Below are positions 1 to 64,000 of a stretch of 64,000 nt of DNA, one piece after another. This DNA comes from Haplodiscus bocki (Eukaryota): positions 66,154,001 through 66,218,000 of the forward strand of contig OZ296659.1 of assembly GCA_965655095.1 (NCBI GenBank), given 5' to 3'. A model generated the notes under the pieces. The model worked only from the letters and a program-made list of their open reading frames with translations, had not been told where the DNA came from and did not search any database. The position numbers and the translations under genes are program-made. Position 1 is the stretch's first letter. Each line of letters starts with the position of its first letter.

Positions 1-474
1 ATAACATCACCTACCTTATCATTATTGAATGCAACAAACAACATAGCTCTGATTACATCGATAACTAATTTAATCACAAATGAATTTACTTCAGAATTTA
101 AAATACGATAAACTAAATCAGGAGATTGGACAATTGTAGTTAGTGTTCGATATGAAAACGCTTTGAAACAATCTGGATACTGACAAAACATTGATGTGAA
201 AGAAACACAGGAATTGAAAAAGATTTGTAATCATCACTTGGATAAAAGAACTGATATAGTGAAGAATACTAAGATTAAAGTAGATGATGGCTTTGGTGAT
301 ATACCAAGTAAAATAGTACTTTGCCAGAAAAAAAGTAAACCTAACAATTTTTCAGCCACATTGATTTAAATCCTAATTTTAGTGTGAATGTTGGTTTACT
401 TAAACCCAAAAAGAAAAGTTCATTCGATTTCGAAGCAAGTTCTCCTTCTGAAAATTCAAACTTTTAGAAAATAA

Positions 475-636
475 ATGACAAAGACTTGGTATGTTGGTGG
501 TAGACATCATAAAGAAATGGTAAATCAGATTCTATATGAATGAGTATACCTTAAAAGTCGAAATTTCGTTATAAAGTTATAGAGGGTAGTTGCTGTACCT
601 GTGGACGAAACAAATCTCATGTTTTTACTAAGTTAA
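475..636 (+). pseudogene. Small Zn-ribbon protein remnant (DUF5679-like), Polinton accessory
   Basis: MTKTWYVGGRHH...GSCCTCGRNKSHVFTK across a stop and frameshift. Confidence 0.4.
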
Positions 637-1062
637 TGACACGAGAAGATTTTGAAAAGAGAGGAAAAAGCAAAATCAGACACTGTTCGCCTATGTCAAA
701 CTCAGCTGGGTACGATTTGAAAAGCGGAGGAAATATAGTGAAACTACATGACAAATATCCAAACGTTGATTGTAATTGTCAGAGACAAATTTTCTTTACA
801 CCAAAACAATTCAACTGGAAGGAACCGGATTTGAAAACAATTTAAAAAAAATTTTTGAAGGAACCCAAACAGCTTGAAAAAAATTTTTTTAAAACCAAGA
901 AGTAATTCGACAGCTCCTGTTATTGGCTTGGCTTTGGCAGCGAAATCAACGAATCTTGCGGTGGTTCACGCTACTACAAAAATTTGGAAAGGTTTGTCCG
1001 GAGCGTAGGTATTGAAATTAAATAATATGCATGGGAAAGGTTTCAGATTGCGAGTAGTGTGA
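636..1062 (+). pseudogene. Polinton virion/core-type protein remnant with Gly cleavage motif and amphipathic segment
   Basis: FTPKQF/QLEGTGFENNLKKIFEGTQTA...APVIGLALAAKS...MHGKGFRLRVV* after frameshift repair. Confidence 0.4.
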
Positions 1063-1089
1063 TTTTTGAGTTCAAATAAAGTTTTGTTA

Positions 1090-1800
1090 TGAGAGGACTA
1101 GTTGTATTAAACATTTATTCGAATTTGATCTAGTGAAAAAAAATTGTAAATGTAAAGCGATAATTTTAAAAACTAACTTTCATAATCGATCAGCATCTAA
1201 AGGTGAAGTACACCCAAACTGTAAATCCTGTAGAAAACAATAATATGATCAGAATCGACAGCAAAGCAAAAGTTGAGGATTAGAAAAAAATGAAACCAGG
1301 ATAATTTTTTTATTGAAAAATCGCGATTGAAAAAAAAATGAAAATAATTACAAACTTATAATGGGACTAATGCTCCTCAAAATGAATTCATTAAAAACAG
1401 AAAGAAGACTGATAATGATTTTCGTTCAAGTCATATCATAAAAAACAAGATCTATCCAGCTCTAAAAGTTGAGTCAAAATCATCGTCTACAAAAAGAATA
1501 TTAGAAATTGATAATGAAACTTACAAGAATTGGAAAAAATTCCAGATGACTCCAGAGATGAACTGTTCAAATGTCGAGACTGATCATGTCAAACCATTTT
1601 GTTTTTCTGATGTATCCAAAAATGATGGAAAAAAAGAAGCGTTTAATGGGATGATCAGCCAGCTCTCCTTAAAAAAGAAAAATCGGCATCAAGAAACTTA
1701 ATCTAATTCGTGAAGGAAAGATTGCATTCTTTTAACAAAATTCAATTTGTTAGATGATGGATTGCATTTTATTAAAGCTTATTATTTTCAAGGGCTAAAT
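1090..1800 (+). pseudogene. HNH endonuclease remnant
   Basis: N-terminal CKSC; FQMTPEMNCSNVETDHVKPFCFSDVSKNDGKKEAFN resembles the virus-type IDHIKP...NxQPL HNH pattern. Confidence 0.6.
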
Positions 1801-1849
1801 CGAGAAAGATATCGTTTAATTCTTCAAATATGAAAGTTATGGTAAAACA

Positions 1850-2400
1850 TTCAGGAAAAACTATGCAACCAACAAAATAATTTTTAATCGAATCGGTGAA
1901 AATTGGAGTGTTGCTGTGATGGATTTGTCTGATTACAAAAAATCGAACAATGAAGAATTTCGATATGTTTTCATCAAAATCGATGTTTTATCAAAACATA
2001 CTTGGTGCATACCAATAATGATTAAAACGCTCAAACAATAACAGATGATTTTTCGAGGACTGTACCTACTTCAAAACGAACACCTCTCAAAATCAACAGC
2101 AATCGAGGTAAGGAATTTTAAAAAAGCATTTTCCAAGATTTGTTGAGACAGAATGGTATTTATCCTTTTTCAAGATTCAGTGATAAAGATCCTGCTGTAC
2201 CATCAACGGTCACTAGAACCAAAAAAGTATTCTGAAGAAACTGAAGGAAAAGTGACACACGATACAATCTGTAGCAATAGAATCAACTATTCATCCGAGA
2301 AGTACAAAAAAAATTTATCAAGTTCAACAAAACTAACATTAGGAGAAAATGATCAAGTAAACAAAAAACAAATTTATTTCAAGAAAAACACTGCTAATAG
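1850..2400 (+). pseudogene. Polinton DDE (rve) integrase remnant, internally deleted
   Basis: WSVAVMDLSDYKKSNNEEFRYVFIKIDVLSKHTWCIP...KRTPLKINSNRGKEF (degenerate SDxGxEF)...FQDLLRQNGIYPFSR. Confidence 0.85.
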
Positions 2401-3613
2401 GTGGAACTAATTGAAATTGAAAGAAGTCAAAAGTATCCTAAACAATGTATGCACTGCATACGTAACACAATCCTACGTTTTGCAAACCAATGGACTTGTT
2501 AGAAGTGGATATAATGTAATCAAGATAAAAAAACGAACTTACAGCAATACACCGGAAGAAATTAATTTCTTGCAACAGACTGATGTATGCTGAAAAAGGA
2601 TTACATGTATTTGCAAAAATGTACAAAAAATATAAGAAGTTGATGATAGTGATAAATTGTCTAAATGATTATCAAGATTGGAAAACAAGAAAAGGAATAA
2701 AAGAAAAACTTACTTGAAGACACTATAAAAATGGATGACGAATTTGAACAAAATTACTGTTCCAGAACAGCAAAACGTATATATTGAATTGGAAAAGACA
2801 GTATAAAAATATTGAAAAAATGGCAGATTTTGAGAAATATTTTGAAAACATAAACTCCTTCGATACAATGGCATCCGTTTTGTCAATTTTCAAATGAGAC
2901 ATCTGAATTGTAAATATTATGTGGGAGCAAAAAAAAACAACATTAAATTCGTCCAAATGAAGTTAAAACGTTACGAGAACCAGAACCAGCGAAATCTTTG
3001 TGAGTCAAATCCATGGATAAAATTGATACGACGATAAGGAAAACAAAGAACATGTTGAGAAAGGAAATAATGAATTAGAAGTCAAATCTTATCCAAAAAC
3101 AAAACAGAAGAAGACGTTTGAAAAACCTAATATTCTTTCGGAATGTGCAAGTTGTAGAAATCGCAATTGAATTCAATTGAAAAGAGGTTGTTTTTCTCCG
3201 AATGGTGAATTTATTTTCAAAAAACAAAAACCTCCCTCGATAGATAAAGAAGTGCTTGGACAAAAAAAAGATTGCCCTATGCAAACAAAAATATAAGAAA
3301 AACATACTTTTTATGGTAAATAAAAAATTTAAAACAACAGAAGAAAAGATTAATAAAAAAGTCAGTTCAAAAAATAGAACAAAATCTAAAATTCTTCAGA
3401 TCTAAAGTAAATGTTATCATCAAATGAATTATTTGAGACAAAGTAATGTTTTCCAATTTGAAAAAGGTCCTTTTAGTAAAGGTGCTCAAGGTAGAGCTTT
3501 GTTCATGCATGAAGCTTTGTCTGTAAGGAAGTTTTACCAGACGAAACATCAAGTTAACAAAAGGAATATAAATTAATATGACTTGTATTAGGCTATCATT
3601 TTATATTTATCAG

Positions 3614-6600
3614 ATGAAAGGAGAGGCAACTGAGATCTCAGATAAAAAAATTCAAGCTTTTTTCTCATACAAATAGAGACGCAAACTGGAAGATAGCCTC
3701 AAATGTGATATTTGTAGTGTTGATGTTCATAGAGCATCTCTTGCAAAACACATAAAGAGCGAAAGACGTTTGGAGAACAAAAAATTATTCCTTCTAGTTT
3801 TGTTAAAGAAACAAACAAAACCACACCAAAAACAACTTATAAACCTTAACGTTCAAAACAAAAAGCAGGAGAAAATTTTAAAATAATTGATAAAGAACTG
3901 AACAAAAAACTAAAAACGAAATCAAAAATTGATTATTCTCCACTGTTTTACTCACAAACTATCGAAACCCGGTTTTTAAATAGTTTTAGATAGCCATCAT
4001 AATAGTCATACAAATTCTAAAAAACTTTACACTAAAATATAAAGAAATTGCAAAAATTTATGTTGATAATACAACGACGGAACTGTGTTATATATACGCA
4101 AGATTAACAAATATAATTAAGTTTAAAAAATCAAGTAGTCTGTTCAGCAGGATTCGATGAGCGAAATGAAAATGATCAAGTATCAGATGAAATTGAACTA
4201 TATAAAATTTCGAATGTCAATCAAATTTTGACGGAATCTGATATTGATAAAAAAAAGATGTTAGATTCCAATTAGAACAACAGACTCAGAATCAAGAATC
4301 GAAGGAAATTGGAAGGATATTTGACAGTTTTTCAATTACAATATATTTCTAGGGAATTACTGAGTTAAATGAAACAAGATATTGGTGAACTCCGTTGAGA
4401 TCTTCAGCTACAATTAAGATTAAAATTGATGATAACTATTGTTTCCTTCAGTCGAAATTAACTTATCTTCATCCTCGTAAAAATAGTCATCCTAATAGAG
4501 TACCGAATTATAGACAAAATTTTGATAAATTAAACAATCAAAGACTCGAATTTACCAATGGATTTACCAGTGATGCTGTGTGTAACTTTGACAAATGAAA
4601 TATAACATCAAAAAATTTGTTTCATTAAATTTATATCAACATCAAGAAAATGGACACATAAACTGATCCATATTCAAACTAGTAAAAGTGAATCGGAGAA
4701 AGATTCATTAACCTGGAAAAGTTGTTATGTTCTCATTAAGAAGTTACATGTAATTTTAGGTGAACATGATTCTAAATTTTCATCTAGACGATGTTTGAGT
4801 TCGTATTTAGGTTAAAAAGTTTTAACGAGACATAAACAAAGATTTGAACAACAAGAAATAACAGCTATTAAAACATCAAATTATTCGCATCTACATGGGT
4901 AGAAAAATTTCAATAATAATCCTTTTTATTTTAGGTTATATGCAGATTTTGAAACTGATGACGAAATTGATGAATCTAGTATAAGAATTAGAAAAACAGC
5001 TCACATTTTCACATTTGTGAACAAAATGCTGTATGTAAGAGTAATTACATAATATCTGAAGTTTTTGATGTTTTGCAGAGCGGTTATTATGAATGTTCTC
5101 CAAGACATGATAAAGTAGACTGGTTTGTAGATGAAGTAATAGGAATAGAAAAAAATCACCTAATTTTTTCAGAACACTAATCAAAAAAAAATATTTTTTT
5201 TTCAATATTCAAGATGGGGAAGAAATAACGATGTTTCACTTAAAAAGTGTTGTTAATTTTTTTACATGTGTTTTTGAGAACTTTAAAAAAATTTCAATCA
5301 ACGAATTTGATCTCATTTTTTTCTTCCGCTAGAGCTTACCTGGTTTCACCTGGTAATGTGGATTGGTTTATACTGGTAGAAATTCACAAAAACTTCAAGG
5401 TTAAGAACTAATTTTTTCTCAAAAAAGTTTTTACGGAAGTGTAAGCAGCGTTATGGGTGATAGATATAATAAAATTGGTGAGAAATAAAAGATTTTATTT
5501 ATAGAAGTTGCTAGTCTTAATGGTTAGGCTATGAGCGAATCCCTACCTCAGGATGAAAATAAAATTGATAAAAATGTTAATTTAGAAGAGATAATAAAAA
5601 CTCCTGTTGATTCGGATTTTTTTACTTCGTTAAGGTTGATTTAAAACATCCAGGTAAAAAAAAACAAAGTAATTCCCCTTTCGCCCTCAGAAAACGTTTT
5701 CAAAATAACTTAAGTGATAAGATCAAGGAGATGAGACCGAAAAATACACATAAAAAGTGAAGTCACTTTTTGATTGGACTGAGAAAAAGAAAAATTTAAT
5801 TCTTTTTAGGGTGTTGAAAATGTAAGTTTGACACGCAATGATAGTTGATAAAGTTCAAGGGATAATTTTTTTAATTAAATAAACGCTTAGAAAAGTATAT
5901 ATATTTTGAAACTCATAAAAAAGTCAATCAATAGAGGTTTATGAAAAGTACTGCTATAACTCAATCAATAACTCATTTAATGGAAAGACAATAGAAAAGG
6001 TATGAAATAGATTAAAAATTGAATTTATTTAAAAAGATAATGGTACAGAAACAACAATTAAAACAGAACTTCAATGGAACCGATAACGTTTATACAAAAT
6101 CTGTTAGTTACACCTTTGGGCAAAATGAAATTGTTACGGACAAGCCAAATTACTTAGGGTTCGCGCTTGAAGAATTGAGTAAATTATCGTTGTATGAAAC
6201 ATACTATGATACTCTAAACACATTTTGGGAAAAAAATTATACAATTGCAAAAAATATATACTGATAGTTTCGTATTAGGTATAAATACTAAACATGTTAT
6301 CAAAGACTTGAAAAATCTCAAAGATTTGTTTGACTGAGGCATTTCCAATGAAAATGTTGAATTGAATAGCATTAAAAAAGGAGAATTTATTAGTAAATTC
6401 AAAACAGGAACTCCCAAAAACGTTTCCATAGATGAATTTATTTGTTTCCGGAGTGAAACAAAAAGATTTAGATGTAGAGGTTTTTGAAAAAAAATCAATG
6501 GTTTTTTCAAATCTCAAAAAATGACAAAGTTTTAAAAAAATTACAATTGTTTATTTAGAAAATAATGTCTAAAAAGAAGTGATAGTAATGTAATTTGTTC

Positions 6601-6706
6601 GGTTGTACATGAATTGTAGCTTCAAATAGTACGTAAATCCACACTATCAACTTTTGCTGACAAACGATGTTATATAAATGAATTGACACCAAACCTTGCA
6701 ATTGAT
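3614..6706 (+). pseudogene. polB: Protein-primed DNA polymerase B with upstream C2H2 finger, decayed
   Basis: CDICSVDVHRASLAKH (~3700); DNYCF..LHP..HPNRV; ExoI YADFE (~4938); SLPGFTW; motif A-like ASLNG*AMSESLP; motif B-like NNSFNGKTIE; KPNYLGFALEELSKLSLYETYY; YTDSF; DKRCYINE. Confidence 0.9.
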
Positions 6707-7215
6707 ACTGAAAAAGGGTTATAAAAGTAAAATTAATATGTGAAAAGTGTCGACACGTTGAACATTTCAATGATTTGTTTGACTGAGGCATTTTCAACGA
6801 AAATTTTGAAATCAATAGCATTAGAAACAAAGAAGTCATTTGTATATTCAAAACAGGAACTCCTTAAAACGTTTCCATAGATGGATTTATTTGTTTCCGG
6901 AGTGAAACAAAATGATTTAGATGTGGAGGTTTTTGAAAAAAAAATTGAATGGTATTTTCAAATCTCAAAAAAATGACATATTTTTGAATTTATTATAGTT
7001 GTTTATTCAGAAGATAATATCAGAAAAGAAGTGATAGTTATGTAATTCGTTCGGTTGTTCATGAATTGTAGCTTCAAAAGGTACATGAATCCACACTCTC
7101 AGGTTTTGATGACAAACGATACTATTTAAATCAACGGACAGTAAACCTTGGAATTGATACTAAAAAATGGTTATTAAAGTGAAATTAGTATGTGAAAAGT
7201 CGAGACAGGTTAAAA
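6323..7215 (+). repeat. Tandem duplication (period ~449 bp) of the PolB 3' end
   Basis: gatttgtttgactgaggc at 6323 and 6772; the copies align to tgtgaaaagt. Confidence 0.9.
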
Positions 7216-8557
7216 ATATTAAGAAATCCAACAAATACGTTTCACGAGGAAACACAAATGTTAGAGAAAGATAGAAACCTATGTAAACAAAAAGAACAAC
7301 AAAAACTTCATGAACCTATACCATGTTTCAGGATTTTTTGAGTTTTTAATGGTAATAATTTCAATCCTTATTCCCAAAAAAACTATGATTGAAAAGATCG
7401 TTAAGAGAAACTTCTTATGATGGATTTTGCTTTGTTTAGCTTGAAAAATCTTTGGTTTTGATAGACTAATCATTTGGTAATGTGTTTGAATATGTTTTTA
7501 GAAACCAAAACCACAACTCTAATCAAAATAATCACATTTTTTTCAAAATTTTGTTTGAAATGTTTTGAATCACTTTGATTAGGTGGTCTAAAGGTAGCTT
7601 TCACCGTTTTTTCTTCGAAAAGCCGGAAAAAATGAAATGTGTATGAAGTTTTAGTAGTCGAGAAGAAAACTGATGATCGGTTTTTAGTTTAATTCAATTC
7701 TTTTGTTTCCTGTCTACCCCCATTGATAAAAATTTATTTTACTTCTTTTTTAATACTTTTTGTAAAATCTTGTGTACCCGCTTTGACAATAGTTTACCTT
7801 CACTGAAGTTCTATGTTTTCCTGTTTACCCTCACAGATAATAGTAATTTTTGTTTTAGTTTTCCCTCTGCGTTGTCTTGTCTTTAAGTTTTTACTTAACA
7901 TTTGTTTGCAATTTTTTTGGCTGTTGTGGACGCGTTGCGGCTGGTGTCAAATGCGATGGATAGAGCTACTCAAACTATCACTCCTTCTGCATTTTTACTG
8001 GTCAGAAATTGTGTCGAAAACGCATCAGTAACCAGAAAGTTGACGTGAAGAAGAAGTAGCCTTGAAGACTACGGCAGTACATTCAAAGTAGCCCACAGTG
8101 TTCAAATACTAATTTTAATAATATTTTCCCAAGGAATAACATCTATACTTACTAGTTGAACCAAGTAATGAAGCTTCCTTATATTTTAAAAATATTTTTA
8201 AATTTTATGAATTAGCGTAAAATACTTGACGATTAACGTCAAAAGTACCTCAAACTACCTATTTTTCACAAGAATAACTGACGCCTTTACCTCAGCTAAT
8301 TCAGTGTTTTAACATGAGTGTGTCATGCACACTGAATAGTGACACGGTTTCATATACTGCTTTCACCTGTGCTTGTTGATTTGCAAAAAAACCATTTACC
8401 TATTTATATTACCAGCATTGCAGTAAATTTGATTTACTTTTTGATTGTCATGGAAAAACGGTATTTCATGCTTCGATGATTTACATTTGAAATCTTGATA
8501 TTCTTTTTAAAACTGCGTAAAAGTGATGTCCTAGATAGGTGGTAAAAAATCCTTTGA

Positions 8558-8900
8558 TGTTACAGTTTTAGTCACGACCAAAAAAAACGGGGCGTTCGGA
8601 ATAACCTCCTATTGGTTGACGACAAGGACCTCGACAAGCAATTATTCCTCGACTCGGTTGGAACGGAAGATGAAAAAGGGCAAAAAACATTTTAAAAACC
8701 CAAAACGACCTGTCGACACAATCACCAAAAAGTTCCAGAGCAAACAGTTGAAGGAAACGATTATTAGTAATTTAAAAGTTACCATAGAGATATTTATATC
8801 ATGTGTTCTCCTAAACTTTCATTATTGAATTTTGATTGATACAATTTAAAACTTCATCATTTCACCTAAACACTTGTTTCTTTGATCGTTTTTTTAACAT
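8558..8900 (+). repeat. Candidate 5' LTR of Gypsy-1
   Basis: Starts TGTTAC, contains ATTGG box, lies just upstream of gag; partner LTR not found. Confidence 0.35.
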
Positions 8901-8957
8901 TATATGTTGAGTGTTATTAATTTATATTCTGAATTTGGTTCAACCGTTTTCGAAAAC

Positions 8958-10680
8958 GGTTTACACACGTAAGAAAAGGAATCACCAGAACAAAGCAGAT
9001 TATCCAGTTGAATTAGACTTTAAAAGATTTTATTAATCGTAACGGTCTCAATGTGGGCGTAACGGACAACAACATCTTAGCACAGCCGACCAATGGTCAG
9101 CACAATGATTTAGAGAGGTTAGTTGAGAGTGCAATTCAAAACCAAGTCATGAAAATTCATGCACAGGACAAAGAAAAACTAAGAAAAGCAGTCGACGACG
9201 CTAACTTGATTGTCGAAAATTGCATGCACGGCAACAGTTTGACAACGACGGATGAACTGGCAACTCTGGGAGTTCAGATGGTAATTTAATCACCACTTCA
9301 TCAGGACATGGGCCAAATAGTGAAATCCTAAACCCTGATCGGAGAGTTTTCTTAGAGAATGCTGGTAAAACTCTGCTCATGTCGGCCTCTAGCCGATTAG
9401 ACTCAAACACAAATCATGATAGGATCGATGAGACTCGTGATGAAAAAAACTTCGAGGATGGCGACCTTCCGGCATTAAGATCTAACTATGACCGGAGAGC
9501 GCAAGCTCATCACTTGGTGACAGGACATAACGCCCCACACAGCAAAAATCCCTAGTACCTCACAGGAGGTTGAATTCAAAACCGAAATGACCCACTGTCG
9601 CAGCAACTTACTCTATTGCAGAGGATGGCTAACATATTTCAGCCGACAGCAGGTTGCAAATGGTTGAGGAAACACCGCAGAGACAAAACTCAGACTCAGG
9701 CAATCCTATGATTGGACTTGCTGAATCTATTGCAAGCATTGCATCTTAACAACGACCCAGACGTCAACACCATCATTCAAACCAACAACAACGAACACAT
9801 TAATCTTCGAAGATAAAAATGAGAAAGATGAAATTTTCAAAGACCTTTTTCAAACGATGCTCAAATTGCAACTTGAAAGGTCAGAGAAGATATAAATCAA
9901 TCATTTTTCCTCACATTTTCGAAAACAAACACAACAGACATTTAGAAATACGAAAGCCAGCAACAAACATACGCTCGCAGAGGTACTTATCATTTTCAGT
10001 CGAAAGTACGTCAGACCACAATCACAAGCCCCAGAAAAACACAGAAAGCGTTATCTCACTTTCAACCTTAGCACAAAATTACTCTCGAATTTCCTTGAAG
10101 AACTATGTGAATGTGCCGAACGCGCTCTTGGGCTTCTTGCACAAGAAATGGTAGAGAAGTTGTTCTTCGCCAAATTACCCCCCACATCTCATACGCTCAA
10201 AAAACTTTGCACTTTTAGAGAATGGCACATACGATGAAATAGTTGCTCCTTTAGAAAGGGAACTTCAAATCAGTGGGTTGGAAACAGATGGAGAAATAAC
10301 CGTTCCCAAGGAGGCAACCACAAAAACAGTAAGCAAACAAACTCAAGGAAAAAAACTCCGAACACCAACAAAGAACTTGCTGATTTTGCAAAAAAAAACA
10401 GCAAATGTCATTGAACGATGTCGCCAAAGCATTCGTAAAGAACAGGCGCGTCAGGGTGAAAAACAAACTACCGATAAACTGAAACGCGAAAACAAATCCA
10501 CCATGTGCACACTGACAAAGGACTTACCACACAGTAGACCTTTGCTGGAAAGGCCTAAACGCTGCCAATACACCTAAATGGTTCAAACCCGAAAATCACA
10601 TTAACTCAATATACGAAAGTTATAAACCACAAACGTCTACACAAAATACCCCGACCTATATCCTCAACAGTACTTTAAAC
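8958..10680 (+). pseudogene. gag: Gag (capsid plus two degenerate Zn knuckles)
   Basis: FKDLFQTMLK..INHF..FSRKYVRPQSQA..FLEELCECAERA..AKLPPHL; knuckle-like C*FCKK and CAH*QRTYHTVDLCW. Confidence 0.8.
10674..10680 (+). promoter_or_regulatory. Putative -1 ribosomal frameshift heptamer T TTA AAC at gag/pol junction
   Basis: X XXY YYZ motif at the end of gag. Confidence 0.6.
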
Positions 10681-11309
10681 AGAAAAAGCCACAACACCAC
10701 TGGTCACCTATGCTACTCGCAACCCCATATGTATTACCCGACCCACCAACTGTCTCCTACCACACAAACGTAAAACTTTGTGAAAGATTTCAGTCAGTTG
10801 TCTGGCAGCAACAGATGGAAACATTTTACTAAGAGCGATACAAAAAAACAAATTTGATCAAATAACAAACTCCCACTCACCACAAGCCATTCAAACAAAA
10901 CATTTCTACACGTTTCGAACTTCACCAGAAACACAAGATTATGAGCCACATATTTTTATCAACACTTTCAGCGAGATCCCAACTGGGATGAAGATCTTCA
11001 CAATTAAAAAAAAACTCGAGGTCAGGAAAAAAACTTGACAATCTATCGGAAAAAGTCGACGACGATGGCAGAATCACAGACTCACACGTATCAGATAAAC
11101 TCAGATACGCCTTGCTTTTCTTATGGACAGATAAGCCACAACTGGCTAATACTTCACCATAACTGAATTTCAAACCACAACCCAATTTCACAAAAAGTCA
11201 AATTCTGGTCCTTGACATAGAAATCAACCCACAAATCCAAACAACTCCCGGCAAAAACACAAATTTCCGACCAATAGTGATAATCCTCCAAATGAAAAAC
11301 ACAAGGAAG

Positions 11310-11660
11310 ATACTCTTTTTTCCGATGGATTTCGGCAATTAAACTATTGATTGCTTCGTTCATACAAACGCGAAAACAGGTGCTATTTTAGCAGCGGTCT
11401 CACAAAAAACTCAATTGCTAGCACTGCAAACATTTTTAAATGAGGGACCAAACCCGGTCTTTCAATTAATGGTAGCGGATGGGCATTTAGAAACGCCGAG
11501 CGCAACAGTCGAACTTCAATTTGACTTTGGGGATATCTTATTCAAAAAGCGTTCCAAAGTAATGCCCAATCTCACAAGACCACTAATTGGATGGCTTTTC
11601 CCACAAAGAAACAGCACCATTCTAGACATGCGTCACGGGGTCTCAATTTTTTTTCCATGT
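11310..11660 (+). pseudogene. pol: Gypsy-1 aspartic protease domain
   Basis: LFFPMDFG..IDCFVHT (eroded DTG), LMVADGHLETPSATVELQF, PLIGWLF. Confidence 0.75.
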
Positions 11661-12319
11661 AACCCAAGTATGCAGACAACAAGTACTCTAACTTCAACGT
11701 TCATTTATAAAACGCAACAGACAACATCTTTATACCAGGCAAAGAAGCTATGATTTACATCAAATCACAAGTTTACACAGAAAAAGAAGTGCCAAGCACA
11801 ATACAACCTGCTCCTGACCTAAAAGATAATGATGACCTCATCATCTGCCCACGTTAACAACCAATCAAAACAGACAATTTACAGTAATCCTCATCAAAAA
11901 CTTCTAGGAGCACCCATACACACTGAAAAAGTAATGCAACGTTGCTAATTTCTCAAAATTGACACCACAGCAAGCGGAATATATCAAACCAGTCAACCCA
12001 GCACCACTGAGTCATCTGCTGGAGACAAACCACGATGATGCCATACAGTACGTGAACGCATTTTGAAAATGCCCCAGTCAGAAGAATCTAATGAAATCTT
12101 TTGGTTACCTACACCTCAGAAACCCGGTGATGAAAGCGAACACACACCCGTACAAAAACGCACACTTCAAGAACTGATTGCTTTAAAGACGCTCAAAAAA
12201 GTAAACCCACAAGACAACCAAGAGTTACGTGACCAATTTTTGTCTCTATTCAATTGGACTGGCTCAACATTGGACAAACAAGCACGTCAATCCATTGAGG
12301 GAATACTTGTTGAAATCCA

Positions 12320-13710
12320 AGGTATTTTTGCAAGGCATAGATACGACATTGGTATCAATATTGACTTCAAATTATAATTAATGCCAATCAATGAAAGTCC
12401 AGCCTAAAGCCAAAAACTAGCAACACCAATCCGCTTGAAAAAATCCATCACGGTGAAAGGAGCCTTATACCGAAAATACGGCAAAATTACCACTCCACCA
12501 TTCAATAAATCTGATAGTCCTATTTCCACTCATGAAAAATTGAACGGTAAACAACCTCTCCTTGCAGATTCACAAAAACCAACAACAACCTAATATCAAA
12601 CGGCTATATAAACAACAACCATCCTGTCATCTAACTGACAGATGCTGCAAAACACAAGACAGGGAAAAATCTATTCTGCAAACTCGATTGTTCCCAAGCA
12701 TACCACTGTCTACAAATGGCGGAGTGGCGATCTGTGCAAATGATTGCATATAAATGTGCCAGCAAAACTTTTGTAAGGCGAAGACTAGCACAAGGCTTTA
12801 GCAGATGACTGTCAGCATTTTCAATTTCTATGCGTATTGATTTGGACCGTGTCTTCAAAGCAAACCGATGCTCTCAATATGCGAATAACATCGGCATTCC
12901 CGCAAGTTCACCTGAACAACTGATCACCAACTTGCGCTCAGTATTCAAATACATTCAAAATGCAGGAAGAAAAACTTCCACGTCAAATTGTCACTTTGGA
13001 ACAAAATTAGTTGACTTCCTTGGCGAAAAATCACACAAAATGGAGTAAACCCACAGAAACTGAATATCAGGGAATTCTTGGAAAAAGTCGATTTTACTCT
13101 AAAAAACATTACAACAATGAAATGGTTTTCTAAAAGATTACCAAATTACGTCCCACGTTTAGCGAAAAGACTAAACTTTTCCTTACAACTCCGTAAAGCA
13201 ATAGAAAACAAAGAAAAAATCATTATCACACCAGAACTAATTAATGAGTTCCACCAGGTTAACAACGTCTTGAACAAATGCTGTCAAATAGTACTCAGAC
13301 AGAAATTAGCAGACACACAGTTAATCTTAATGACGGATGCAAGTTTCAAAGCTGCAGGATATGCAGTATTGGCCGAAAATGATCCGAACCAAAACTTTAC
13401 GTCAACGCGCAAAACCTACACCCCAGTTGCATACGGTTCGAAATCATTTACTCCCTCAAAAAAATGTCCGTATACGCAAAGAAGTTTTTAGCAAGAATTT
13501 GGCATTTGGAGAGTTTGGACATGTGTTTTGTGGAGCACCGAAGCAAGTCATCATCATGACAGACAGCAAAGCAGTGACACGAATTTTTTAAGCAAAAGAA
13601 TACCACCAATATGGAATGCATGTGATTTTGTCCTTCAAATTTCATTTACCATAGCCTTTATTCCAGGCAAAATGAACACCTCTGCTGACTTTTTAGGACG
13701 TTTAGAGTCC
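12320..13710 (+). pseudogene. pol: Gypsy-1 reverse transcriptase and RNase H
   Basis: IFARHRYDIG; LFCKLDCSQAYHCLQMA; RLAQG; QYANNIGI (eroded YxDD); LMTDASFKAAGYAVL..PVAYGSK; IPGKMNTSADFLGRL. Confidence 0.92.
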
Positions 13711-14129
13711 GACCCAAAAGTAAAAAAAATATTCCAAAATCAGAGAAGACATTCCTACACAACCAGTTGAAATCAACATTGAATCAACAGGCATAGAACA
13801 AGAAAATCCAGTTTTTTTAGCGAGATGTTGTTCAATTGCCATCCGAAGAACTGCTATGACATCAACAACAAGAAAAACGCCATGCTATACATACAGAACC
13901 CCCCGCTACAACTTTGTCACACTGGCACAAAAAAAAGACAAGTGCACAAACATATTGAAGCACAACATGACACCATTCATCAAAGTTCCACGCACACTGA
14001 TCAAAAAGATGCAGATCCAGTGTTATTTGATTTCCAAAAACAGATGCTTGTAGAACCTTTCGATGAACAAATCCTGGGAACAAAACCGAGATACAACCAC
14101 TAACCGAACAAAAAAGCATCAGATTCAAT

Positions 14130-15570
14130 AATGGCATCTTGTACAGACACTACTACAACGTCGATGGCGATATCAGCCACATTCATGTGTTACTTACAAC
14201 ACAATTAAAAGAAAGACTGCTGAAAATATTACATGGTCAGTCAGGCAAAAACACAGATATTTCTAAAAAGATGCAAGATTTCAAAAAAAACTTACTGTCC
14301 ATCATTTCCAAACCACGTCCGCATATGGGTAAAGAATGTGAGACCTGCGTCTAAGACAAAAGAAACGACAACTCAAAAAATACACACGAACCCATTAGCC
14401 TACCTGAACTAGATTTAGGTCCAGAAGACGTCATGCAGATAGACCTACTACCAGAATTTCCATCAAGTGGAGGCTAGGAAACATCGCTACAACTATTGAT
14501 GTTTTCTCAAGAGACGCATTTGAATTCCTGGTATCCAGTCCCAGAGTCGTCAACACAGCCAATGTTATCAGCAACATCATGGCAAGACATGTGTAACTAC
14601 CTACCGTGAGGTTGACACACGAAGGCTCAATTTTTTTTTTCAAATTTCATACAAAAAACAGCTGACACTCCAGGCATCACACAGCAACAAGCATCCACGA
14701 AACACGCACAAACTGCCGCCGTCTCGGAAGGAACACATGCTACGACAAAGACATCAATCAAAAAGTCTTCAGGAGGAACTCGCGAACAATGGCACAATTG
14801 TTAACCATTAGCAATGTTATCACAACGTATCACACAACGTATCACACAAGTATCGGTGGTGAACCTGCCTGAACACCTTACAACAAACTCGATCACAGAC
14901 TCGGACTAAAAACTATAACTGGTTTAGTCCCAACAACAGATTTGCAGACGATTTGTTGAGAAGCACACAAGTTTTGTGCAAAAAACTCAAAGCAGTCATA
15001 CATCAATTAGAAAAATTAATCCGACAAAAAAACCATAGCCTCACCATTACAAAAAAATACTACTGCTATATTTTAAAAACTGAAACATTCCAACCTGATG
15101 TTATTATTGTCATTCCTCATAATTATTTGTACAGTATAGCCTGGGAAGCAGAATCTAATCCCTCATTCTTAAATCACCCCAAAATATACCGTGATCCAAT
15201 AATGATTGAACACACAAACAAAAAGAGTTGCTCTCAATCAACAAGGCGATGACAGGATTTTTCCCCGAAAACATAACAATGCATCAGACTCAATTGCCGA
15301 AGCACCACACTCCGATACACACTCAACTCAAGATAACGTCAACTTTCCAAACAATGACACACCAATAAAAACGACGCCCTTATTGAAAATGATGATTCGT
15401 CAAATGTACGTCACGATGTATTTTTACGACAAACTACAGACTCAACTGAATCAACAGAAATAAACACTCCAATTGATCGAAATGATGGTACTATTCAAGA
15501 TGAGAAGGTATCGCGGGGCGGTGAAAGCAACCTACGACCTACCCCTAACCCAAACTTCTCAGACCCGTAA
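14130..15570 (+). pseudogene. pol: Gypsy-1 integrase and C-terminal tail
   Basis: LHGQSGK..CETC (H2C2-like); GPEDVMQIDLLP; IDVFSR. Confidence 0.85.
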
Positions 15571-15766
15571 AAGTATTACTCAAGTGCCAAATATTGAATT
15601 GTTTCGACAGGCTTTCAAAGGTTCTAATTCTTTCCTTTTTCTCCGTTTTATCAATTTCTCTTTTTTCAAGCCTCTAATGGATTGCAACAATGCAGATTTA
15701 CATTAAAACAGACCATTCAAGATTGAAATACAACCTTATCAACTGAAACAAGCAAGCAAACTACAA

Positions 15767-17000
15767 TTATAGAGAAACATCAACAGCAACAGAGTTCCAG
15801 TCTCTTGATGTACCGGCAACACAACCACTTCGGGTACTCCTCGTTTTTTTCACTAACGACGCCACAGAGCCTGACGACCTGACTTTCCCTACATCAAATT
15901 GGGGAGGTTGACCACGCTCCGAACTTTGAAAGCACACAGCGTTGGGACCAGATTTATCCAAACACTCTTCAATACTGGCATTAGCAGCCCGAATGTTTTT
16001 ATAGCTGGTAACTATCTCCTTTAAAAATTGATTCTTGTCGGAGAAATCAACATAGGACCAGGGTAAATAGCCAGGCTCCAATGCAGTTCCAGCAAAATTC
16101 TCCACATCTTCCAAACTATCAGTATTCAACAATGTTTTTGTAAAAACTTTGCTCTCAGGGTTGCTGCACAACAAATAGCTCTGTACCGCCTTGATTATCT
16201 CAGTCAAGTCAAGACCGTAACCTAATCTATTGGGCGACACAAATTTGACTCAAGGCAATCCAGCACCATGCAAACAAAAGATTTGAAGCTGAAAAACGTC
16301 AAAGTTTTCAATTTTCGACACAACTCGGGACACCCATACAAGAAAAAAATCTTATCTCCAACATAAGCCCCGATTTTGTCACCATCCTAGTACGCAAAAC
16401 ACACGTCATCAACAAAACGCAGATACTCCTCAATATGGGTTGCTCGGAGCTCCTTCGCAACCCAGTCACGGACAATGAAACTCTGGAAAAAGACTACAAA
16501 GACATGCAGTCGCCTGTTAATTGGGGAGTTGAAAAAAGACAGCGTAATCGAAGGAATCTAAGTTTTTCATGAGATCCGGTTCTCACATAGCGTGCACGAA
16601 GATTCCATCACAGAAAGAACAAACTTCGGATAGTTTCGGGCAAATCCAAACAACGCATTTAGCGAGTTGACCGGAACAACCGAAGCCACTACATGTGCAC
16701 AACTCTTCTTTTTTGAACGCTCTCTCTCTCTCTCTCTCTCTCTCTCTAGATCAACAGTGGCTTTGGCAACGCAAAGAGCAGAATTCTGAAATTGGGTTTC
16801 TTTCAAGAAATCGCTCAATCCTAATAATGTCTTCCCGGCAAAATTGAAAATGTGCATAGACTCCGACTATCCCTCCGTTTGCAAACAAACTTTTGAAGCA
16901 ACTCTTGGAAGCAAACAGTAGAAGAATGAAGTCAATTGCCCAAGAAAGAAGAGACCCTGGTCCCATCTGCTTGACTGGGGAAAAAAACTATGCATGAAAC
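15767..17000 (-). pseudogene. Antisense accessory ORF1 of Gypsy-1 (~400 aa, unknown function)
   Basis: ORF-track pieces 16751-16966, 16567-16857 and 15767-16240 join through few lesions into one protein-like reading. Confidence 0.65.
16720..16747. repeat. (CT)14 microsatellite
   Basis: Direct observation. Confidence 0.95.
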
Positions 17001-17109
17001 TTTGCATAAAACATATCAGAAAAAAACACGGCTCAATTCCTTGAGGCTAAAACAAACCAAATCAAAATTTAACTAGTTGCCTTAGAATTTCTGAAACATT
17101 TTTTCTCGC

Positions 17110-18560
17110 AGCTTTAACTAACATGTCCTTTCACTTTTTGAAAATCCTGTTCTTGCCCAGTCAAATCAATAAATGTGCACACATTCTGCCACTGCTTAGT
17201 CGTTTCTTGAACCACGCGATGTAAATTTGAAAAATCCCTCGACCGATAATCACGTGCTTTCAACAAGAAACAACTTACTCCATCCACGACACCAAGTCAA
17301 AATAACTAAGTTTGTCAGATTTAAGGTTCTACTTTCGAAGACATAGTGTACTTTGCATCCAGTTTAAATGCAAAGTCGACGCAGGAGAGATTCCACGGGG
17401 ACAAATTTATCAATTTTTCCCATCACGCTGTGACTGGGCTACCGTAACGGCTTCTCTACGCTCAAACGTTCTATGTACAATGGACAATGCGCTCCATTTT
17501 TACGACTGGGTGCCAAATCAAGAGTTTTTATGACGTCCAATCCAACACTGCTTCAGCTTAAAATTTCTGGGTTTCGTGACACAACGCTCAAAAATTGAGA
17601 AATCATTGACAGCTGGTTTTTCACTTTTGGTGAATAGCTGTAACAGCGCAGCAATTCAAGATCCACCAGTTGCTGTCCTTCCCACAATCTTACTTTCAAT
17701 GTATGGCTCTTTGGCGTCACAGGGAACCCAACTGACATGAACTTTGACTTCATCAAAACTTCTTTATATTCACCATCAATTGCAAAAACAAGTGATTGAG
17801 GATTTCCTACAACACAACATCAACATATAAAATTATGACAACAATTGACCATATCTTTGGATACGTTTTTTACTACCAAACGCAAATTCCAATACTCATC
17901 AAGTCAGTTGTATGTCTTACAAAAATACAGTGACAATCAAACTCACACTAATATGCTCTTGGCTCCAATTAAAATCCGAAGTCCAAGCAGCACTACCGGT
18001 CAACAATCCAACCTTCGTCAGGTTCTATCAACGGGACCAAAATCAAACTTCGAGAGATTCGCAAGTCTAGAAGCAGACACCAAAAACTCACATGACTCGT
18101 TCATATCAAATGCAACATTTGCAGCACGCTTAAAATGGGATCCAACCGAGGGAACGTCCACGTGAATCAGCTCTTGTGTGATGAAATTTTTTTTCTTCAA
18201 TAGTGTCGAACTATTTACATCATCACTCACTCCCAGCACATCTGCAGCTCCACCACTACCACTCAGTCCACCAAGAATTTGCACAATCGGCTCTTCATCA
18301 ACTTCGAATAAGGTCTGTGTTTCACTTTCACCAAAGGATCGTAACTTTTCCGCTCAGTACTCACTCACACTCACTCCATCATCATTCCAACTTGATAGCT
18401 CACTAACGTCACCTGCGCCTATACTGACTGTTTGCTCGCTAGTTCATGCTTTTTGTAAAATAATCAGGGTTTTTGCTGGGGATGTGCCAGTTTTGGGAAC
18501 TTCTATTCTTTCGGGACACAAAATCCGAGATACATCTTGCTCACACTCTTGTCCTTCGGT
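17110..18560 (-). pseudogene. Antisense accessory ORF2 region of Gypsy-1
   Basis: Acidic/Gly-rich 18018-18284 piece; near-continuous reading GNPQSLVFAIDGEYKEVLMK...TFIDLTGQEQDFQK (~17810-17110). Confidence 0.45.
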
Positions 18561-19876
18561 TTGCATAACCTCAAGCAATTGGGTTCTTCTCTCTAAATTA
18601 CGAAAACCTATGAAACTGCACGGTAAATTACCAGTGAACTCATTCAATTCTCATGGACTCCAAATCCGGAAAAACGTGGTTGTTCAGATCAAAATTGAAA
18701 CACGGGCTTTGAAAAGTGAAAGAAGTTATTTCTGGCTAAGTAAAAAAAAAACATCACTGATCAAGAAGTTCTTGGTCTCCTATGCTAATATGCAAATTAA
18801 AGAAAGAAACGTGAACTCACCCGTTTCGTACAGTATGATGATCTCCGCAACACCCTTAGAACCAGACAACCTGCAGATAGAACCTGAATCCAAGTCAGGG
18901 ATGGTGTACAACAGCAGATTTACAAAGGTCGGGAGGCACACACTTTTAAACAATAAAGAAATAAAAGCTAATCGAATGAGATTTTTACAGTATATACAGT
19001 TAACAAATATGTGGATGTCGTGGCTGTACAATAGTGATTTACGTCAAAATCATGTCATAACAAAAATTTCTGACCTAAACATACAACTACATACTTTTTT
19101 ACATCAAGTAATATCAACTTCTGCCAAAGTTGAAATACATTTCTCTATCAACCAATTTTATATATGTCATTTTTACGTCGTATTACTATTTCATTGACCA
19201 AAATCTTTCATTCCACCCATGTTTTTTGCTTCCAACTTCAATTCCACTCAGGACATGTCCCAATCATCTGATTGGATAAACCTCAATCACTTATCAGCAT
19301 CATTAGAACCAGCCAGCATTGCTTCAACACTAGTTACATAGCTCATCAACAAAGTTTGATACTCGGCTCAAAAGGTACTTGAAATCACACAACAACGCTC
19401 TCACCGTCACTCATCATCATCACTTCATCAATGAATACCTCTAAATTATTTTACCCGTAATTCGTATCAACATCAAATGCCGCTTCTCAGTGATTGGACG
19501 GAATTTTGGCGGGACTCACAACCCCTTTTCCCTCTCCCAACCCAAACGCATATCTTTCAACTACATTGTTTTGCTCATATTATGCCAAATCAAAATCTGC
19601 CAACTGTTGTTCAAAAACAGCGAAAATATATTTTAAAACCAAAGCAATAACTGACAATTCCACACACTTGACGATGGACCAAAATGAACCTATGCAAATT
19701 GAACCCATCCGCTTATCAAGCAACGAAGACACTAAGACACAATAACCCATGTTTGACCAAGAATTGACAAACGAAAATGATGAGCAATGACTGAACCAAG
19801 TTGTAATCAACCTGAATGACCCAACAGCTACAGCCCAGGTCACGACTCCCATGAATGACGTCAATATGCGAACACT

Positions 19877-20076
19877 NNNNNNNNNNNNNNNNNNNNNNNN
19901 NNNNNNNNNNNNNNNNNNNNNNNNNNNNNNNNNNNNNNNNNNNNNNNNNNNNNNNNNNNNNNNNNNNNNNNNNNNNNNNNNNNNNNNNNNNNNNNNNNNN
20001 NNNNNNNNNNNNNNNNNNNNNNNNNNNNNNNNNNNNNNNNNNNNNNNNNNNNNNNNNNNNNNNNNNNNNNNNNNNN
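19877..20076. other. Assembly gap (200 N)
   Basis: Run of N. Confidence 1.
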
Positions 20077-21129
20077 ATTACACTCCTCATCTGCAGTTTG
20101 AAACCGGAACTCCGTGACAATTGTGCAAAATGGTATCATTTTTCCGAAAAAAAGATGAAAATTACGGTAGTTGAGGAATGTACTGTCTTTCGTTGTTTTT
20201 TCAAAGGCCTTGCTTACTATGTTGGCAAATTTTTGTTACGTTGCAAGGAACGGCAACTGATCAAGAACTTCACACAAACACGCCCCTGCAGCTCCGTAAA
20301 GTGTGGCGATTGATGAGTTTAATATTTGATTGACAGCAATCGCTGCCATTTTGTCTGTCATGCTCTGCAACTTCCATTTTAGCCCTGGTGACCATCACTT
20401 TTTCGGCAGTAAATTCACTGGTTTTACAGCAAAATGTAATTGCTTTACCTCTCTCTAGTCACGTCATCAATTCTAACCTTTCGTTGGTTGAGGTCAACTT
20501 TCAATGTTCATCGGAGTAAAAGGTAGCTTCGTCCTAAATAATTTTCAGGAGACGCTTTGCATATCGGTATCTTCAAATTCTGAAAGGGACATAACATGGT
20601 TATACTCTTGTGCGCTTCTTTTTTTCAACGTAAAATAAATTCAAGTCTTTTGATTTTAACAAATATGGGCAGCACTTGTGAATTTTGAAGTTTTGTTTCG
20701 TAAACTGTCAGTCTTGCTGCTTTTTTGCTATTTTTTCTAGTGCAGTGTCTTCTTCTTTACCTTTGTGGGAGTGGCTTCTAGACACACTTTTTTGCGTTCC
20801 TCTTCGTGATTTAAGGATTTTTTGTCCATTCTTCGGCCAAATTTATCACTCTTTACAAATTCCCCAATTACTGAAATCCCGAGTGCAATGCATAACGATA
20901 TTTTAATTTTAATTTGGGCGTTTTCTGAAAAGTGTCCATTGCATTGGAACGGGATTTTGCTTTAAGTCGATTGTATGTTTCGTGATTGAAATGATAACCG
21001 TACCGTTAGGTTGATCAGTCCCTCCTATTCACATTGAGCTTTGAAATCTTGTGATTTTTGTTTTTTTGCCATATCGTGTAAATAAAGTGATTGTCGGTAA
21101 TTTGGTCAAAATTAGTGTTTTCGGAGCTT

Positions 21130-22092
21130 TTTTTCGTCAAAATAACTGTTGGTGAGCGTGTTGGTCCTCCTTTTGACCCGGAGGTCCACTAGTTGAAGGA
21201 GGACCATAAACGGTGCATATTCGAGCAATCACAGTCATCAATCACTGAAGATCTACCTGAGACGCTGGTTTATCGTTCTGGCCCCGCGAAGAAAGAGACT
21301 GTTAAACCGAGTCAGTTGCGTGTTGAAAGTGTGTCGGAAGGCAACTACGATCCCGATAGTGACGATGAATTCGTCAGTGCCCCGTCGCTATTGGAGGCTA
21401 TCAAAGAGCTATTTTTGTGATAGTATCCTTCCGTTGCGTTCTTTTCTTGTTTCCTTCGGCTACTCTCTCTTGTGTGTGTAGCGAAATTTTTTCTATTTGT
21501 GGTTTACACTCTTTTGTTGTTCATTGTTAACATGGAAACTGAAGACAACTTGAAACAACTTCGGGCTCTGGGTTCCTCCGAGCTTTTCCAGGAGGAGCCG
21601 TTCGGGATGTCAAAACATTTGAATGGAGATTTGCATCGCAGCCTGAGGGGGTCCTTTGTTAAGTGTTACTCGTTTTCTGCTTGATGTTATTGGGGTGTTT
21701 GTGCGCCTGAAAAGGTCCTGTCATCACTCTCCCCATCTTATGGGTGTGCTGTCTTCTAAGCCATTGTGTCTCCCGACTTCTCCATTACCGTGTAGTGCTT
21801 CTTTGTTCGTCCAAGTGAAGGTGTGCCAGTTGCTGGGATGACAGTGTGCGCACTAGAGACTCTGTTCCAAGTGTGTGTCCGCGGCTGGTTGGATGGATCT
21901 GTCACACATCGGCAGGTGTTAGCTACCAACATGCCGTCTCAGCTAAGTGTTTCTTCGATTCTCGTTACTGGGTCGTTGGCGGAAGTTACCATACCACAGA
22001 GAGGCAGTAGTTGCTCTGAGCTGCAGATTCTTTGGGCTCTCCAATTGGTGAAAGATGGAAGAATTGATAATAAACTAGCCAGGTCATGTTAA
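21130..22092 (+). pseudogene. Further antisense ORF remnants in the Gypsy-2 3' region
   Basis: Chained + ORFs 21193-21420, 21472-21684, 21656-21841, 21823-22092 with protein-like composition. Confidence 0.35.
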
Positions 22093-24049
22093 AAGGAAAA
22101 ATGAGGTTTAGTTATCATGTTAGGCTGAAACTAAAAAAAAGTTGACAGTGAAGCCTACTGAAAATGCAAGGGTCGGGGTGGTTGAACGGACATGACTGGT
22201 ATGGATTTGGCATAATCAGTATGTGTGATTGTTTCAGTAAGAAATCTGCAGCCTCGGTACTTCACAACAGGAGTCGTGTGTTTAGGAACTCGCATCCATT
22301 GGACGAAACAGGTCAAATATGGCCCTGCACGATGTCTTCAATGCATGATGGACACAAAAATTGCCAACCAAAGGTTAACCAGCCTACACAAGCCTTGAAA
22401 AACTGAGGAACATCAGCTTCGCGAGAAGAAAACAGACTGCAGCACCGAAAACTTCTTGTGAACAAGTGAAAGAGGGCGTCCCAAAAAGCGTGTGAGCAGC
22501 GGAAGGCACTGGTTGTTGGCGTTTCTCTAGTTTATTTGGAGTCGACTTTTGCCTTGACTGTGGCGCAGGTGATAGATGTCAAAAATGAAATCGAGGAAGG
22601 AGGAGAAAATCTTTTGTTGACGCAGTTATATAGACACAAGCTAAGTTGTTGCCAGTTTAGGGAATCGTTGGTTCACCAGTGTGAGTCTGTGGCTGTTGAC
22701 AGAAATGTAGAGATAGTGGACTCTATACTTTTGCACGAACAGCAACTGCAGGCCTTGGAGTTGGCAATTTCATTGTTTCAGGCTAATGAATGATTTTGTT
22801 AGACGACCTGTTGAAAACGTTTCATGAGTACATGTTGTTGCGTACATGTTTGTGATGATGTTTGGTTGTCGATTAGACGCTGAATGAAGGTAAATTAGAC
22901 GAATTACAAACCAAATAAAAAACATAATAAAGTGAAAAGAGAAAGAAAAAAAAGAAAGGGGGAAAAGGAAAAGCGAAAAAAGAAAGAAAACTAAAAGTTT
23001 AAACTCGCAAATTGAAAACCAAGGCTGGGGAGTGGGGTTTGAGAGTCGGAAGTGTTTAATCTATAGAAATCTGTTTTAGAGGTTGTTTCTCTATGGGCTG
23101 CTTTTTTCGGTTGTGGAGCGTTTGAAAGACTACCTGTCGGAGACCGTACCATAAGCTCTTCACGTGAAGCGACCGGCTTGTTAAGCTCACGTGTGGTTTG
23201 CATGAAACGAGGAGGAAAAGTGTGGACTGTGGGCCTCAGCGGTGTCGTTGTCGTGTCAAGACGGGAAAACGACGTGGCCGGGCTACTTTCTGGAGGCATT
23301 TCTGTGCGCCGTTTTTGAAGAGCCCAGAAGCACTGGTTATGGATGAGGTAGGCGATCTGTCGACTCGGTTGTCCAGTTCGATCTTTCAAGGCAGTCTATT
23401 GGTCGCGACGTGAAAGTACTTCGACTGGCTTCACAATCCCATCAAGGAGGTCAGCTGGTACAGTTTTCTCGGCGTGGAAAACTAGAGTGTTGTTGGTTTT
23501 TCAACGGTTTAGGATGGCGTCAGATCGCATGGCCAAAGTGATGGAGAAGTTCCCTGGTCCGAATGCTGTAAATTTGTGTATGTAATGTGCTAGGCTGAAA
23601 ATAGAAAGGTAACGAGAAAAGATATAAAAGAAATCCAAAATTAAAAAAGGAAAAAACGGAAGTTTGAGAAGGGTGGTCTTGTGGTTGATGAATGTGTTGA
23701 TTATTTGCGTCGATTCGTTTTAGCGTTTTTTTGGATGACGGAGTTTTTTCCGTCAAAATAGGGGATTTTCTTGTAGGTAGTGGAACATTGGGACGCGCTG
23801 CTGGAGTTCCTCTCGGACTTGGGGTTGATGAGAATGTGGAGACATTCAGTGGTGCGAGCGTCGATTTTAAGTCACGTGGCGACCGCACTTTGGGGGCTCT
23901 ATTTGCTTTGATGGCACTCATAGCGAAAGGTGGTGAACGTGGTTGTTAGAGATTGAAAGAGAAAGCAAAAAGGATCAAGTTTCATGCCAGTTGGTTTTTC
24001 GGGCAGATGTGATAATGATTTTCTGACTGTTTTGAACATCTTATTTTTT

Positions 24050-25346
24050 TTCGAAAGGTAGTGGGGAGGTTTGCGATAACGTTATGCGCGTAAGTTGCGC
24101 TCAAATAATGATGTGCGAGAATTGTTTCAGTGGCCGAATGTTGTCTGCAAACTTGTGGTGCGACTGCTAACGAGCATTTTTATTGAAGAAACTTGGGTTG
24201 CAAGGAAACGTCCATACAATGATAGTGCTGATCGTCGATCCCTCGTGAACTCCCTGTCCTTTCATTGTAGCACGAATTTTGCGGTCTCGGAGAGCTCATA
24301 TTATGCCGTTGAAGGAGGCAACACGATGTGGAATGGCTTGTGATTTCAGCCTGTACATCGGGACTAGTGGATGTGTAATGGTGCAGCAATTCTAAACCAA
24401 TGCTCGCCATTGCATTGGGATTTTTATGAATCAAGTCGCCAACGGCCTGACGGATCGCGCTTCAATTTCTTTAAATCTGGCGCCACCGTGTCCTGCTCTG
24501 ATCCGCCATGGAAAACTTGATCAGTTCGGTGTATTAATGTTTCACTTCGGGAGTGCGTTGGCTGCCAGAGGCGTCTTGACGGAAGCTGAGTGAGAGAAAT
24601 TGGTTCCTCATTTTTTGAAACGGAGTGAGAAGTTCAAGCATCAGTGGAGAAATGACGCAGGCCTACCGATCATGGACAATGTGGCGTAGTTCTTGTTGGG
24701 ACTTTTAACATAGAAAAAACTCTCGGTGTTCCGGAAGGTCGCTGAGATCTTGACAGTGTCGTCAACGAGTGGCTGTTACCTTAAGGACTTCGTGAATGAT
24801 GAATTAAGCGCCAACTAAAACAGTGAGGTGGTGGGCGCGCTAAAGGCTCTGCACAGTCACTTCAGTCACTGAGGTGTGTCATCAAGTGGTCGGTTGGGTT
24901 GCCGAAATAAATTAGTGTGCAAGAAAACTATAGTGAAGTCTACTCGCTTAGATGATCCATTCTTGACTTCACTTTGGGAAGGTTTGTCTTTTGGGAGTCA
25001 GGGGTCTTTAATGACTGAATATGCGAATGTTCTGAGGAAGAGCGTGCCGAGGGCCGTGTTCCCAAAAATTATTGAGTACACCTCTGAGTTTCTCCATGAA
25101 ATGGGTGCGAAGCAGGCCAAAAGAATGTGAGAGCGGCCAGGTCCCCGAGTGTCACCTGCGAAAAAAAAGGTGAAGAAGACGAAGAAGGTGAGTTTCTGTG
25201 ACTGTACGCTAGTGATGAGTTCCTCAGCTTCAGTGACTTGTCTTTACAGCCTTTTTGACGCTGAAGGTAGGAGCGAGGACTCATTATTTGCGATGCAGCG
25301 AAAGCAAAAGAGGTTCAAGCCGGCCAGTGAAAGCGGGAAGGAGTGA
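24050..25346 (+). pseudogene. Antisense accessory ORF of Gypsy-2, probable homolog of Gypsy-1 antisense ORF1
   Basis: ASISLNL..SALAARGVLTEAE*EKLVPHF..DNVA*FLLG..ALKALHSHF..SLWEGLSFGSQGSLMTEY, read through stops. Confidence 0.55.
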
Positions 25347-27479
25347 ACTGTTTTGATTTTACGTCAAACTCTTGAGCACTTAATTTGGTTCTGTTGATTT
25401 TTTTGGAAAAGTTCGTTTTTTTGCTTTGGTGATTGTAGTTAGTGGCCGCAAGCTAGAGGAAAACGACCGAAAAAACAGACAAAAAACCAAACGTGTGTTC
25501 CCATGAGAGAACACTTTGCTGTTGGAAAAAGAGAAAGCAAAAGCAGAGAAAAGGGGAACGAAACTGAAAACAGAGATAAAACGAGACGATGGTGAAACTC
25601 AACTGCATTTTCCCACTATGAAGTCTTCTTCCTTGAGAATATATGTGAGGTTGAGAGAAAGAGAGTGGGGGTTCTTGAATGACAAGTTACATATGAGGGA
25701 GAAACGGGTGTTCTTAAATGAAAAAAAAATGACAGTGTCTTGGGTGAGGAACAATTTAGAGGTTCGGTTTCTTGGGAAGAACAAAAAATACTCCGTTGCT
25801 GTGTAAAAAATGATTCAGATATTATTCAGATGTCTAATCGTTTACATAAAGCATAGTATAGAGAATTTTGCACGCTTAGTGTTAATAGATAGTGAGGGAT
25901 AACTCAAGTTATTAATCTTGAATTTTTGCCAATTTTTGTGAGCCATGTACAAGGATGGTTAATGATGACATTTTTTGTGAGCGATTTACAAGTAGAGAGA
26001 TCAATAACTGAGTCACTTCCTTTCGACTTTGATGGTACGATGTTATAGAAGCTGTCTTGAGACTAACATTTGTTTTGTGATTGCATAAGTATAAAAAGTC
26101 GGCGTCAACATGGTGTTGGTGATGAAGCTGCAAGAAACTAAAGATAATGTTTTGAAAGTAGGTGTTGAAGGTGAGAATGTTCGCCCTTTATGGTTGAGAG
26201 CATTGTGAGTCAGTTCATAGATGTTGGATGGATATGTGGCCGGAAAAAGATAGACCTACTTAAAAATGTTGGTAAACTGCATGGGTATGTTGCTCATTGG
26301 TAGAGTTTAGGCATGGTTTGCATTGGTGGAAAGGGAGCAGTTTATAATGAAAGTTGATTACTTTTGCATGACTACATGCAGTTGTTTCTAGATCTTTTGT
26401 AAGAAAAAGTGTCTAAATTCAGTTTTAGGAAAAAATGTAAACCTTCAGTTTTGGAATGGTGGTTTTAAGTTGCGTACAGCCAGGTAGTTCGATAGAAAAC
26501 ATCTAACAAGGCTAAGTGATGTAAACTGTTAGTTGCGTGATAGTGTTTTTTTGAACTTGACTGTGAGCGATGAGGACGCGCGCTTGTTGCTGTGTGCAGA
26601 ATCAGAAGAACTGATAATTTCGAATCAAACCATTTTCAAGCATCGAATGTTGCATAATTAAACTTTCTGAGTAGGAACACATCGAGTGCTGCTTTGTAAC
26701 TTAGTTCCTGCATTGGTAACCTTGGTAGTCCCTAAGTTTAGGATGTTTCCGTAAAATGCACTTTGCACCATCTGGCGTGTGTGCGAGCAGGGTCCTGCTC
26801 ACGTGCTTTGTTATTACCGTTATCGGGTGTCGGTAACGAAGCCTGGTGATGAGGGATATATTTATCGCGTGAGGTCTATGTCCATGATTCTATCCATTAG
26901 TTTGTGAGGATTCATCCTCTGGTGTTTGATGTGTACTTATAGGCGCGTCCTTGTGGAGTGTTAGAGGAGTTTCATTTGAGACCGCCTGAAGTTTTGGCAC
27001 CGTCATCTCAGGTATTATTGTTGTCGGTGCAGAAAAGTTACCGGTTGTACTTGGGTTGAAAATTCTTGATGGTTTTCCTTGTCGACGTCGGTTTCTTCGT
27101 CTGGTAGTTTATCCGAACGACGTGTGTTTATTCGGATGTGAGTCGAAGAAAGCTCAGGGTTATCAGTAATGTCAGGGTACTGGTAAAACTGGAGTTCATC
27201 CACTTGAAGCTCAGGAGCGTTTACAAGTAACATGAAATTGGGAGGCGCATGCAGTGCACGCAATTGGTTTTAAGAGTACCAGTTTTGCGGATGACGTACA
27301 TGGAATGCGTAAGACTTTTCGTGAGTTTTCATCGACCTTTCCGGAGGAACATCATGAACTGTGTTTTGTCTGACTGTGTGTGGTACTTTTAATTTCGGAG
27401 GAAGACATACCGATACTTTCAAGGGTTGTGAGTAAACTTTTGAATCGCAATAATTTTTATACAAGTGCATTCTTTCGAA

Positions 27480-28340
27480 GATCTTGGATGTTGTGTCTTT
27501 GTACTTTTCCTAAACTTCATGGACTCAGAGTTCCGAGTTATACTTTGTTACGATTGTTTTCCAAAGGTTTGCTAAACTTGAGATCGGGTGTGTTGTATGG
27601 GATATGTCTATGAAAACCCTCAGCTAGTGTCCTTGTTAGTGATTGGTGGAATTTCGTGTTATGGGCAGTGATGGCGAGGTTGACCTAACGATCGCAATGA
27701 GGTGTATCTGCAGCATTGTTAGCCTTTAAGGACTCTTTGAGCTTCTGATAATTGCGTTCGACAATAGCACAGCTCTGGTCGTAGTTTGATTGATTTTGAT
27801 GCCAGACTTGCTCATGAGGTTTTTCTGTACTGGGGCAGCAAACGCAGAACCTTTGTCAGTTTTCAATCGATCCGAGACATAATTATGTTGAACGACAATT
27901 TGTAAACATTCGAGAAAGTCTGCGTTGGAGCTCCGTTGCCTGAGTGGAACAGCGAAAGGTATCTCAAAAATGTGGCAAATGGTCAAGATGTGCGTGTAAG
28001 AGTTTGAAGCCGGTAGTTTTTCTACGAAGTCAATATCCGTTGCATCTTCCGGTCCATCGTACGGGCCTTACATTTGCTCCAGAGCAGACCGGAGTTGCTT
28101 GTTGGGACATGGTTTGGATCGAATGCACATCTCACAGTTTTTGTTGTAGTCCTGGAGTTTACGTGCCTGGTCAGAGTTGTAGTACTTAGATCTTTGGACT
28201 TTCAAACTTTCCGATGCGCCAGAGTGCCCCGGCAGGGAGTTCTCAATCAGTGTCCAGTTCATGACATCGATTATGTTATTAAGGTCCACACTTTGCTTGT
28301 TACCAGGTATACCGTTGTAGTCAAAGTACTGTAAGCACAA
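27480..28340 (-). pseudogene. pol: Gypsy-2 integrase
   Basis: GHSG..YY..NCEMC; GPEDATDIDFVEKLP; FAVPL; TDKGSAF. Confidence 0.9.
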
Positions 28341-28849
28341 AACGTCTGTGTGACGTGTAGCCGGTCACGGTTTTTTGTATGTTTTTCAAGAGAGTGGTTT
28401 TCAATGTTCGGGTGTGAGGGACGTAGTTCTATGTCACTAATGATGCGGATCATTCATTGAAAGTTTACGTCGAAAAATTGGGCCGTTAGAATTTCATGGT
28501 CCGCATGGGGGTTTACCTGGTTCACTTCGAAGCAGTACAGTGAGTTTTTTGTGACAAACGTTACGTGGTGGTCGACGTCAGAGCGGGTGTGTCCATCGTG
28601 CTAGATGATTAGGTCGTGGATGAGTCTCAAGTGGTGCTCTTCGTCATTCTCTGATGCACAATCGAGCTGTGTGACCATCGTCAGTAATGCATTGACGTCC
28701 TGTTGGTTCGGCTGGGGGGGTTGTTGCAGTACCTGTTTAAGGTATCATGTCGGCTCGGTGATCCTCTTCGTCATTGTCCGGCTGCGAATTTTGTGATGCC
28801 AAGTCAACCTCGTTGTGAGAGATCAGAGTTGAGTCAGACAAACTTAGGT

Positions 28850-30000
28850 AAGTCCTGTTTCTGGACGTGACGTCTAAACGAGAAAAGCAGTCAGCGTTAA
28901 AGGCATTTGGTGCCCGGTAAACCGGCGAGACCCAAAAGCGGATATGCTCTGTTTTTGATGACGCTGTCTTTCCGTTTGCGTACTCTTCGATCAACAATAC
29001 GGAGCCTGCAGCGTGTTCAATGGGATCGCACAATAATACTAGTTATTGTTCTGTTAATGGAACAAAAGTTTGGCTGCCTTGGCAAGGTTTTCGGTAACAT
29101 CGATATGATGATCATTTTGAGCTTGCGTCAGTTGAACTTTTGTGTCTCTCTGGAGCCAAAAGAACAGCGGGATGATTTTTTCAGCCAACCTCGAAATGAT
29201 TCGACTGTGAACGCTTACAAACCCTATATATCTTTGGAGTGCTTTGACTGAAGACGGTAGTTTAAATTTGGTGAAAACGTTCCCGTTTTCTGGGCAGAAG
29301 TGTTTGCTTATCGTTTTTTCTAAAAACTTTTCTCTCTGCATTCTCAAACGTTGCTTCACTCATAGACTGTTTAAGATCACCAAGTTCGGTCAACTGAAAC
29401 ACTAATTCATTGTTTTGGATAAGCTTGTCTGCACTTGGAGCTGCCATGCCGATGAAATGAAGGTTTTGACCGCATCTGTCGGCCTTCAGTGCAGGCTCGA
29501 GGTGATCTCGGACGACACTGTTGAACGCTGAAATTGGTGTTTTCAAGCCTTAAGCAAAATGTTGGCACGCGAATAAGCGAGCTCCGAAGTTGAACGACAG
29601 TATTATAATCAGTTTCTCACCTGCAGACAGTATTAGGCTTGAAAGGAGTCACGTCTGTGAAATTACTTTTTCCCTGCCAGATGTTAAGTTGCTTCACAAC
29701 TGCCGTGACTGGATGGTTGTGCTCAAGGCAATCGTGGTTAATGGGATGGTTGATTTGTCTCAACTCAACTAAAATACTTTACCAATAGGTTTGCGTGGAA
29801 CAAAAATGAGTGACGATTAATTGCTGAAAGGCAACGTGGAAAAGGTACCGCAATCTTTCTGCGAAACGACTTCAACAAACATTTCGTTTATGAGGTTCCT
29901 TGTCGTTGGTTGTATGAAAATTGACTCATGAAGCTAGGGGTTTAATTTAACTTTGAATTCAATGCTACTATTTTCGCCAAGCCTTTTTCCAGCAAACGAA
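28850..30000 (-). pseudogene. pol: Gypsy-2 RT and internally deleted RNase H
   Basis: SAFNSVVRDHLEPALKADRC; LPSSVKALQRYIGFV; FGSRRF jumps directly to ADCFSRL. Confidence 0.85.
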
Positions 30001-30699
30001 CAGGTTTTTTTTCTGCCAGTGATCGTTCCATCATAGAGTGTCCTTCAGTTTTTAAATGCAAAAACGTTCAGTTGAACTGATCCAGCAAGACGTTGCGCTG
30101 TTCGTCATCCAATGTCGGTTCCAGTTTCTCGAAATCACGGAGTTGCAGACTATTGTCATAGATCTGTCGTCCTAACGGTTTGAGGGCCTCTGAGTCCCCG
30201 CAAGTCTCGGGCGTCGGGTACCGTCGTTAATCGACGGGCGAATTTCGCATCTCGAAAAGCTGAAAGATCCTGTTGTTGGCTTCGTCTGGTTGCAAAGATA
30301 CGAGAGTAAATTGTTCTGACATTATGAGTCGCACGTGACTAGCTTGTCCCAGTGTGAGTTTATGAGTTTGGCGACAACTGTTCTGTGGCTGATGATGAAC
30401 GTGTGGGCATTCATATTAGTGGCTTGGGTGTTTCTTCGTCCTGCTTGAAGTTGTTTCTTTGTTGGGGTAACGTTGAGGTGTGACTTTCGGCAGAAAGCGT
30501 GGGTAGCTTCACGGATTCCGAAAAAGTTTACAATTTCAGTTATTGCAATGGTCGGAACCATAATTTGTACGAATGGGCCCTTGAATTTCTGGAGGGATTG
30601 AGGCTCAAAGATTCTGTCTCGAAATTTACTAATGAGGGGCTTGAGTAGTACTGACAAGTGCTGAGAATGAAAGAGCTTCTTGCTGAGGTCAAATGACAC

Positions 30700-31000
30700 G
30701 GAATAAATCTTGAAAAGGTCTCTTCGATAAGGATAATGCCCATAGTTGACAATTCAATGAAAGTCAGTTCGATTTTTTCCCAGGGAGGAACAATCGGAGT
30801 AGTACTTGTTTCCGGACGTGAACTGCGTTGCCGTTTGCTATCTCAACTTTGTAGCCGGGTGCTGGCATCTCTTCCAGCTTCCAGGGAGAGCTGAGGGTTG
30901 GCCAGCGGGGATGCAGTATAGCTCTTTTTCGGACTTGGCGTTTTGGATAGCTCTGGTGTCGAGGAGGGCACAATTTTCGCAATTCCGAAAGTGCAAAGAT
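30700..31000 (-). pseudogene. pol: Gypsy-2 aspartic protease
   Basis: ALLDTRAIQ (DTG site), YKVEIANGNAVHVRKQVLLR. Confidence 0.85.
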
Positions 31001-31170
31001 TTCTACAGCATGCAGTCACGTTTGTTTAGTCTGAGAGTTGCGGACAATGGGTAAACTTCACTTTCAGGTTTCGTAGTCCGTCGTTAGGGTGACTTTGTTG
31101 TGTCTGGCTGTCTATCGTTTTGTTGGGGGCAACATTTGGTCTGCTGTTGTGGTATTGCGAGAGTAATTGC

Positions 31171-31177
31171 TGTGTAC
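31171..31177. other. Left target-site duplication TGTGTAC
   Basis: Matches TGTGCAC at 56536-56542 (6/7). Confidence 0.65.
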
Positions 31178-31400
31178 AGAAGCAGAAGTCGGAGTTGATC
31201 AGGTGGGGGAGGGGATGAAAAACCCGATGAAAAATGAAAAACTAGTGCTAGCCCACTCGAGCCGAGGGCCGAAAAAACGTCTTCCACGACCCCTGAGAGC
31301 TCCCGGACGTTTTTGGACCAGGTAGTACTCGATTCCGGTCGACTGAAAAAGTTTGAGTGTGGTTTTCTTGTGGTTGATTCTGATTGGCTGCGGACTTTTT
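31178..31400 (+). repeat. Left TIR of outer Polinton
   Basis: agaagcagaagtcggagttgatcagg pairs with the reverse complement of 56510-56535 (agtaatagatgtcggagctgatcagg). Confidence 0.85.
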
Positions 31401-31802
31401 TTGAGTTTTGGCCTGAATGTGAAAGTGCTGAAGAAAATAATAACATAGAGAACGATAGTTGGCACTGATTCAATAAAAACCATGAAGTCTTGCGATGAAA
31501 AAAAAGGAGTGGTGTAATTGATTCATTTTTGGCACTGCGAGACTTTTTCTGAAATTTTTTTGAAAATTTTCCGATGAAATTTTTGCGTTTTAGATGGTCG
31601 CCACGCGGACTAAGTTCTAAGTTTCAGAACGTGGAATATATTTGAAGCCTGCAGACTTTCTAAAACGCCTGCGGTTACTAACTTCACTTGGGATACTTTT
31701 GTGACTTAATGTTATGTAAAAAGTTTGTGCTAATGTATACAACAATTCAACAGAAGGTAGACAAGTCAACAAGCTCAAGATAGCAAAATGAAGTTCTTTG
31801 AT

Positions 31803-34800
31803 TCAAAAATTGAGAAGTTGGATGTAGATTTCATCTCCCTCTACAATTCTCATGGGATAAAATTGGGAAAATCTTTTCCTTAATTGATCGTATCTTGCAA
31901 CAGCGTTAATTTCTTTCCAGAAACCTTCATTTGCTGACGGAATTTCTACCGTTTCGTACAGAGCTCGAAGATATTTTTCAAGGGTTGCGTAACTGTCCTG
32001 CTCTAGAACACGTTTGTCGCAGCTTTTGCAAATAAATATAAACTTTAATCAAGCAACATCAAAACACCACTACATTTTGCTACAAGAACATAACAATTCC
32101 TCACATCTGAATTACTCTTTGAAGAGTCCAAGTTCTCCCTTGTCAAGTCTTCTGAGTCTGACACAACACGCTCGGGAAAAAACTTCCAGCTGCTTCGGTA
32201 ATGAATGTAACAGTGCAATCTTTTGATAGCAACCGCTCCCATTCTGCTTCCAATTCAGGCTCGATGCCATCTTCCAGCTCCTTCTCGGCAAGAGCGAGAT
32301 ACAGAGAACCAGTGTCCTTTCCCAAAAATTCGAACTTGTATACATCACTATCTTTCATGAGAGAATAGTAGTACAGTTCTAGCATTCGTTGTTTTGTACG
32401 TTGAAGAATAAAGAACCCGGCAATGATTGGCTCCTTGAGATCAGTATGTGTCTCGGCGAATTCAACTTCATTAAATGCATTGTTCACGTGATCCAGTTGT
32501 CTGAAATGTTCATTTCTGATTGCGGCGTTTTTTTTGCCACTGAAGTACTTGGTCAAAAACTTTCGGATGCGGACGATAATCTGCTGGTCGTTGAACCTGT
32601 TTTCTAGGAGTTCCATTGTCTCCGCAACAACACTGACCGTCGGAATCTTGTCAGTTTCACTTCTTGCCTCAACTGCTGACTAATCAAAGCTGTTGAAACC
32701 TTTCTATGGTGTACTCAAGAAAACGGTGTATCTAAGAACAAAAAGGACCCAATTCAAGTTGGAATTAAAAGAGAAGAGTGATCAGTTTACTGTTTTGTCA
32801 TGTGAAGCTCGAAATCAACATTTGCTTAAGTTCACACAACACTTCTTTTTCTTCGGCTTTGTTTCTGATTAGTTTCCACGATGTCATTCTTGCTAACTTC
32901 AACTAAGGTGTTCTTGAAGGTTGGCGCGAAGTTATGAAAAGCGGCTCTCAATTTTTCATGTAATTCAATGTTGCAGTGGACACAGCCGAATATATTTACT
33001 TCCTCTTTCTTGTAGGAGTTGGCATTCTGTAGGGGAACACCTGTGACGAAAACCTTCTCGGATATGGTTTTTGTTGGTGGTTGTCTTTTACAGTCTCCAC
33101 TTCTCACTCTCTCACATTTCGATGGCAGTGAAGCCAGTTTTCTGTATAAAACTTCGTCTCAAATGAATGAGCTGTCGCCAATTACTGCCACATTGAAAAT
33201 CTTCCTCAGTTACAGATGGACGTACTTCTAGGCAGTGACAACAGCGATACAAGCATCCCAATGCTACAAACACAGAATTGCAACGGGAGAAATCTCCATC
33301 AACACTGAAAAAGTCATACTGCTTGTCTGCGTGTTCTGTAGAAGTTTTCAACTTGACATTCGGGTCTTGTTCTTTATATACAAGAAATCACCTCGTTTCA
33401 AAGGCTACGGGTCTTGTTTAGTCGTGTCATGAAAACACCCATCTCCCACCCAAATGCGTATGGAGACCGGTCTGCATGGGTTCATTCGTCGCATAGGGGT
33501 AAGGTTGGCTGACGTCAATCCCAAAGGTTGATTCGCAAATGTTTGTTGTTTTCGAATGAAAGTTTCATCAACAAGTGCTTTTCGTGTGGAAATGAAAAAT
33601 GGGCCGACAATTTCTGGTGCAATTATCCCCAGAAGCTCCTCATCACACTCCGTGAAGAGATGGAAGTTTCCATGTGTATATTTATGCAGACAAATGCTGG
33701 CCAGGTTTGATGAAGTACAACGAAGCTCTAACAAATTGATATCTCTATTAATGTAAAAAGGATTGATTTTTTGCAGTACTTCCATAGTTGGAGGAACATC
33801 TTTTCTGTTTTATTGGAGCAAAATGTCATAAAACGAGCTCATTTGTTCCTGAGTCCGTGTTTGTTGAAAGTATTGATAATGTTTCTTCTTAAAATAGGGT
33901 AGGTTTGATAGTTTCAATTTCACAACAGTTTGTTCTCTGGTCTTTACGATTTTCAAAAACTTAACGTACACATTTTATTCTGCTTCAGGAACACTAGAGT
34001 TGCGAAATTTATTATAAAAAGCGCCAAATGGAGAAGTTCTGTTCTCCTGATTTTGTCAAGATGATCAACTTTTTCGTAGAGGAGGAATCATTTAATTTCT
34101 GAGGTTTTCCTTGTCTGCAGGAAAAAAACAAGACTTTTTGCTCCACCAAGAAAGGTCACTGGATCCATCAGCTCAGTTTCAACAAAAATTTAAAAAATTA
34201 AGGGGATGAATTGGTCTGTTTTCCTGATAACTGCAGGTTCATTATCTCGCTCGTTAACAAGATTGGGTACAGAAAAATATTGATCAAATTGATATCAAAT
34301 TTTGTACTGTTGAAACCAAACACAGATTAAACATTGCGGAAATGTTCTATCGACTCAACGAGCTAAAAGTAATGATTGTTTGATTTCTGTATGACTTGAG
34401 TACATGAAAAAATTTTGTTCTTGGAGCCTGATTGCCACATGTCAATTCTACTTGCTTGCTCCCATCGTTGTTGACGTTGAGTGCATTTATCCAAGATGTT
34501 TCCCAGTTTATTCTTCATCGATGTTTCAATATCACGGAACAAAAGTTTCGTTTATGCCTTGCCTTGTGATGCTAGACCTTTCATTGCTCCCTTAAAAGAG
34601 CCAACCAAGGGATGAGGGTAGAAGTTGCACAGCGAAAACGGTTCTTCCTCTAGGTTTGAGTGAATGAATATTGAAATCGATACATGCTTACGTATCCACG
34701 TTGCTGTTTCTCTATTTTTGAATGTTCCTTCTTGAAGGAAAATCCATTCCCAGTGGAATTTTGCTAGGTTTTTGACGAAAGTTTGCTTACTGGTGTACTT

Positions 34801-36120
34801 AACGCCGAAAGTGTCCAGCTTGACAATCAAAATTTCTCAAGCTTCATGTTTTACTCGTTTACTGCACCTGCTCAAAATTCGTTTTACTTTTCCCGTCTTT
34901 CAAAGAAAGTATCACAGGTGGGTTAACGAAACGCTTCAAAGTCAGCACTAAAAATTGTTAGATGCCAAAGTTTATTGTTGTATCTCAAAAACCGCTAAGT
35001 TTTTGTAATTTTTGAGGCAATTTGTCTGGCAAGTTCCCTGATAACATTCTCATTCACAATATCTAAATCAAAAAGTAAAACTCTGAGCATTAACAGATAC
35101 TCAACAACTAGATGCTCGAACAAAAGGACCCCATAGAGCTCGTTGGGACTGAGTCCATCCATTCCATTGATTGATAACATATCAAATTTTGAAATTCATT
35201 TTTCCAGCTAATGATGTCCGTGCAAAGGGAGAGCAAGAGCACAAAAAGCCGCAAATTTCCGACATATGGTTCTCTTGTGTTCCCTTCATACGTGAGACAG
35301 TTCATTGTACAGTTTCTCATTGAGGTTCGGGTGGGACAGCGTCATTGCAACTTATAGGTACGTCTTTGTGTGAAGCAACAAATTTGATAAAGTTTGTCCA
35401 GTTAAACGCTCTCAAGCTTTTTCATACCTTCTCCACTACATTACTGTACAACTCGTTGACGTCAGTTTTGTTGACAAGAGCCTCTAACCTTGCCGTGTCA
35501 AACATGGTGCACACAAGTTGTGACCGATCCAGCGGGATAATGTTTTCATGGGCGTAGACTTATCTGAATCTTCTATCCTATTTTTCTTTCAAAATGAACC
35601 CCAAAGCTACATTCGGTTCAACTGCCCATTTTAATTTGTTGAAAAACCAATCCAATTTTCCGTCCAATTCTTCAGCTTTGAAGTTTTCCTTTGCATAATT
35701 GATTACTTTGTGTCTAGCTTTTTCAAATTCAGATTTTTTGGGGAATTGTTGAGAAAAACCCAACTCCTCTTCAAAACCCCTATCATCAACTTCGTTAATT
35801 GAATCATGAAACTCAAGATTTGTTGTCTTAATAGGAAAACAAGAACGAGTGTCCTTAGGCTGTCGTAAAGCGTGAAATCCTGGAAACTCTTGATAACAAA
35901 TTTCACACTAGAAAGTAACGAAACGTTTTGGGGCGTCTTGCTTTTTAATAATACGAAAAGTGCAATCTTTTTTAGTTTTTATGGAGAATTTGGGACATTT
36001 GAAACAGAACAGTAGCCCAAATTAACTTCTTTCCTTGTGACGGCCAAGATTGATTCGTGTACTTTGGGTTACACAAATTTCGCACATAACTTCGTCGCTC
36101 CGGTTGAGTGAAGGCTTTTC
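31803..36120 (-). pseudogene. polB: pPolB with N-terminal C2H2 fingers and VSR-like insertion
   Basis: GFNSTKFDINLI (ExoII); GIDVSQPYPY (motif A); FSVDGDFSRCNSVFVALGCLY (VSR-like); EPIIAGFFILQ..RMLELYY; KDTGSLYLALAE (motif C). Confidence 0.92.
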
Positions 36121-36399
36121 AATTCTGGGAATTTTAAAAAATAGTCTGAATTGAACGTAAAAGCTGAAACAACATGACTGTACCCGTGCAAAAAAATGCG
36201 ATAAGTACGTAGCAAGAGTTACTCAAAACCTTCTACTGAAAAACAAAAAACACCGTTACAGAAAACAGCAGACAGAAAAGGAAAGACTAACAATAAAATG
36301 TCACAACGACCAAAAAGAGAGCTGTCAAATCATTTTCTTTTATCTGACAAACCAACTTTTTTAGAAGAAAAATTTAATTCAAGGGATGAGTCACACTGT

Positions 36400-36610
36400 C
36401 TCCGAAAATTTCTCAAGTGGAACAAGTTCTCTGTTTTTGGCGACAGACTTTCTGGAGAACTTGATCAAGTGGATTAGCAACCCCAGACAGCGTGTCTGAG
36501 AAAAAAATTCAAGTGGAAACGGTTCCCCGTTTGAGGAGACAGGTTATCTGCTCAGATTACTCAAGTGGAACAAAATCTCCTCATAAGGAGACAGCTTGTC
36601 TGAGCATTTA
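36400..36610 (+). repeat. Array of four ~52-bp tandem units
   Basis: tcaagtgg at 36413, 36465, 36509, 36561. Confidence 0.85.
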
Positions 36611-36899
36611 CTTTGTTTGCTTTGTTCAATTTGGTCTCAAATGTTAAAAAAAACACATACATTTCCAAACAAAAAACAAAAAATGAAATTCAGAAGTTGA
36701 AAGATTCCAATTCATGGAATCTTCGATGTGAGCTCATCCAGTGACCTAGTGAACCCATTGAGTTTTCAACCACCACAGCTTAGCTCCCCAATTTATTGAC
36801 AACAAAGAACAATTGAAACCTGATTGGCTTTAATAAAACCGATACCACCGATGAAACTCGCAGTCATAATCAAGCGCCTTTTCCTTGCAGCTATACTAC

Positions 36900-38100
36900 C
36901 AGCTTAATCTTTTCGCAAAAGTTACAGACTAAAAATAGTTGTTGTTTGTCAAAAAGCAAACTCACAGATCGTGCAAATTGTGATCTTCTTAGGAAGAAAC
37001 ACCAGCGGACTTCTTGAACGCAACAGGCGTAGATTGTTGTTTTTTTACAAATTTTCTGACAGTTTCCAGTCCCGGCATCGAAGACCACGAGTCAGTAAAG
37101 TCTCCAACAAGAAATGTTTTGTATCCATGTTGCTCCGATTTCAGGAGTTTAAGACACAGCAGCTGTATATTCTCGAAGAAGCAGCGAATTTTTCCAAGAA
37201 AGAACTTAGTTCTTTGATCGTCAGTTAGCGGGTTTTTTAAAACTTTCAGTGAAGCCAGCAATCTTTAACAGGTTCCAGAACAAAAATTCAAAACTGCCAC
37301 TGGATCTACAAGTTCAATAGACAACCTCTTTATTGATGATTGTAAGGACAACATTGAAAATTCAAAGAAACAAAGTCCTTTATCGTTCCGTTTCTGACAC
37401 AACAAATCTTGTGTCTTTACCATCAAACTATTTGAGCCACACGGTAATCAGTTCATACATACAGAAAATGGCAATTTTAACCATCTCAAAAATCACCGAC
37501 TCTACAAAAACCGATGAAACGTTGCGAACAAGTGTGATTCAATTGAAAAACAATTATGATGTGTGGCACATCCGATCCCCATTGTTGCTGTGACAATAGC
37601 AAAAATGTTTTTAATGGGAAATTGTACTGTCCGAACAAAACGTGTTCCGAGAAACTTTGCCTGCTCGAAAAATTTTTGGAAACCCAATTGAAGCGGTTTT
37701 TGTCCGCAATGCGCGTCGACATGTCAAGTCCATATGAATGAGAAAAAATCGTTTCTCTTTATGTGTGACTCAAGGATTTAAAACCTTGATTAAGTACAAA
37801 AATCGATTCGAGATAAAATTGGGGATATCTTATGACCTGGTAGTGCTGCTTAGGACGAAAGTGTACCTAGGTCCATCTATGGTAAAAGAATGGTAAAAAT
37901 TGATACAAATGTCTCCCAAGCGAAGCAGTCCGCAAGGAATTGATTAGACCTTTAAGGGACCAAAAACCAACAGTTATGTTGTTTGGAAGTGATAGGATAA
38001 AAAGGTTTGCCTAAAAGACGAGTCGGGATTTCGAAAGAGAAAAACTATCCGTTTTTGAACATAAATTTTTCCCACAAACTGCAATCAGCCACACCCGATC
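36900..38100 (+). pseudogene. Polinton accessory ORFs including Cys-rich domain
   Basis: CGTSDPHCCC..LYCPNKTC..KLC; inverted homolog at ~48000-49250. Confidence 0.55.
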
Positions 38101-38497
38101 TTGTGCAAAAAAAGGCAAAAATCATTCGATTTATGGCAAAGTCGTGTCGATTTCACATTGGCTGACACAGTCAACAAAAAAGTATATTCCAGTCTTGTTT
38201 TCTTGTTTTTTTTATATTCGCATTCTAAAGTACAGCAGCATATAATTCTCCATCTCCAAAGATGGTAAAGAGTGGTCTTTCGACTTTGGTTCAGCTTCAA
38301 TTACTTTGACTGTAGAAGATCTCGTCCAAACACAGAAAAGAAGTTCGCAGGAAATTCCCATGCCAACTCGGAGCTTGCTGTTGTCTCAAACGCAAGACTG
38401 TTGGAACAACCATCTAGCGCGAGTTCCAATTGCCCCTAACCAGCAAGGAACACATAAAATGAGGCAGGAATTACTTTCAAGTGTAGGTGCTTAAGAT

Positions 38498-38800
38498 ATG
38501 GACCCAAGCAGGTATCAGGTGTCTGATCTGAACGAAGTTGAAGTCTACTGGCGAAACGATCAGCTGGTTGCAGACGCTGTTTTTAGACCAGGCATTGGTA
38601 CCACTTTTTCACCAACAGCGTTTGACAACTGAGCGATGGAAAGTTCAGCAAAAAACCCCATTCTGCTTGACGAAGAAGAAGACAAGGAGAACTTTCCTCC
38701 AACAACACTAGTCTCTGAGAGAACAACACGACCCCCTGCATTGTGGAGAAAGTGTCTATTTGGAAAAAGACTAGTAAAAATTCCTGTTCTGTTTTTGGAG
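38498..38800 (+). pseudogene. Acidic accessory ORF with SIM-like and KEN-box motifs
   Basis: NPILLDEEEDKENFPP; inverted copy at 47463-47792. Confidence 0.55.
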
Positions 38801-39619
38801 ATTTGTTTCTGTAATTTTTACAATGTATGTGTTTTATTATTAATAATAATTAATGTGTTTCATTTCACCAGAACTTTTTTCAAAAACTAGTCAGACGTTC
38901 GTGAGACAAAAGCAGTTTAAGTATCGATTTCTTTAATTTTACCAGTGGCGGCAAGTTTTTTCTTTAAACAAATTCATACAGAAAGAAAGTGGGACACCAT
39001 AGTGAAATCTAAAAGCGAAGTCCTTGCAAAAACGTGTACAAGAAGTATCCTTTGCACGGTGGTTATCGCAATTAGCTAGTTTTTTAAAGTTTTGTAGGTT
39101 GTAAGTGTACCTGGTGGTGAGGAGAAGAACCTTGTGAACACTACATATGGTGGGGCTACCTTAGATTTTAACTTCAAAAAACTTTTGAAACTTGATTCAA
39201 AACCTGACATCACCAGAACTTTTTTTAAGAATCTGGCACGGCGACAAATAGTGTATTCCAAATCTGACCAACCAAAAATTGTTAAAGTCAAGATTGAAAA
39301 TTTTTAATAAACCTTTGCTTGAAAAAGCACTAAAATTGCAAAACTCGACGTTTTCACGGAGTAAAGCCAGTCACAATGTGAACTTTCAATTGTGCATGTT
39401 TCTTCACCATCTGATTGCCCATAAAAATTCAATTCAAATTATGGCGCGTTGTAAGTTTTGTGGTTGATAATTTGAAGCGTTGTAAAGTATCAATTCAGAA
39501 GTTGAAGCGTTTTAAAGTTTCTGTTTCAAAATCCTGTTTTTTATAATTTTTTCAGGTTCTAGCTTAGAAATAACTGTCATAAAAGAAAAATGTGAGGAGT
39601 TCACAAAATATATCTACCT

Positions 39620-40400
39620 GATAATGGGTGAAGTTTGTTCACTTGTTGCTTTGTTTATGGTTTTGGGACAGATGATAGCTCTGATGACGGTTTTTTTGCA
39701 CTCCCAAAAAACGTCTTCATGTCACCTTGGAATGCATAAACTGCTTAGCTTTCGAAATATCATTTTTGAAAGTCCCTGATTTACTAGCATACATACCATT
39801 ACCATTGAGATAATCTATAGTTTTCCGTAAACCCAAGTCTTAGTTTGTTTGTTGTCTTTTTTTCAATTCTCTCTGCGGAGACTGATACTCCAGTTTGCGT
39901 CAATATTGACTTTTGGAAAAAAATCAAAGAATGTTTTCTTTAAATTTTCCTCGCGAGTGTCTTTTTCTCGATGCTCGGAATTCTGTCCTTTATTCCATTT
40001 CTTTGACTAGAAAAGACAACTTCTTGCATATAATTAAACAGTTGTCCTTTTTTGGCAAGAAAAATTTCACTGGATCGATACTTGTAGAGTGTAGAGAGAC
40101 AGTCCAGGGGTAGGTAGTTGGAACAGAAATCAACCAGTTTTCAAAGCAGTTCTTAAATGTCTCACACTACTTCAATGTGATATCTACAAATGGGTAGAAA
40201 GCACATCTGGTCAACGTTTCGAGAAAAACAGTAATCTTAACCCACAATGTACTTTCCAAATGTGTTTGCAGAAATAAAAAGACGGTTTTTTGAATAATTT
40301 GTACAAACGCTGGGAATCACTTGTAGCCTTACAGCTTCCATCTGATTGTTGAGTCGTTTTCTGAACAATTGAATCTGGAAAACAAGATGCTTTTACTCTT
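39620..40400 (-). other. Polinton internal segment, inverted homolog of 45930-46780
   Basis: cttgttttt(c)cagattcaa.tgttcagaa..cagatgg.agctgtaa shared in opposite orientation. Confidence 0.75.
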
Positions 40401-40569
40401 TGTACAAATCTACTAAAAAAAAAGAGGTTCCATATATGGGAATTTTATGTGACAATGACCAAAAAAGATGCCTTTACAGGAAACCAATTGCAGCTCCAAA
40501 ATCTTTCTTTAACTTTCAGTCACATAAAAAAAGAACTTCTTTCAGCTACCAGTGTTCTATGTCGTTCAC

Positions 40570-40880
40570 TCATAGCTCACAACACTACTACTTCCTTGGA
40601 AAAGCCTATTTGTACCAACTATGTGGACTTTGACAATTGTAAAGACAGAATTGAAGGTTTTTTTGGTCCAAACATATTTCCAATTAATTGGATGTACAAC
40701 TAAATGTTTTCAAGAAATATGACAACAATGATTTCCGACTGGTACAAAATGTTAAAATGGGAGAAGCAGTCTTCAACCAGATCATGCGATTCAGAAATCA
40801 GCTGGTCATTGCTTTAGAGAGCTTTGTTAGCGAGGAAAATTTGTCCCCAAGGTTGAGACCTAAAGTGTCCAAAGGCAATC
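40570..40880 (+). pseudogene. Possible PC4-like ssDNA-binding protein, truncated
   Basis: YVDF..LDVQLNVFKK..FRLVQNVKMGEAVFNQIMRF beta-beta-helix pattern. Confidence 0.35.
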
Positions 40881-40889
40881 GTCCAACCT

Positions 40890-41990
40890 AAATCGTCTTG
40901 AAAAGTCATTGCTTTCATTGTGGTAACCTAAAGGCGACAACTATCAGCAGCATCAATGTATACAAAACGCTGACCTCCTCCGAGTATTCTAACTTGTCTG
41001 ACATCAACTGTTTTATTTCAGAAACGATTTTCAGTTTATGATCCATTGAAGGCAGAGTTTGTATTCATCGCAATAGCAACCCGACAAACTGGAGCATTGT
41101 TGAAAGTGTATTTTTGAAAGAACTAGTTCTGTTTGACACGAATGATGAAAATCTTCGCAAGAGTTTCCAAATAGTTGAAATCCACAGGGGTGTTCATTCG
41201 TTTCTTGTGATAATCATCCTTGAGAACAAAACGACGAGTGTAAAATGAACAATCAACAATTCCGAGGCTAAAGTTTGGGTTGTCGCTAGTCATGTAGAGA
41301 TTAGGTCTGGGTCTGATTATTCGTAGCCCGACTTTCATATTTGGATTTAAAAATTCGGAAATGGAAAAAAGTCAACCACCAATTTACCATAGAATATGAA
41401 GCCATGGGGCCTGCTAAGAATTTTCGTTCTCCTTGTGAAAAAAGTTCCAACAAAACCGCTTCAGTAATTTCATAAGCAAATTCTTAAAAATCGTACCCTT
41501 CGCAGTGTAAAACTCTCTTGTAGTCAAAAATGGCCCTTTCAAAGTTTTTGGAAATGTATGATTTGTGAGCATACAATCCATTACAGTTGAACAATTGCTG
41601 ATTGTTGATGTACTTTTCAACATTGGGAAAACTCGAGTGCAAAAAGTTGTTTACGTGAGTAACTAGAAGAACTGGAACCTCTTGCTCCTCCAGCACTTCC
41701 TCATGCGCTTTGGCCTCTTCTTTGTGTTCCTTTTCAACTTCTTTGGTAATGTAAGTTTGGTAACCACGACCCTTGACAAATTTCAGCTCCAAAGCCAAAT
41801 AAGGTTGTCTCAAATCAACGTAATAGATCCGATCCGTTTCAATTTCAAACTCTATGTAAATTTCATCAAGTTAGGTAGTAGGATAAATTTTTTGTTCCTG
41901 AAACAACAAAACTTCGTCAACTACTAAGACTCTGCCTCCAAGGTTTCCAAAAACCGCCACAGAAGATTGGTACCGAAACCCGCTCGACAT
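40890..41990 (-). pseudogene. Polinton major capsid protein, 3' truncated
   Basis: IEFEI.TDRIYYVDLRQPYLALELK; HVNNFLHSSFPNVEKYINNQQLFNCNGLYAHKSYIS. Confidence 0.85.
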
Positions 41991-41997
41991 CATTATC

Positions 41998-42358
41998 GAG
42001 AAATGTCTAAAAGGTTGCGTCTTCGCGTCTGACTGGTTTGTTTTGCAGATTCTTTCGGAAACACTTTGCTTGCAACCTTTTTCCTGCCACCACAAGCCAA
42101 GAGTTATCTCAATCTTTGTCTTCCCACATTCTTTGCAGCTGTCTTGAAATTCTTTCTACCACTAACAACATCTGCAGTTTCAGGCAGACCGGATTCCAAC
42201 AAATCAGCACCCACTCAAGTTGCAGCTGGGACGCCATTTTAAGAAAAACTTGGAATTTCGGACCTTCCAATGACTTTTGCAAGTGTACCGAATCTCACTG
42301 CAGGTTGTCAACCAAACGTTTTTATCATTTTAAACGCTACTTGCCTTGAGGCAATCAT
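41998..42358 (-). pseudogene. Gly-motif amphipathic virion protein remnant (between minor and major capsid genes)
   Basis: FGTLAKVIGRSEIPSFS..VGADLLES; homolog of 52320-52730. Confidence 0.55.
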
Positions 42359-42371
42359 TTCGTAACGTCTT

Positions 42372-43135
42372 TTAGCTTAGCAGCAATTTTAGCAGTTTTT
42401 CGGCAACTACGAAGGCTGTTTTTTCACCGCTCGTGTGTCTCAAGTCAATGTGAAAACATTGAAAAGAGTTTTTGAGCAGCGGTCTGAATTGTAGGATACT
42501 AAAGGTCAGATAGTTGATGTACCGTCTAGCGGCTTTACACTTTCCAGCTTTGAGCTTTGACATGAAAGGAAAGCAACGCAGTATTCGGGCCATCATGATG
42601 CCAACAGTATTGTACTCATTCAGATTGGTATATCTCTTGAGAGGGTGTATGCAGACAATGTCAAAGGCAAAACTTTGTTTGTGAGCTCCTTTTCCTTCTC
42701 CAACTGCATTGCCAACAAAATTCCCGAAAACCTTCTCCAAGTCTGCACTAAAAGTGCAAGATCAGACCCTTCCTTTGCCACTTAACCTCGCTTTTCCGTT
42801 CTTCTAGACCTTTTGAATGTGATATAGTCTTTCTGTCATTGTGTCTCTCTTGGATGAGAGTGTTCATGGCCTTAACACTTTCTGTAATAGAAAGGTAAAG
42901 AGCAAGTTCCCGTTGAAAAAAAATCTGACCACTTTGACTTTTCTCAACAAAAACTACGAACCCTCACTGTTTGAGTTTTTTGAACGTTGACGGTTGAGAG
43001 TTTTCCAAGATTACAACCCCTCAACGACCGTCCAGATTCATAATCTCCGAAAAAAAAATGGTCAAAGCTGAGCGTATTGTCTGAGAAAAGTTGTGCAGAT
43101 GGGTTAAAAACCAACTTTATTGTAATAGACTTCAT
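42372..43135 (-). pseudogene. Polinton minor capsid (penton) protein
   Basis: MKSITIKLVFNPSAQLFSDNTLS; ILRCFPF; FRPLLKNSFQCFHIDLRHTSGE. Confidence 0.8.
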
Positions 43136-43191
43136 TGTTAAATGACCTTGGTCATCTCTTTTTGATAAACTTTTCCACGGATAACCTCATG

Positions 43192-43350
43192 GCCGGCACC
43201 TACGCATTTTGCATCTGGCCAGAAATATATACGCGAGAATGGAATTGCTGTCCTCCCAATATCTTGTGCAAGTGCACCGAATCCCCGTCTACCTAGTTGA
43301 ACATTGCCTCTATGGAATGGAATCTCTACCTGTCTTTAAGCAACAAACTT
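43192..43350 (-). pseudogene. Extra fragment of the Gly-motif protein
   Basis: VEIPFHRG..RRGFGALAQDIGRTAIPF. Confidence 0.65.
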
Positions 43351-43519
43351 GTAACGTCTTTTAGGTTGGAAATGAAGGTTGGAGGAATTTTTCGAATAAA
43401 AAAAACTGTTCCATGTCAAGACAAATGGTTAATGACGCGTAGAGTAAAGACTTTTTGGAGTTTTAGTCCCTTGTCAGATGTCAAAACGTCCCTCTTTTGC
43501 TTCCAAGTTTTATTTTTCG

Positions 43520-44360
43520 TAGAGAAGAATCAAATTCCGTTTTAAAACATTGTCACGTGATGTCTTTTTATGCTTTCCAGGTTGCCTTTGAAAAAATTTA
43601 CTTGGCATTTGCAGAAAAACAAGATAAACTCTTTTGGACAATACTAAAGGAAATGACCTTTGTACTTGAGGAGAAATAAATGGAACACTTGAGAGTACAG
43701 AGATTTCGTGTGTTCATCGTCCGAAGACTTTAAATGCTTCAAGCGTTCCGGGACATAAAATTTTGAAGGAATTGAACCAGTGTTTGTGCAGTAACGTAAT
43801 CGATCGTCCGTTTGAGGCGAAAATTCAATTAACAAATGATCGTAGGGTACAGACGTTGCGTCTCGATACCAATCAGCTACCTCTGATCCGAGGCCCAACT
43901 GTGCTTTATGCGTGCTGACTTTAACGGGGAGATTTGCAGGGCAAAACGTGCGTGTTTTGGAACTTAATGTCTCGCCCAAGTTTTCTCTGATGAAACAAGT
44001 TGTGTTTAAGGTGAATAGTAATCAATTCATGACGTCTTCCAGCAGTAGCAATATCAACAAACGCTTTAGAAATGCAAATTTTTTCACATGAATTGTTAAA
44101 TGTTGACAAGTACTTTTTACCGTTGTTTTTCAGCGAATCAATAAATTCGAAGTGTACACTTTGAACAAATTGGAGATTTTCAGTTGTTCTTTGCATCACA
44201 TGAAAAAGTGGTTGGAGGAGTTGATTCAACAAAATTTTGTCAAATTTTGGTTAAAACCTTCCAGTTTTGAGCCAATTGTCAATAAGCGGTTACTTGCTTG
44301 TCTCGGACTGACCAAACAACAATATAGGGAAGGGATTTTTGTGAAAATTAACTTGTTCAT
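43520..44360 (-). pseudogene. A32-like packaging ATPase
   Basis: Eroded Walker A GQSETSK; eroded Walker B; ATAGRRH..HNLFHQ..QNTHVLPCKSPR; YRDATSVPYDHLLIEFSP. Confidence 0.88.
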
Positions 44361-44709
44361 AGACTTCCTGATGGTTAAAGGTACCCAGAAGCACCACAAA
44401 AACTTCCCACCCGAAGAGTGGCTTCGTCACAAGTTTTTAAATGTTGAATTCCGGAAAAAAACCCAAAGTCAATCAACAACATCACAAAAGGTTGGCACGA
44501 AAACACAAATAGTTATCTGGAACACGTTTGACCCAAACAAGACCACTTTTTTCTCTCTTAACTTTTGAGTTCAAAGACAATTTCACCTACAATAAACTTA
44601 CCTAATTGGCCAATCATCTGACCTGTACGCTCAAAATCTCGATAAAAAACCTTGAATGAAAGTTTGCATATTTTTGAAAGATTTAAAGTCGTAGATACTG
44701 ACAATACAT

Positions 44710-45150
44710 TTCATCAAATAACTTCTAAGACTTTCAATGACGCATTATTCAGTTACCAAACATTTTTGCCTTGTGTTCTTGTGTCTGAATGGGTAACACA
44801 AGCAAATCCACATTTCTTCATCAACGAGATCTTGAACTATGGGACAGCCATGATATTCAAAAATTTCCACTTCTTCAACCAAAAAAAACTTCATGAATTT
44901 AGCACTTTTTTGATCTTTCTGCCGAATATTCATCCTTTCCACCTCTGGGAAGAATGTTGGTGAGCTCATTGTAGTCCAAACGTCCACTGTTCTACACACT
45001 TCCGTGCCAGTTTTTTGTGCAACAAACTGATTGCCTTTATGGTAGTACTTTTTTGGAGGACAAAATGAGTACCCCGGAACTATGCCATCAAAAAAAATAC
45101 CAACTCGTTAAGAACGTTTTTGTCTGCAAACTCAAAGTAAATTACAATGC
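44710..45150 (-). pseudogene. Polinton accessory protein, possible DEDD-like nuclease fold
   Basis: IVIYFEFADKNVLNEL..HGSV*NSGRLDY..VEIFEYHGCP..WICLCYPFRH. Confidence 0.5.
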
Positions 45151-46849
45151 CAGACTTACTGCTTCAAAAGTCGACAGAGTCAAAAATGGAAGGTAGAAAG
45201 TGTTTTACGTAAAGGTAAGAAAGTAGTCAAGTCAATCCAGTCAAGTGACTAAGCGAACATGAATTTCGTCTTCGTCCAATCTTGTAACAGTAGACAAGAC
45301 CTTTGCCACTATGTGCCCGCATTGCTCCAGCAGCATCATATAGTAATGCATATAGTCAAAATAGTTTGAAGTAAAAACTCAAAAAACGAATAACCAAAAC
45401 CAATGGATCCGCCATATTTACTTTTTTGCTCCATCTCATGTAAAGAAGATCTGGAGTTCCAACAAAAAAAGCACCTAGTAACAAGTTTTTCTAACACTAA
45501 TGTGTTCAGATGACAACTTTAACCCCCGGTACCAAAAGAATATGCGCCTTAGAAAGAAAACATCCATTTTTGACAAGGTTTGTTTTAATTATGGACAATT
45601 TTTGATCCCGTAAAGTGCACCGCTTGTAAAAAATGTCAAAATAGCTCAATAGATAAACTTGTTTTGTCAACAGGAACTGGTAATTTGTCACTTTTGGATC
45701 ATTTTCAATTTTTCGAGGTACCAATTGTATCGGTAACGGTGCGGAATATTATCGAAATTGTCTGTAGCAGTCTTTAAGTTTTAAGAAGTAATTAATTTTT
45801 TGTTAATGAAAGTCAAAGAATGATTTTGGAGTTGCAATTCGCTACTTGTGTACGCATCTTTTTTGGTCATTGTCACGTGACAATTCCATAAGTAGAACAA
45901 CTTTCTTCTTTTGGTACGTTTGAACGAAAAGTAAACGTACCTTGTTTTTCAGATTCAACTGTTCAGAACACAAGTCAACAAACAGATGGCAGCTGTAAAG
46001 TTACAAGGATCCCAGGCTTTTATAAAAATTTTTCAAAAACCAGTCTTTTTGTTTCTTGCAAAAATATATGAGGAACACATTTTGAGTAAGAAACACTGTA
46101 ATGTTCGAAACGATGAGAAAATGGGCTTCATAACCATTTTTAGATACCACAATCTACTAGTAAGAGATATTGAACGCTGCTACAAAAACTGCATGCTTTC
46201 CGTTTCAACTGGCAACACCTGGACTATCTCTGTACACTTTTTTTAGTACCATTTCAATAGCAAAATTGTTGTCAAGAGTGGAAAACTCTTTGATAATCAG
46301 CAGGGGTAGTTCATTGCAACCACCAAAACAAACGAGTGAACAAAAGCCCAGCATCGCGAAAATAAGACTCTCGAGGAAAAAGAACAAAAACATTTGTTCA
46401 GCTCCTTCCAAAAGACTAAATCGACGCAAATTAGTGGATCATTCTCTGCAGACAAAATTAAACAAAATAGAAAGATTAAAATCGATTTAATATTGATAAA
46501 AAATGCAGATTGTTTTCTAGATGGTCATGGTAATTACACTAATAATTTAGTATCTTTTGAAACAAAATCTTTGCAAATTAACCAAAATCTGAACTCCAAA
46601 ATAAAATTTATAAATCAATTGGGAGTGCAAATGATAAAGTCTTCACACCCATCCAAAACCCAATTGCCATGAAAAAGCAAAAACCAAGAAGAGAGTACCA
46701 AATGTCAGACAAACACATGCCATACACCCGTGAGAAAAGTTTTATCACAAGCCATTTTCAATTAAGTTTTTCCCTGTTGTTGGTAACACTTTAATTCAAT
46801 GAGAATCCGAAAAGACTCTTTGAAAATCAGACTTAGAATTGAAAATTTT

Positions 46850-47140
46850 ACTTCGTGCCAGATTTTGTATTAAAACATTTACAGCGTCTCAGATTTTAAT
46901 CATAAAAGAAGACAACGCGTCGGATTTTGAATTGAAGATTCTTTGACATGTTACAGTTTGAAAAACGTTTGCATTCGAAGAAACACGTTTTGGTTCATTT
47001 TATTCCGTGAAAACGACATGTTTTGCATTTTGATCTGTTGTATTCTAAAAAGCACGATTTTGGATTAAAAACTTTAAAACATGTCAGATTTTGAATTAAA
47101 AAAAAAACACAACGCGTTAGATTATGAGTTGAAAAAAACA
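46850..47140. repeat. Degenerate ~30-bp array (acaacgcgtcagattttgaatt-like)
   Basis: Repeated cagatttt/acgcgt units; mirrored at ~39150-39530. Confidence 0.55.
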
Positions 47141-49489
47141 ACTGGTCAGTTTTTGAACCAAAATCTTTTCACCTTTTTTAAAAACAATTTTCAACCTAGT
47201 TCAACCACGTGTGCTTTTCATATCTTTTCAATCCACATAACCATTTTCATTTACGGCTCGCAAAATCTTCGTCAACTGGATAAGAGCATTTCCCAGAGTT
47301 CAAACAAAAATTCTTGTACCGTTTTTGCCAGGACGTTGACCTCTGATTTCGCTACGGTGCCCCATTTTACTCTGTACTGGCCTGATATTTGCAAAAACTT
47401 GCCGCCACTAGTAAAATTAAAGATATTGATACTCAAACTGGTTTTGTCTCACACATGTCTCACTAGTTTTTGAAAAAGGTTATGGTAAAAAGAAACACGT
47501 TGAATATTATTTCTATTAGAACACATGAATGGTCTAACTTACTAAACCAAACTTCTAAAAACAGAACAGGAAATTTTACTAGTCTTTTTCCAAATAGACA
47601 CTTTCTCCACAATGCAGGGGGTCGTGTTGTTCTCTCAGAGACTAGTGTTGTTGGAGGAAAGTTCTCCTTGTCCTCTTCTTCGTCAAGCAGAATGGGGTTT
47701 TTTGCTGAACTTTCCATCGCTCAGTTGTCAAACGCTGTTGGTGAAAAAATGGTACCAATGCCTGGTCTAAAGACAGCGTCTACAACCAGCTGATATTTTT
47801 CCAAAGTCGAAAGACCAATCTTTACCATCGGTGGAGACAGAGAAATTTATGCTGCTTTACTTTAGAATAAAAACATAAAAAACGAGACTGGAAATGACCC
47901 TTTGGTTGACTGTATCAGACAATGGGAAATCGACACGATTAAGCCATAAACTGAATGATTTTCGACTTCGACAGGCTCGGGTGTGACTGATTGCATTTTG
48001 TGGAAAAAAATTTCTTCAAAAAAGCATAGTTTTTTCTTTTTCGTAATCCTGACTCGTTTTTTCGGAAAAACAAAATGTCCTATCACTTCGAAACAACATA
48101 TTTGTTGGTTTTCGGTCTCTTAAAAGAATTTTTAACCTTGCAGCCTCCTTTGCGTTGGGGACATTCGTATCAACGTTTACCTTTCTTTCACCATATATGG
48201 ACCTAGATGCAATTTTGTCTCTAATAGTACTTGCCAGGACAATAAATATCTGCAAGATTAACTCGAATTGACTTTTGTGTTCTTCCAAGATTTTATATCC
48301 CCTGGCCACACATCAAGAGAAATGATGTTTATTTTTTAATCAAAGTGAATATTGCGGACTCAACATGTCATCGCGCATTGCGGACATAAAAAATCGCTTC
48401 TGCCGAAGGATTGAAAAATCTCTTGTGCAAGCAAAGTTTCCCGGAACACGTTTTGTTTGGACAGTACACATCCCCGTTAACATCATTATTGCTACTGTCA
48501 TAGCAACAATCAGGATCAGATATGCTACACATCATGAATGCTCTCAATTCTTTCACACTTATTTGCAACGTAATATCAATTCTAGTAGAGATGGTAAATT
48601 TCCCGATTATAAGGTTAACATTTTCGGTAGGACCAAATTGATTGCCGTGTGTTTCAAACCTTCCGATAGAAGAAACGCAAGAAATGTTCTTTCCAAATCG
48701 GAACGTTAAACGAATTTGTCTACTTGGATGTTCAATGATTTCGTTGTACTAATGAGCAAAGAGAATGTCTTTCACTTGGTAGATCCAATGTCAACTTTGG
48801 GTTTTGGTAGTGAAATTTGTCAAAAAATGCTCGCTCCATCAAAAGTTCTGAGGAAATTAGGCGAACAGTCCACCAAAAAACTGAAGTGTCTTTTGGATAT
48901 TTCAACTGTTTCTTGGATGATATGACTCTGCTGTGTGTTTAGGTCGCAAAATCGGAACAACTTGATTGCAAAAGATTTTGCATTGGAGCTTTTGCTAGCG
49001 CGTACTATTCGGTGCAGGGACCGGGCAACTTCAAAAAAGTTGTGGTAAAATTAACTGTTTACGTCAGTTATGTCCAAAAACTCTTCTCGTATTTCGTCGT
49101 CAAATGAATGAAGTTTGAAAAAGCTGGGAATTTGCTTTTTGACAAGCATCATGAACTTTTAGTCAATGAATTTTGCGAAAACATTATACTGGTGGTAAAG
49201 CGGTAAAAACGATGCGGATTTCGAAATTTGACCAATCAGGCACAAATAATTCTTTCAGATAGTTAAAAAAGAGGTCCAGACGCAGTGGTTAAAAGTTTTC
49301 ATTGGTTCCCTAAGTCATTATGAAGTCTATTGTTGATAATTCCATGGATCGGAAGCTTTTAACTTTTACACTACACAGTCTGTTTAAAAACCAAAATCTG
49401 TTCCCTATACGGAAGTCTTTTTGACTCAGAGTTGAGACCTGAAAAAAAAACAAAACAAACAACATGAATTTCTCTGAAAAGCTGAACAG

Positions 49490-49640
49490 GGAAACTTGTT
49501 CCACTTGAGTAATTTTCGCGGACCAGTTGTCTCCTTATCAGGGGAACTTGTTCCATTTGAGTAATTTTATCAGACAACCTGTCGCTTTATCGGGGGAGTT
49601 CCTCCCACTTGAGTAATTTTCTCGGGCAAGCCGTCTCATT
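49490..49640 (-). repeat. Three 52-bp tandem units, inverted counterpart of 36400-36610
   Basis: cca(c/t)ttgag at 49501, 49553, 49605. Confidence 0.85.
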
Positions 49641-49889
49641 TCTTCAATTAGATTTTTATTTACACACAGTCGGTTTACAAAAAGAAAAGCAATGATTGAT
49701 TGCTCTTGTGATATTTCGTTTTATGGTTAGTAGGTGCCAATATGGTTGTTGTTTCTTTTTATGGAAGTTTTCTTGTATGAGAAAAGTTTTTTGATAATAC
49801 TTGATACAAATTTTTTCGCCCTCTTTCAATTCCATTGCTACAGTCAAGTTGCATCAATCTTCACGTTTGTTTCAGATCGTTCTTCTAAA

Positions 49890-51240
49890 CAATCACTATC
49901 GAAATTCTTTCGTTGTTCCGGAGAGAAGAAATTACATGTGAAACTTCTGGTACACAAACTACGAGAAACAAACTTGTACGGCACAAGAAGAGATCCTCAG
50001 CTAGAAAATTGTTTTGTTCCCAGTGTTCCAATTTCTCCACTACTTCACAAGTTGACTTGAATTATCATATTGATAAAAAACACAACAACCCAAAACCTGT
50101 CGTTACTTTCAAGTGTAAGCTTTGTTATCAAAAGTTTGCAGCATTTTACGCTTTAAGTCAACATAAAAACACCCAACATAGCTCCTCTAACAAGACTGCA
50201 AACGTTGATCCGGAGGATAACATCAACGAAATTGATGATGCGAATCTTGAAAGGAAATTGCGCTCAAGTCAACATTTCTTGGTGGACTCTGAGATTGAAA
50301 GGGCGAGACACAAAGTCTTCAATTACGCAGTAGAAGCATTAAGCGAAACAATCCTGAATGAGAAATTTGAAAATTTTTTCAACAATTCAAATTGTGCAGC
50401 GAAACTGAATCTGGTCTTTGGGTTCACTTTGAAAAATAAAGAAGATGGAGGATTCAGAAACTTTTAGGCGCACAATAACAAAACCCTGCTGGACCGATTG
50501 AAACTGGTTGCACCAGGGACAATTTTTTAAAACTAAAAGATAATCTCAACAAAACTGACTTCATCGAGTCGTGTAGTAGAGAAAGAATGAACACAAAGTG
50601 GAGGTTCAACACGTTATTAAAACTGAGCGTTTTCGCAGCTCTTCACGAGGACATTCCTATAGGGGGCAAGAGCGCAGTTTTACCGAACCCTTATTGAAAA
50701 ACGGTAGAACCAACTGTCTCAGGTATGAAGAAAAAACAAAACAAACATATAAAGATAACTTGTGCCTTTTTCGTGCGCTTGCTCTCCATTTGCATGGCAC
50801 TCAACATCTGGAAGAAGAAACTTCAAAATTGTTCATTTTCTTCATGAAATTAAAACGATGGATTGAGCGCCAGCCACTTTCAAGCAGTCCAAACGAGCGA
50901 TGTTTTTATTGTTGAAGATCTGTTAACCGTCGACATTCTGTTGTATGATATAGATTTTGTGGATGGGAACTATATCGGAGAAATTGATAGACGAAGTGTT
51001 CAGAAATACGAAAATACTGAACGACTGCTAAGATACAACAACCACATATGTTAGGTGAACAACATTAATGCAGTCTTCCAATAATTTCGCTTCCGTCATT
51101 GTTAAACTTTTGAACAGAACATACATTCTGGAGCGATAATCAAAAACATGCAGTGAAAGAGTGAAAAAACACTTTTCCAAGGAAGTTATATCAAATGAGA
51201 GAAACTCTATTTGACAAACTGGACTCTTTCAGAATCAAGT
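49890..51240 (+). pseudogene. polB: pPolB N-terminal part (C2H2 fingers); catalytic region deleted
   Basis: CSQC..LNYHIDKKH, CKLC..LSQHKNTQH; DNLCLFRALALHLHG; LLRYNNHIC; homolog of 34850-36120. Confidence 0.85.
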
Positions 51241-51244
51241 GCAC

Positions 51245-51485
51245 GAAAGAACCAATCAAAAATGAGCACAAATGACCCTAATAAACTTCGTCAGGCAATC
51301 AGAATCGAGTATTACGTTACCCGAGTCCTCAGCCAATCAGAAATGAGCATTACGTCACCCGAGAGTTCCCAGCCAGGGTGGATGTCAACTCTCAGCTCTC
51401 AGCCCGAGTTGGCTCCCTATAGCCTATCTTAAAACATGGGGACCTTTGCCTCCACCCCGTCAGCTCTCCCCCCGCTTCTACTACT
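51245..51485 (-). repeat. TIR of inner Polinton
   Basis: CCAAT boxes, aacatgggg motif shared with the right TIR, ends CTACTACT. Confidence 0.85.
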
Positions 51486-51540
51486 ATGAGGTTATCCGTG
51501 GTAAAGTTTTTCAAAAAGAGATGATCAAAATCATTTAACA

Positions 51541-52300
51541 ATGGAGTCTATCACAAACGAGTTGGTATCTAACCCATCTGCACAACTATTCCCAGACAGT
51601 ACGTTCAGCTCTAACAAATACTTTTTTCGGAAGTACTGAATCTGGAGGGTCGATGAGAAGTTATAACCCACTAAACATCTCAACTGTTAACGTACTAAAA
51701 AATCAAAGAGTGAGCGTTCATAATTTTTCTTCAGAGAAAGTCAAAGCGGTCAGGACTTTTTTCACAGGGAACTTGCTCTTTACCTTTCTTTTACACGAAG
51801 TGTTAAGGTCATGAACACTCTCATCCAAGAAGGACAAAATGACTTGAAAACTATATCACCTTCAGAAATTTTAGAAGATCGGAAAAAAAAGCGAAGTTAA
51901 GTGGCGAAAGAAGGGCCTGATCTTGCATTTTTAGTACGGATTTGGAGAAGGTATTCGGAAATAATGTTGACAATGAAGTTCGAGAGAAAAAAGGGACCTC
52001 ACAAACAAAATTTTGCTCACGACAATGTCTGCATACATACTCTCATGATATTAACGAACCCGATTGAGGACAATATTGTTGGCATCATGATGGCCCGAAT
52101 ACTGCGTTGCTTTCCTTTCATTTCAAAGCTCAAAGCTGGAAAGTGTAAAGCTGCTAGACGGTACATCAACGACCTTTAGTAACCTACAATAAAGACCGCT
52201 GCCCAAAAACTCTTTTCAAAGTTTTCACATTGACTTGAGACACACGAGCGTTGAAGAAACAGCTTTCGTAGTTGCAGAAAAATTCCAATATTTGCTGCTA
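51541..52300 (+). pseudogene. Minor capsid (penton) protein, preceded by the last ~50 bp of integrase
   Basis: MESITNELVSNPSAQLFPDSTFSS..LNLEG; upstream EVIRGK tail. Confidence 0.8.
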
Positions 52301-52319
52301 CGCTAAAAGATGTTACGAA

Positions 52320-52730
52320 ATGGTTGCTTCAAGACAAGTAGTGATTCAAATAATAAAAACTGTTCGTTGACAACCTGCAGTGGGATTCGCTACACTTGCA
52401 AAAGTTAATCGAAGGACCGAAGTTCCAAGTTTTCCTAAAAATGGCGTCCCAGCTGCAACATGAGTGGGTGCTGATTTATTGAAACCGCTCTGCCAGAAAC
52501 TGCAGATGTTGTTAGTGGCAGAAGGAATATCAAGGCAACTGCAAAGAGTGTGGGAAGACATTTTGATAAGAACAGTTGGGTATAGCTGGCAGGAAACGGC
52601 AGTGAGCCAGAGGCAGAAGGGAACCGTAAGCGTAAGGGAAGTAAAAAACCAGGCAAGCAGAATCCTTTCAACAAGATCTGCAGAACAAATCAGTCGGTCG
52701 TGAAAAAACAGTTTCTACAAACACTTCTCA
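52320..52730 (+). pseudogene. Gly-motif amphipathic virion protein remnant
   Basis: MVASRQVVI..GFATLAKVNRRTEVP..GADLLKP. Confidence 0.55.
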
Positions 52731-52736
52731 TTGACC

Positions 52737-54070
52737 ATGTCAAAAAACCTTCGGTACCAACCTCTTGTAGCATATTTCGGAAATCAAACAGGGAAAGTCG
52801 CTGTAGTTATTGATTTCTTGTCGTCCCACGGACAAGAAATTTATCCTATTACCTCACTCCATGATATCTGAATAGAGTTTGAATTTCAAACGGATCGGAC
52901 TTACTACATAGATCTGAGACAGGCGTACTAGTCTTTGAAACTGAAATTTGTCAAAGGTTGTGGTTACGAAAATTACAGTACCAAAGGAAAAAAAGAGCAC
53001 AAAGAAGAAGCAAAAGCGCATGAGGAAACGATGGAGAACGCGGAGGAAGCGCAAGAGCCTCCAGTTCCTCTCGTTACTCATGTGAACAACATTTGGCATT
53101 TTTTTCCAATGCTGATGTGTGCATTCACAATCAGCATTTTAACAACTCAGATGGACTCCATGCGCACACATTTAACATTTCGAGCAACTTCAAGCGTTGC
53201 ATCTCTGAAAACAAGGGTATTTTGCACTGAGAGAGCACAAACACTGAGGATTTTCTTGATGGCAATAAGAAAGGGCCTTCGTCAGAACTTTTTGTCTAAG
53301 GAGAATGAAGATGCTTAGCAAACCCGATGGCTTCATGTTGTATGGTCAATTAGGGGTTTTTTTACTCCATTTCTGAAATTCTTCATCCAAAGACGACAAT
53401 TATGCAAAGACTAATCAGAGCCAGATCTAATTTCTACAAGTTTAGCAACAACCCCAGCGTTAGTCTCGGAACTGTTTATTGTTCACTTTACACTCGTCGT
53501 ATTGCTCTCAAGAAAAAATATCGCAATGATCGAATGAACACCCCTGTGGAATTCGAAGAAAAGGAAATTCTTTCAAAGAATATCGTCATTCCTGCCAGAG
53601 AAAACTAGTTCACTCAAGATGGTATTTTCAACGATGCTCCGTTTCGGCGGATTGCTGTTGCAACGAATACAAGCACTGTATTCAGTGGATCATACACTGC
53701 AAACCCTTCCTGGTATCAACAATTTGATATCAAACAGATTGGAATACTCAAAGGAGATCGGTCAATCGCTCAACTTGCTGCTGCTGATAATTGTTGCTTT
53801 TTTGTTAAGACAATGAAAGCAATGAACTTCCAAGATGATATCTTCTCATTTCCAATTGATCAGTTCAGAGACGACTATGTACCAATGTTTGACTTGACTT
53901 CGATGCAAGATGCTACTGAAAAACGTGATTACCCAGAACTAGTTGGAAAGTCACCGAGTCTAGAGCTAAACTTTACTTTTCCTCTAGAAAACGTTACTGA
54001 TCTCCTTGTATTGGGAGCGAACGTCATCAGTTGCAGTTGACCAAATTGGTAAGGTTGAAAAAAATCTAAA
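52737..54070 (+). pseudogene. Polinton major capsid protein
   Basis: EFEFQTDRTYYIDLRQ; THVNNI; MFDLTSMQD..LELNFTFPLENVT. Confidence 0.85.
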
Positions 54071-55166
54071 ATGGATAATGTTTCTGTCTAGCAAATAGTC
54101 AACCGTTTTCCACAGCTCAAGTATCAGTACCGTTGTTCTTTTCCCTCTGACGATGTTCCAACTCCTGACAATTACACGTTTTCCATTATGAATACCGAAG
54201 CCGGCATTATGCAAATCTACACCTGTAAAGGATTGTATGCGCACAAAACTTACATTTCCAACAAATTCAAGGGGATCATCTCTGAGTACAAGGGAGTTTC
54301 ACACCGCGAAGGGTACGACTATGAAGAAGTTCCTGATGAAAATATGGCAGCGGCTTTGTCTGAATTTTTTTGCACAAGGCGAATGGAAACGCTAGAGAGA
54401 CCCGATGGCTTCATGTTGCCTGGTAAACTGTATGTTGCCTTTGTCCTCTTCTGGACTTCAAGAGCCAAAATTTAAAAAAAAGCTACAATTAAAAAGAGCC
54501 AGAACCATTTTTTGTCATGATTAGCGACAAACTCAACGATAGTCTAAGAAATGTTGATTTTTCCCTTTACACTCGTCGTATTGCTCTCAAGAAAGATTAT
54601 CGCAAGAAAAATAGTCATGCTTGCAAATACGTTCGTAGAGTTCATATTTTTGAAGACTCTAGCAGAAACTTTAATTTTCGCCTCCAGACAAAACCAATTC
54701 ATTCGAAAAAAAAAACAAATTTTTACAAGGCTCCAGCTACTCGGACTGCTATAGCAAGGATTGCAACTCTGCATTCACTGGATTGTCCATTGAAAGTTCA
54801 ATCTGGTATAAAAAAGCTGATCGAAGGCAAATAAAAGAACACAAAGATTGTCAACTACTCGAAAAAAATTGTGCTGCTAATAATTATTGCCTATACGTAA
54901 CGAAAATGAAAGCAACGAACTTTCAAGATGATATCCCTTCGATTTTAGTTGACAATATCAAAAACCACTACTATCTAATGTATGATTTGACTTGAAAACA
55001 AATTGCTATTGAAAATTTTCATTACCCAGAACTGTTTAAAGAGTCACTGAGGCTGGAGCTAAACTTTAATTTTCCTCAAGAACACGTTACTGAAATCATT
55101 TTTTTCGGAAAACGAGCGTCTTTGATCGCAGTTGACAAGCTTGGTGTTGTTGGGAAGAGTTTCTAA
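54071..55166 (+). pseudogene. Protease 5' fragment fused to duplicated major capsid 3' part
   Basis: FPSDDVP..IMNT joins QIYTCKGLYAHKTYISN at ~54211. Confidence 0.8.
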
Positions 55167-55167
55167 A

Positions 55168-55547
55168 CTGAATAATTTTTCTCTCCAACGAAAAATCAAC
55201 CATGGGCCGCTACTCAAATACCTGTACTTTGGCTCTTTCCCTCTGACTACGTACCAATTCTTCCCAGTGAGACCTTTGCCATTTTAACTATGCAGCCCTG
55301 TAAAATGTCTTGATAACATTGGATGATATTTGCAAAATCTCGTAAAACAATATGTTTTGCAGACTCTTTCGGAAGTGAAATGTACTATTTCCTCTTGCCG
55401 TACTACAAGCAGATCATGCCAGAATCACGACAGTCCAGTCCCAGCGTTTGCGGGTTCTGCACGATTAATGCAGTTTTTCACCTATTCAAGTTCCGCCAGG
55501 AAGGAAAAACCAGAGTTCAGGATGTTAATGTAATTTTTCATTACTAA
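55168..55547 (+). pseudogene. Adenain-like cysteine protease
   Basis: HWMIFA..FADSFG..QSSPSVCGFC (H-D-Q-C order). Confidence 0.85.
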
Positions 55548-56329
55548 CTCTAACAAAGAATCTGTTCTCTTCAATGTAAAGGTGCAGCCTTTACAATGTA
55601 CTATCAACTGTACTCTCTAATGAACTTGTCTTAACTTCAAATCAATCTATTTGAATATCATTAAGCCAAAACAGGACGAGCAGAAGCAAAAAAGGCTGGC
55701 AGTTTTTTCCAAGGCCGGTAATTTCTTTCCTTAGTCGTTTTTTTCGTTATGCTCTTTCCATATATGCTATATTGTAATGGGTAGATTCTGCAACATATTT
55801 TAACAAAAACTTCTTCTGCCTTCTTACTGTCAAGTTGCTACCACCTGTACGTTTGTTTTAGACTGTTCTACTCAATTATTCATCCACGGGCGTCACTGGG
55901 GTATAACCTATCCTAAAACTTTACCAGACTTTTCTATATCTTATTATTTTGCCGAACAATACACTACCTTAACAAATTGCTGGAATATAACCCATTTTAT
56001 TAAATTGTCGGACTACCTTTTCGGACAGCACCAGGTCAAAACAGTATCCTCGGGCGTAATAGTTAACCCCAAAGGTGAGGAAATTTCCGCAGGCTTCAAA
56101 ACTAGTCCACTCGTTGCTCGCTTGCTGCCCAAACCAATTCGTTGCAAAAACTTCAAACAACTTCTCGAAATGGTCTCACAATGCCGAAAATGAGTCACTA
56201 AGCTCACTTCCTATCTTCACACCTCACAAAGCCTGCAAACTACACTAATTTATTGCTGATTACCAATCCCTATCTTAATCTGCTCCCTAACAGTCTCGAG
56301 TTTAGCCCAAAACTCAAAAGTTGTCATCA

Positions 56330-56535
56330 GTCAATCATAATCGACCACAAAAAACACTTAGGCTTCATCAGCCAATCAGAATCCATTGTTACGTCTTCCA
56401 AAAACACCTGAGGGCTCCCGGCTACGATGGAAGACACTTCTCAGCACTCGGCTCCACTAGGTTGGCCAAAGGCTATTTTAACACATGGGGTCTTCAAACG
56501 TCCTCCCCTCCTGATCAGCTCCGACATCTATTACT
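56330..56535 (-). repeat. Right TIR of outer Polinton
   Basis: cctgatcagctccgacatctattact terminus; CCAAT box. Confidence 0.85.
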
Positions 56536-56542
56536 TGTGCAC
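56536..56542. other. Right target-site duplication TGTGCAC
   Basis: Matches 31171-31177 (6/7). Confidence 0.65.
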
Positions 56543-56796
56543 TGATTCTTCGGCGGTTGGGATTTTCCTGCTAGTGGCCTCACTGGCGGCTATGCGGGTC
56601 TTCGAAGTGAAGTGAATTGTATTTCGAGTCATAAAACAAAATTTCGGTAAAGCACTGCCGTCCCTACGAGGCTCCCGCATCTATTGGACTCAGTGCCTTC
56701 TTGTGCGTTTTTAGTCTTTTTTCTACTCTTTCTGACATTCTAACACAAAGGAGAGATTTAGATAAGACATAATGAGCCCTTCCGTAATTTTGCTCT

Positions 56797-56824
56797 GAGT
56801 CACGTGACTCGATCATTTAAAAAA
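56797..56824 (-). promoter_or_regulatory. Putative -1 frameshift site TTTTTTAAAT plus downstream 14-bp palindrome
   Basis: Slippery run, TGA, then GAGTCACGTGACTC at the end of gag. Confidence 0.45.
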
Positions 56825-58257
56825 TTGATTTTTCTCACTCTCCTACGAGTTGGGGAAGTCGAGTTTTTCAGTGAAGTCAATCAGATGGGCCGCTTGTGTG
56901 ATGATTTGAATTCCTTTCGGACTTTCTTGTTTTCATCGGTATCTTGTTTCTTAAATGGTACGTTTTAAATCGCAGATGCGCCTTTCGCTCTTAGCCTGCA
57001 GTCCCTCGCTAAGTAACTAGTATAAGCAAGCGAAAAGCGGACCACTCTACAGCTATACCTCGGTCGTTTTTCGTGGGTCTCCTTGACGGTTCTTCTGCAG
57101 TTGTTTGTTGGCCTCAACTTCTAGCCACAGCAGTCTTGCTCCTTACGTCTTTTTTTCCCACAGTAGTGGCAATCTTCACTGAATTTGAAGCGATCGTTGG
57201 CTGGAGTGGTTGTGTTAGTACCTTGTGCTGGCCTGTTACTGTGTGACAAAATTCCAATGAATGGTGTTCCTGGCAATTGTTGGGGAATGAACTGTTCGTA
57301 CCAAAACCGTCTCCGGATGAACACTTTCTTTTCTTCAGCTGATACATCAGCTTTCCTTGTGGTTGTAATTTCTCGAACAAAAAAGTTTTGACAATCTCGG
57401 AAGCTCAGTCCCCAAAAGTTTCTTCGGCCGTCTTTTCAGGGTCTTGAGGATCTCTGTGATAGTTTCTTTACTGGGGTCGTTTGTTAGACTTCTTTGAAGT
57501 CTTCGCGGCCAACTTCTTGTCGAAATTGGATGAAGACATCTCTAAAAATGGTTGCTGAATTGATTCTTAGAGGTTGCCCGAAGTCAGTGGTTTCATCTAT
57601 CAAGAAGCTTTGGAAAAATTGCAAATCGTTTTTTTCGGTAATTCTATGTTGGTGAGAGCATTGGTGATTGACCAAAAGGTGCCCAAATTCTTTGAAGTTA
57701 ACTCTCGAACCTCCAAAGTTGGGTACTTACGTATGTAGCATTTTTGACTCTGTAACAACACGTTGTTGTATAACTGGTAGGCTGTTGATTTCGCTTACCA
57801 CTTGGTTCATCTGTGATGAGGGAGTTTCTGCGGGTCTCTCGTCCTCATCATCCAGACTGAATCCTCTGTTTTGTTAGGGTAAGTCTGGAGAGGCAAGTCT
57901 GTCGGGAGGTGCGAGTGTGCTGCGGGGGGCGAACGTTGGGTTCGTGGGTCCCGTCACCATGTCAGACCGGCCGCCGCTACCTTATTATTAGCTGGCAGTT
58001 CTGGAGGAGACGGTTTCCTCGTAACGTCTGTTCGTTTGCTCGTTCTCAAGTTGCTGCATTAGTTCACAGAGCTCAGCCAGTTGTTGTGGATCAGTGACTG
58101 CTCTAATATGTCAAGCAACTCCATCTGACGTGACGGATACGCTCGGTGGTGTCTCTATCTTGTGACCATACATCGTTCTTGGAGTATTTTCTGTCAATGT
58201 TTCAGTCTCGGTGGTACATTCTGTACCGTCAGGTTCAACGCCTTTGGTCCTTTTCAT
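56815..58257 (-). pseudogene. gag: Gypsy-2 Gag
   Basis: FFQSFLIDE..FRQEVGREDFKEV; CHYCGKKRRKEQDC knuckle; second eroded knuckle LARDCR. Confidence 0.8.
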
Positions 58258-58294
58258 GGGTCGCAAAGCGGGTTTAGGTTGGTATCTTGGGCGT

Positions 58295-58554
58295 TAGTTT
58301 TAGTGGGGTTATTGAAAAATTTATCAGTAGTTGGCAAAACATTTACAAAAGTGAAATAAATGAAAAAATGGGGTAAATATCAAGATGATGTGATGTTTCT
58401 GTGATCGGACGATCTGTTTTCCGCTGTCCATATAAGGGTTGTTTTGTCGAGTTATGCTTTTGCGTGTCCAATCACTCGCACTAATTGGTCACGTGTCATT
58501 TGAGTCGGTCACGTGATCCTGATTCTGGCGGGTGGTTGGCTGCTGGTAGTCACA
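58295..58554 (-). repeat. Candidate 5' LTR of Gypsy-2
   Basis: Starts TGTGAC; CACGTG boxes, ATTGG, TATA-like, AATAAA; partner LTR not found. Confidence 0.5.
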
Positions 58555-59429
58555 CCTATTTATACTCAACAGTTGAAGACGTTAACCGCACCTGATTTGC
58601 ACATATGGTTCATGCTGTTCATACTGCATTCTGATTGGCTGACGCCCATCACGAAAATTAAACCTTTTTGGTAGCATGGTTATACAAACAGTCAAAACAA
58701 GTTTGGCTGATATCAATTCGAATAATCTAAACAGCTATTATTACGAAAAGTGTTTTGTGTTAGAACACAATTGTTTCACGGACACTCATGAACGAGTTTA
58801 GGGCGTATCGCTGGACCCAAATTTCGTGCTGCGTTATGGTGTAACTCGCTGTTGCTGTTTCACGCGCGGTTCTGATATCACGAAATTTACACCGCGATAT
58901 AAATACAATAAATTTCCACTCATTGCACTATCAGGAGGAGGTTGACTTTGGCTCAGCTCAACAAAGTCGACAAATCGCCATTTCTGGAAACCTTCCGTTA
59001 AAATCACTCCGGGCACTTCACGAACGTTTTCGTGGCACAGATTACATTATATAGGACATATTTCGCATTCATAACAAATGGGAAGAATTATATGACATAA
59101 AAGCTGTCGCATCTGTGGGTGATTACAGAAACGCATAAATTGCTCTTGTATTAAGTTATAATATATAGTTTAAAGCTTCGTAATATATGACATAGGCTAA
59201 ATGCATATTTGTGACGAAAAATCAGAATAAGATCCCAAAAACGGGAATTTATCTGAAACTTTAGATGCTAATCTCAAAAAAAAATCAATTTTTAATATTG
59301 TTCTGGTTTTTCCCTCTCTCTCCTCTCCCTTAATCAAGTTTCAAAAATTGAGCGGCTTCTACTTGGTTCAATTACCCTAAAAAATATTTTGCTGTCCTAG
59401 TTTCAGTAAACTGTCTCCACTTGCCGTAA

Positions 59430-59760
59430 TTGGTTCGGATGGATAAAAATCAAGATAGCATCATAAGTTTACTATTTTCTTGCAATGGCTCTTTCTTCAA
59501 GGGTGCTCAGGTCGTCGCATCCAAGAGTTTTTCTGTAGGACTTTAAATTTTTTGCAGGTTTCTGCCAGTCTCTTGGGCGTGTTATCAGGGTATCTTTGAA
59601 ACGTAGGATATCTTTGACAGGAGCGTTTCTTCTGAGAACGTGTCCCAAGTGGCGTGAGCGTCCTTTCTTGACCCAGTTCGAAAGGGGGCTTGAATTTGAG
59701 GAAGAGTAGCGTGATGGTTGCTCTGGCATTCTAAATGACCAGAAATCTAACAAAGACCTA
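59430..59760 (-). mobile_element. Non-LTR retrotransposon (RTE-like) 3' fragment
   Basis: RSRHLGHVLRR...RPRD matches the RRLRWxGHVxR...RPRGRP C-terminal pattern. Confidence 0.6.
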
Positions 59761-59934
59761 TTCCAAGGTGTTCAACAACGGATCCTGGAATATACGCGGA
59801 GTAATGACAAAACTCAATGAAATCTTGGTTCGAGCTTATGTTGTCACAAAATGAAAAAATCGAAATGATTTTTGTGAACATTTTGTCGTCATGCGTAGCA
59901 TTAGAAGATGTAAGTCAGACGAAAAGAACTAAAG

Positions 59935-61030
59935 GTTAGAATACGATCTTAAAATTAAGATCTAATGGAATAACATCTAAAATTTCCACATGCTCAGTTG
60001 CACAGGGGTGGAATAAGATTTAAATTGGAATGAGCTCTGATGGGATGAGATCTAAAATGGAATAAGATCTAGAGTTAAAAAACTAATCCTAAAAAAATCA
60101 ATTTGTGTGACTTTTTTGTGAGTTTTCTTGGTAGCAATGCCAAATTTTCAGAGAAGAAAGGGCAAACGTAAAGGTTTACTCAATTTTTTCCATGGAGGCT
60201 CATTTTTATAAAAAAAAGCGCTGATTTCTTCACAAGACTAAGACTAAGATGCCATGGATGGCGAGATGGCTGTAAAGGCACAGTTTTCATCCAAGGCAAT
60301 CACTTTAATTTAAATTTTAAATACCAATATAAACCAGAAAGTCATAAATCACGAAAAGTTGAGAGTGAAATTAAAAATACTGAAGGTACAATTTGCACTC
60401 CTCTCATCGAATAAATACCGCGGGATTACTTACTCGCGTCGGTGGGGCCAGCGAGAGGTCTTTCAGAGAGATAGAATTGTTGAAGGAGTTTGAAGAGGAA
60501 GAGAATAATGCTCCCGATGATGTTGTTGATGATGATAATTACTTGAGTAGTGATCTATTTTTTGAGGAAGTTGATGGAAAAGATTACGATTTGTGCTCAG
60601 GCTGTGATGGAAACCTATTCTCCACCTTGTCCAACCGTGCGGGCATATGATTTGTGCCAACTGTGTCAAGAAAAGTAACTGTCAATTATGTGGATGCCAA
60701 CTATCCAATTACATAACGATTGTTTGACAATTTTGAGTGATATTTTCATCTTTTTCAGTGCTTTACTCTTAATGGTGCCCCAGCTGGTTTTTTTTTCAAC
60801 TTGTTTCACTTTGTCAATTTTTGTAATATCTTGACACTGTGGTATTCAATGCATTTAAATGAATTAATTGATCTTAAATTTCAAAAAGTAGTTGATTTTG
60901 TTTTTCCTGAAAAGTAAGATGTCCTATTGTGGAACATTTCATACATTAGATCTTTTTCCTTTACCTCTTACTCCCGTAGATCTTATTCCATTTTTTCCAA
61001 TTTGCCGATTAGATCTTATTCCTGTATCCC
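59935..61030 (+). mobile_element. Deleted MULE-like element A (FLYWCH-like start, RING end, inverted GGAATAAGATCTA arrays)
   Basis: RLRCHGWRDGCKG; repeats at 59940-60075 and inverted at 60945-61025. Confidence 0.55.
60590..60728 (+). pseudogene. C3HC4 RING finger (one frameshift)
   Basis: CSGC..//..QPCGHMICANCVKKSNCQLC. Confidence 0.8.
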
Positions 61031-61099
61031 TTTTTCAGGGCGCCATAGATTATTTGAAAAAGTGGAGGTCGTCGTAACGGTTCCAGCTTTTTGGTTGTG

Positions 61100-62130
61100 A
61101 AGGTTATATGTATTCAAAAAACAATACAAAGGTAAAGTTAACTTGCGGTGTGTTCTATGCAAAAAAAAAGACTTCCGGTACTGTCTATATTGAATTCGGG
61201 AAGTTTTTCGGTCCAATCGATGGTAATATTTTTTACAGAACATTCGCTTTTGCCAACGATGATATCGCGCTAATGTTTCTGGTTGAGATCGATTTTTCAT
61301 TTTTGGATAGAGTCCAGTATTCACGTTGATGCAACTTTTAGAAGGTAAGACACGTCTTTTATATGATGCTGTATTTCTATGCTATCGGTTCATGGTAAAT
61401 TCAGCAGGACTATGTCCGAAGTCGAGGGTTTCCATAGCTCTTTCGGCAAACGAATTGGCCGGAAACGTCCTAATTTCTTTTTCTAAAGCTGAAAAGTGTT
61501 GGTAAGGCTTATCAATTCGAGGTCAATATTGAAAATGATGTGCCTTTTATGACTGCCGATGATCCCCTCGAATGCGTTGACAATGAATGCGATGAGGATG
61601 AGACAGGCTGTAAAAAATATTGCGCGTGTGAATTGGCAAACAATAATATTAGCTCCAAACCATGTGTGCATTTGATATGCACATTCTGCAGCGAAGAAGA
61701 CGAATGTCTGAAATGCCACATGAAGATTGCTCAAAATTTGCCATACTTTTTGAACCCCGAGTTTTTATAATTCTGGTTTGCTATCAATTGATTGTTCTGG
61801 TAATTTTTGTTTTGATTCAGATTTTAGATTTTGTTCTCGTAATCTACACGTATTTTGGTCGTTTCAGACGTTTTTTCTCGATTTTAGATCTTATTCTTGT
61901 AATCTGGACATGTTTGGGTCGATTCCGACATTTCAGACGTTTTTTTCTTGGTTTTAGATACTGTTCCCGTGCTTGAAGACTTTAGATACTATTACTTTAG
62001 ATATTATTTCCGATGGACTTTTAGATCTTCTTGGATATTATTCCTTTGATACTGTTCCTGGTTCCCGATTAGACGAGAGACGAGGGAGCGTCAAATAAGA
62101 TTTAACTTCTACTGTCTAAAGCTTCAGATC
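61100..62130 (+). mobile_element. MULE-like element B remnant with C-terminal RING-like finger
   Basis: FYRTF..IALMF..HVDATFR (~61322); KPCVHLICTFCSEEDECLKC; tagatcttattc array 61820-62130. Confidence 0.6.
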
Positions 62131-64000
62131 TAACGGTTTGACATGATCAACTGCAAGGTTCGCCCTATATCCAAAATCAAGAAACGTAAACTTGCGTAAA
62201 ATCTAAAATGAAGATATAAAAATTGAAAAAAAAGACAAAGGAGAATATTAAAATAGTATTCAAGAAAGTATTCATTAATCCATGCAGAAGTAGTGCAGAA
62301 CGAAAATACTTTGTTTAGGAAAGTGAGCATTTCGACAAAACTTATGGCGGAGAAGCAATTGATGTGTCGAGCGGGCAAGTTTCTTGACGTATCTACATTC
62401 ATCTTTCCTCTTCAAAATGAACAATTCCGGTTGTAGCTGTTATGACAACGACCGAGCATATCAAAACAACAACAGGGGCCTTGCGAGAATCAACGGGGCC
62501 TTCCAGAAAGACTTTTGTTACAATGCGATCTTTTCTTCGGCTCAGTGAAAAAACCATGTTGGTAAAAAAAATTGCAATAAAACAGTGTCATTAGGCAAAA
62601 TTAAGCACTAATTGGCATGCTGATTGGCAGAATTTGATGAACTAACAGGAACTCAGTTGATGGAGAGCACTTGCTCGCAGAGCAATAGCGCGGATGATAT
62701 GAACGGATAACGGAAAAATTTTTTGCTTAAAGCTAATGGCTGGTGCAAGTGAGTGCTGGATAGTATTGACTAATAATAAAATGACTCAGTTATTGAACAA
62801 TTTCATTCATATGACCTCTTAGTTCATACAATCATCGCCACAATTTGTTACACTTTCTGACTTAAAATCGTATGCTTAATTTTTATCCTGTCCAGAACTT
62901 GTATTTTTTACGTCATCGGAGAGTCTATTCATTTAGTTTAAACGGTCAACAAGAGCTCTTTTTTCAGACACTTTGTTAAGTATTTCTTCATTTTTGCGTT
63001 CTGGAAAGTGCAAATTTTCGGAGCATAGGTCTGAAGAATGAACAACAGCATTCTAAAAGGTAATGTTCCTTATTGCAATGTTTTGAATTTGACAAAGTGT
63101 GGGCAGTGTATTAGGTGTCCCCAAAACATCGTTACATGTAACATCTTTTAGATCTCAAGATGATAATTATTCTTAAACAAGAAAGTTCTTTCAAGTCGCC
63201 ACATACCGCCTGCCAATCATCAAAATTGGCAATTCCTTTGAATCTCAAACTGCGGAAATAACCACTGTAGGTTCAAATTATGCAAGTTTTTCTTCGATCT
63301 TTCAACTAAAAGCCACAAGTCCTCACAATTGGCCAGATAGATGAGAAACTTCTCAAGCTTTTTTGACGTCTTGTTGACTAACTTTAATCATTTTAATGGC
63401 TCGATTTTCACAAATAGCGTTGTTTTGGGATACCGAGTTTTTTTCATTTTTGCTTTGTTAAACGTGCAAACTATTTAAGCATTAGGGACAAATCGACGTA
63501 ATTTGAAAATATATGATTGGCAGATATCTATTTTTGAAAATGAGACCCTTGACAGGTAGTTGTCCTAACTTCACTTTTCCGTACAAACTTTTGATTGACA
63601 GCTGGCGTAGTGTCAGTCACATCTAAGTGTCAGTCACATCTCCAGTATGGCTTCAAATGTGTTGTGGAATCCATGATTCCAACTGACAAATCAGAATACA
63701 TTGCCTACTTCCGCTTCGCCTCTGTGTTTTTTATCCCTGATGATTCGTGCTAGAATTGCTCCACTCAATGTTTGCCATGTTCGACCTCAGTGTTCTTATT
63801 TCGTCATCAACACATACAAAGTGACTTCTCTGTTGTTTCTCAGAAGTTATAGAATTTTTTAATACTGCTAATAGGGTAGAACACAAGCAGCATATCCCTT
63901 CTCAATGCTTTTGCTCGGAGTTTGATATCAGTTTGATGGCTGGGTATCCACTTAGATTACACCCCTTGCTAGTGAACAGATGATTCAGGAACAATCAATT

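Follow-up and report, generated by a model that had tools for sequence, protein, structure and literature searches.

Do two distantly related Gypsy retrotransposons share a protein-coding gene that is read against their own pol, and from where would such a gene have come? The question is raised by a window of 64,000 nt (the whole stretch of DNA analysed here) from the 1.5-Gb genome of Haplodiscus bocki, which holds a tail-to-tail pair of decayed Gypsy elements. For both, an initial annotation had described a colinear ORF of about 400 codons, antisense and downstream of pol, and had taken it for an old accessory protein-coding gene common to divergent Gypsy families.

The two elements of the window

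9636..10680, +: gag of element 1, decayed (tblastn with the gag of a younger copy, itself matching Retrotrans_gag and zf-CCHC)
10674..15576, +: pol of element 1 in the order PR-RT-RH-INT, decayed (tblastn; Pfam order from the younger copy)
15767..17046, -: predicted exon 4 of the antisense gene, element 1, with helical core and Ser/basic tail (tblastn E 1e-29; profile E 5e-40)
17047..17122, -: intron-like gap between exons 3 and 4, element 1 (GT..AG)
17123..17256, -: predicted exon 3, element 1, a mini exon of 45 codons in young copies (E 8e-12)
17257..17332, -: intron-like gap between exons 2 and 3, element 1 (GT..AG)
17333..17806, -: predicted exon 2, element 1, 162 codons in young copies (E 8e-24)
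17807..17946, -: intron-like gap between exons 1 and 2, element 1 (GT..AG)
17947..18045, -: 3' end of predicted exon 1, element 1 (E 3e-9)
18258..18650, -: 5' remnant of predicted exon 1, element 1, coding for the acidic, low-complexity N-terminus (E 4e-9)
19527..19748, +: remnant of a second, sense accessory ORF, element 1 (E 1e-6)
22330..22420, +: exon-1 zinc finger of BED-like type (C-x2-C ... H ... H), element 2, decayed (HMM-HMM to the family-1 finger)
22500..22781, +: 3' part of predicted exon 1, element 2 (the window has GC at the donor-like site 22782, where 5 of 9 aligned rows have GT)
23080..23567, +: counterpart of exon 2, element 2 (6 of 9 rows have the donor GT at 23568)
23760..23932, +: counterpart of exon 3, element 2, with an approximate start (8 of 9 rows have the donor GT at 23933)
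24050..25346, +: predicted exon 4 of the antisense gene, element 2, interrupted by stops and frame changes and with an approximate start (profile match; pN/pS)
27242..30397, -: pol pieces (RT, RH, INT) of element 2, decayed (tblastn)

As the listed strands bear out, both stretches are antisense to pol and downstream of it (10674-15576 on the plus strand, 27242-30397 on the minus strand). A Ser/basic tail closes each, and all ten motifs that had been quoted for them were found in their places in the translations. The two families are indeed divergent, the best tblastx piece between the pols of elements 1 and 2 reaching 30% identity over 86 aa; the pol presumably resembles that of Gypsy elements of acoel worms. 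The frame of about 400 codons, however, is not open in the window: ORF1 has no open piece longer than 160 aa, exon 4 of element 1 being disrupted by frame changes and a (CT)n run, and ORF2 contains 6 stops in 24462-25346 (295 codons). Nor is either stretch a whole ORF; each appears instead to be the last exon of a longer gene with upstream exons at 17123-18650 (-) and at about 22330-23932 (+), respectively. In element 1, the AG acceptor of exon 4 ends at 17047, and this copy gave no match for the finger-coding middle of exon 1. Neither old window copy was found to be flanked by an LTR pair.

Other features of the window were recorded alongside. Its longest open frame (343 codons, 18166-19197, +) lies opposite the exon-1 remnant, is probably an incidental shadow frame, and is followed by an assembly gap of Ns at about 19877-20077. 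At 6312-7222, a segment is duplicated in tandem (period about 450 nt, 82-89% identity). Positions 36486-55290 are taken up by an inverted duplication, long and degenerate, with 20 pairs of arms (47-407 nt, 71-90% complementary), which also contains ~1.1-kb direct duplicates and a 52-nt tandem repeat.

Young copies and the carrier retrotransposon

When the 160-aa piece of ORF1 was used as query, all 150 candidates that were scored, out of 1231, matched. A distant public relative as query yielded 106 matches, 87 of them in stop-free frames of at least 400 codons (last exon open); the 106 are the best-scoring ones and hence biased to open copies. Ten young copies were extended to 30 kb for the analysis of structure, alignment and gaps. 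LTR pairs of about 1.8-2.2 kb that are 96.8-99.9% identical were present in nine of them around ~16 kb of gag, pol and cassette, while one copy was disturbed. The LTRs begin with TG, end with CA and are accompanied by short TSDs, as in Ty3/Gypsy elements (5 bp in 3/3 young copies checked), and Pfam matches were obtained for gag followed by PR-RT-RH-INT. In the ~6-kb cassette behind pol, three antisense frames measure about 733, 191 and 422 codons; a short frame separates the second from the third, and a sense frame sits immediately before the 3' LTR.

At 37 of 40 family-1 loci, all picked by the ORF itself, pol was found on the opposite strand, tail to tail; the other three had no pol within 10 kb. 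In a third, related group of 21 loci reached via ORF2, pol lay on the opposite strand in 18 by tblastn and in 2 more by tblastx to the element-2 pol only, and one had none. The cassette was antisense at every locus having a pol match, and it is mobilised together with the LTR element.

The sense accessory frame (locus L071, 5401-6377, +) has about 320-340 codons in several young copies, with the first Met ~75 codons in; it is acidic and Pro-rich, contains a C-x2-C motif and runs into the start of the 3' LTR. Its dN/dS was 0.17-0.27 in young copies, and no Pfam match was obtained for it. The spacer between the two diverging accessory genes (L071, about 4620-5300) showed 84-93% DNA identity in 9 of 10 copies, more than the antisense exons. 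By its position, with the exon-1 ATG and the sense ORF diverging from there, this ~700-bp spacer is a candidate two-way promoter. Contig depth over the spacer was far above that over the exons, perhaps due to deleted derivatives. Beside one old cassette copy (L039, 7119-10000), there are frames that may represent a Polinton-like capsid, integrase and ATPase.

Predicted exon-intron structure

The antisense gene between pol and the 3' LTR is in all likelihood spliced from four exons (668+162+45+422 codons, ~1,297 aa). In the alignment of the ten copies, three gaps with conserved ends and diverged interiors were observed, measuring 159-226, 69-82 and 73-84 nt and all falling between codons; GT..AG was present at 25 of the 30 gaps, and 24 of 30 were not multiples of three. 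The six predicted splice sites can also be read in element 1 of the window, although its exons are only about 30-45% identical in protein (69% for one exon-1 piece). In family 2, sites resembling donors follow in this order too, with GT in 5, 6 and 8 of 9 rows; the stretches behind two of these sites are poorly conserved, and the acceptors of this family are less clear.

The predicted introns 2 and 3 are read through in frame in four public proteins of one subfamily (P0078, P0097, P0102 and P0106), and a 698-codon frame in this genome may do likewise. Splicing therefore need not be obligatory in that subfamily. Contigs of unrecorded kind from four runs extended over each of the 30 bins; among the 15 joints listed out of 188, none matched a predicted intron, and these contigs are uninformative on expression.

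Homology of the two families

Pairwise, the proposed colinearity of the two ORFs is undetectable: neither found the other in genome searches, tblastn and hmmsearch also gave nothing, and a first HMM-HMM comparison with shallow profiles ended at E 0.62. Deeper profiles brought E to 0.05. A profile search then provided 993 representatives at E <= 0.001, the divergent ones of which entered a 63-row alignment. This exon-4 profile matched 181 in-frame pieces of families 2 and 3 with a probability of 50%, E 1.6e-4 and a score of 40.5 over 223 columns, compared with 23.1 for the best of 30 block-shuffled controls and 16.9 for a reversed control; with family 2 alone, E was 0.02. Of the five motif pairs on which the colinearity had been based, three are in register in the E 0.05 alignment, while KAVQSYL/KALHSHF is out of register and the first pair lies outside the aligned range.

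The exon-1 fingers of the families matched each other with probabilities of 30-44%, E 2-5e-4 and scores of 28-29 versus 16-19 for the controls; for the finger of element 2 against that of family 1, the values were 44%, E 2.4e-4 and 28.3 (best of 20 controls 15.8). The mini exon gave a weak match (E 0.006 over 18 columns). Exon 2 gave E 0.65, and the likeness of the element 2 exon 2 to its family-1 counterpart is limited to position and inspection by eye. Based on the profile matches, the shared position and the exon order, we regard the two window ORFs as very probably homologous.

Selection on the cassette

NG86 dN/dS between subfamilies was determined for seven pairs. Exon 1 showed 0.14-0.19, composed of a finger region at 0.03-0.06, the strongest constraint within the gene, and an N-terminus at 0.26-0.46. 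Values were 0.06-0.10 for exon 2 (three pairs; four saturated), 0.04-0.21 for exon 3 (five pairs) and 0.05-0.11 for exon 4 (three pairs; four saturated), with RT (0.02-0.06) and INT (0.01-0.11) as controls. The remaining two same-strand frames averaged above 1 and contained many stops; the opposite-strand frame that shares third positions gave 0.12-0.51, as was likewise the case for pol. Near-identical young pairs ranged from 0.2 to 1.0 with few changes.

Compared with old relatives, the ORF1 piece of the window had a pN/pS of 0.52 in the originally proposed frame (19/19 loci), and ORF2 had 0.48 in its proposed frame and 1.08-1.09 in the other two (18 loci representing 11 distinct copies); across the window copies, the other frames lay at 1.1-1.2. 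All these loci were picked by protein similarity, which favours the tested frame, and a second ORF1 piece spans frame changes, which renders its pN/pS uninformative. The cassette gene is under purifying selection. A ratio near 1, named at the outset as evidence against a functional gene, was not observed (0.03-0.19 for the folded parts between subfamilies), and the idea of an old accessory gene common to divergent Gypsy families gains support from this selection together with the profile homology.

Evidence for and against a hAT origin

The sequence suggests that the gene probably descended from a hAT DNA transposase and is devoid of catalytic residues. Three weak signals follow each other along the gene in hAT order, namely the finger, a span resembling Hermes 341-609 and a C-terminal helix motif. 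The C-x2-C..H..H pattern of the finger is kept in families 1-3; its Pfam matches were all under the cut-off (zf-BED E 0.08-0.18, Spin-doc finger E 0.017), and the ESM Atlas leads for this region were Plavaka and CACTA, not hAT (0.86-0.88). Hermes (PDB 8edg) had been predicted before the search and was the sole listed row aligning over more than 124 residues to the helical region. An earlier hunch of hAT C-terminal helices lacking the ERxFS motif thereby gains support, and the absence of the motif was confirmed: of 246 rows, two contain E[RS]x[FW]S, neither of them in the conserved column that follows the C-terminal helix. The catalytic DDE triad was likewise not found. By eye, exon 2 may correspond to a degenerate catalytic-core region; positions aligned by eye with the catalytic Asp residues are mostly Thr/Gln and Gly in family 1, while Asp stands at the second of them in 44 of 131 rows of families 2 and 3, off-frame rows included.

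Other comparisons were negative. HMM-HMM searches against hAT profiles gave E 0.12-0.74 for exon 4, 0.13-0.52 for exon 2 and 0.11-0.81 for the finger region; Pfam scans gave no core-domain match, and PDB searches by sequence gave a best E of 0.3-2 or no match. Foldseek against PDB and viral libraries returned nothing at E <= 0.001, the weaker rows being helical bundles only, and all ESM Atlas leads stayed under 0.9. The single structure model covering exon 2 had a pLDDT of 38, and homodimer prediction of the finger region gave no answer (score 0.00). A hAT-subtype motif used as a DNA pattern had 0 matches in this genome, so that a donor element was not identified. One 624-aa hAT transposase frame was seen at locus L051 (4963-6834, -), and many same-score 624-codon matches across the genome suggest a very young hAT family.

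With a length about three times that noted initially, intron-like gaps and a BED-like finger at its start, the gene points to a transposase-derived DNA-binding protein. Of the functions first guessed, RNA trafficking and spread are thus not favoured.

Relatives elsewhere and exchange of the cassette

The public relatives P0172 and P0214 represent clusters of 84 and 37 sequences, respectively, yet their best matches in this genome are about 30% identical, which indicates multi-copy open relatives in other assemblies. None of the cluster members read was named, JGI metagenomes queried with P0172 gave no relative, and an annotated homologue of greater length (740-2110 aa) was absent from 8000 scored candidates, which is weak evidence.

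Among the ten copies, DNA identity between cassette exon types is 68-78%, against 86-95% for RT, INT and gag in the same pairs. In one pair, RT, spacer and sense ORF reach 95%, 92% and 95%, with exon 4 at 69%; in one pair, INT is 93% and exon 4 69% identical. Synonymous sites are near saturation between cassette types. As the cassette types are more diverged than gag-pol of the same pairs, the cassette is exchanged as old alleles. In these ten copies, cassette type was not strictly tied to LTR type, which weakens the notion of a strict specificity for the own LTR.

Proposed mechanism and alternatives

An intron-bearing hAT probably inserted backwards between pol and the 3' LTR, lost its cutting chemistry and kept its finger and helical scaffold. 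Antisense introns stay in the sense genomic RNA and are thus copied by reverse transcription; escaping the splicing of genomic RNA in this way would explain why they persist. Among the possible modes of action, the BED-like finger might recognise short motifs of either the LTR or the conserved spacer, and transcriptional activation or opposition to host silencing might fall to the scaffold together with the acidic N-terminus. A regulator of the element that binds DNA in the nucleus would be consistent with the strongly constrained finger, the acidic N-terminus and the basic tail. According to the accessible text of the respective sources, BED fingers bind subterminal repeats (PMC10368747), and transposases and transposase-derived proteins are sequence-specific activators of their own elements (10.64898/2026.08.24.746577). 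Overall, we tentatively favour a disarmed hAT-derived, likely spliced antisense protein that would act as a non-cutting nuclear DNA-binding regulator keeping its own element transcribed. More speculative is the wider scenario of an ancient, still-expanding Gypsy lineage that domesticated a whole intron-bearing hAT gene, with antisense placement keeping the introns, the disarmed product serving as a sequence-specific anti-silencing or targeting factor of the element, and old alleles being exchanged between backbones in an env-like manner.

The same hAT-derived protein might instead act at integration, tethering the integrase-cDNA complex to chosen chromatin or pairing cDNA ends, comparable to the chromodomain or host targeting factor of other Gypsy elements. 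Binding and pairing of element ends is what a transposase scaffold is made for, the helical scaffold resembling Hermes 341-609 is under strong selection, and the basic tail could serve nuclear import; nevertheless, we consider this role unlikely, as a tight partner of integrase would be expected to travel with it, whereas the cassette is swapped among nearly identical integrases.

The divergence of cassette types relative to gag-pol and the near-saturated synonymous sites would also suit a conflict factor, that is, a decoy or dominant-negative against a host silencing protein, active hAT transposases or rival element subtypes, with old types maintained by balancing selection. Young hAT elements as possible opponents are present in the genome, but the cassette has no close likeness to its present hATs, dN/dS is low throughout, and pairwise values reveal no accelerated protein change, which makes this explanation rather unlikely.

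It is improbable that the gene is real and spliced but of non-hAT origin, either as a captured host gene or from another DNA transposase superfamily, with the Hermes match being a chance helical likeness; against this speak the three separate signals in hAT order and the prediction of Hermes beforehand. Finally, a passenger, either a functionless insertion of an independent DNA transposon or a transposase that is still active, as the decay of both window copies and the frequent nested insertions in this genome might suggest, is very improbable and largely refuted by purifying selection with saturated dS, the loss of ERxFS, and the same position and orientation in families with pols about 30% identical.

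Relation to known systems

Antisense accessory ORFs as such are known from plant Gypsy elements; what is probably new is a likely spliced gene of probable hAT origin, in a host that we take to be an animal, unlike that of the plant Retand elements. With hAT transposases such as Hermes, the protein appears to share a BED-like finger at its beginning, a region matching Hermes 341-609, the C-terminal helix motif and the order of these parts. It differs by the missing ERxFS glutamate, a low-complexity N-terminus of ~530 aa and about 100-150 extra C-terminal residues, and the mobile unit here is an LTR element with 5-bp TSDs. Dead hAT-derived host proteins exist as the ZBED, ZNF862 and C17orf113 types; here, in contrast, the domesticator is another transposon, not the host. 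VANC represents element-encoded anti-silencing proteins.

In the accessible text of PMC11963269 and PMC7264820, antisense ORFs are described for plant Tat/Retand Gypsy elements (TRP28, PF04195; maize Grande gene23, which has its own promoter; rice RIRE2) and for fungal Boty. Like the cassette, they lie antisense between pol and the 3' LTR in a region of 3-6.5 kb, are kept in most copies and, as proposed here, have been considered nuclear DNA-binding regulators. In contrast to the Retand type, the TRP28 domain (PF04195) had no match in our Pfam scans, and the gene has about 1,300 codons with three intron-like gaps, whereas the word intron occurs 0 times in the accessible text of PMC11963269. 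Spm TnpA and the AtMu1 transposase as activator are likewise transposase-derived, non-catalytic and element-encoded, with a mode of action like the one proposed here, but they are confined to DNA transposons; in the accessible text of 10.64898/2026.08.24.746577, the whole words retrotransposon, LTR and Gypsy have 0 occurrences. Errantivirus env shares the position but is a sense-encoded membrane fusogen, and HTLV HBZ/APH-2 are antisense, HBZ being a nuclear regulator (PMC11963269, accessible text); no sequence or fold likeness of the cassette protein to env or HBZ/APH-2 was detected. LTR abundance in acoels is treated in PMC9911081, where antisense, Gypsy and transposase have 0 occurrences in the accessible text; the repeat library in its supplement might hold related elements without comment. 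In the literature covered (titles and starts of abstracts, with most subscription papers, Repbase and supplements outside this scope), we found no description of this element and no spliced, hAT-derived antisense gene.

The accessible text of PMC7264820 states as an open question how the antisense accessory ORFs of LTR retrotransposons arose and what they do; it calls their origin unknown and finds a nested-TE origin unsupported, given that they show no similarity to other TEs. The case presented here supports just such an origin, in which a nested DNA transposon was turned into a part of its carrier element. If this is true, a class I element has domesticated a class II enzyme, with the introns preserved through reverse transcription. 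As young copies are many and several old alleles exist, splicing, the binding of DNA and any influence on the expression of the element are directly testable, and the gene may help to explain the high LTR element load in such genomes.

Follow-up and report, generated by a model that had tools for sequence, protein, structure and literature searches.

Organisation of the split retroelement

The window analysed here, a stretch of 64 kb, contains on its minus strand the remains of a Gypsy-like retroelement (Gypsy-2) that is interrupted by an insert of 25,358 nt (31178-56535). The parts of the retroelement on either side of the insert are as follows.

27729-28364, minus strand: integrase relic (H2C2 zinc-binding region and core); two Pfam matches, both below the curated cut-off
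29346-29624, minus strand: reverse transcriptase relic; translated match to 12719-12997 (E 1.8e-7)
30250-31170, minus strand: 3' part of the pol leader, aspartic protease relic and following pol (phmmer, tblastn)
56543-56830, minus strand: 5' part of the pol leader (matches to P0040 and P0015)
56893-58083, minus strand: gag relic with two decayed zinc knuckles (tblastn of P0001, E 1e-46)

Gag, protease, reverse transcriptase and integrase follow one another in this order along the minus strand. The gag relic was identified through P0001, a relative of 500 amino acids with a CCHC knuckle (zf-CCHC) that aligns to 58083-56893, in agreement with the sequence-only reading, which had placed a same-strand Gypsy gag to the right of the insert. 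This relative also gave a weak match to DUF1759 (E 0.006), a family known from Bel/Pao elements. The Gypsy protease proposed to the left of the insert was likewise recovered on the minus strand, as the frame there has 74 relatives by phmmer, and gag-asp_proteas was present on two of the three long relatives scanned (P0004 and P0027; P0002 showed no family). Its catalytic Asp codon lies at 30958-30960, and a word-index search with this frame returned nothing among the longer proteins. The stretches left of the protease were all weak matches: Integrase_H2C2 at 28071-28364 (Pfam, E 1.8e-4), rve at 27729-28067 (E 0.034) and the reverse transcriptase relic, which gave no direct Pfam match and was recognised through 12719-12997, a stretch overlapping an RVT_1 match (E 0.0045). 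An RNase H of Gypsy-2 was not detected on its own. Gypsy-1 (9-17 kb) was considered as a sister of Gypsy-2 and set aside as too distant, with one translated match.

The insert interrupts the pol leader; the last gag match (56893) lies ~350 nt ahead of this point and the catalytic Asp codon ~210 nt beyond it. The earlier claim that the element was split between gag and protease was thus right in the order of the genes, but the cut lies inside the leader and not at the gag/protease border. A slippery-like heptamer was read from the sequence of the leader at 56818-56824; the hairpin behind it was not significant (z -1.57).

Searches for an LTR pair of Gypsy-2 with blastn, nhmmer and local alignment found none, and between 58100-61300 and 20077-27700 no pair of repeats stood clearly above shuffles. 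Among the run contigs (four runs from two samples of one study), depth climbs in the last bin covered and unique contigs stop at 58503, so that a repeat, perhaps but not necessarily the 5' LTR, begins near this position. As the LTR pair was not found, the element is filed as a Gypsy-like relic that probably worked like a Gypsy element, an assignment made on gene content and order.

Ends of the insert and target-site duplication

Self-comparison of the window gave an inverted pair at 31184-31578 and 56529-56138 (63% over 397 nt), which could be extended to the full outer terminal inverted repeats (TIRs).

31171-31177, plus strand: target-site duplication, left copy (6 of 7 alike to 56536-56542)
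31178-31728, plus strand: left outer TIR, adjoining the 3' end of the copy A polymerase (TIR alignments)
56012-56535, minus strand: right outer TIR (TIR alignments)
56536-56542, plus strand: target-site duplication, right copy (6 of 7 alike to 31171-31177)

The extended pair aligned at 61.5% over 564 columns (E 1e-37), which bears out the paired TIRs that had been read at 31178 and 56535. With a length of ~550 nt, 62% alike and with AG/AGT-type ends, they are Polinton-like; the end hexamers agree with the Polinton motif in 4 of 6 letters on the left and 5 of 6 on the right. The matching flanks also stood, as a target duplication of 7 nt with 6 alike, for which chance is ~0.002 at one fixed length and register. 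A 6-nt duplication directly at both outer ends was tried and rejected, since the letters do not match. A TIR-bounded element of Polinton type has integrated into the pol leader of the Gypsy-like element.

Continuity of the flanks across the insert

According to the sequence-only reading, removal of the insert would restore the order LTR-gag-pol. Continuity was assessed by scoring the left and the right flank each on its own. Residues 5-35 of P0040 match 56629-56537 at 48% (E 7e-7 against the flank of 765 nt), a match that stops at the target duplication, and residues 43-130 match 31155-30886. Similarly, residues 4-27 of P0015 match 56748-56677 and residues 94-162 match the left flank; P0015, P0054 and P0011 are collinear over both flanks like P0040, with spacing correct within a few residues. 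The duplication itself encodes Val-His in both flanks, and this pair is present once in P0040 and P0015.

In an unbiased form of the test, 21 of the 74 relatives were picked by left-flank score and leader length, and their leaders were compared with 1046 background tiles. On the right flank P0040 and P0015 outscored every tile, a further three (P0011, P0025 and P0054) fell in the top 1% (5-7 tiles reached their right-flank score), and the remaining 16 of the 21 gave no clear right-flank signal; the leader is fast-evolving. When all tiles of the window were ranked by summed score, the first two places went to the right flank, minus strand. A pooled profile of the leaders of 25 relatives recovered the left flank (iE 2e-30) and did not find the right flank (iE 4.5). 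At the right junction, variant letters on both sides are carried by one contig of the second sample (same depth and same end in the distance-to-end columns), and in the region of the left junction (27500-33500) the best run contains 0.92 of the sampled words.

Continuity of gag with pol was therefore recovered, but the LTR of the proposed restored element was not found. Because of the target duplication and the relatives that run across the junction, the retroelement preceded the Polinton insert, as had been claimed, and this is the sole order fixed here.

Gene content of the insert

Pfam was run on 298 stop-free frames (298 of the 428 frames of at least 55 amino acids) and on 18 read-through frames, and no match reached a curated cut-off. 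As Pfam alone gave no names, the insert could be named only through relatives. The route was provided by the ATPase frame, which has 1014 relatives (PF04665 on 8 of the 120 listed) and led to the near-whole relative L004, a metagenome contig (JAAUYE010122783.1) with integrase, ATPase, protease and zinc-finger matches. Pieces of the insert were then mapped with the ORFs of L004 by tblastn and phmmer; this reference has a different gene order and is not a full-length close family member. The insert was resolved into three decayed and deleted Polinton pieces, A (minus strand, 31178 to ~45780), B (plus strand, 45783-51485) and C (plus strand, 51486-56535), so that the two-Polinton composite of the earlier reading gave way to three pieces.

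31824-35147, minus strand: copy A, relic of a protein-primed DNA polymerase B (tblastn of the 1402-aa ORF of L004, E to 1e-47)
35854-36096, minus strand: copy A, C2H2 zinc-finger ORF that precedes the polymerase (phmmer with the L004 ORF, iE 1.4e-4)
40901-41894, minus strand: copy A, relic of the major capsid gene without its 3' end (tblastn of the 422-aa ORF of L004, E 8e-34)
43432-44457, minus strand: copy A, packaging ATPase relic (relatives with PF04665; tblastn 47-61%)
45783-51244, plus strand: copy B, inverted homologue of A 40541-34793 (self-comparison, L004 ORF matches)
49898-50197, plus strand: copy B, zinc-finger ORF (L004 ORF match)
50234-51244, plus strand: copy B, 5' part of the polymerase (L004 ORF match)
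51252-51485, minus strand: third TIR with intact (ACT)2 end, no partner found (TIR profile and alignment)
51486-54214, plus strand: copy C, two small genes, major capsid gene (52800-54016) and protease start (54068-54214) (L004 ORFs)
54215-55499, plus strand: copy C, tandem second capsid 3' part and adenovirus-type protease (55227-55499), a 66% direct repeat
55753-55875, plus strand: copy C, remnant of the stretch immediately preceding the zinc-finger and polymerase genes (aligns to 49754-49889)

Copy A reads ATPase, two small genes, capsid, middle block, zinc finger, polymerase and TIR; copy B reads middle block, zinc finger, 5' part of the polymerase and the TIR with the intact end; copy C reads small genes, capsid, protease, the tandem second capsid/protease piece, the 120-nt relic and TIR. 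The polymerase is named through L004, whose 1402-aa ORF scores 0.96 to DNA_pol_B_2 clusters (Atlas) and gave no polymerase match in Pfam or PDB; the three read-through frames of 31800-33601 gave no direct Pfam polymerase match either. The zinc-finger ORF of L004 carries Pfam zf-C2H2, and its protease ORF (Peptidase_C5, E 9e-4) matches the 55227-55499 region of copy C at iE 1.4e-6. The capsid genes of copies A and C are homologous, and the capsid fragment 53609-54037 scores 0.95-0.96 to double-jelly-roll capsid clusters, with a recognition value under threshold. The relic at 55753-55875 aligns to 49754-49889 with a score of 61, against a maximum of 44 in 30 shuffles (E 8e-6), and its match to copy A was not above shuffles. 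A weak match between 55611-55674 and 31759-31696 (E 0.02) was set aside.

Packaging ATPase, major capsid protein and maturation protease are thus present as relics, as is the protein-primed polymerase through L004. The retroviral-type integrase of L004 (rve, E 8e-11) found no match in the insert, for which L004 is a distant reference. In place of one open core gene set between one TIR pair, the insert holds three capsid and two polymerase relics, and its longest stop-free frame is 192 amino acids. PDB sequence searches gave nothing useful, and neither the capsid fragment nor the ATPase had a relative among the viral contigs. Since the integrase was not found, the insert is filed not as an intact Polinton/Maverick but as a Polinton-derived defective relic that worked like a Polinton.

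A third TIR and the order of the Polinton copies

The insert contains only three TIRs, all on the polymerase side, and its outer arms face away from each other. The polymerase-side reading of the copy C TIR rests on the single 120-nt relic at 55753-55875. The third TIR, which ends at 51485, agrees with the Polinton end motif in all 6 letters. A profile of the three TIRs found no fourth, and the left end of copy B is without one; the hexamer right of the third TIR recurs three times in 31178-51485, never beside a TIR. The bounded inner Polinton that had been proposed, which should show two TIRs and its own target duplication, was accordingly reduced to one further TIR with neither partner nor duplication. 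Because the right end of B is clean, it is likely that B entered C; this entry is not dated, and nesting alone cannot place B before or after the landing in Gypsy-2.

Copies A, B and C could not be separated in age by TIR distance or stop density. Over the first ~100 nt, TIR matches were 63 for left-right, 65 for inner-right and 58 for inner-left, which does not set the outer pair apart from the pairings with the third TIR, and all pieces carry 0.8-1.8 stops per 100 aligned codons, a low estimate in that only well-aligned columns were counted. Differences between copies were flat over codon positions in five of six comparisons (p 0.25-0.97), including the A-C capsid (82/72/71, p 0.62), with a slight third-position excess in the A-B polymerase (p 0.02, uncorrected); most of the divergence, being flat over codon positions, is neutral decay. 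Such flat differences equally fit copies of one template or separate insertions of near-identical active elements.

These data bear on the simplest account, in which one outer Polinton (31178-56535) entered Gypsy-2, one inner Polinton followed later, and nothing more happened. Its outer ends and target duplication are real, and the third TIR stops cleanly at copy C. Contig depth in run X1 was also higher on the bins with the third TIR (~59,000) than on the outer right TIR (~3,000), as might be seen for a younger subfamily, but these bins also contain non-TIR sequence. However, without B, A (minus) would stand opposite C (plus), both carrying a capsid gene, and this does not make one normal element; B has no left TIR or duplication, and the three-way TIR distances and stop densities do not mark it as younger. 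We therefore regard this account as unlikely. With three pieces, an unpartnered third TIR and similar TIR identities and stop densities, the earlier order of outer and then inner Polinton is not fixed.

Family abundance and support for the assembly

Between 45,000 and 52,000 contigs per run fell on 38700-58600, mostly at 85-95% identity, and summed depth, 7-88 on gag, mostly exceeded 10,000 in the Polinton part. The Polinton family is therefore very abundant and its sister copies abound, while gag is near single-copy at the 85-95% identity level.

Comparison of A with B also revealed a tract of near identity.

38605-38779, plus strand: 175-nt tract with one mismatch to 47574-47748 (inverted), against a background of ~65% (A-B comparison)

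Identity between A and B rises from ~65% up to this tract, which is likely to be a recent conversion or crossover between inverted copies, and possibly an assembly or polishing patch; it points to ectopic exchange at the locus itself.

Such a patch, the very high copy number and the B|C joint at 51485, which is without a bridging contig among those listed, could suggest that the inner arrangement arose in part from mis-assembly of a high-copy repeat. Against this, the copies are 60-85% alike and so far from the level of collapse, a run contig crosses the A|B joint (45310-45878) without a difference, and contigs of unique depth run over A, B and C with 0-2 differences. The variant letters on either side of the right junction, moreover, share one second-sample contig. 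An artefact was therefore considered very improbable. Among the run joints listed, none skips B or C.

Origin of the composite insert

The explanation that we favour, and consider probable though far from certain, is a nest of sister Polinton copies that were reshaped by ectopic recombination and deletion inside the Gypsy-like element. It would begin with the integration, evident from the 7-nt target duplication, of a Polinton-family element into the pol leader of the resident retrotransposon. Further copies of the same abundant family would then have ended up within or alongside it, one or more of them in opposite orientation; the pieces A (minus), B (plus) and C (plus) are observed, and we infer that they arrived as separate insertions. 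The ends that are now absent, the integrase and parts of the polymerase may subsequently have been lost through ectopic recombination between same-direction TIRs and through ordinary deletions, so that the outermost ends are both polymerase-side. Neutral decay of all pieces would have completed the process; the locus is a dead fossil. Counting against nested copies, this series calls for three or more insertions or duplications together with several deletions. None of these steps was seen directly, and B lacks a left end and a target duplication.

Alternatively, an inverted Polinton with two arms and two polymerase-side ends may have integrated as one unit, with B added before or after. It could have arisen as a copy-back or end-duplicated genome, through template switching during protein-primed replication, or from two neighbours excised by their outer TIRs. 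The outermost TIRs are indeed both polymerase-side (A directly, C through the 55753-55875 relic) and share one target duplication, the flat A-C capsid differences are in keeping with it, and by reasoning, inversions between homologous blocks cannot alter the orientation of the outer arms. However, A-C identity is uneven (62% in the TIR, 73% in the capsid and 85% in the neighbouring genes), the same layout can be reached by the known steps of nesting and TIR-TIR recombination, and only a single locus is at hand. A two-armed origin thus appears improbable to us, and nested, reshaped sister copies are preferred.

As it stands, the locus is an ordinary nesting of mobile elements and of little significance, as elements nest in repeat-rich genomes and this example is dead. 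It is a clean old marker that the Polinton family was active after the Gypsy lineage, with signs of ectopic exchange between Polinton copies. A two-armed integrant, if true, would preserve in fossil form a defective Polinton replication product of copy-back type, and would offer Polintons a means of carrying cargo in composite form. To our knowledge Polinton replication intermediates have not been seen directly, and the layout with two same ends would therefore gain weight if it recurred elsewhere with its own target duplications.

Comparison with known systems

Ty3/Gypsy elements carry gag with CCHC knuckles followed by protease, reverse transcriptase and integrase on one strand. Gypsy-2 resembles them in having these genes in order on one strand, with knuckles in gag, and differs in that no LTR pair was found, all frames are broken and the insert splits it.

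The proteins of the locus appear to resemble elements of acoel flatworm genomes. One acoel genome is described as 28.2% Gypsy and 4.5% Maverick (PMC6451197). For any genome of this kind, target size alone would lead one to expect Polintons landing in Gypsy elements. In the titles and abstract openings searched, with few subscription papers and no supplements, neither a Polinton inside a Gypsy element nor a two-armed Polinton was encountered, which does not prove their absence.

Polintons are described with TIRs of 100-1500 nt and target duplications of 5-8 nt (10.1101/2023.08.22.554363), or with (AGT)2//(ACT)2 ends and 6-nt duplications (PMC8097293), and most genomic copies in animals as degraded (10.1101/2023.08.22.554363; PMC8097293). 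Measured against these accounts, the insert is like animal Polintons/Mavericks in its TIRs and duplication, which are within range, its (AGT)2//(ACT)2-type ends and its relics of polymerase B, ATPase, capsid and protease. It is unlike them in having three partial copies in one TIR-bounded block, two of them facing outwards, and in its 7-nt duplication, where 6 nt is usual; moreover, no integrase was found and no gene is intact. Nesting of retrotransposons within Polinton-like viruses and virophages has been described (PMC12220804); those cases likewise combine a DNA virus-like element and a retrotransposon, one disabling the other, whereas here the Polinton is the invader and is animal-type, ancient and dead.

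The relative L004 shares with the insert the ATPase (45% by tblastn), capsid, protease, polymerase, zinc-finger and three further ORFs. In L004, however, an integrase lies between the ATPase and the capsid block and the polymerase faces that block, whereas copy A has ~260 nt where L004 has ~1.4 kb (the place of the integrase) and its polymerase runs in the same direction as the capsid gene.

Tracts of raised identity between Polinton pieces

Comparison of the three decayed Polinton pieces within the insert, A (minus strand), B and C (both plus), revealed that A and B carry inverted copies of a 175-nt tract (38605-38779 and 47574-47748) differing by a single mismatch, while elsewhere the two pieces are about 65% alike. 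Identity tapers toward the polymerase side of this tract, which may have arisen by gene conversion or may mark the breakpoint of an inversion. Positions 42080-43190 of A and 51486-52596 of C share 85% identity as against 73% in the adjoining capsid gene, and this stretch is possibly an older conversion tract.

Upstream of its zinc-finger and polymerase genes, piece B contains three 52-nt tandem units (49482-49640), and matching units were also present in A (36385-36612). Self-comparison of the window revealed a further tandem duplication of about 450 nt at 6312-7222, with copies 84% alike.

Gypsy-like relics and the right junction

A second, distant Gypsy-like relic was recognised from a match to the gag relative P0001 together with Pfam hits to RT and RNase H.

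about 9400-15500, plus strand: second Gypsy-like relic, distant (gag match, RT and RNase H hits)
9806-10180, plus strand: gag of this relic (P0001 match)

The longest stop-free frame in the window (343 aa, 18166-19194, plus strand) matched no family in a Pfam scan, and a gap of 200 N follows shortly after it (19877-20076). The stretch 23826-23936 (minus strand), far downstream of the Gypsy-2 integrase, aligned with the C-terminal part of the pol relative P0016 (57%, E 1e-6).

In Gypsy-2, the relic cut by the insert, a slippery-like heptamer (56818-56824, minus strand) lies in phase with the gag frame and is followed after 7 nt by a short palindrome; folding behind the heptamer was tested and was not significant. 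CCAAT-box and TATA-like motifs occur upstream of gag at 58500-58700 (minus strand), where read depth also climbs. This motif region appears LTR-like, and no partner repeat for it was found. In the relative P0066, the gag N-terminal stretch passes directly into the protease leader (against window 57951-57733), a layout that resembles an internally deleted sister element. At the right junction (56464-56562), one contig of the second sample carried 8 variant letters within 100 nt; insert-carrying haplotypes are strongly different here.

Metagenome relatives

Two near-identical, largely open Polinton-type elements, L003 and L004, were found on two metagenome contigs (L004 on JAAUYE010122783.1). 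In contrast to the Polinton family of the window, their genes are arranged in a different order.
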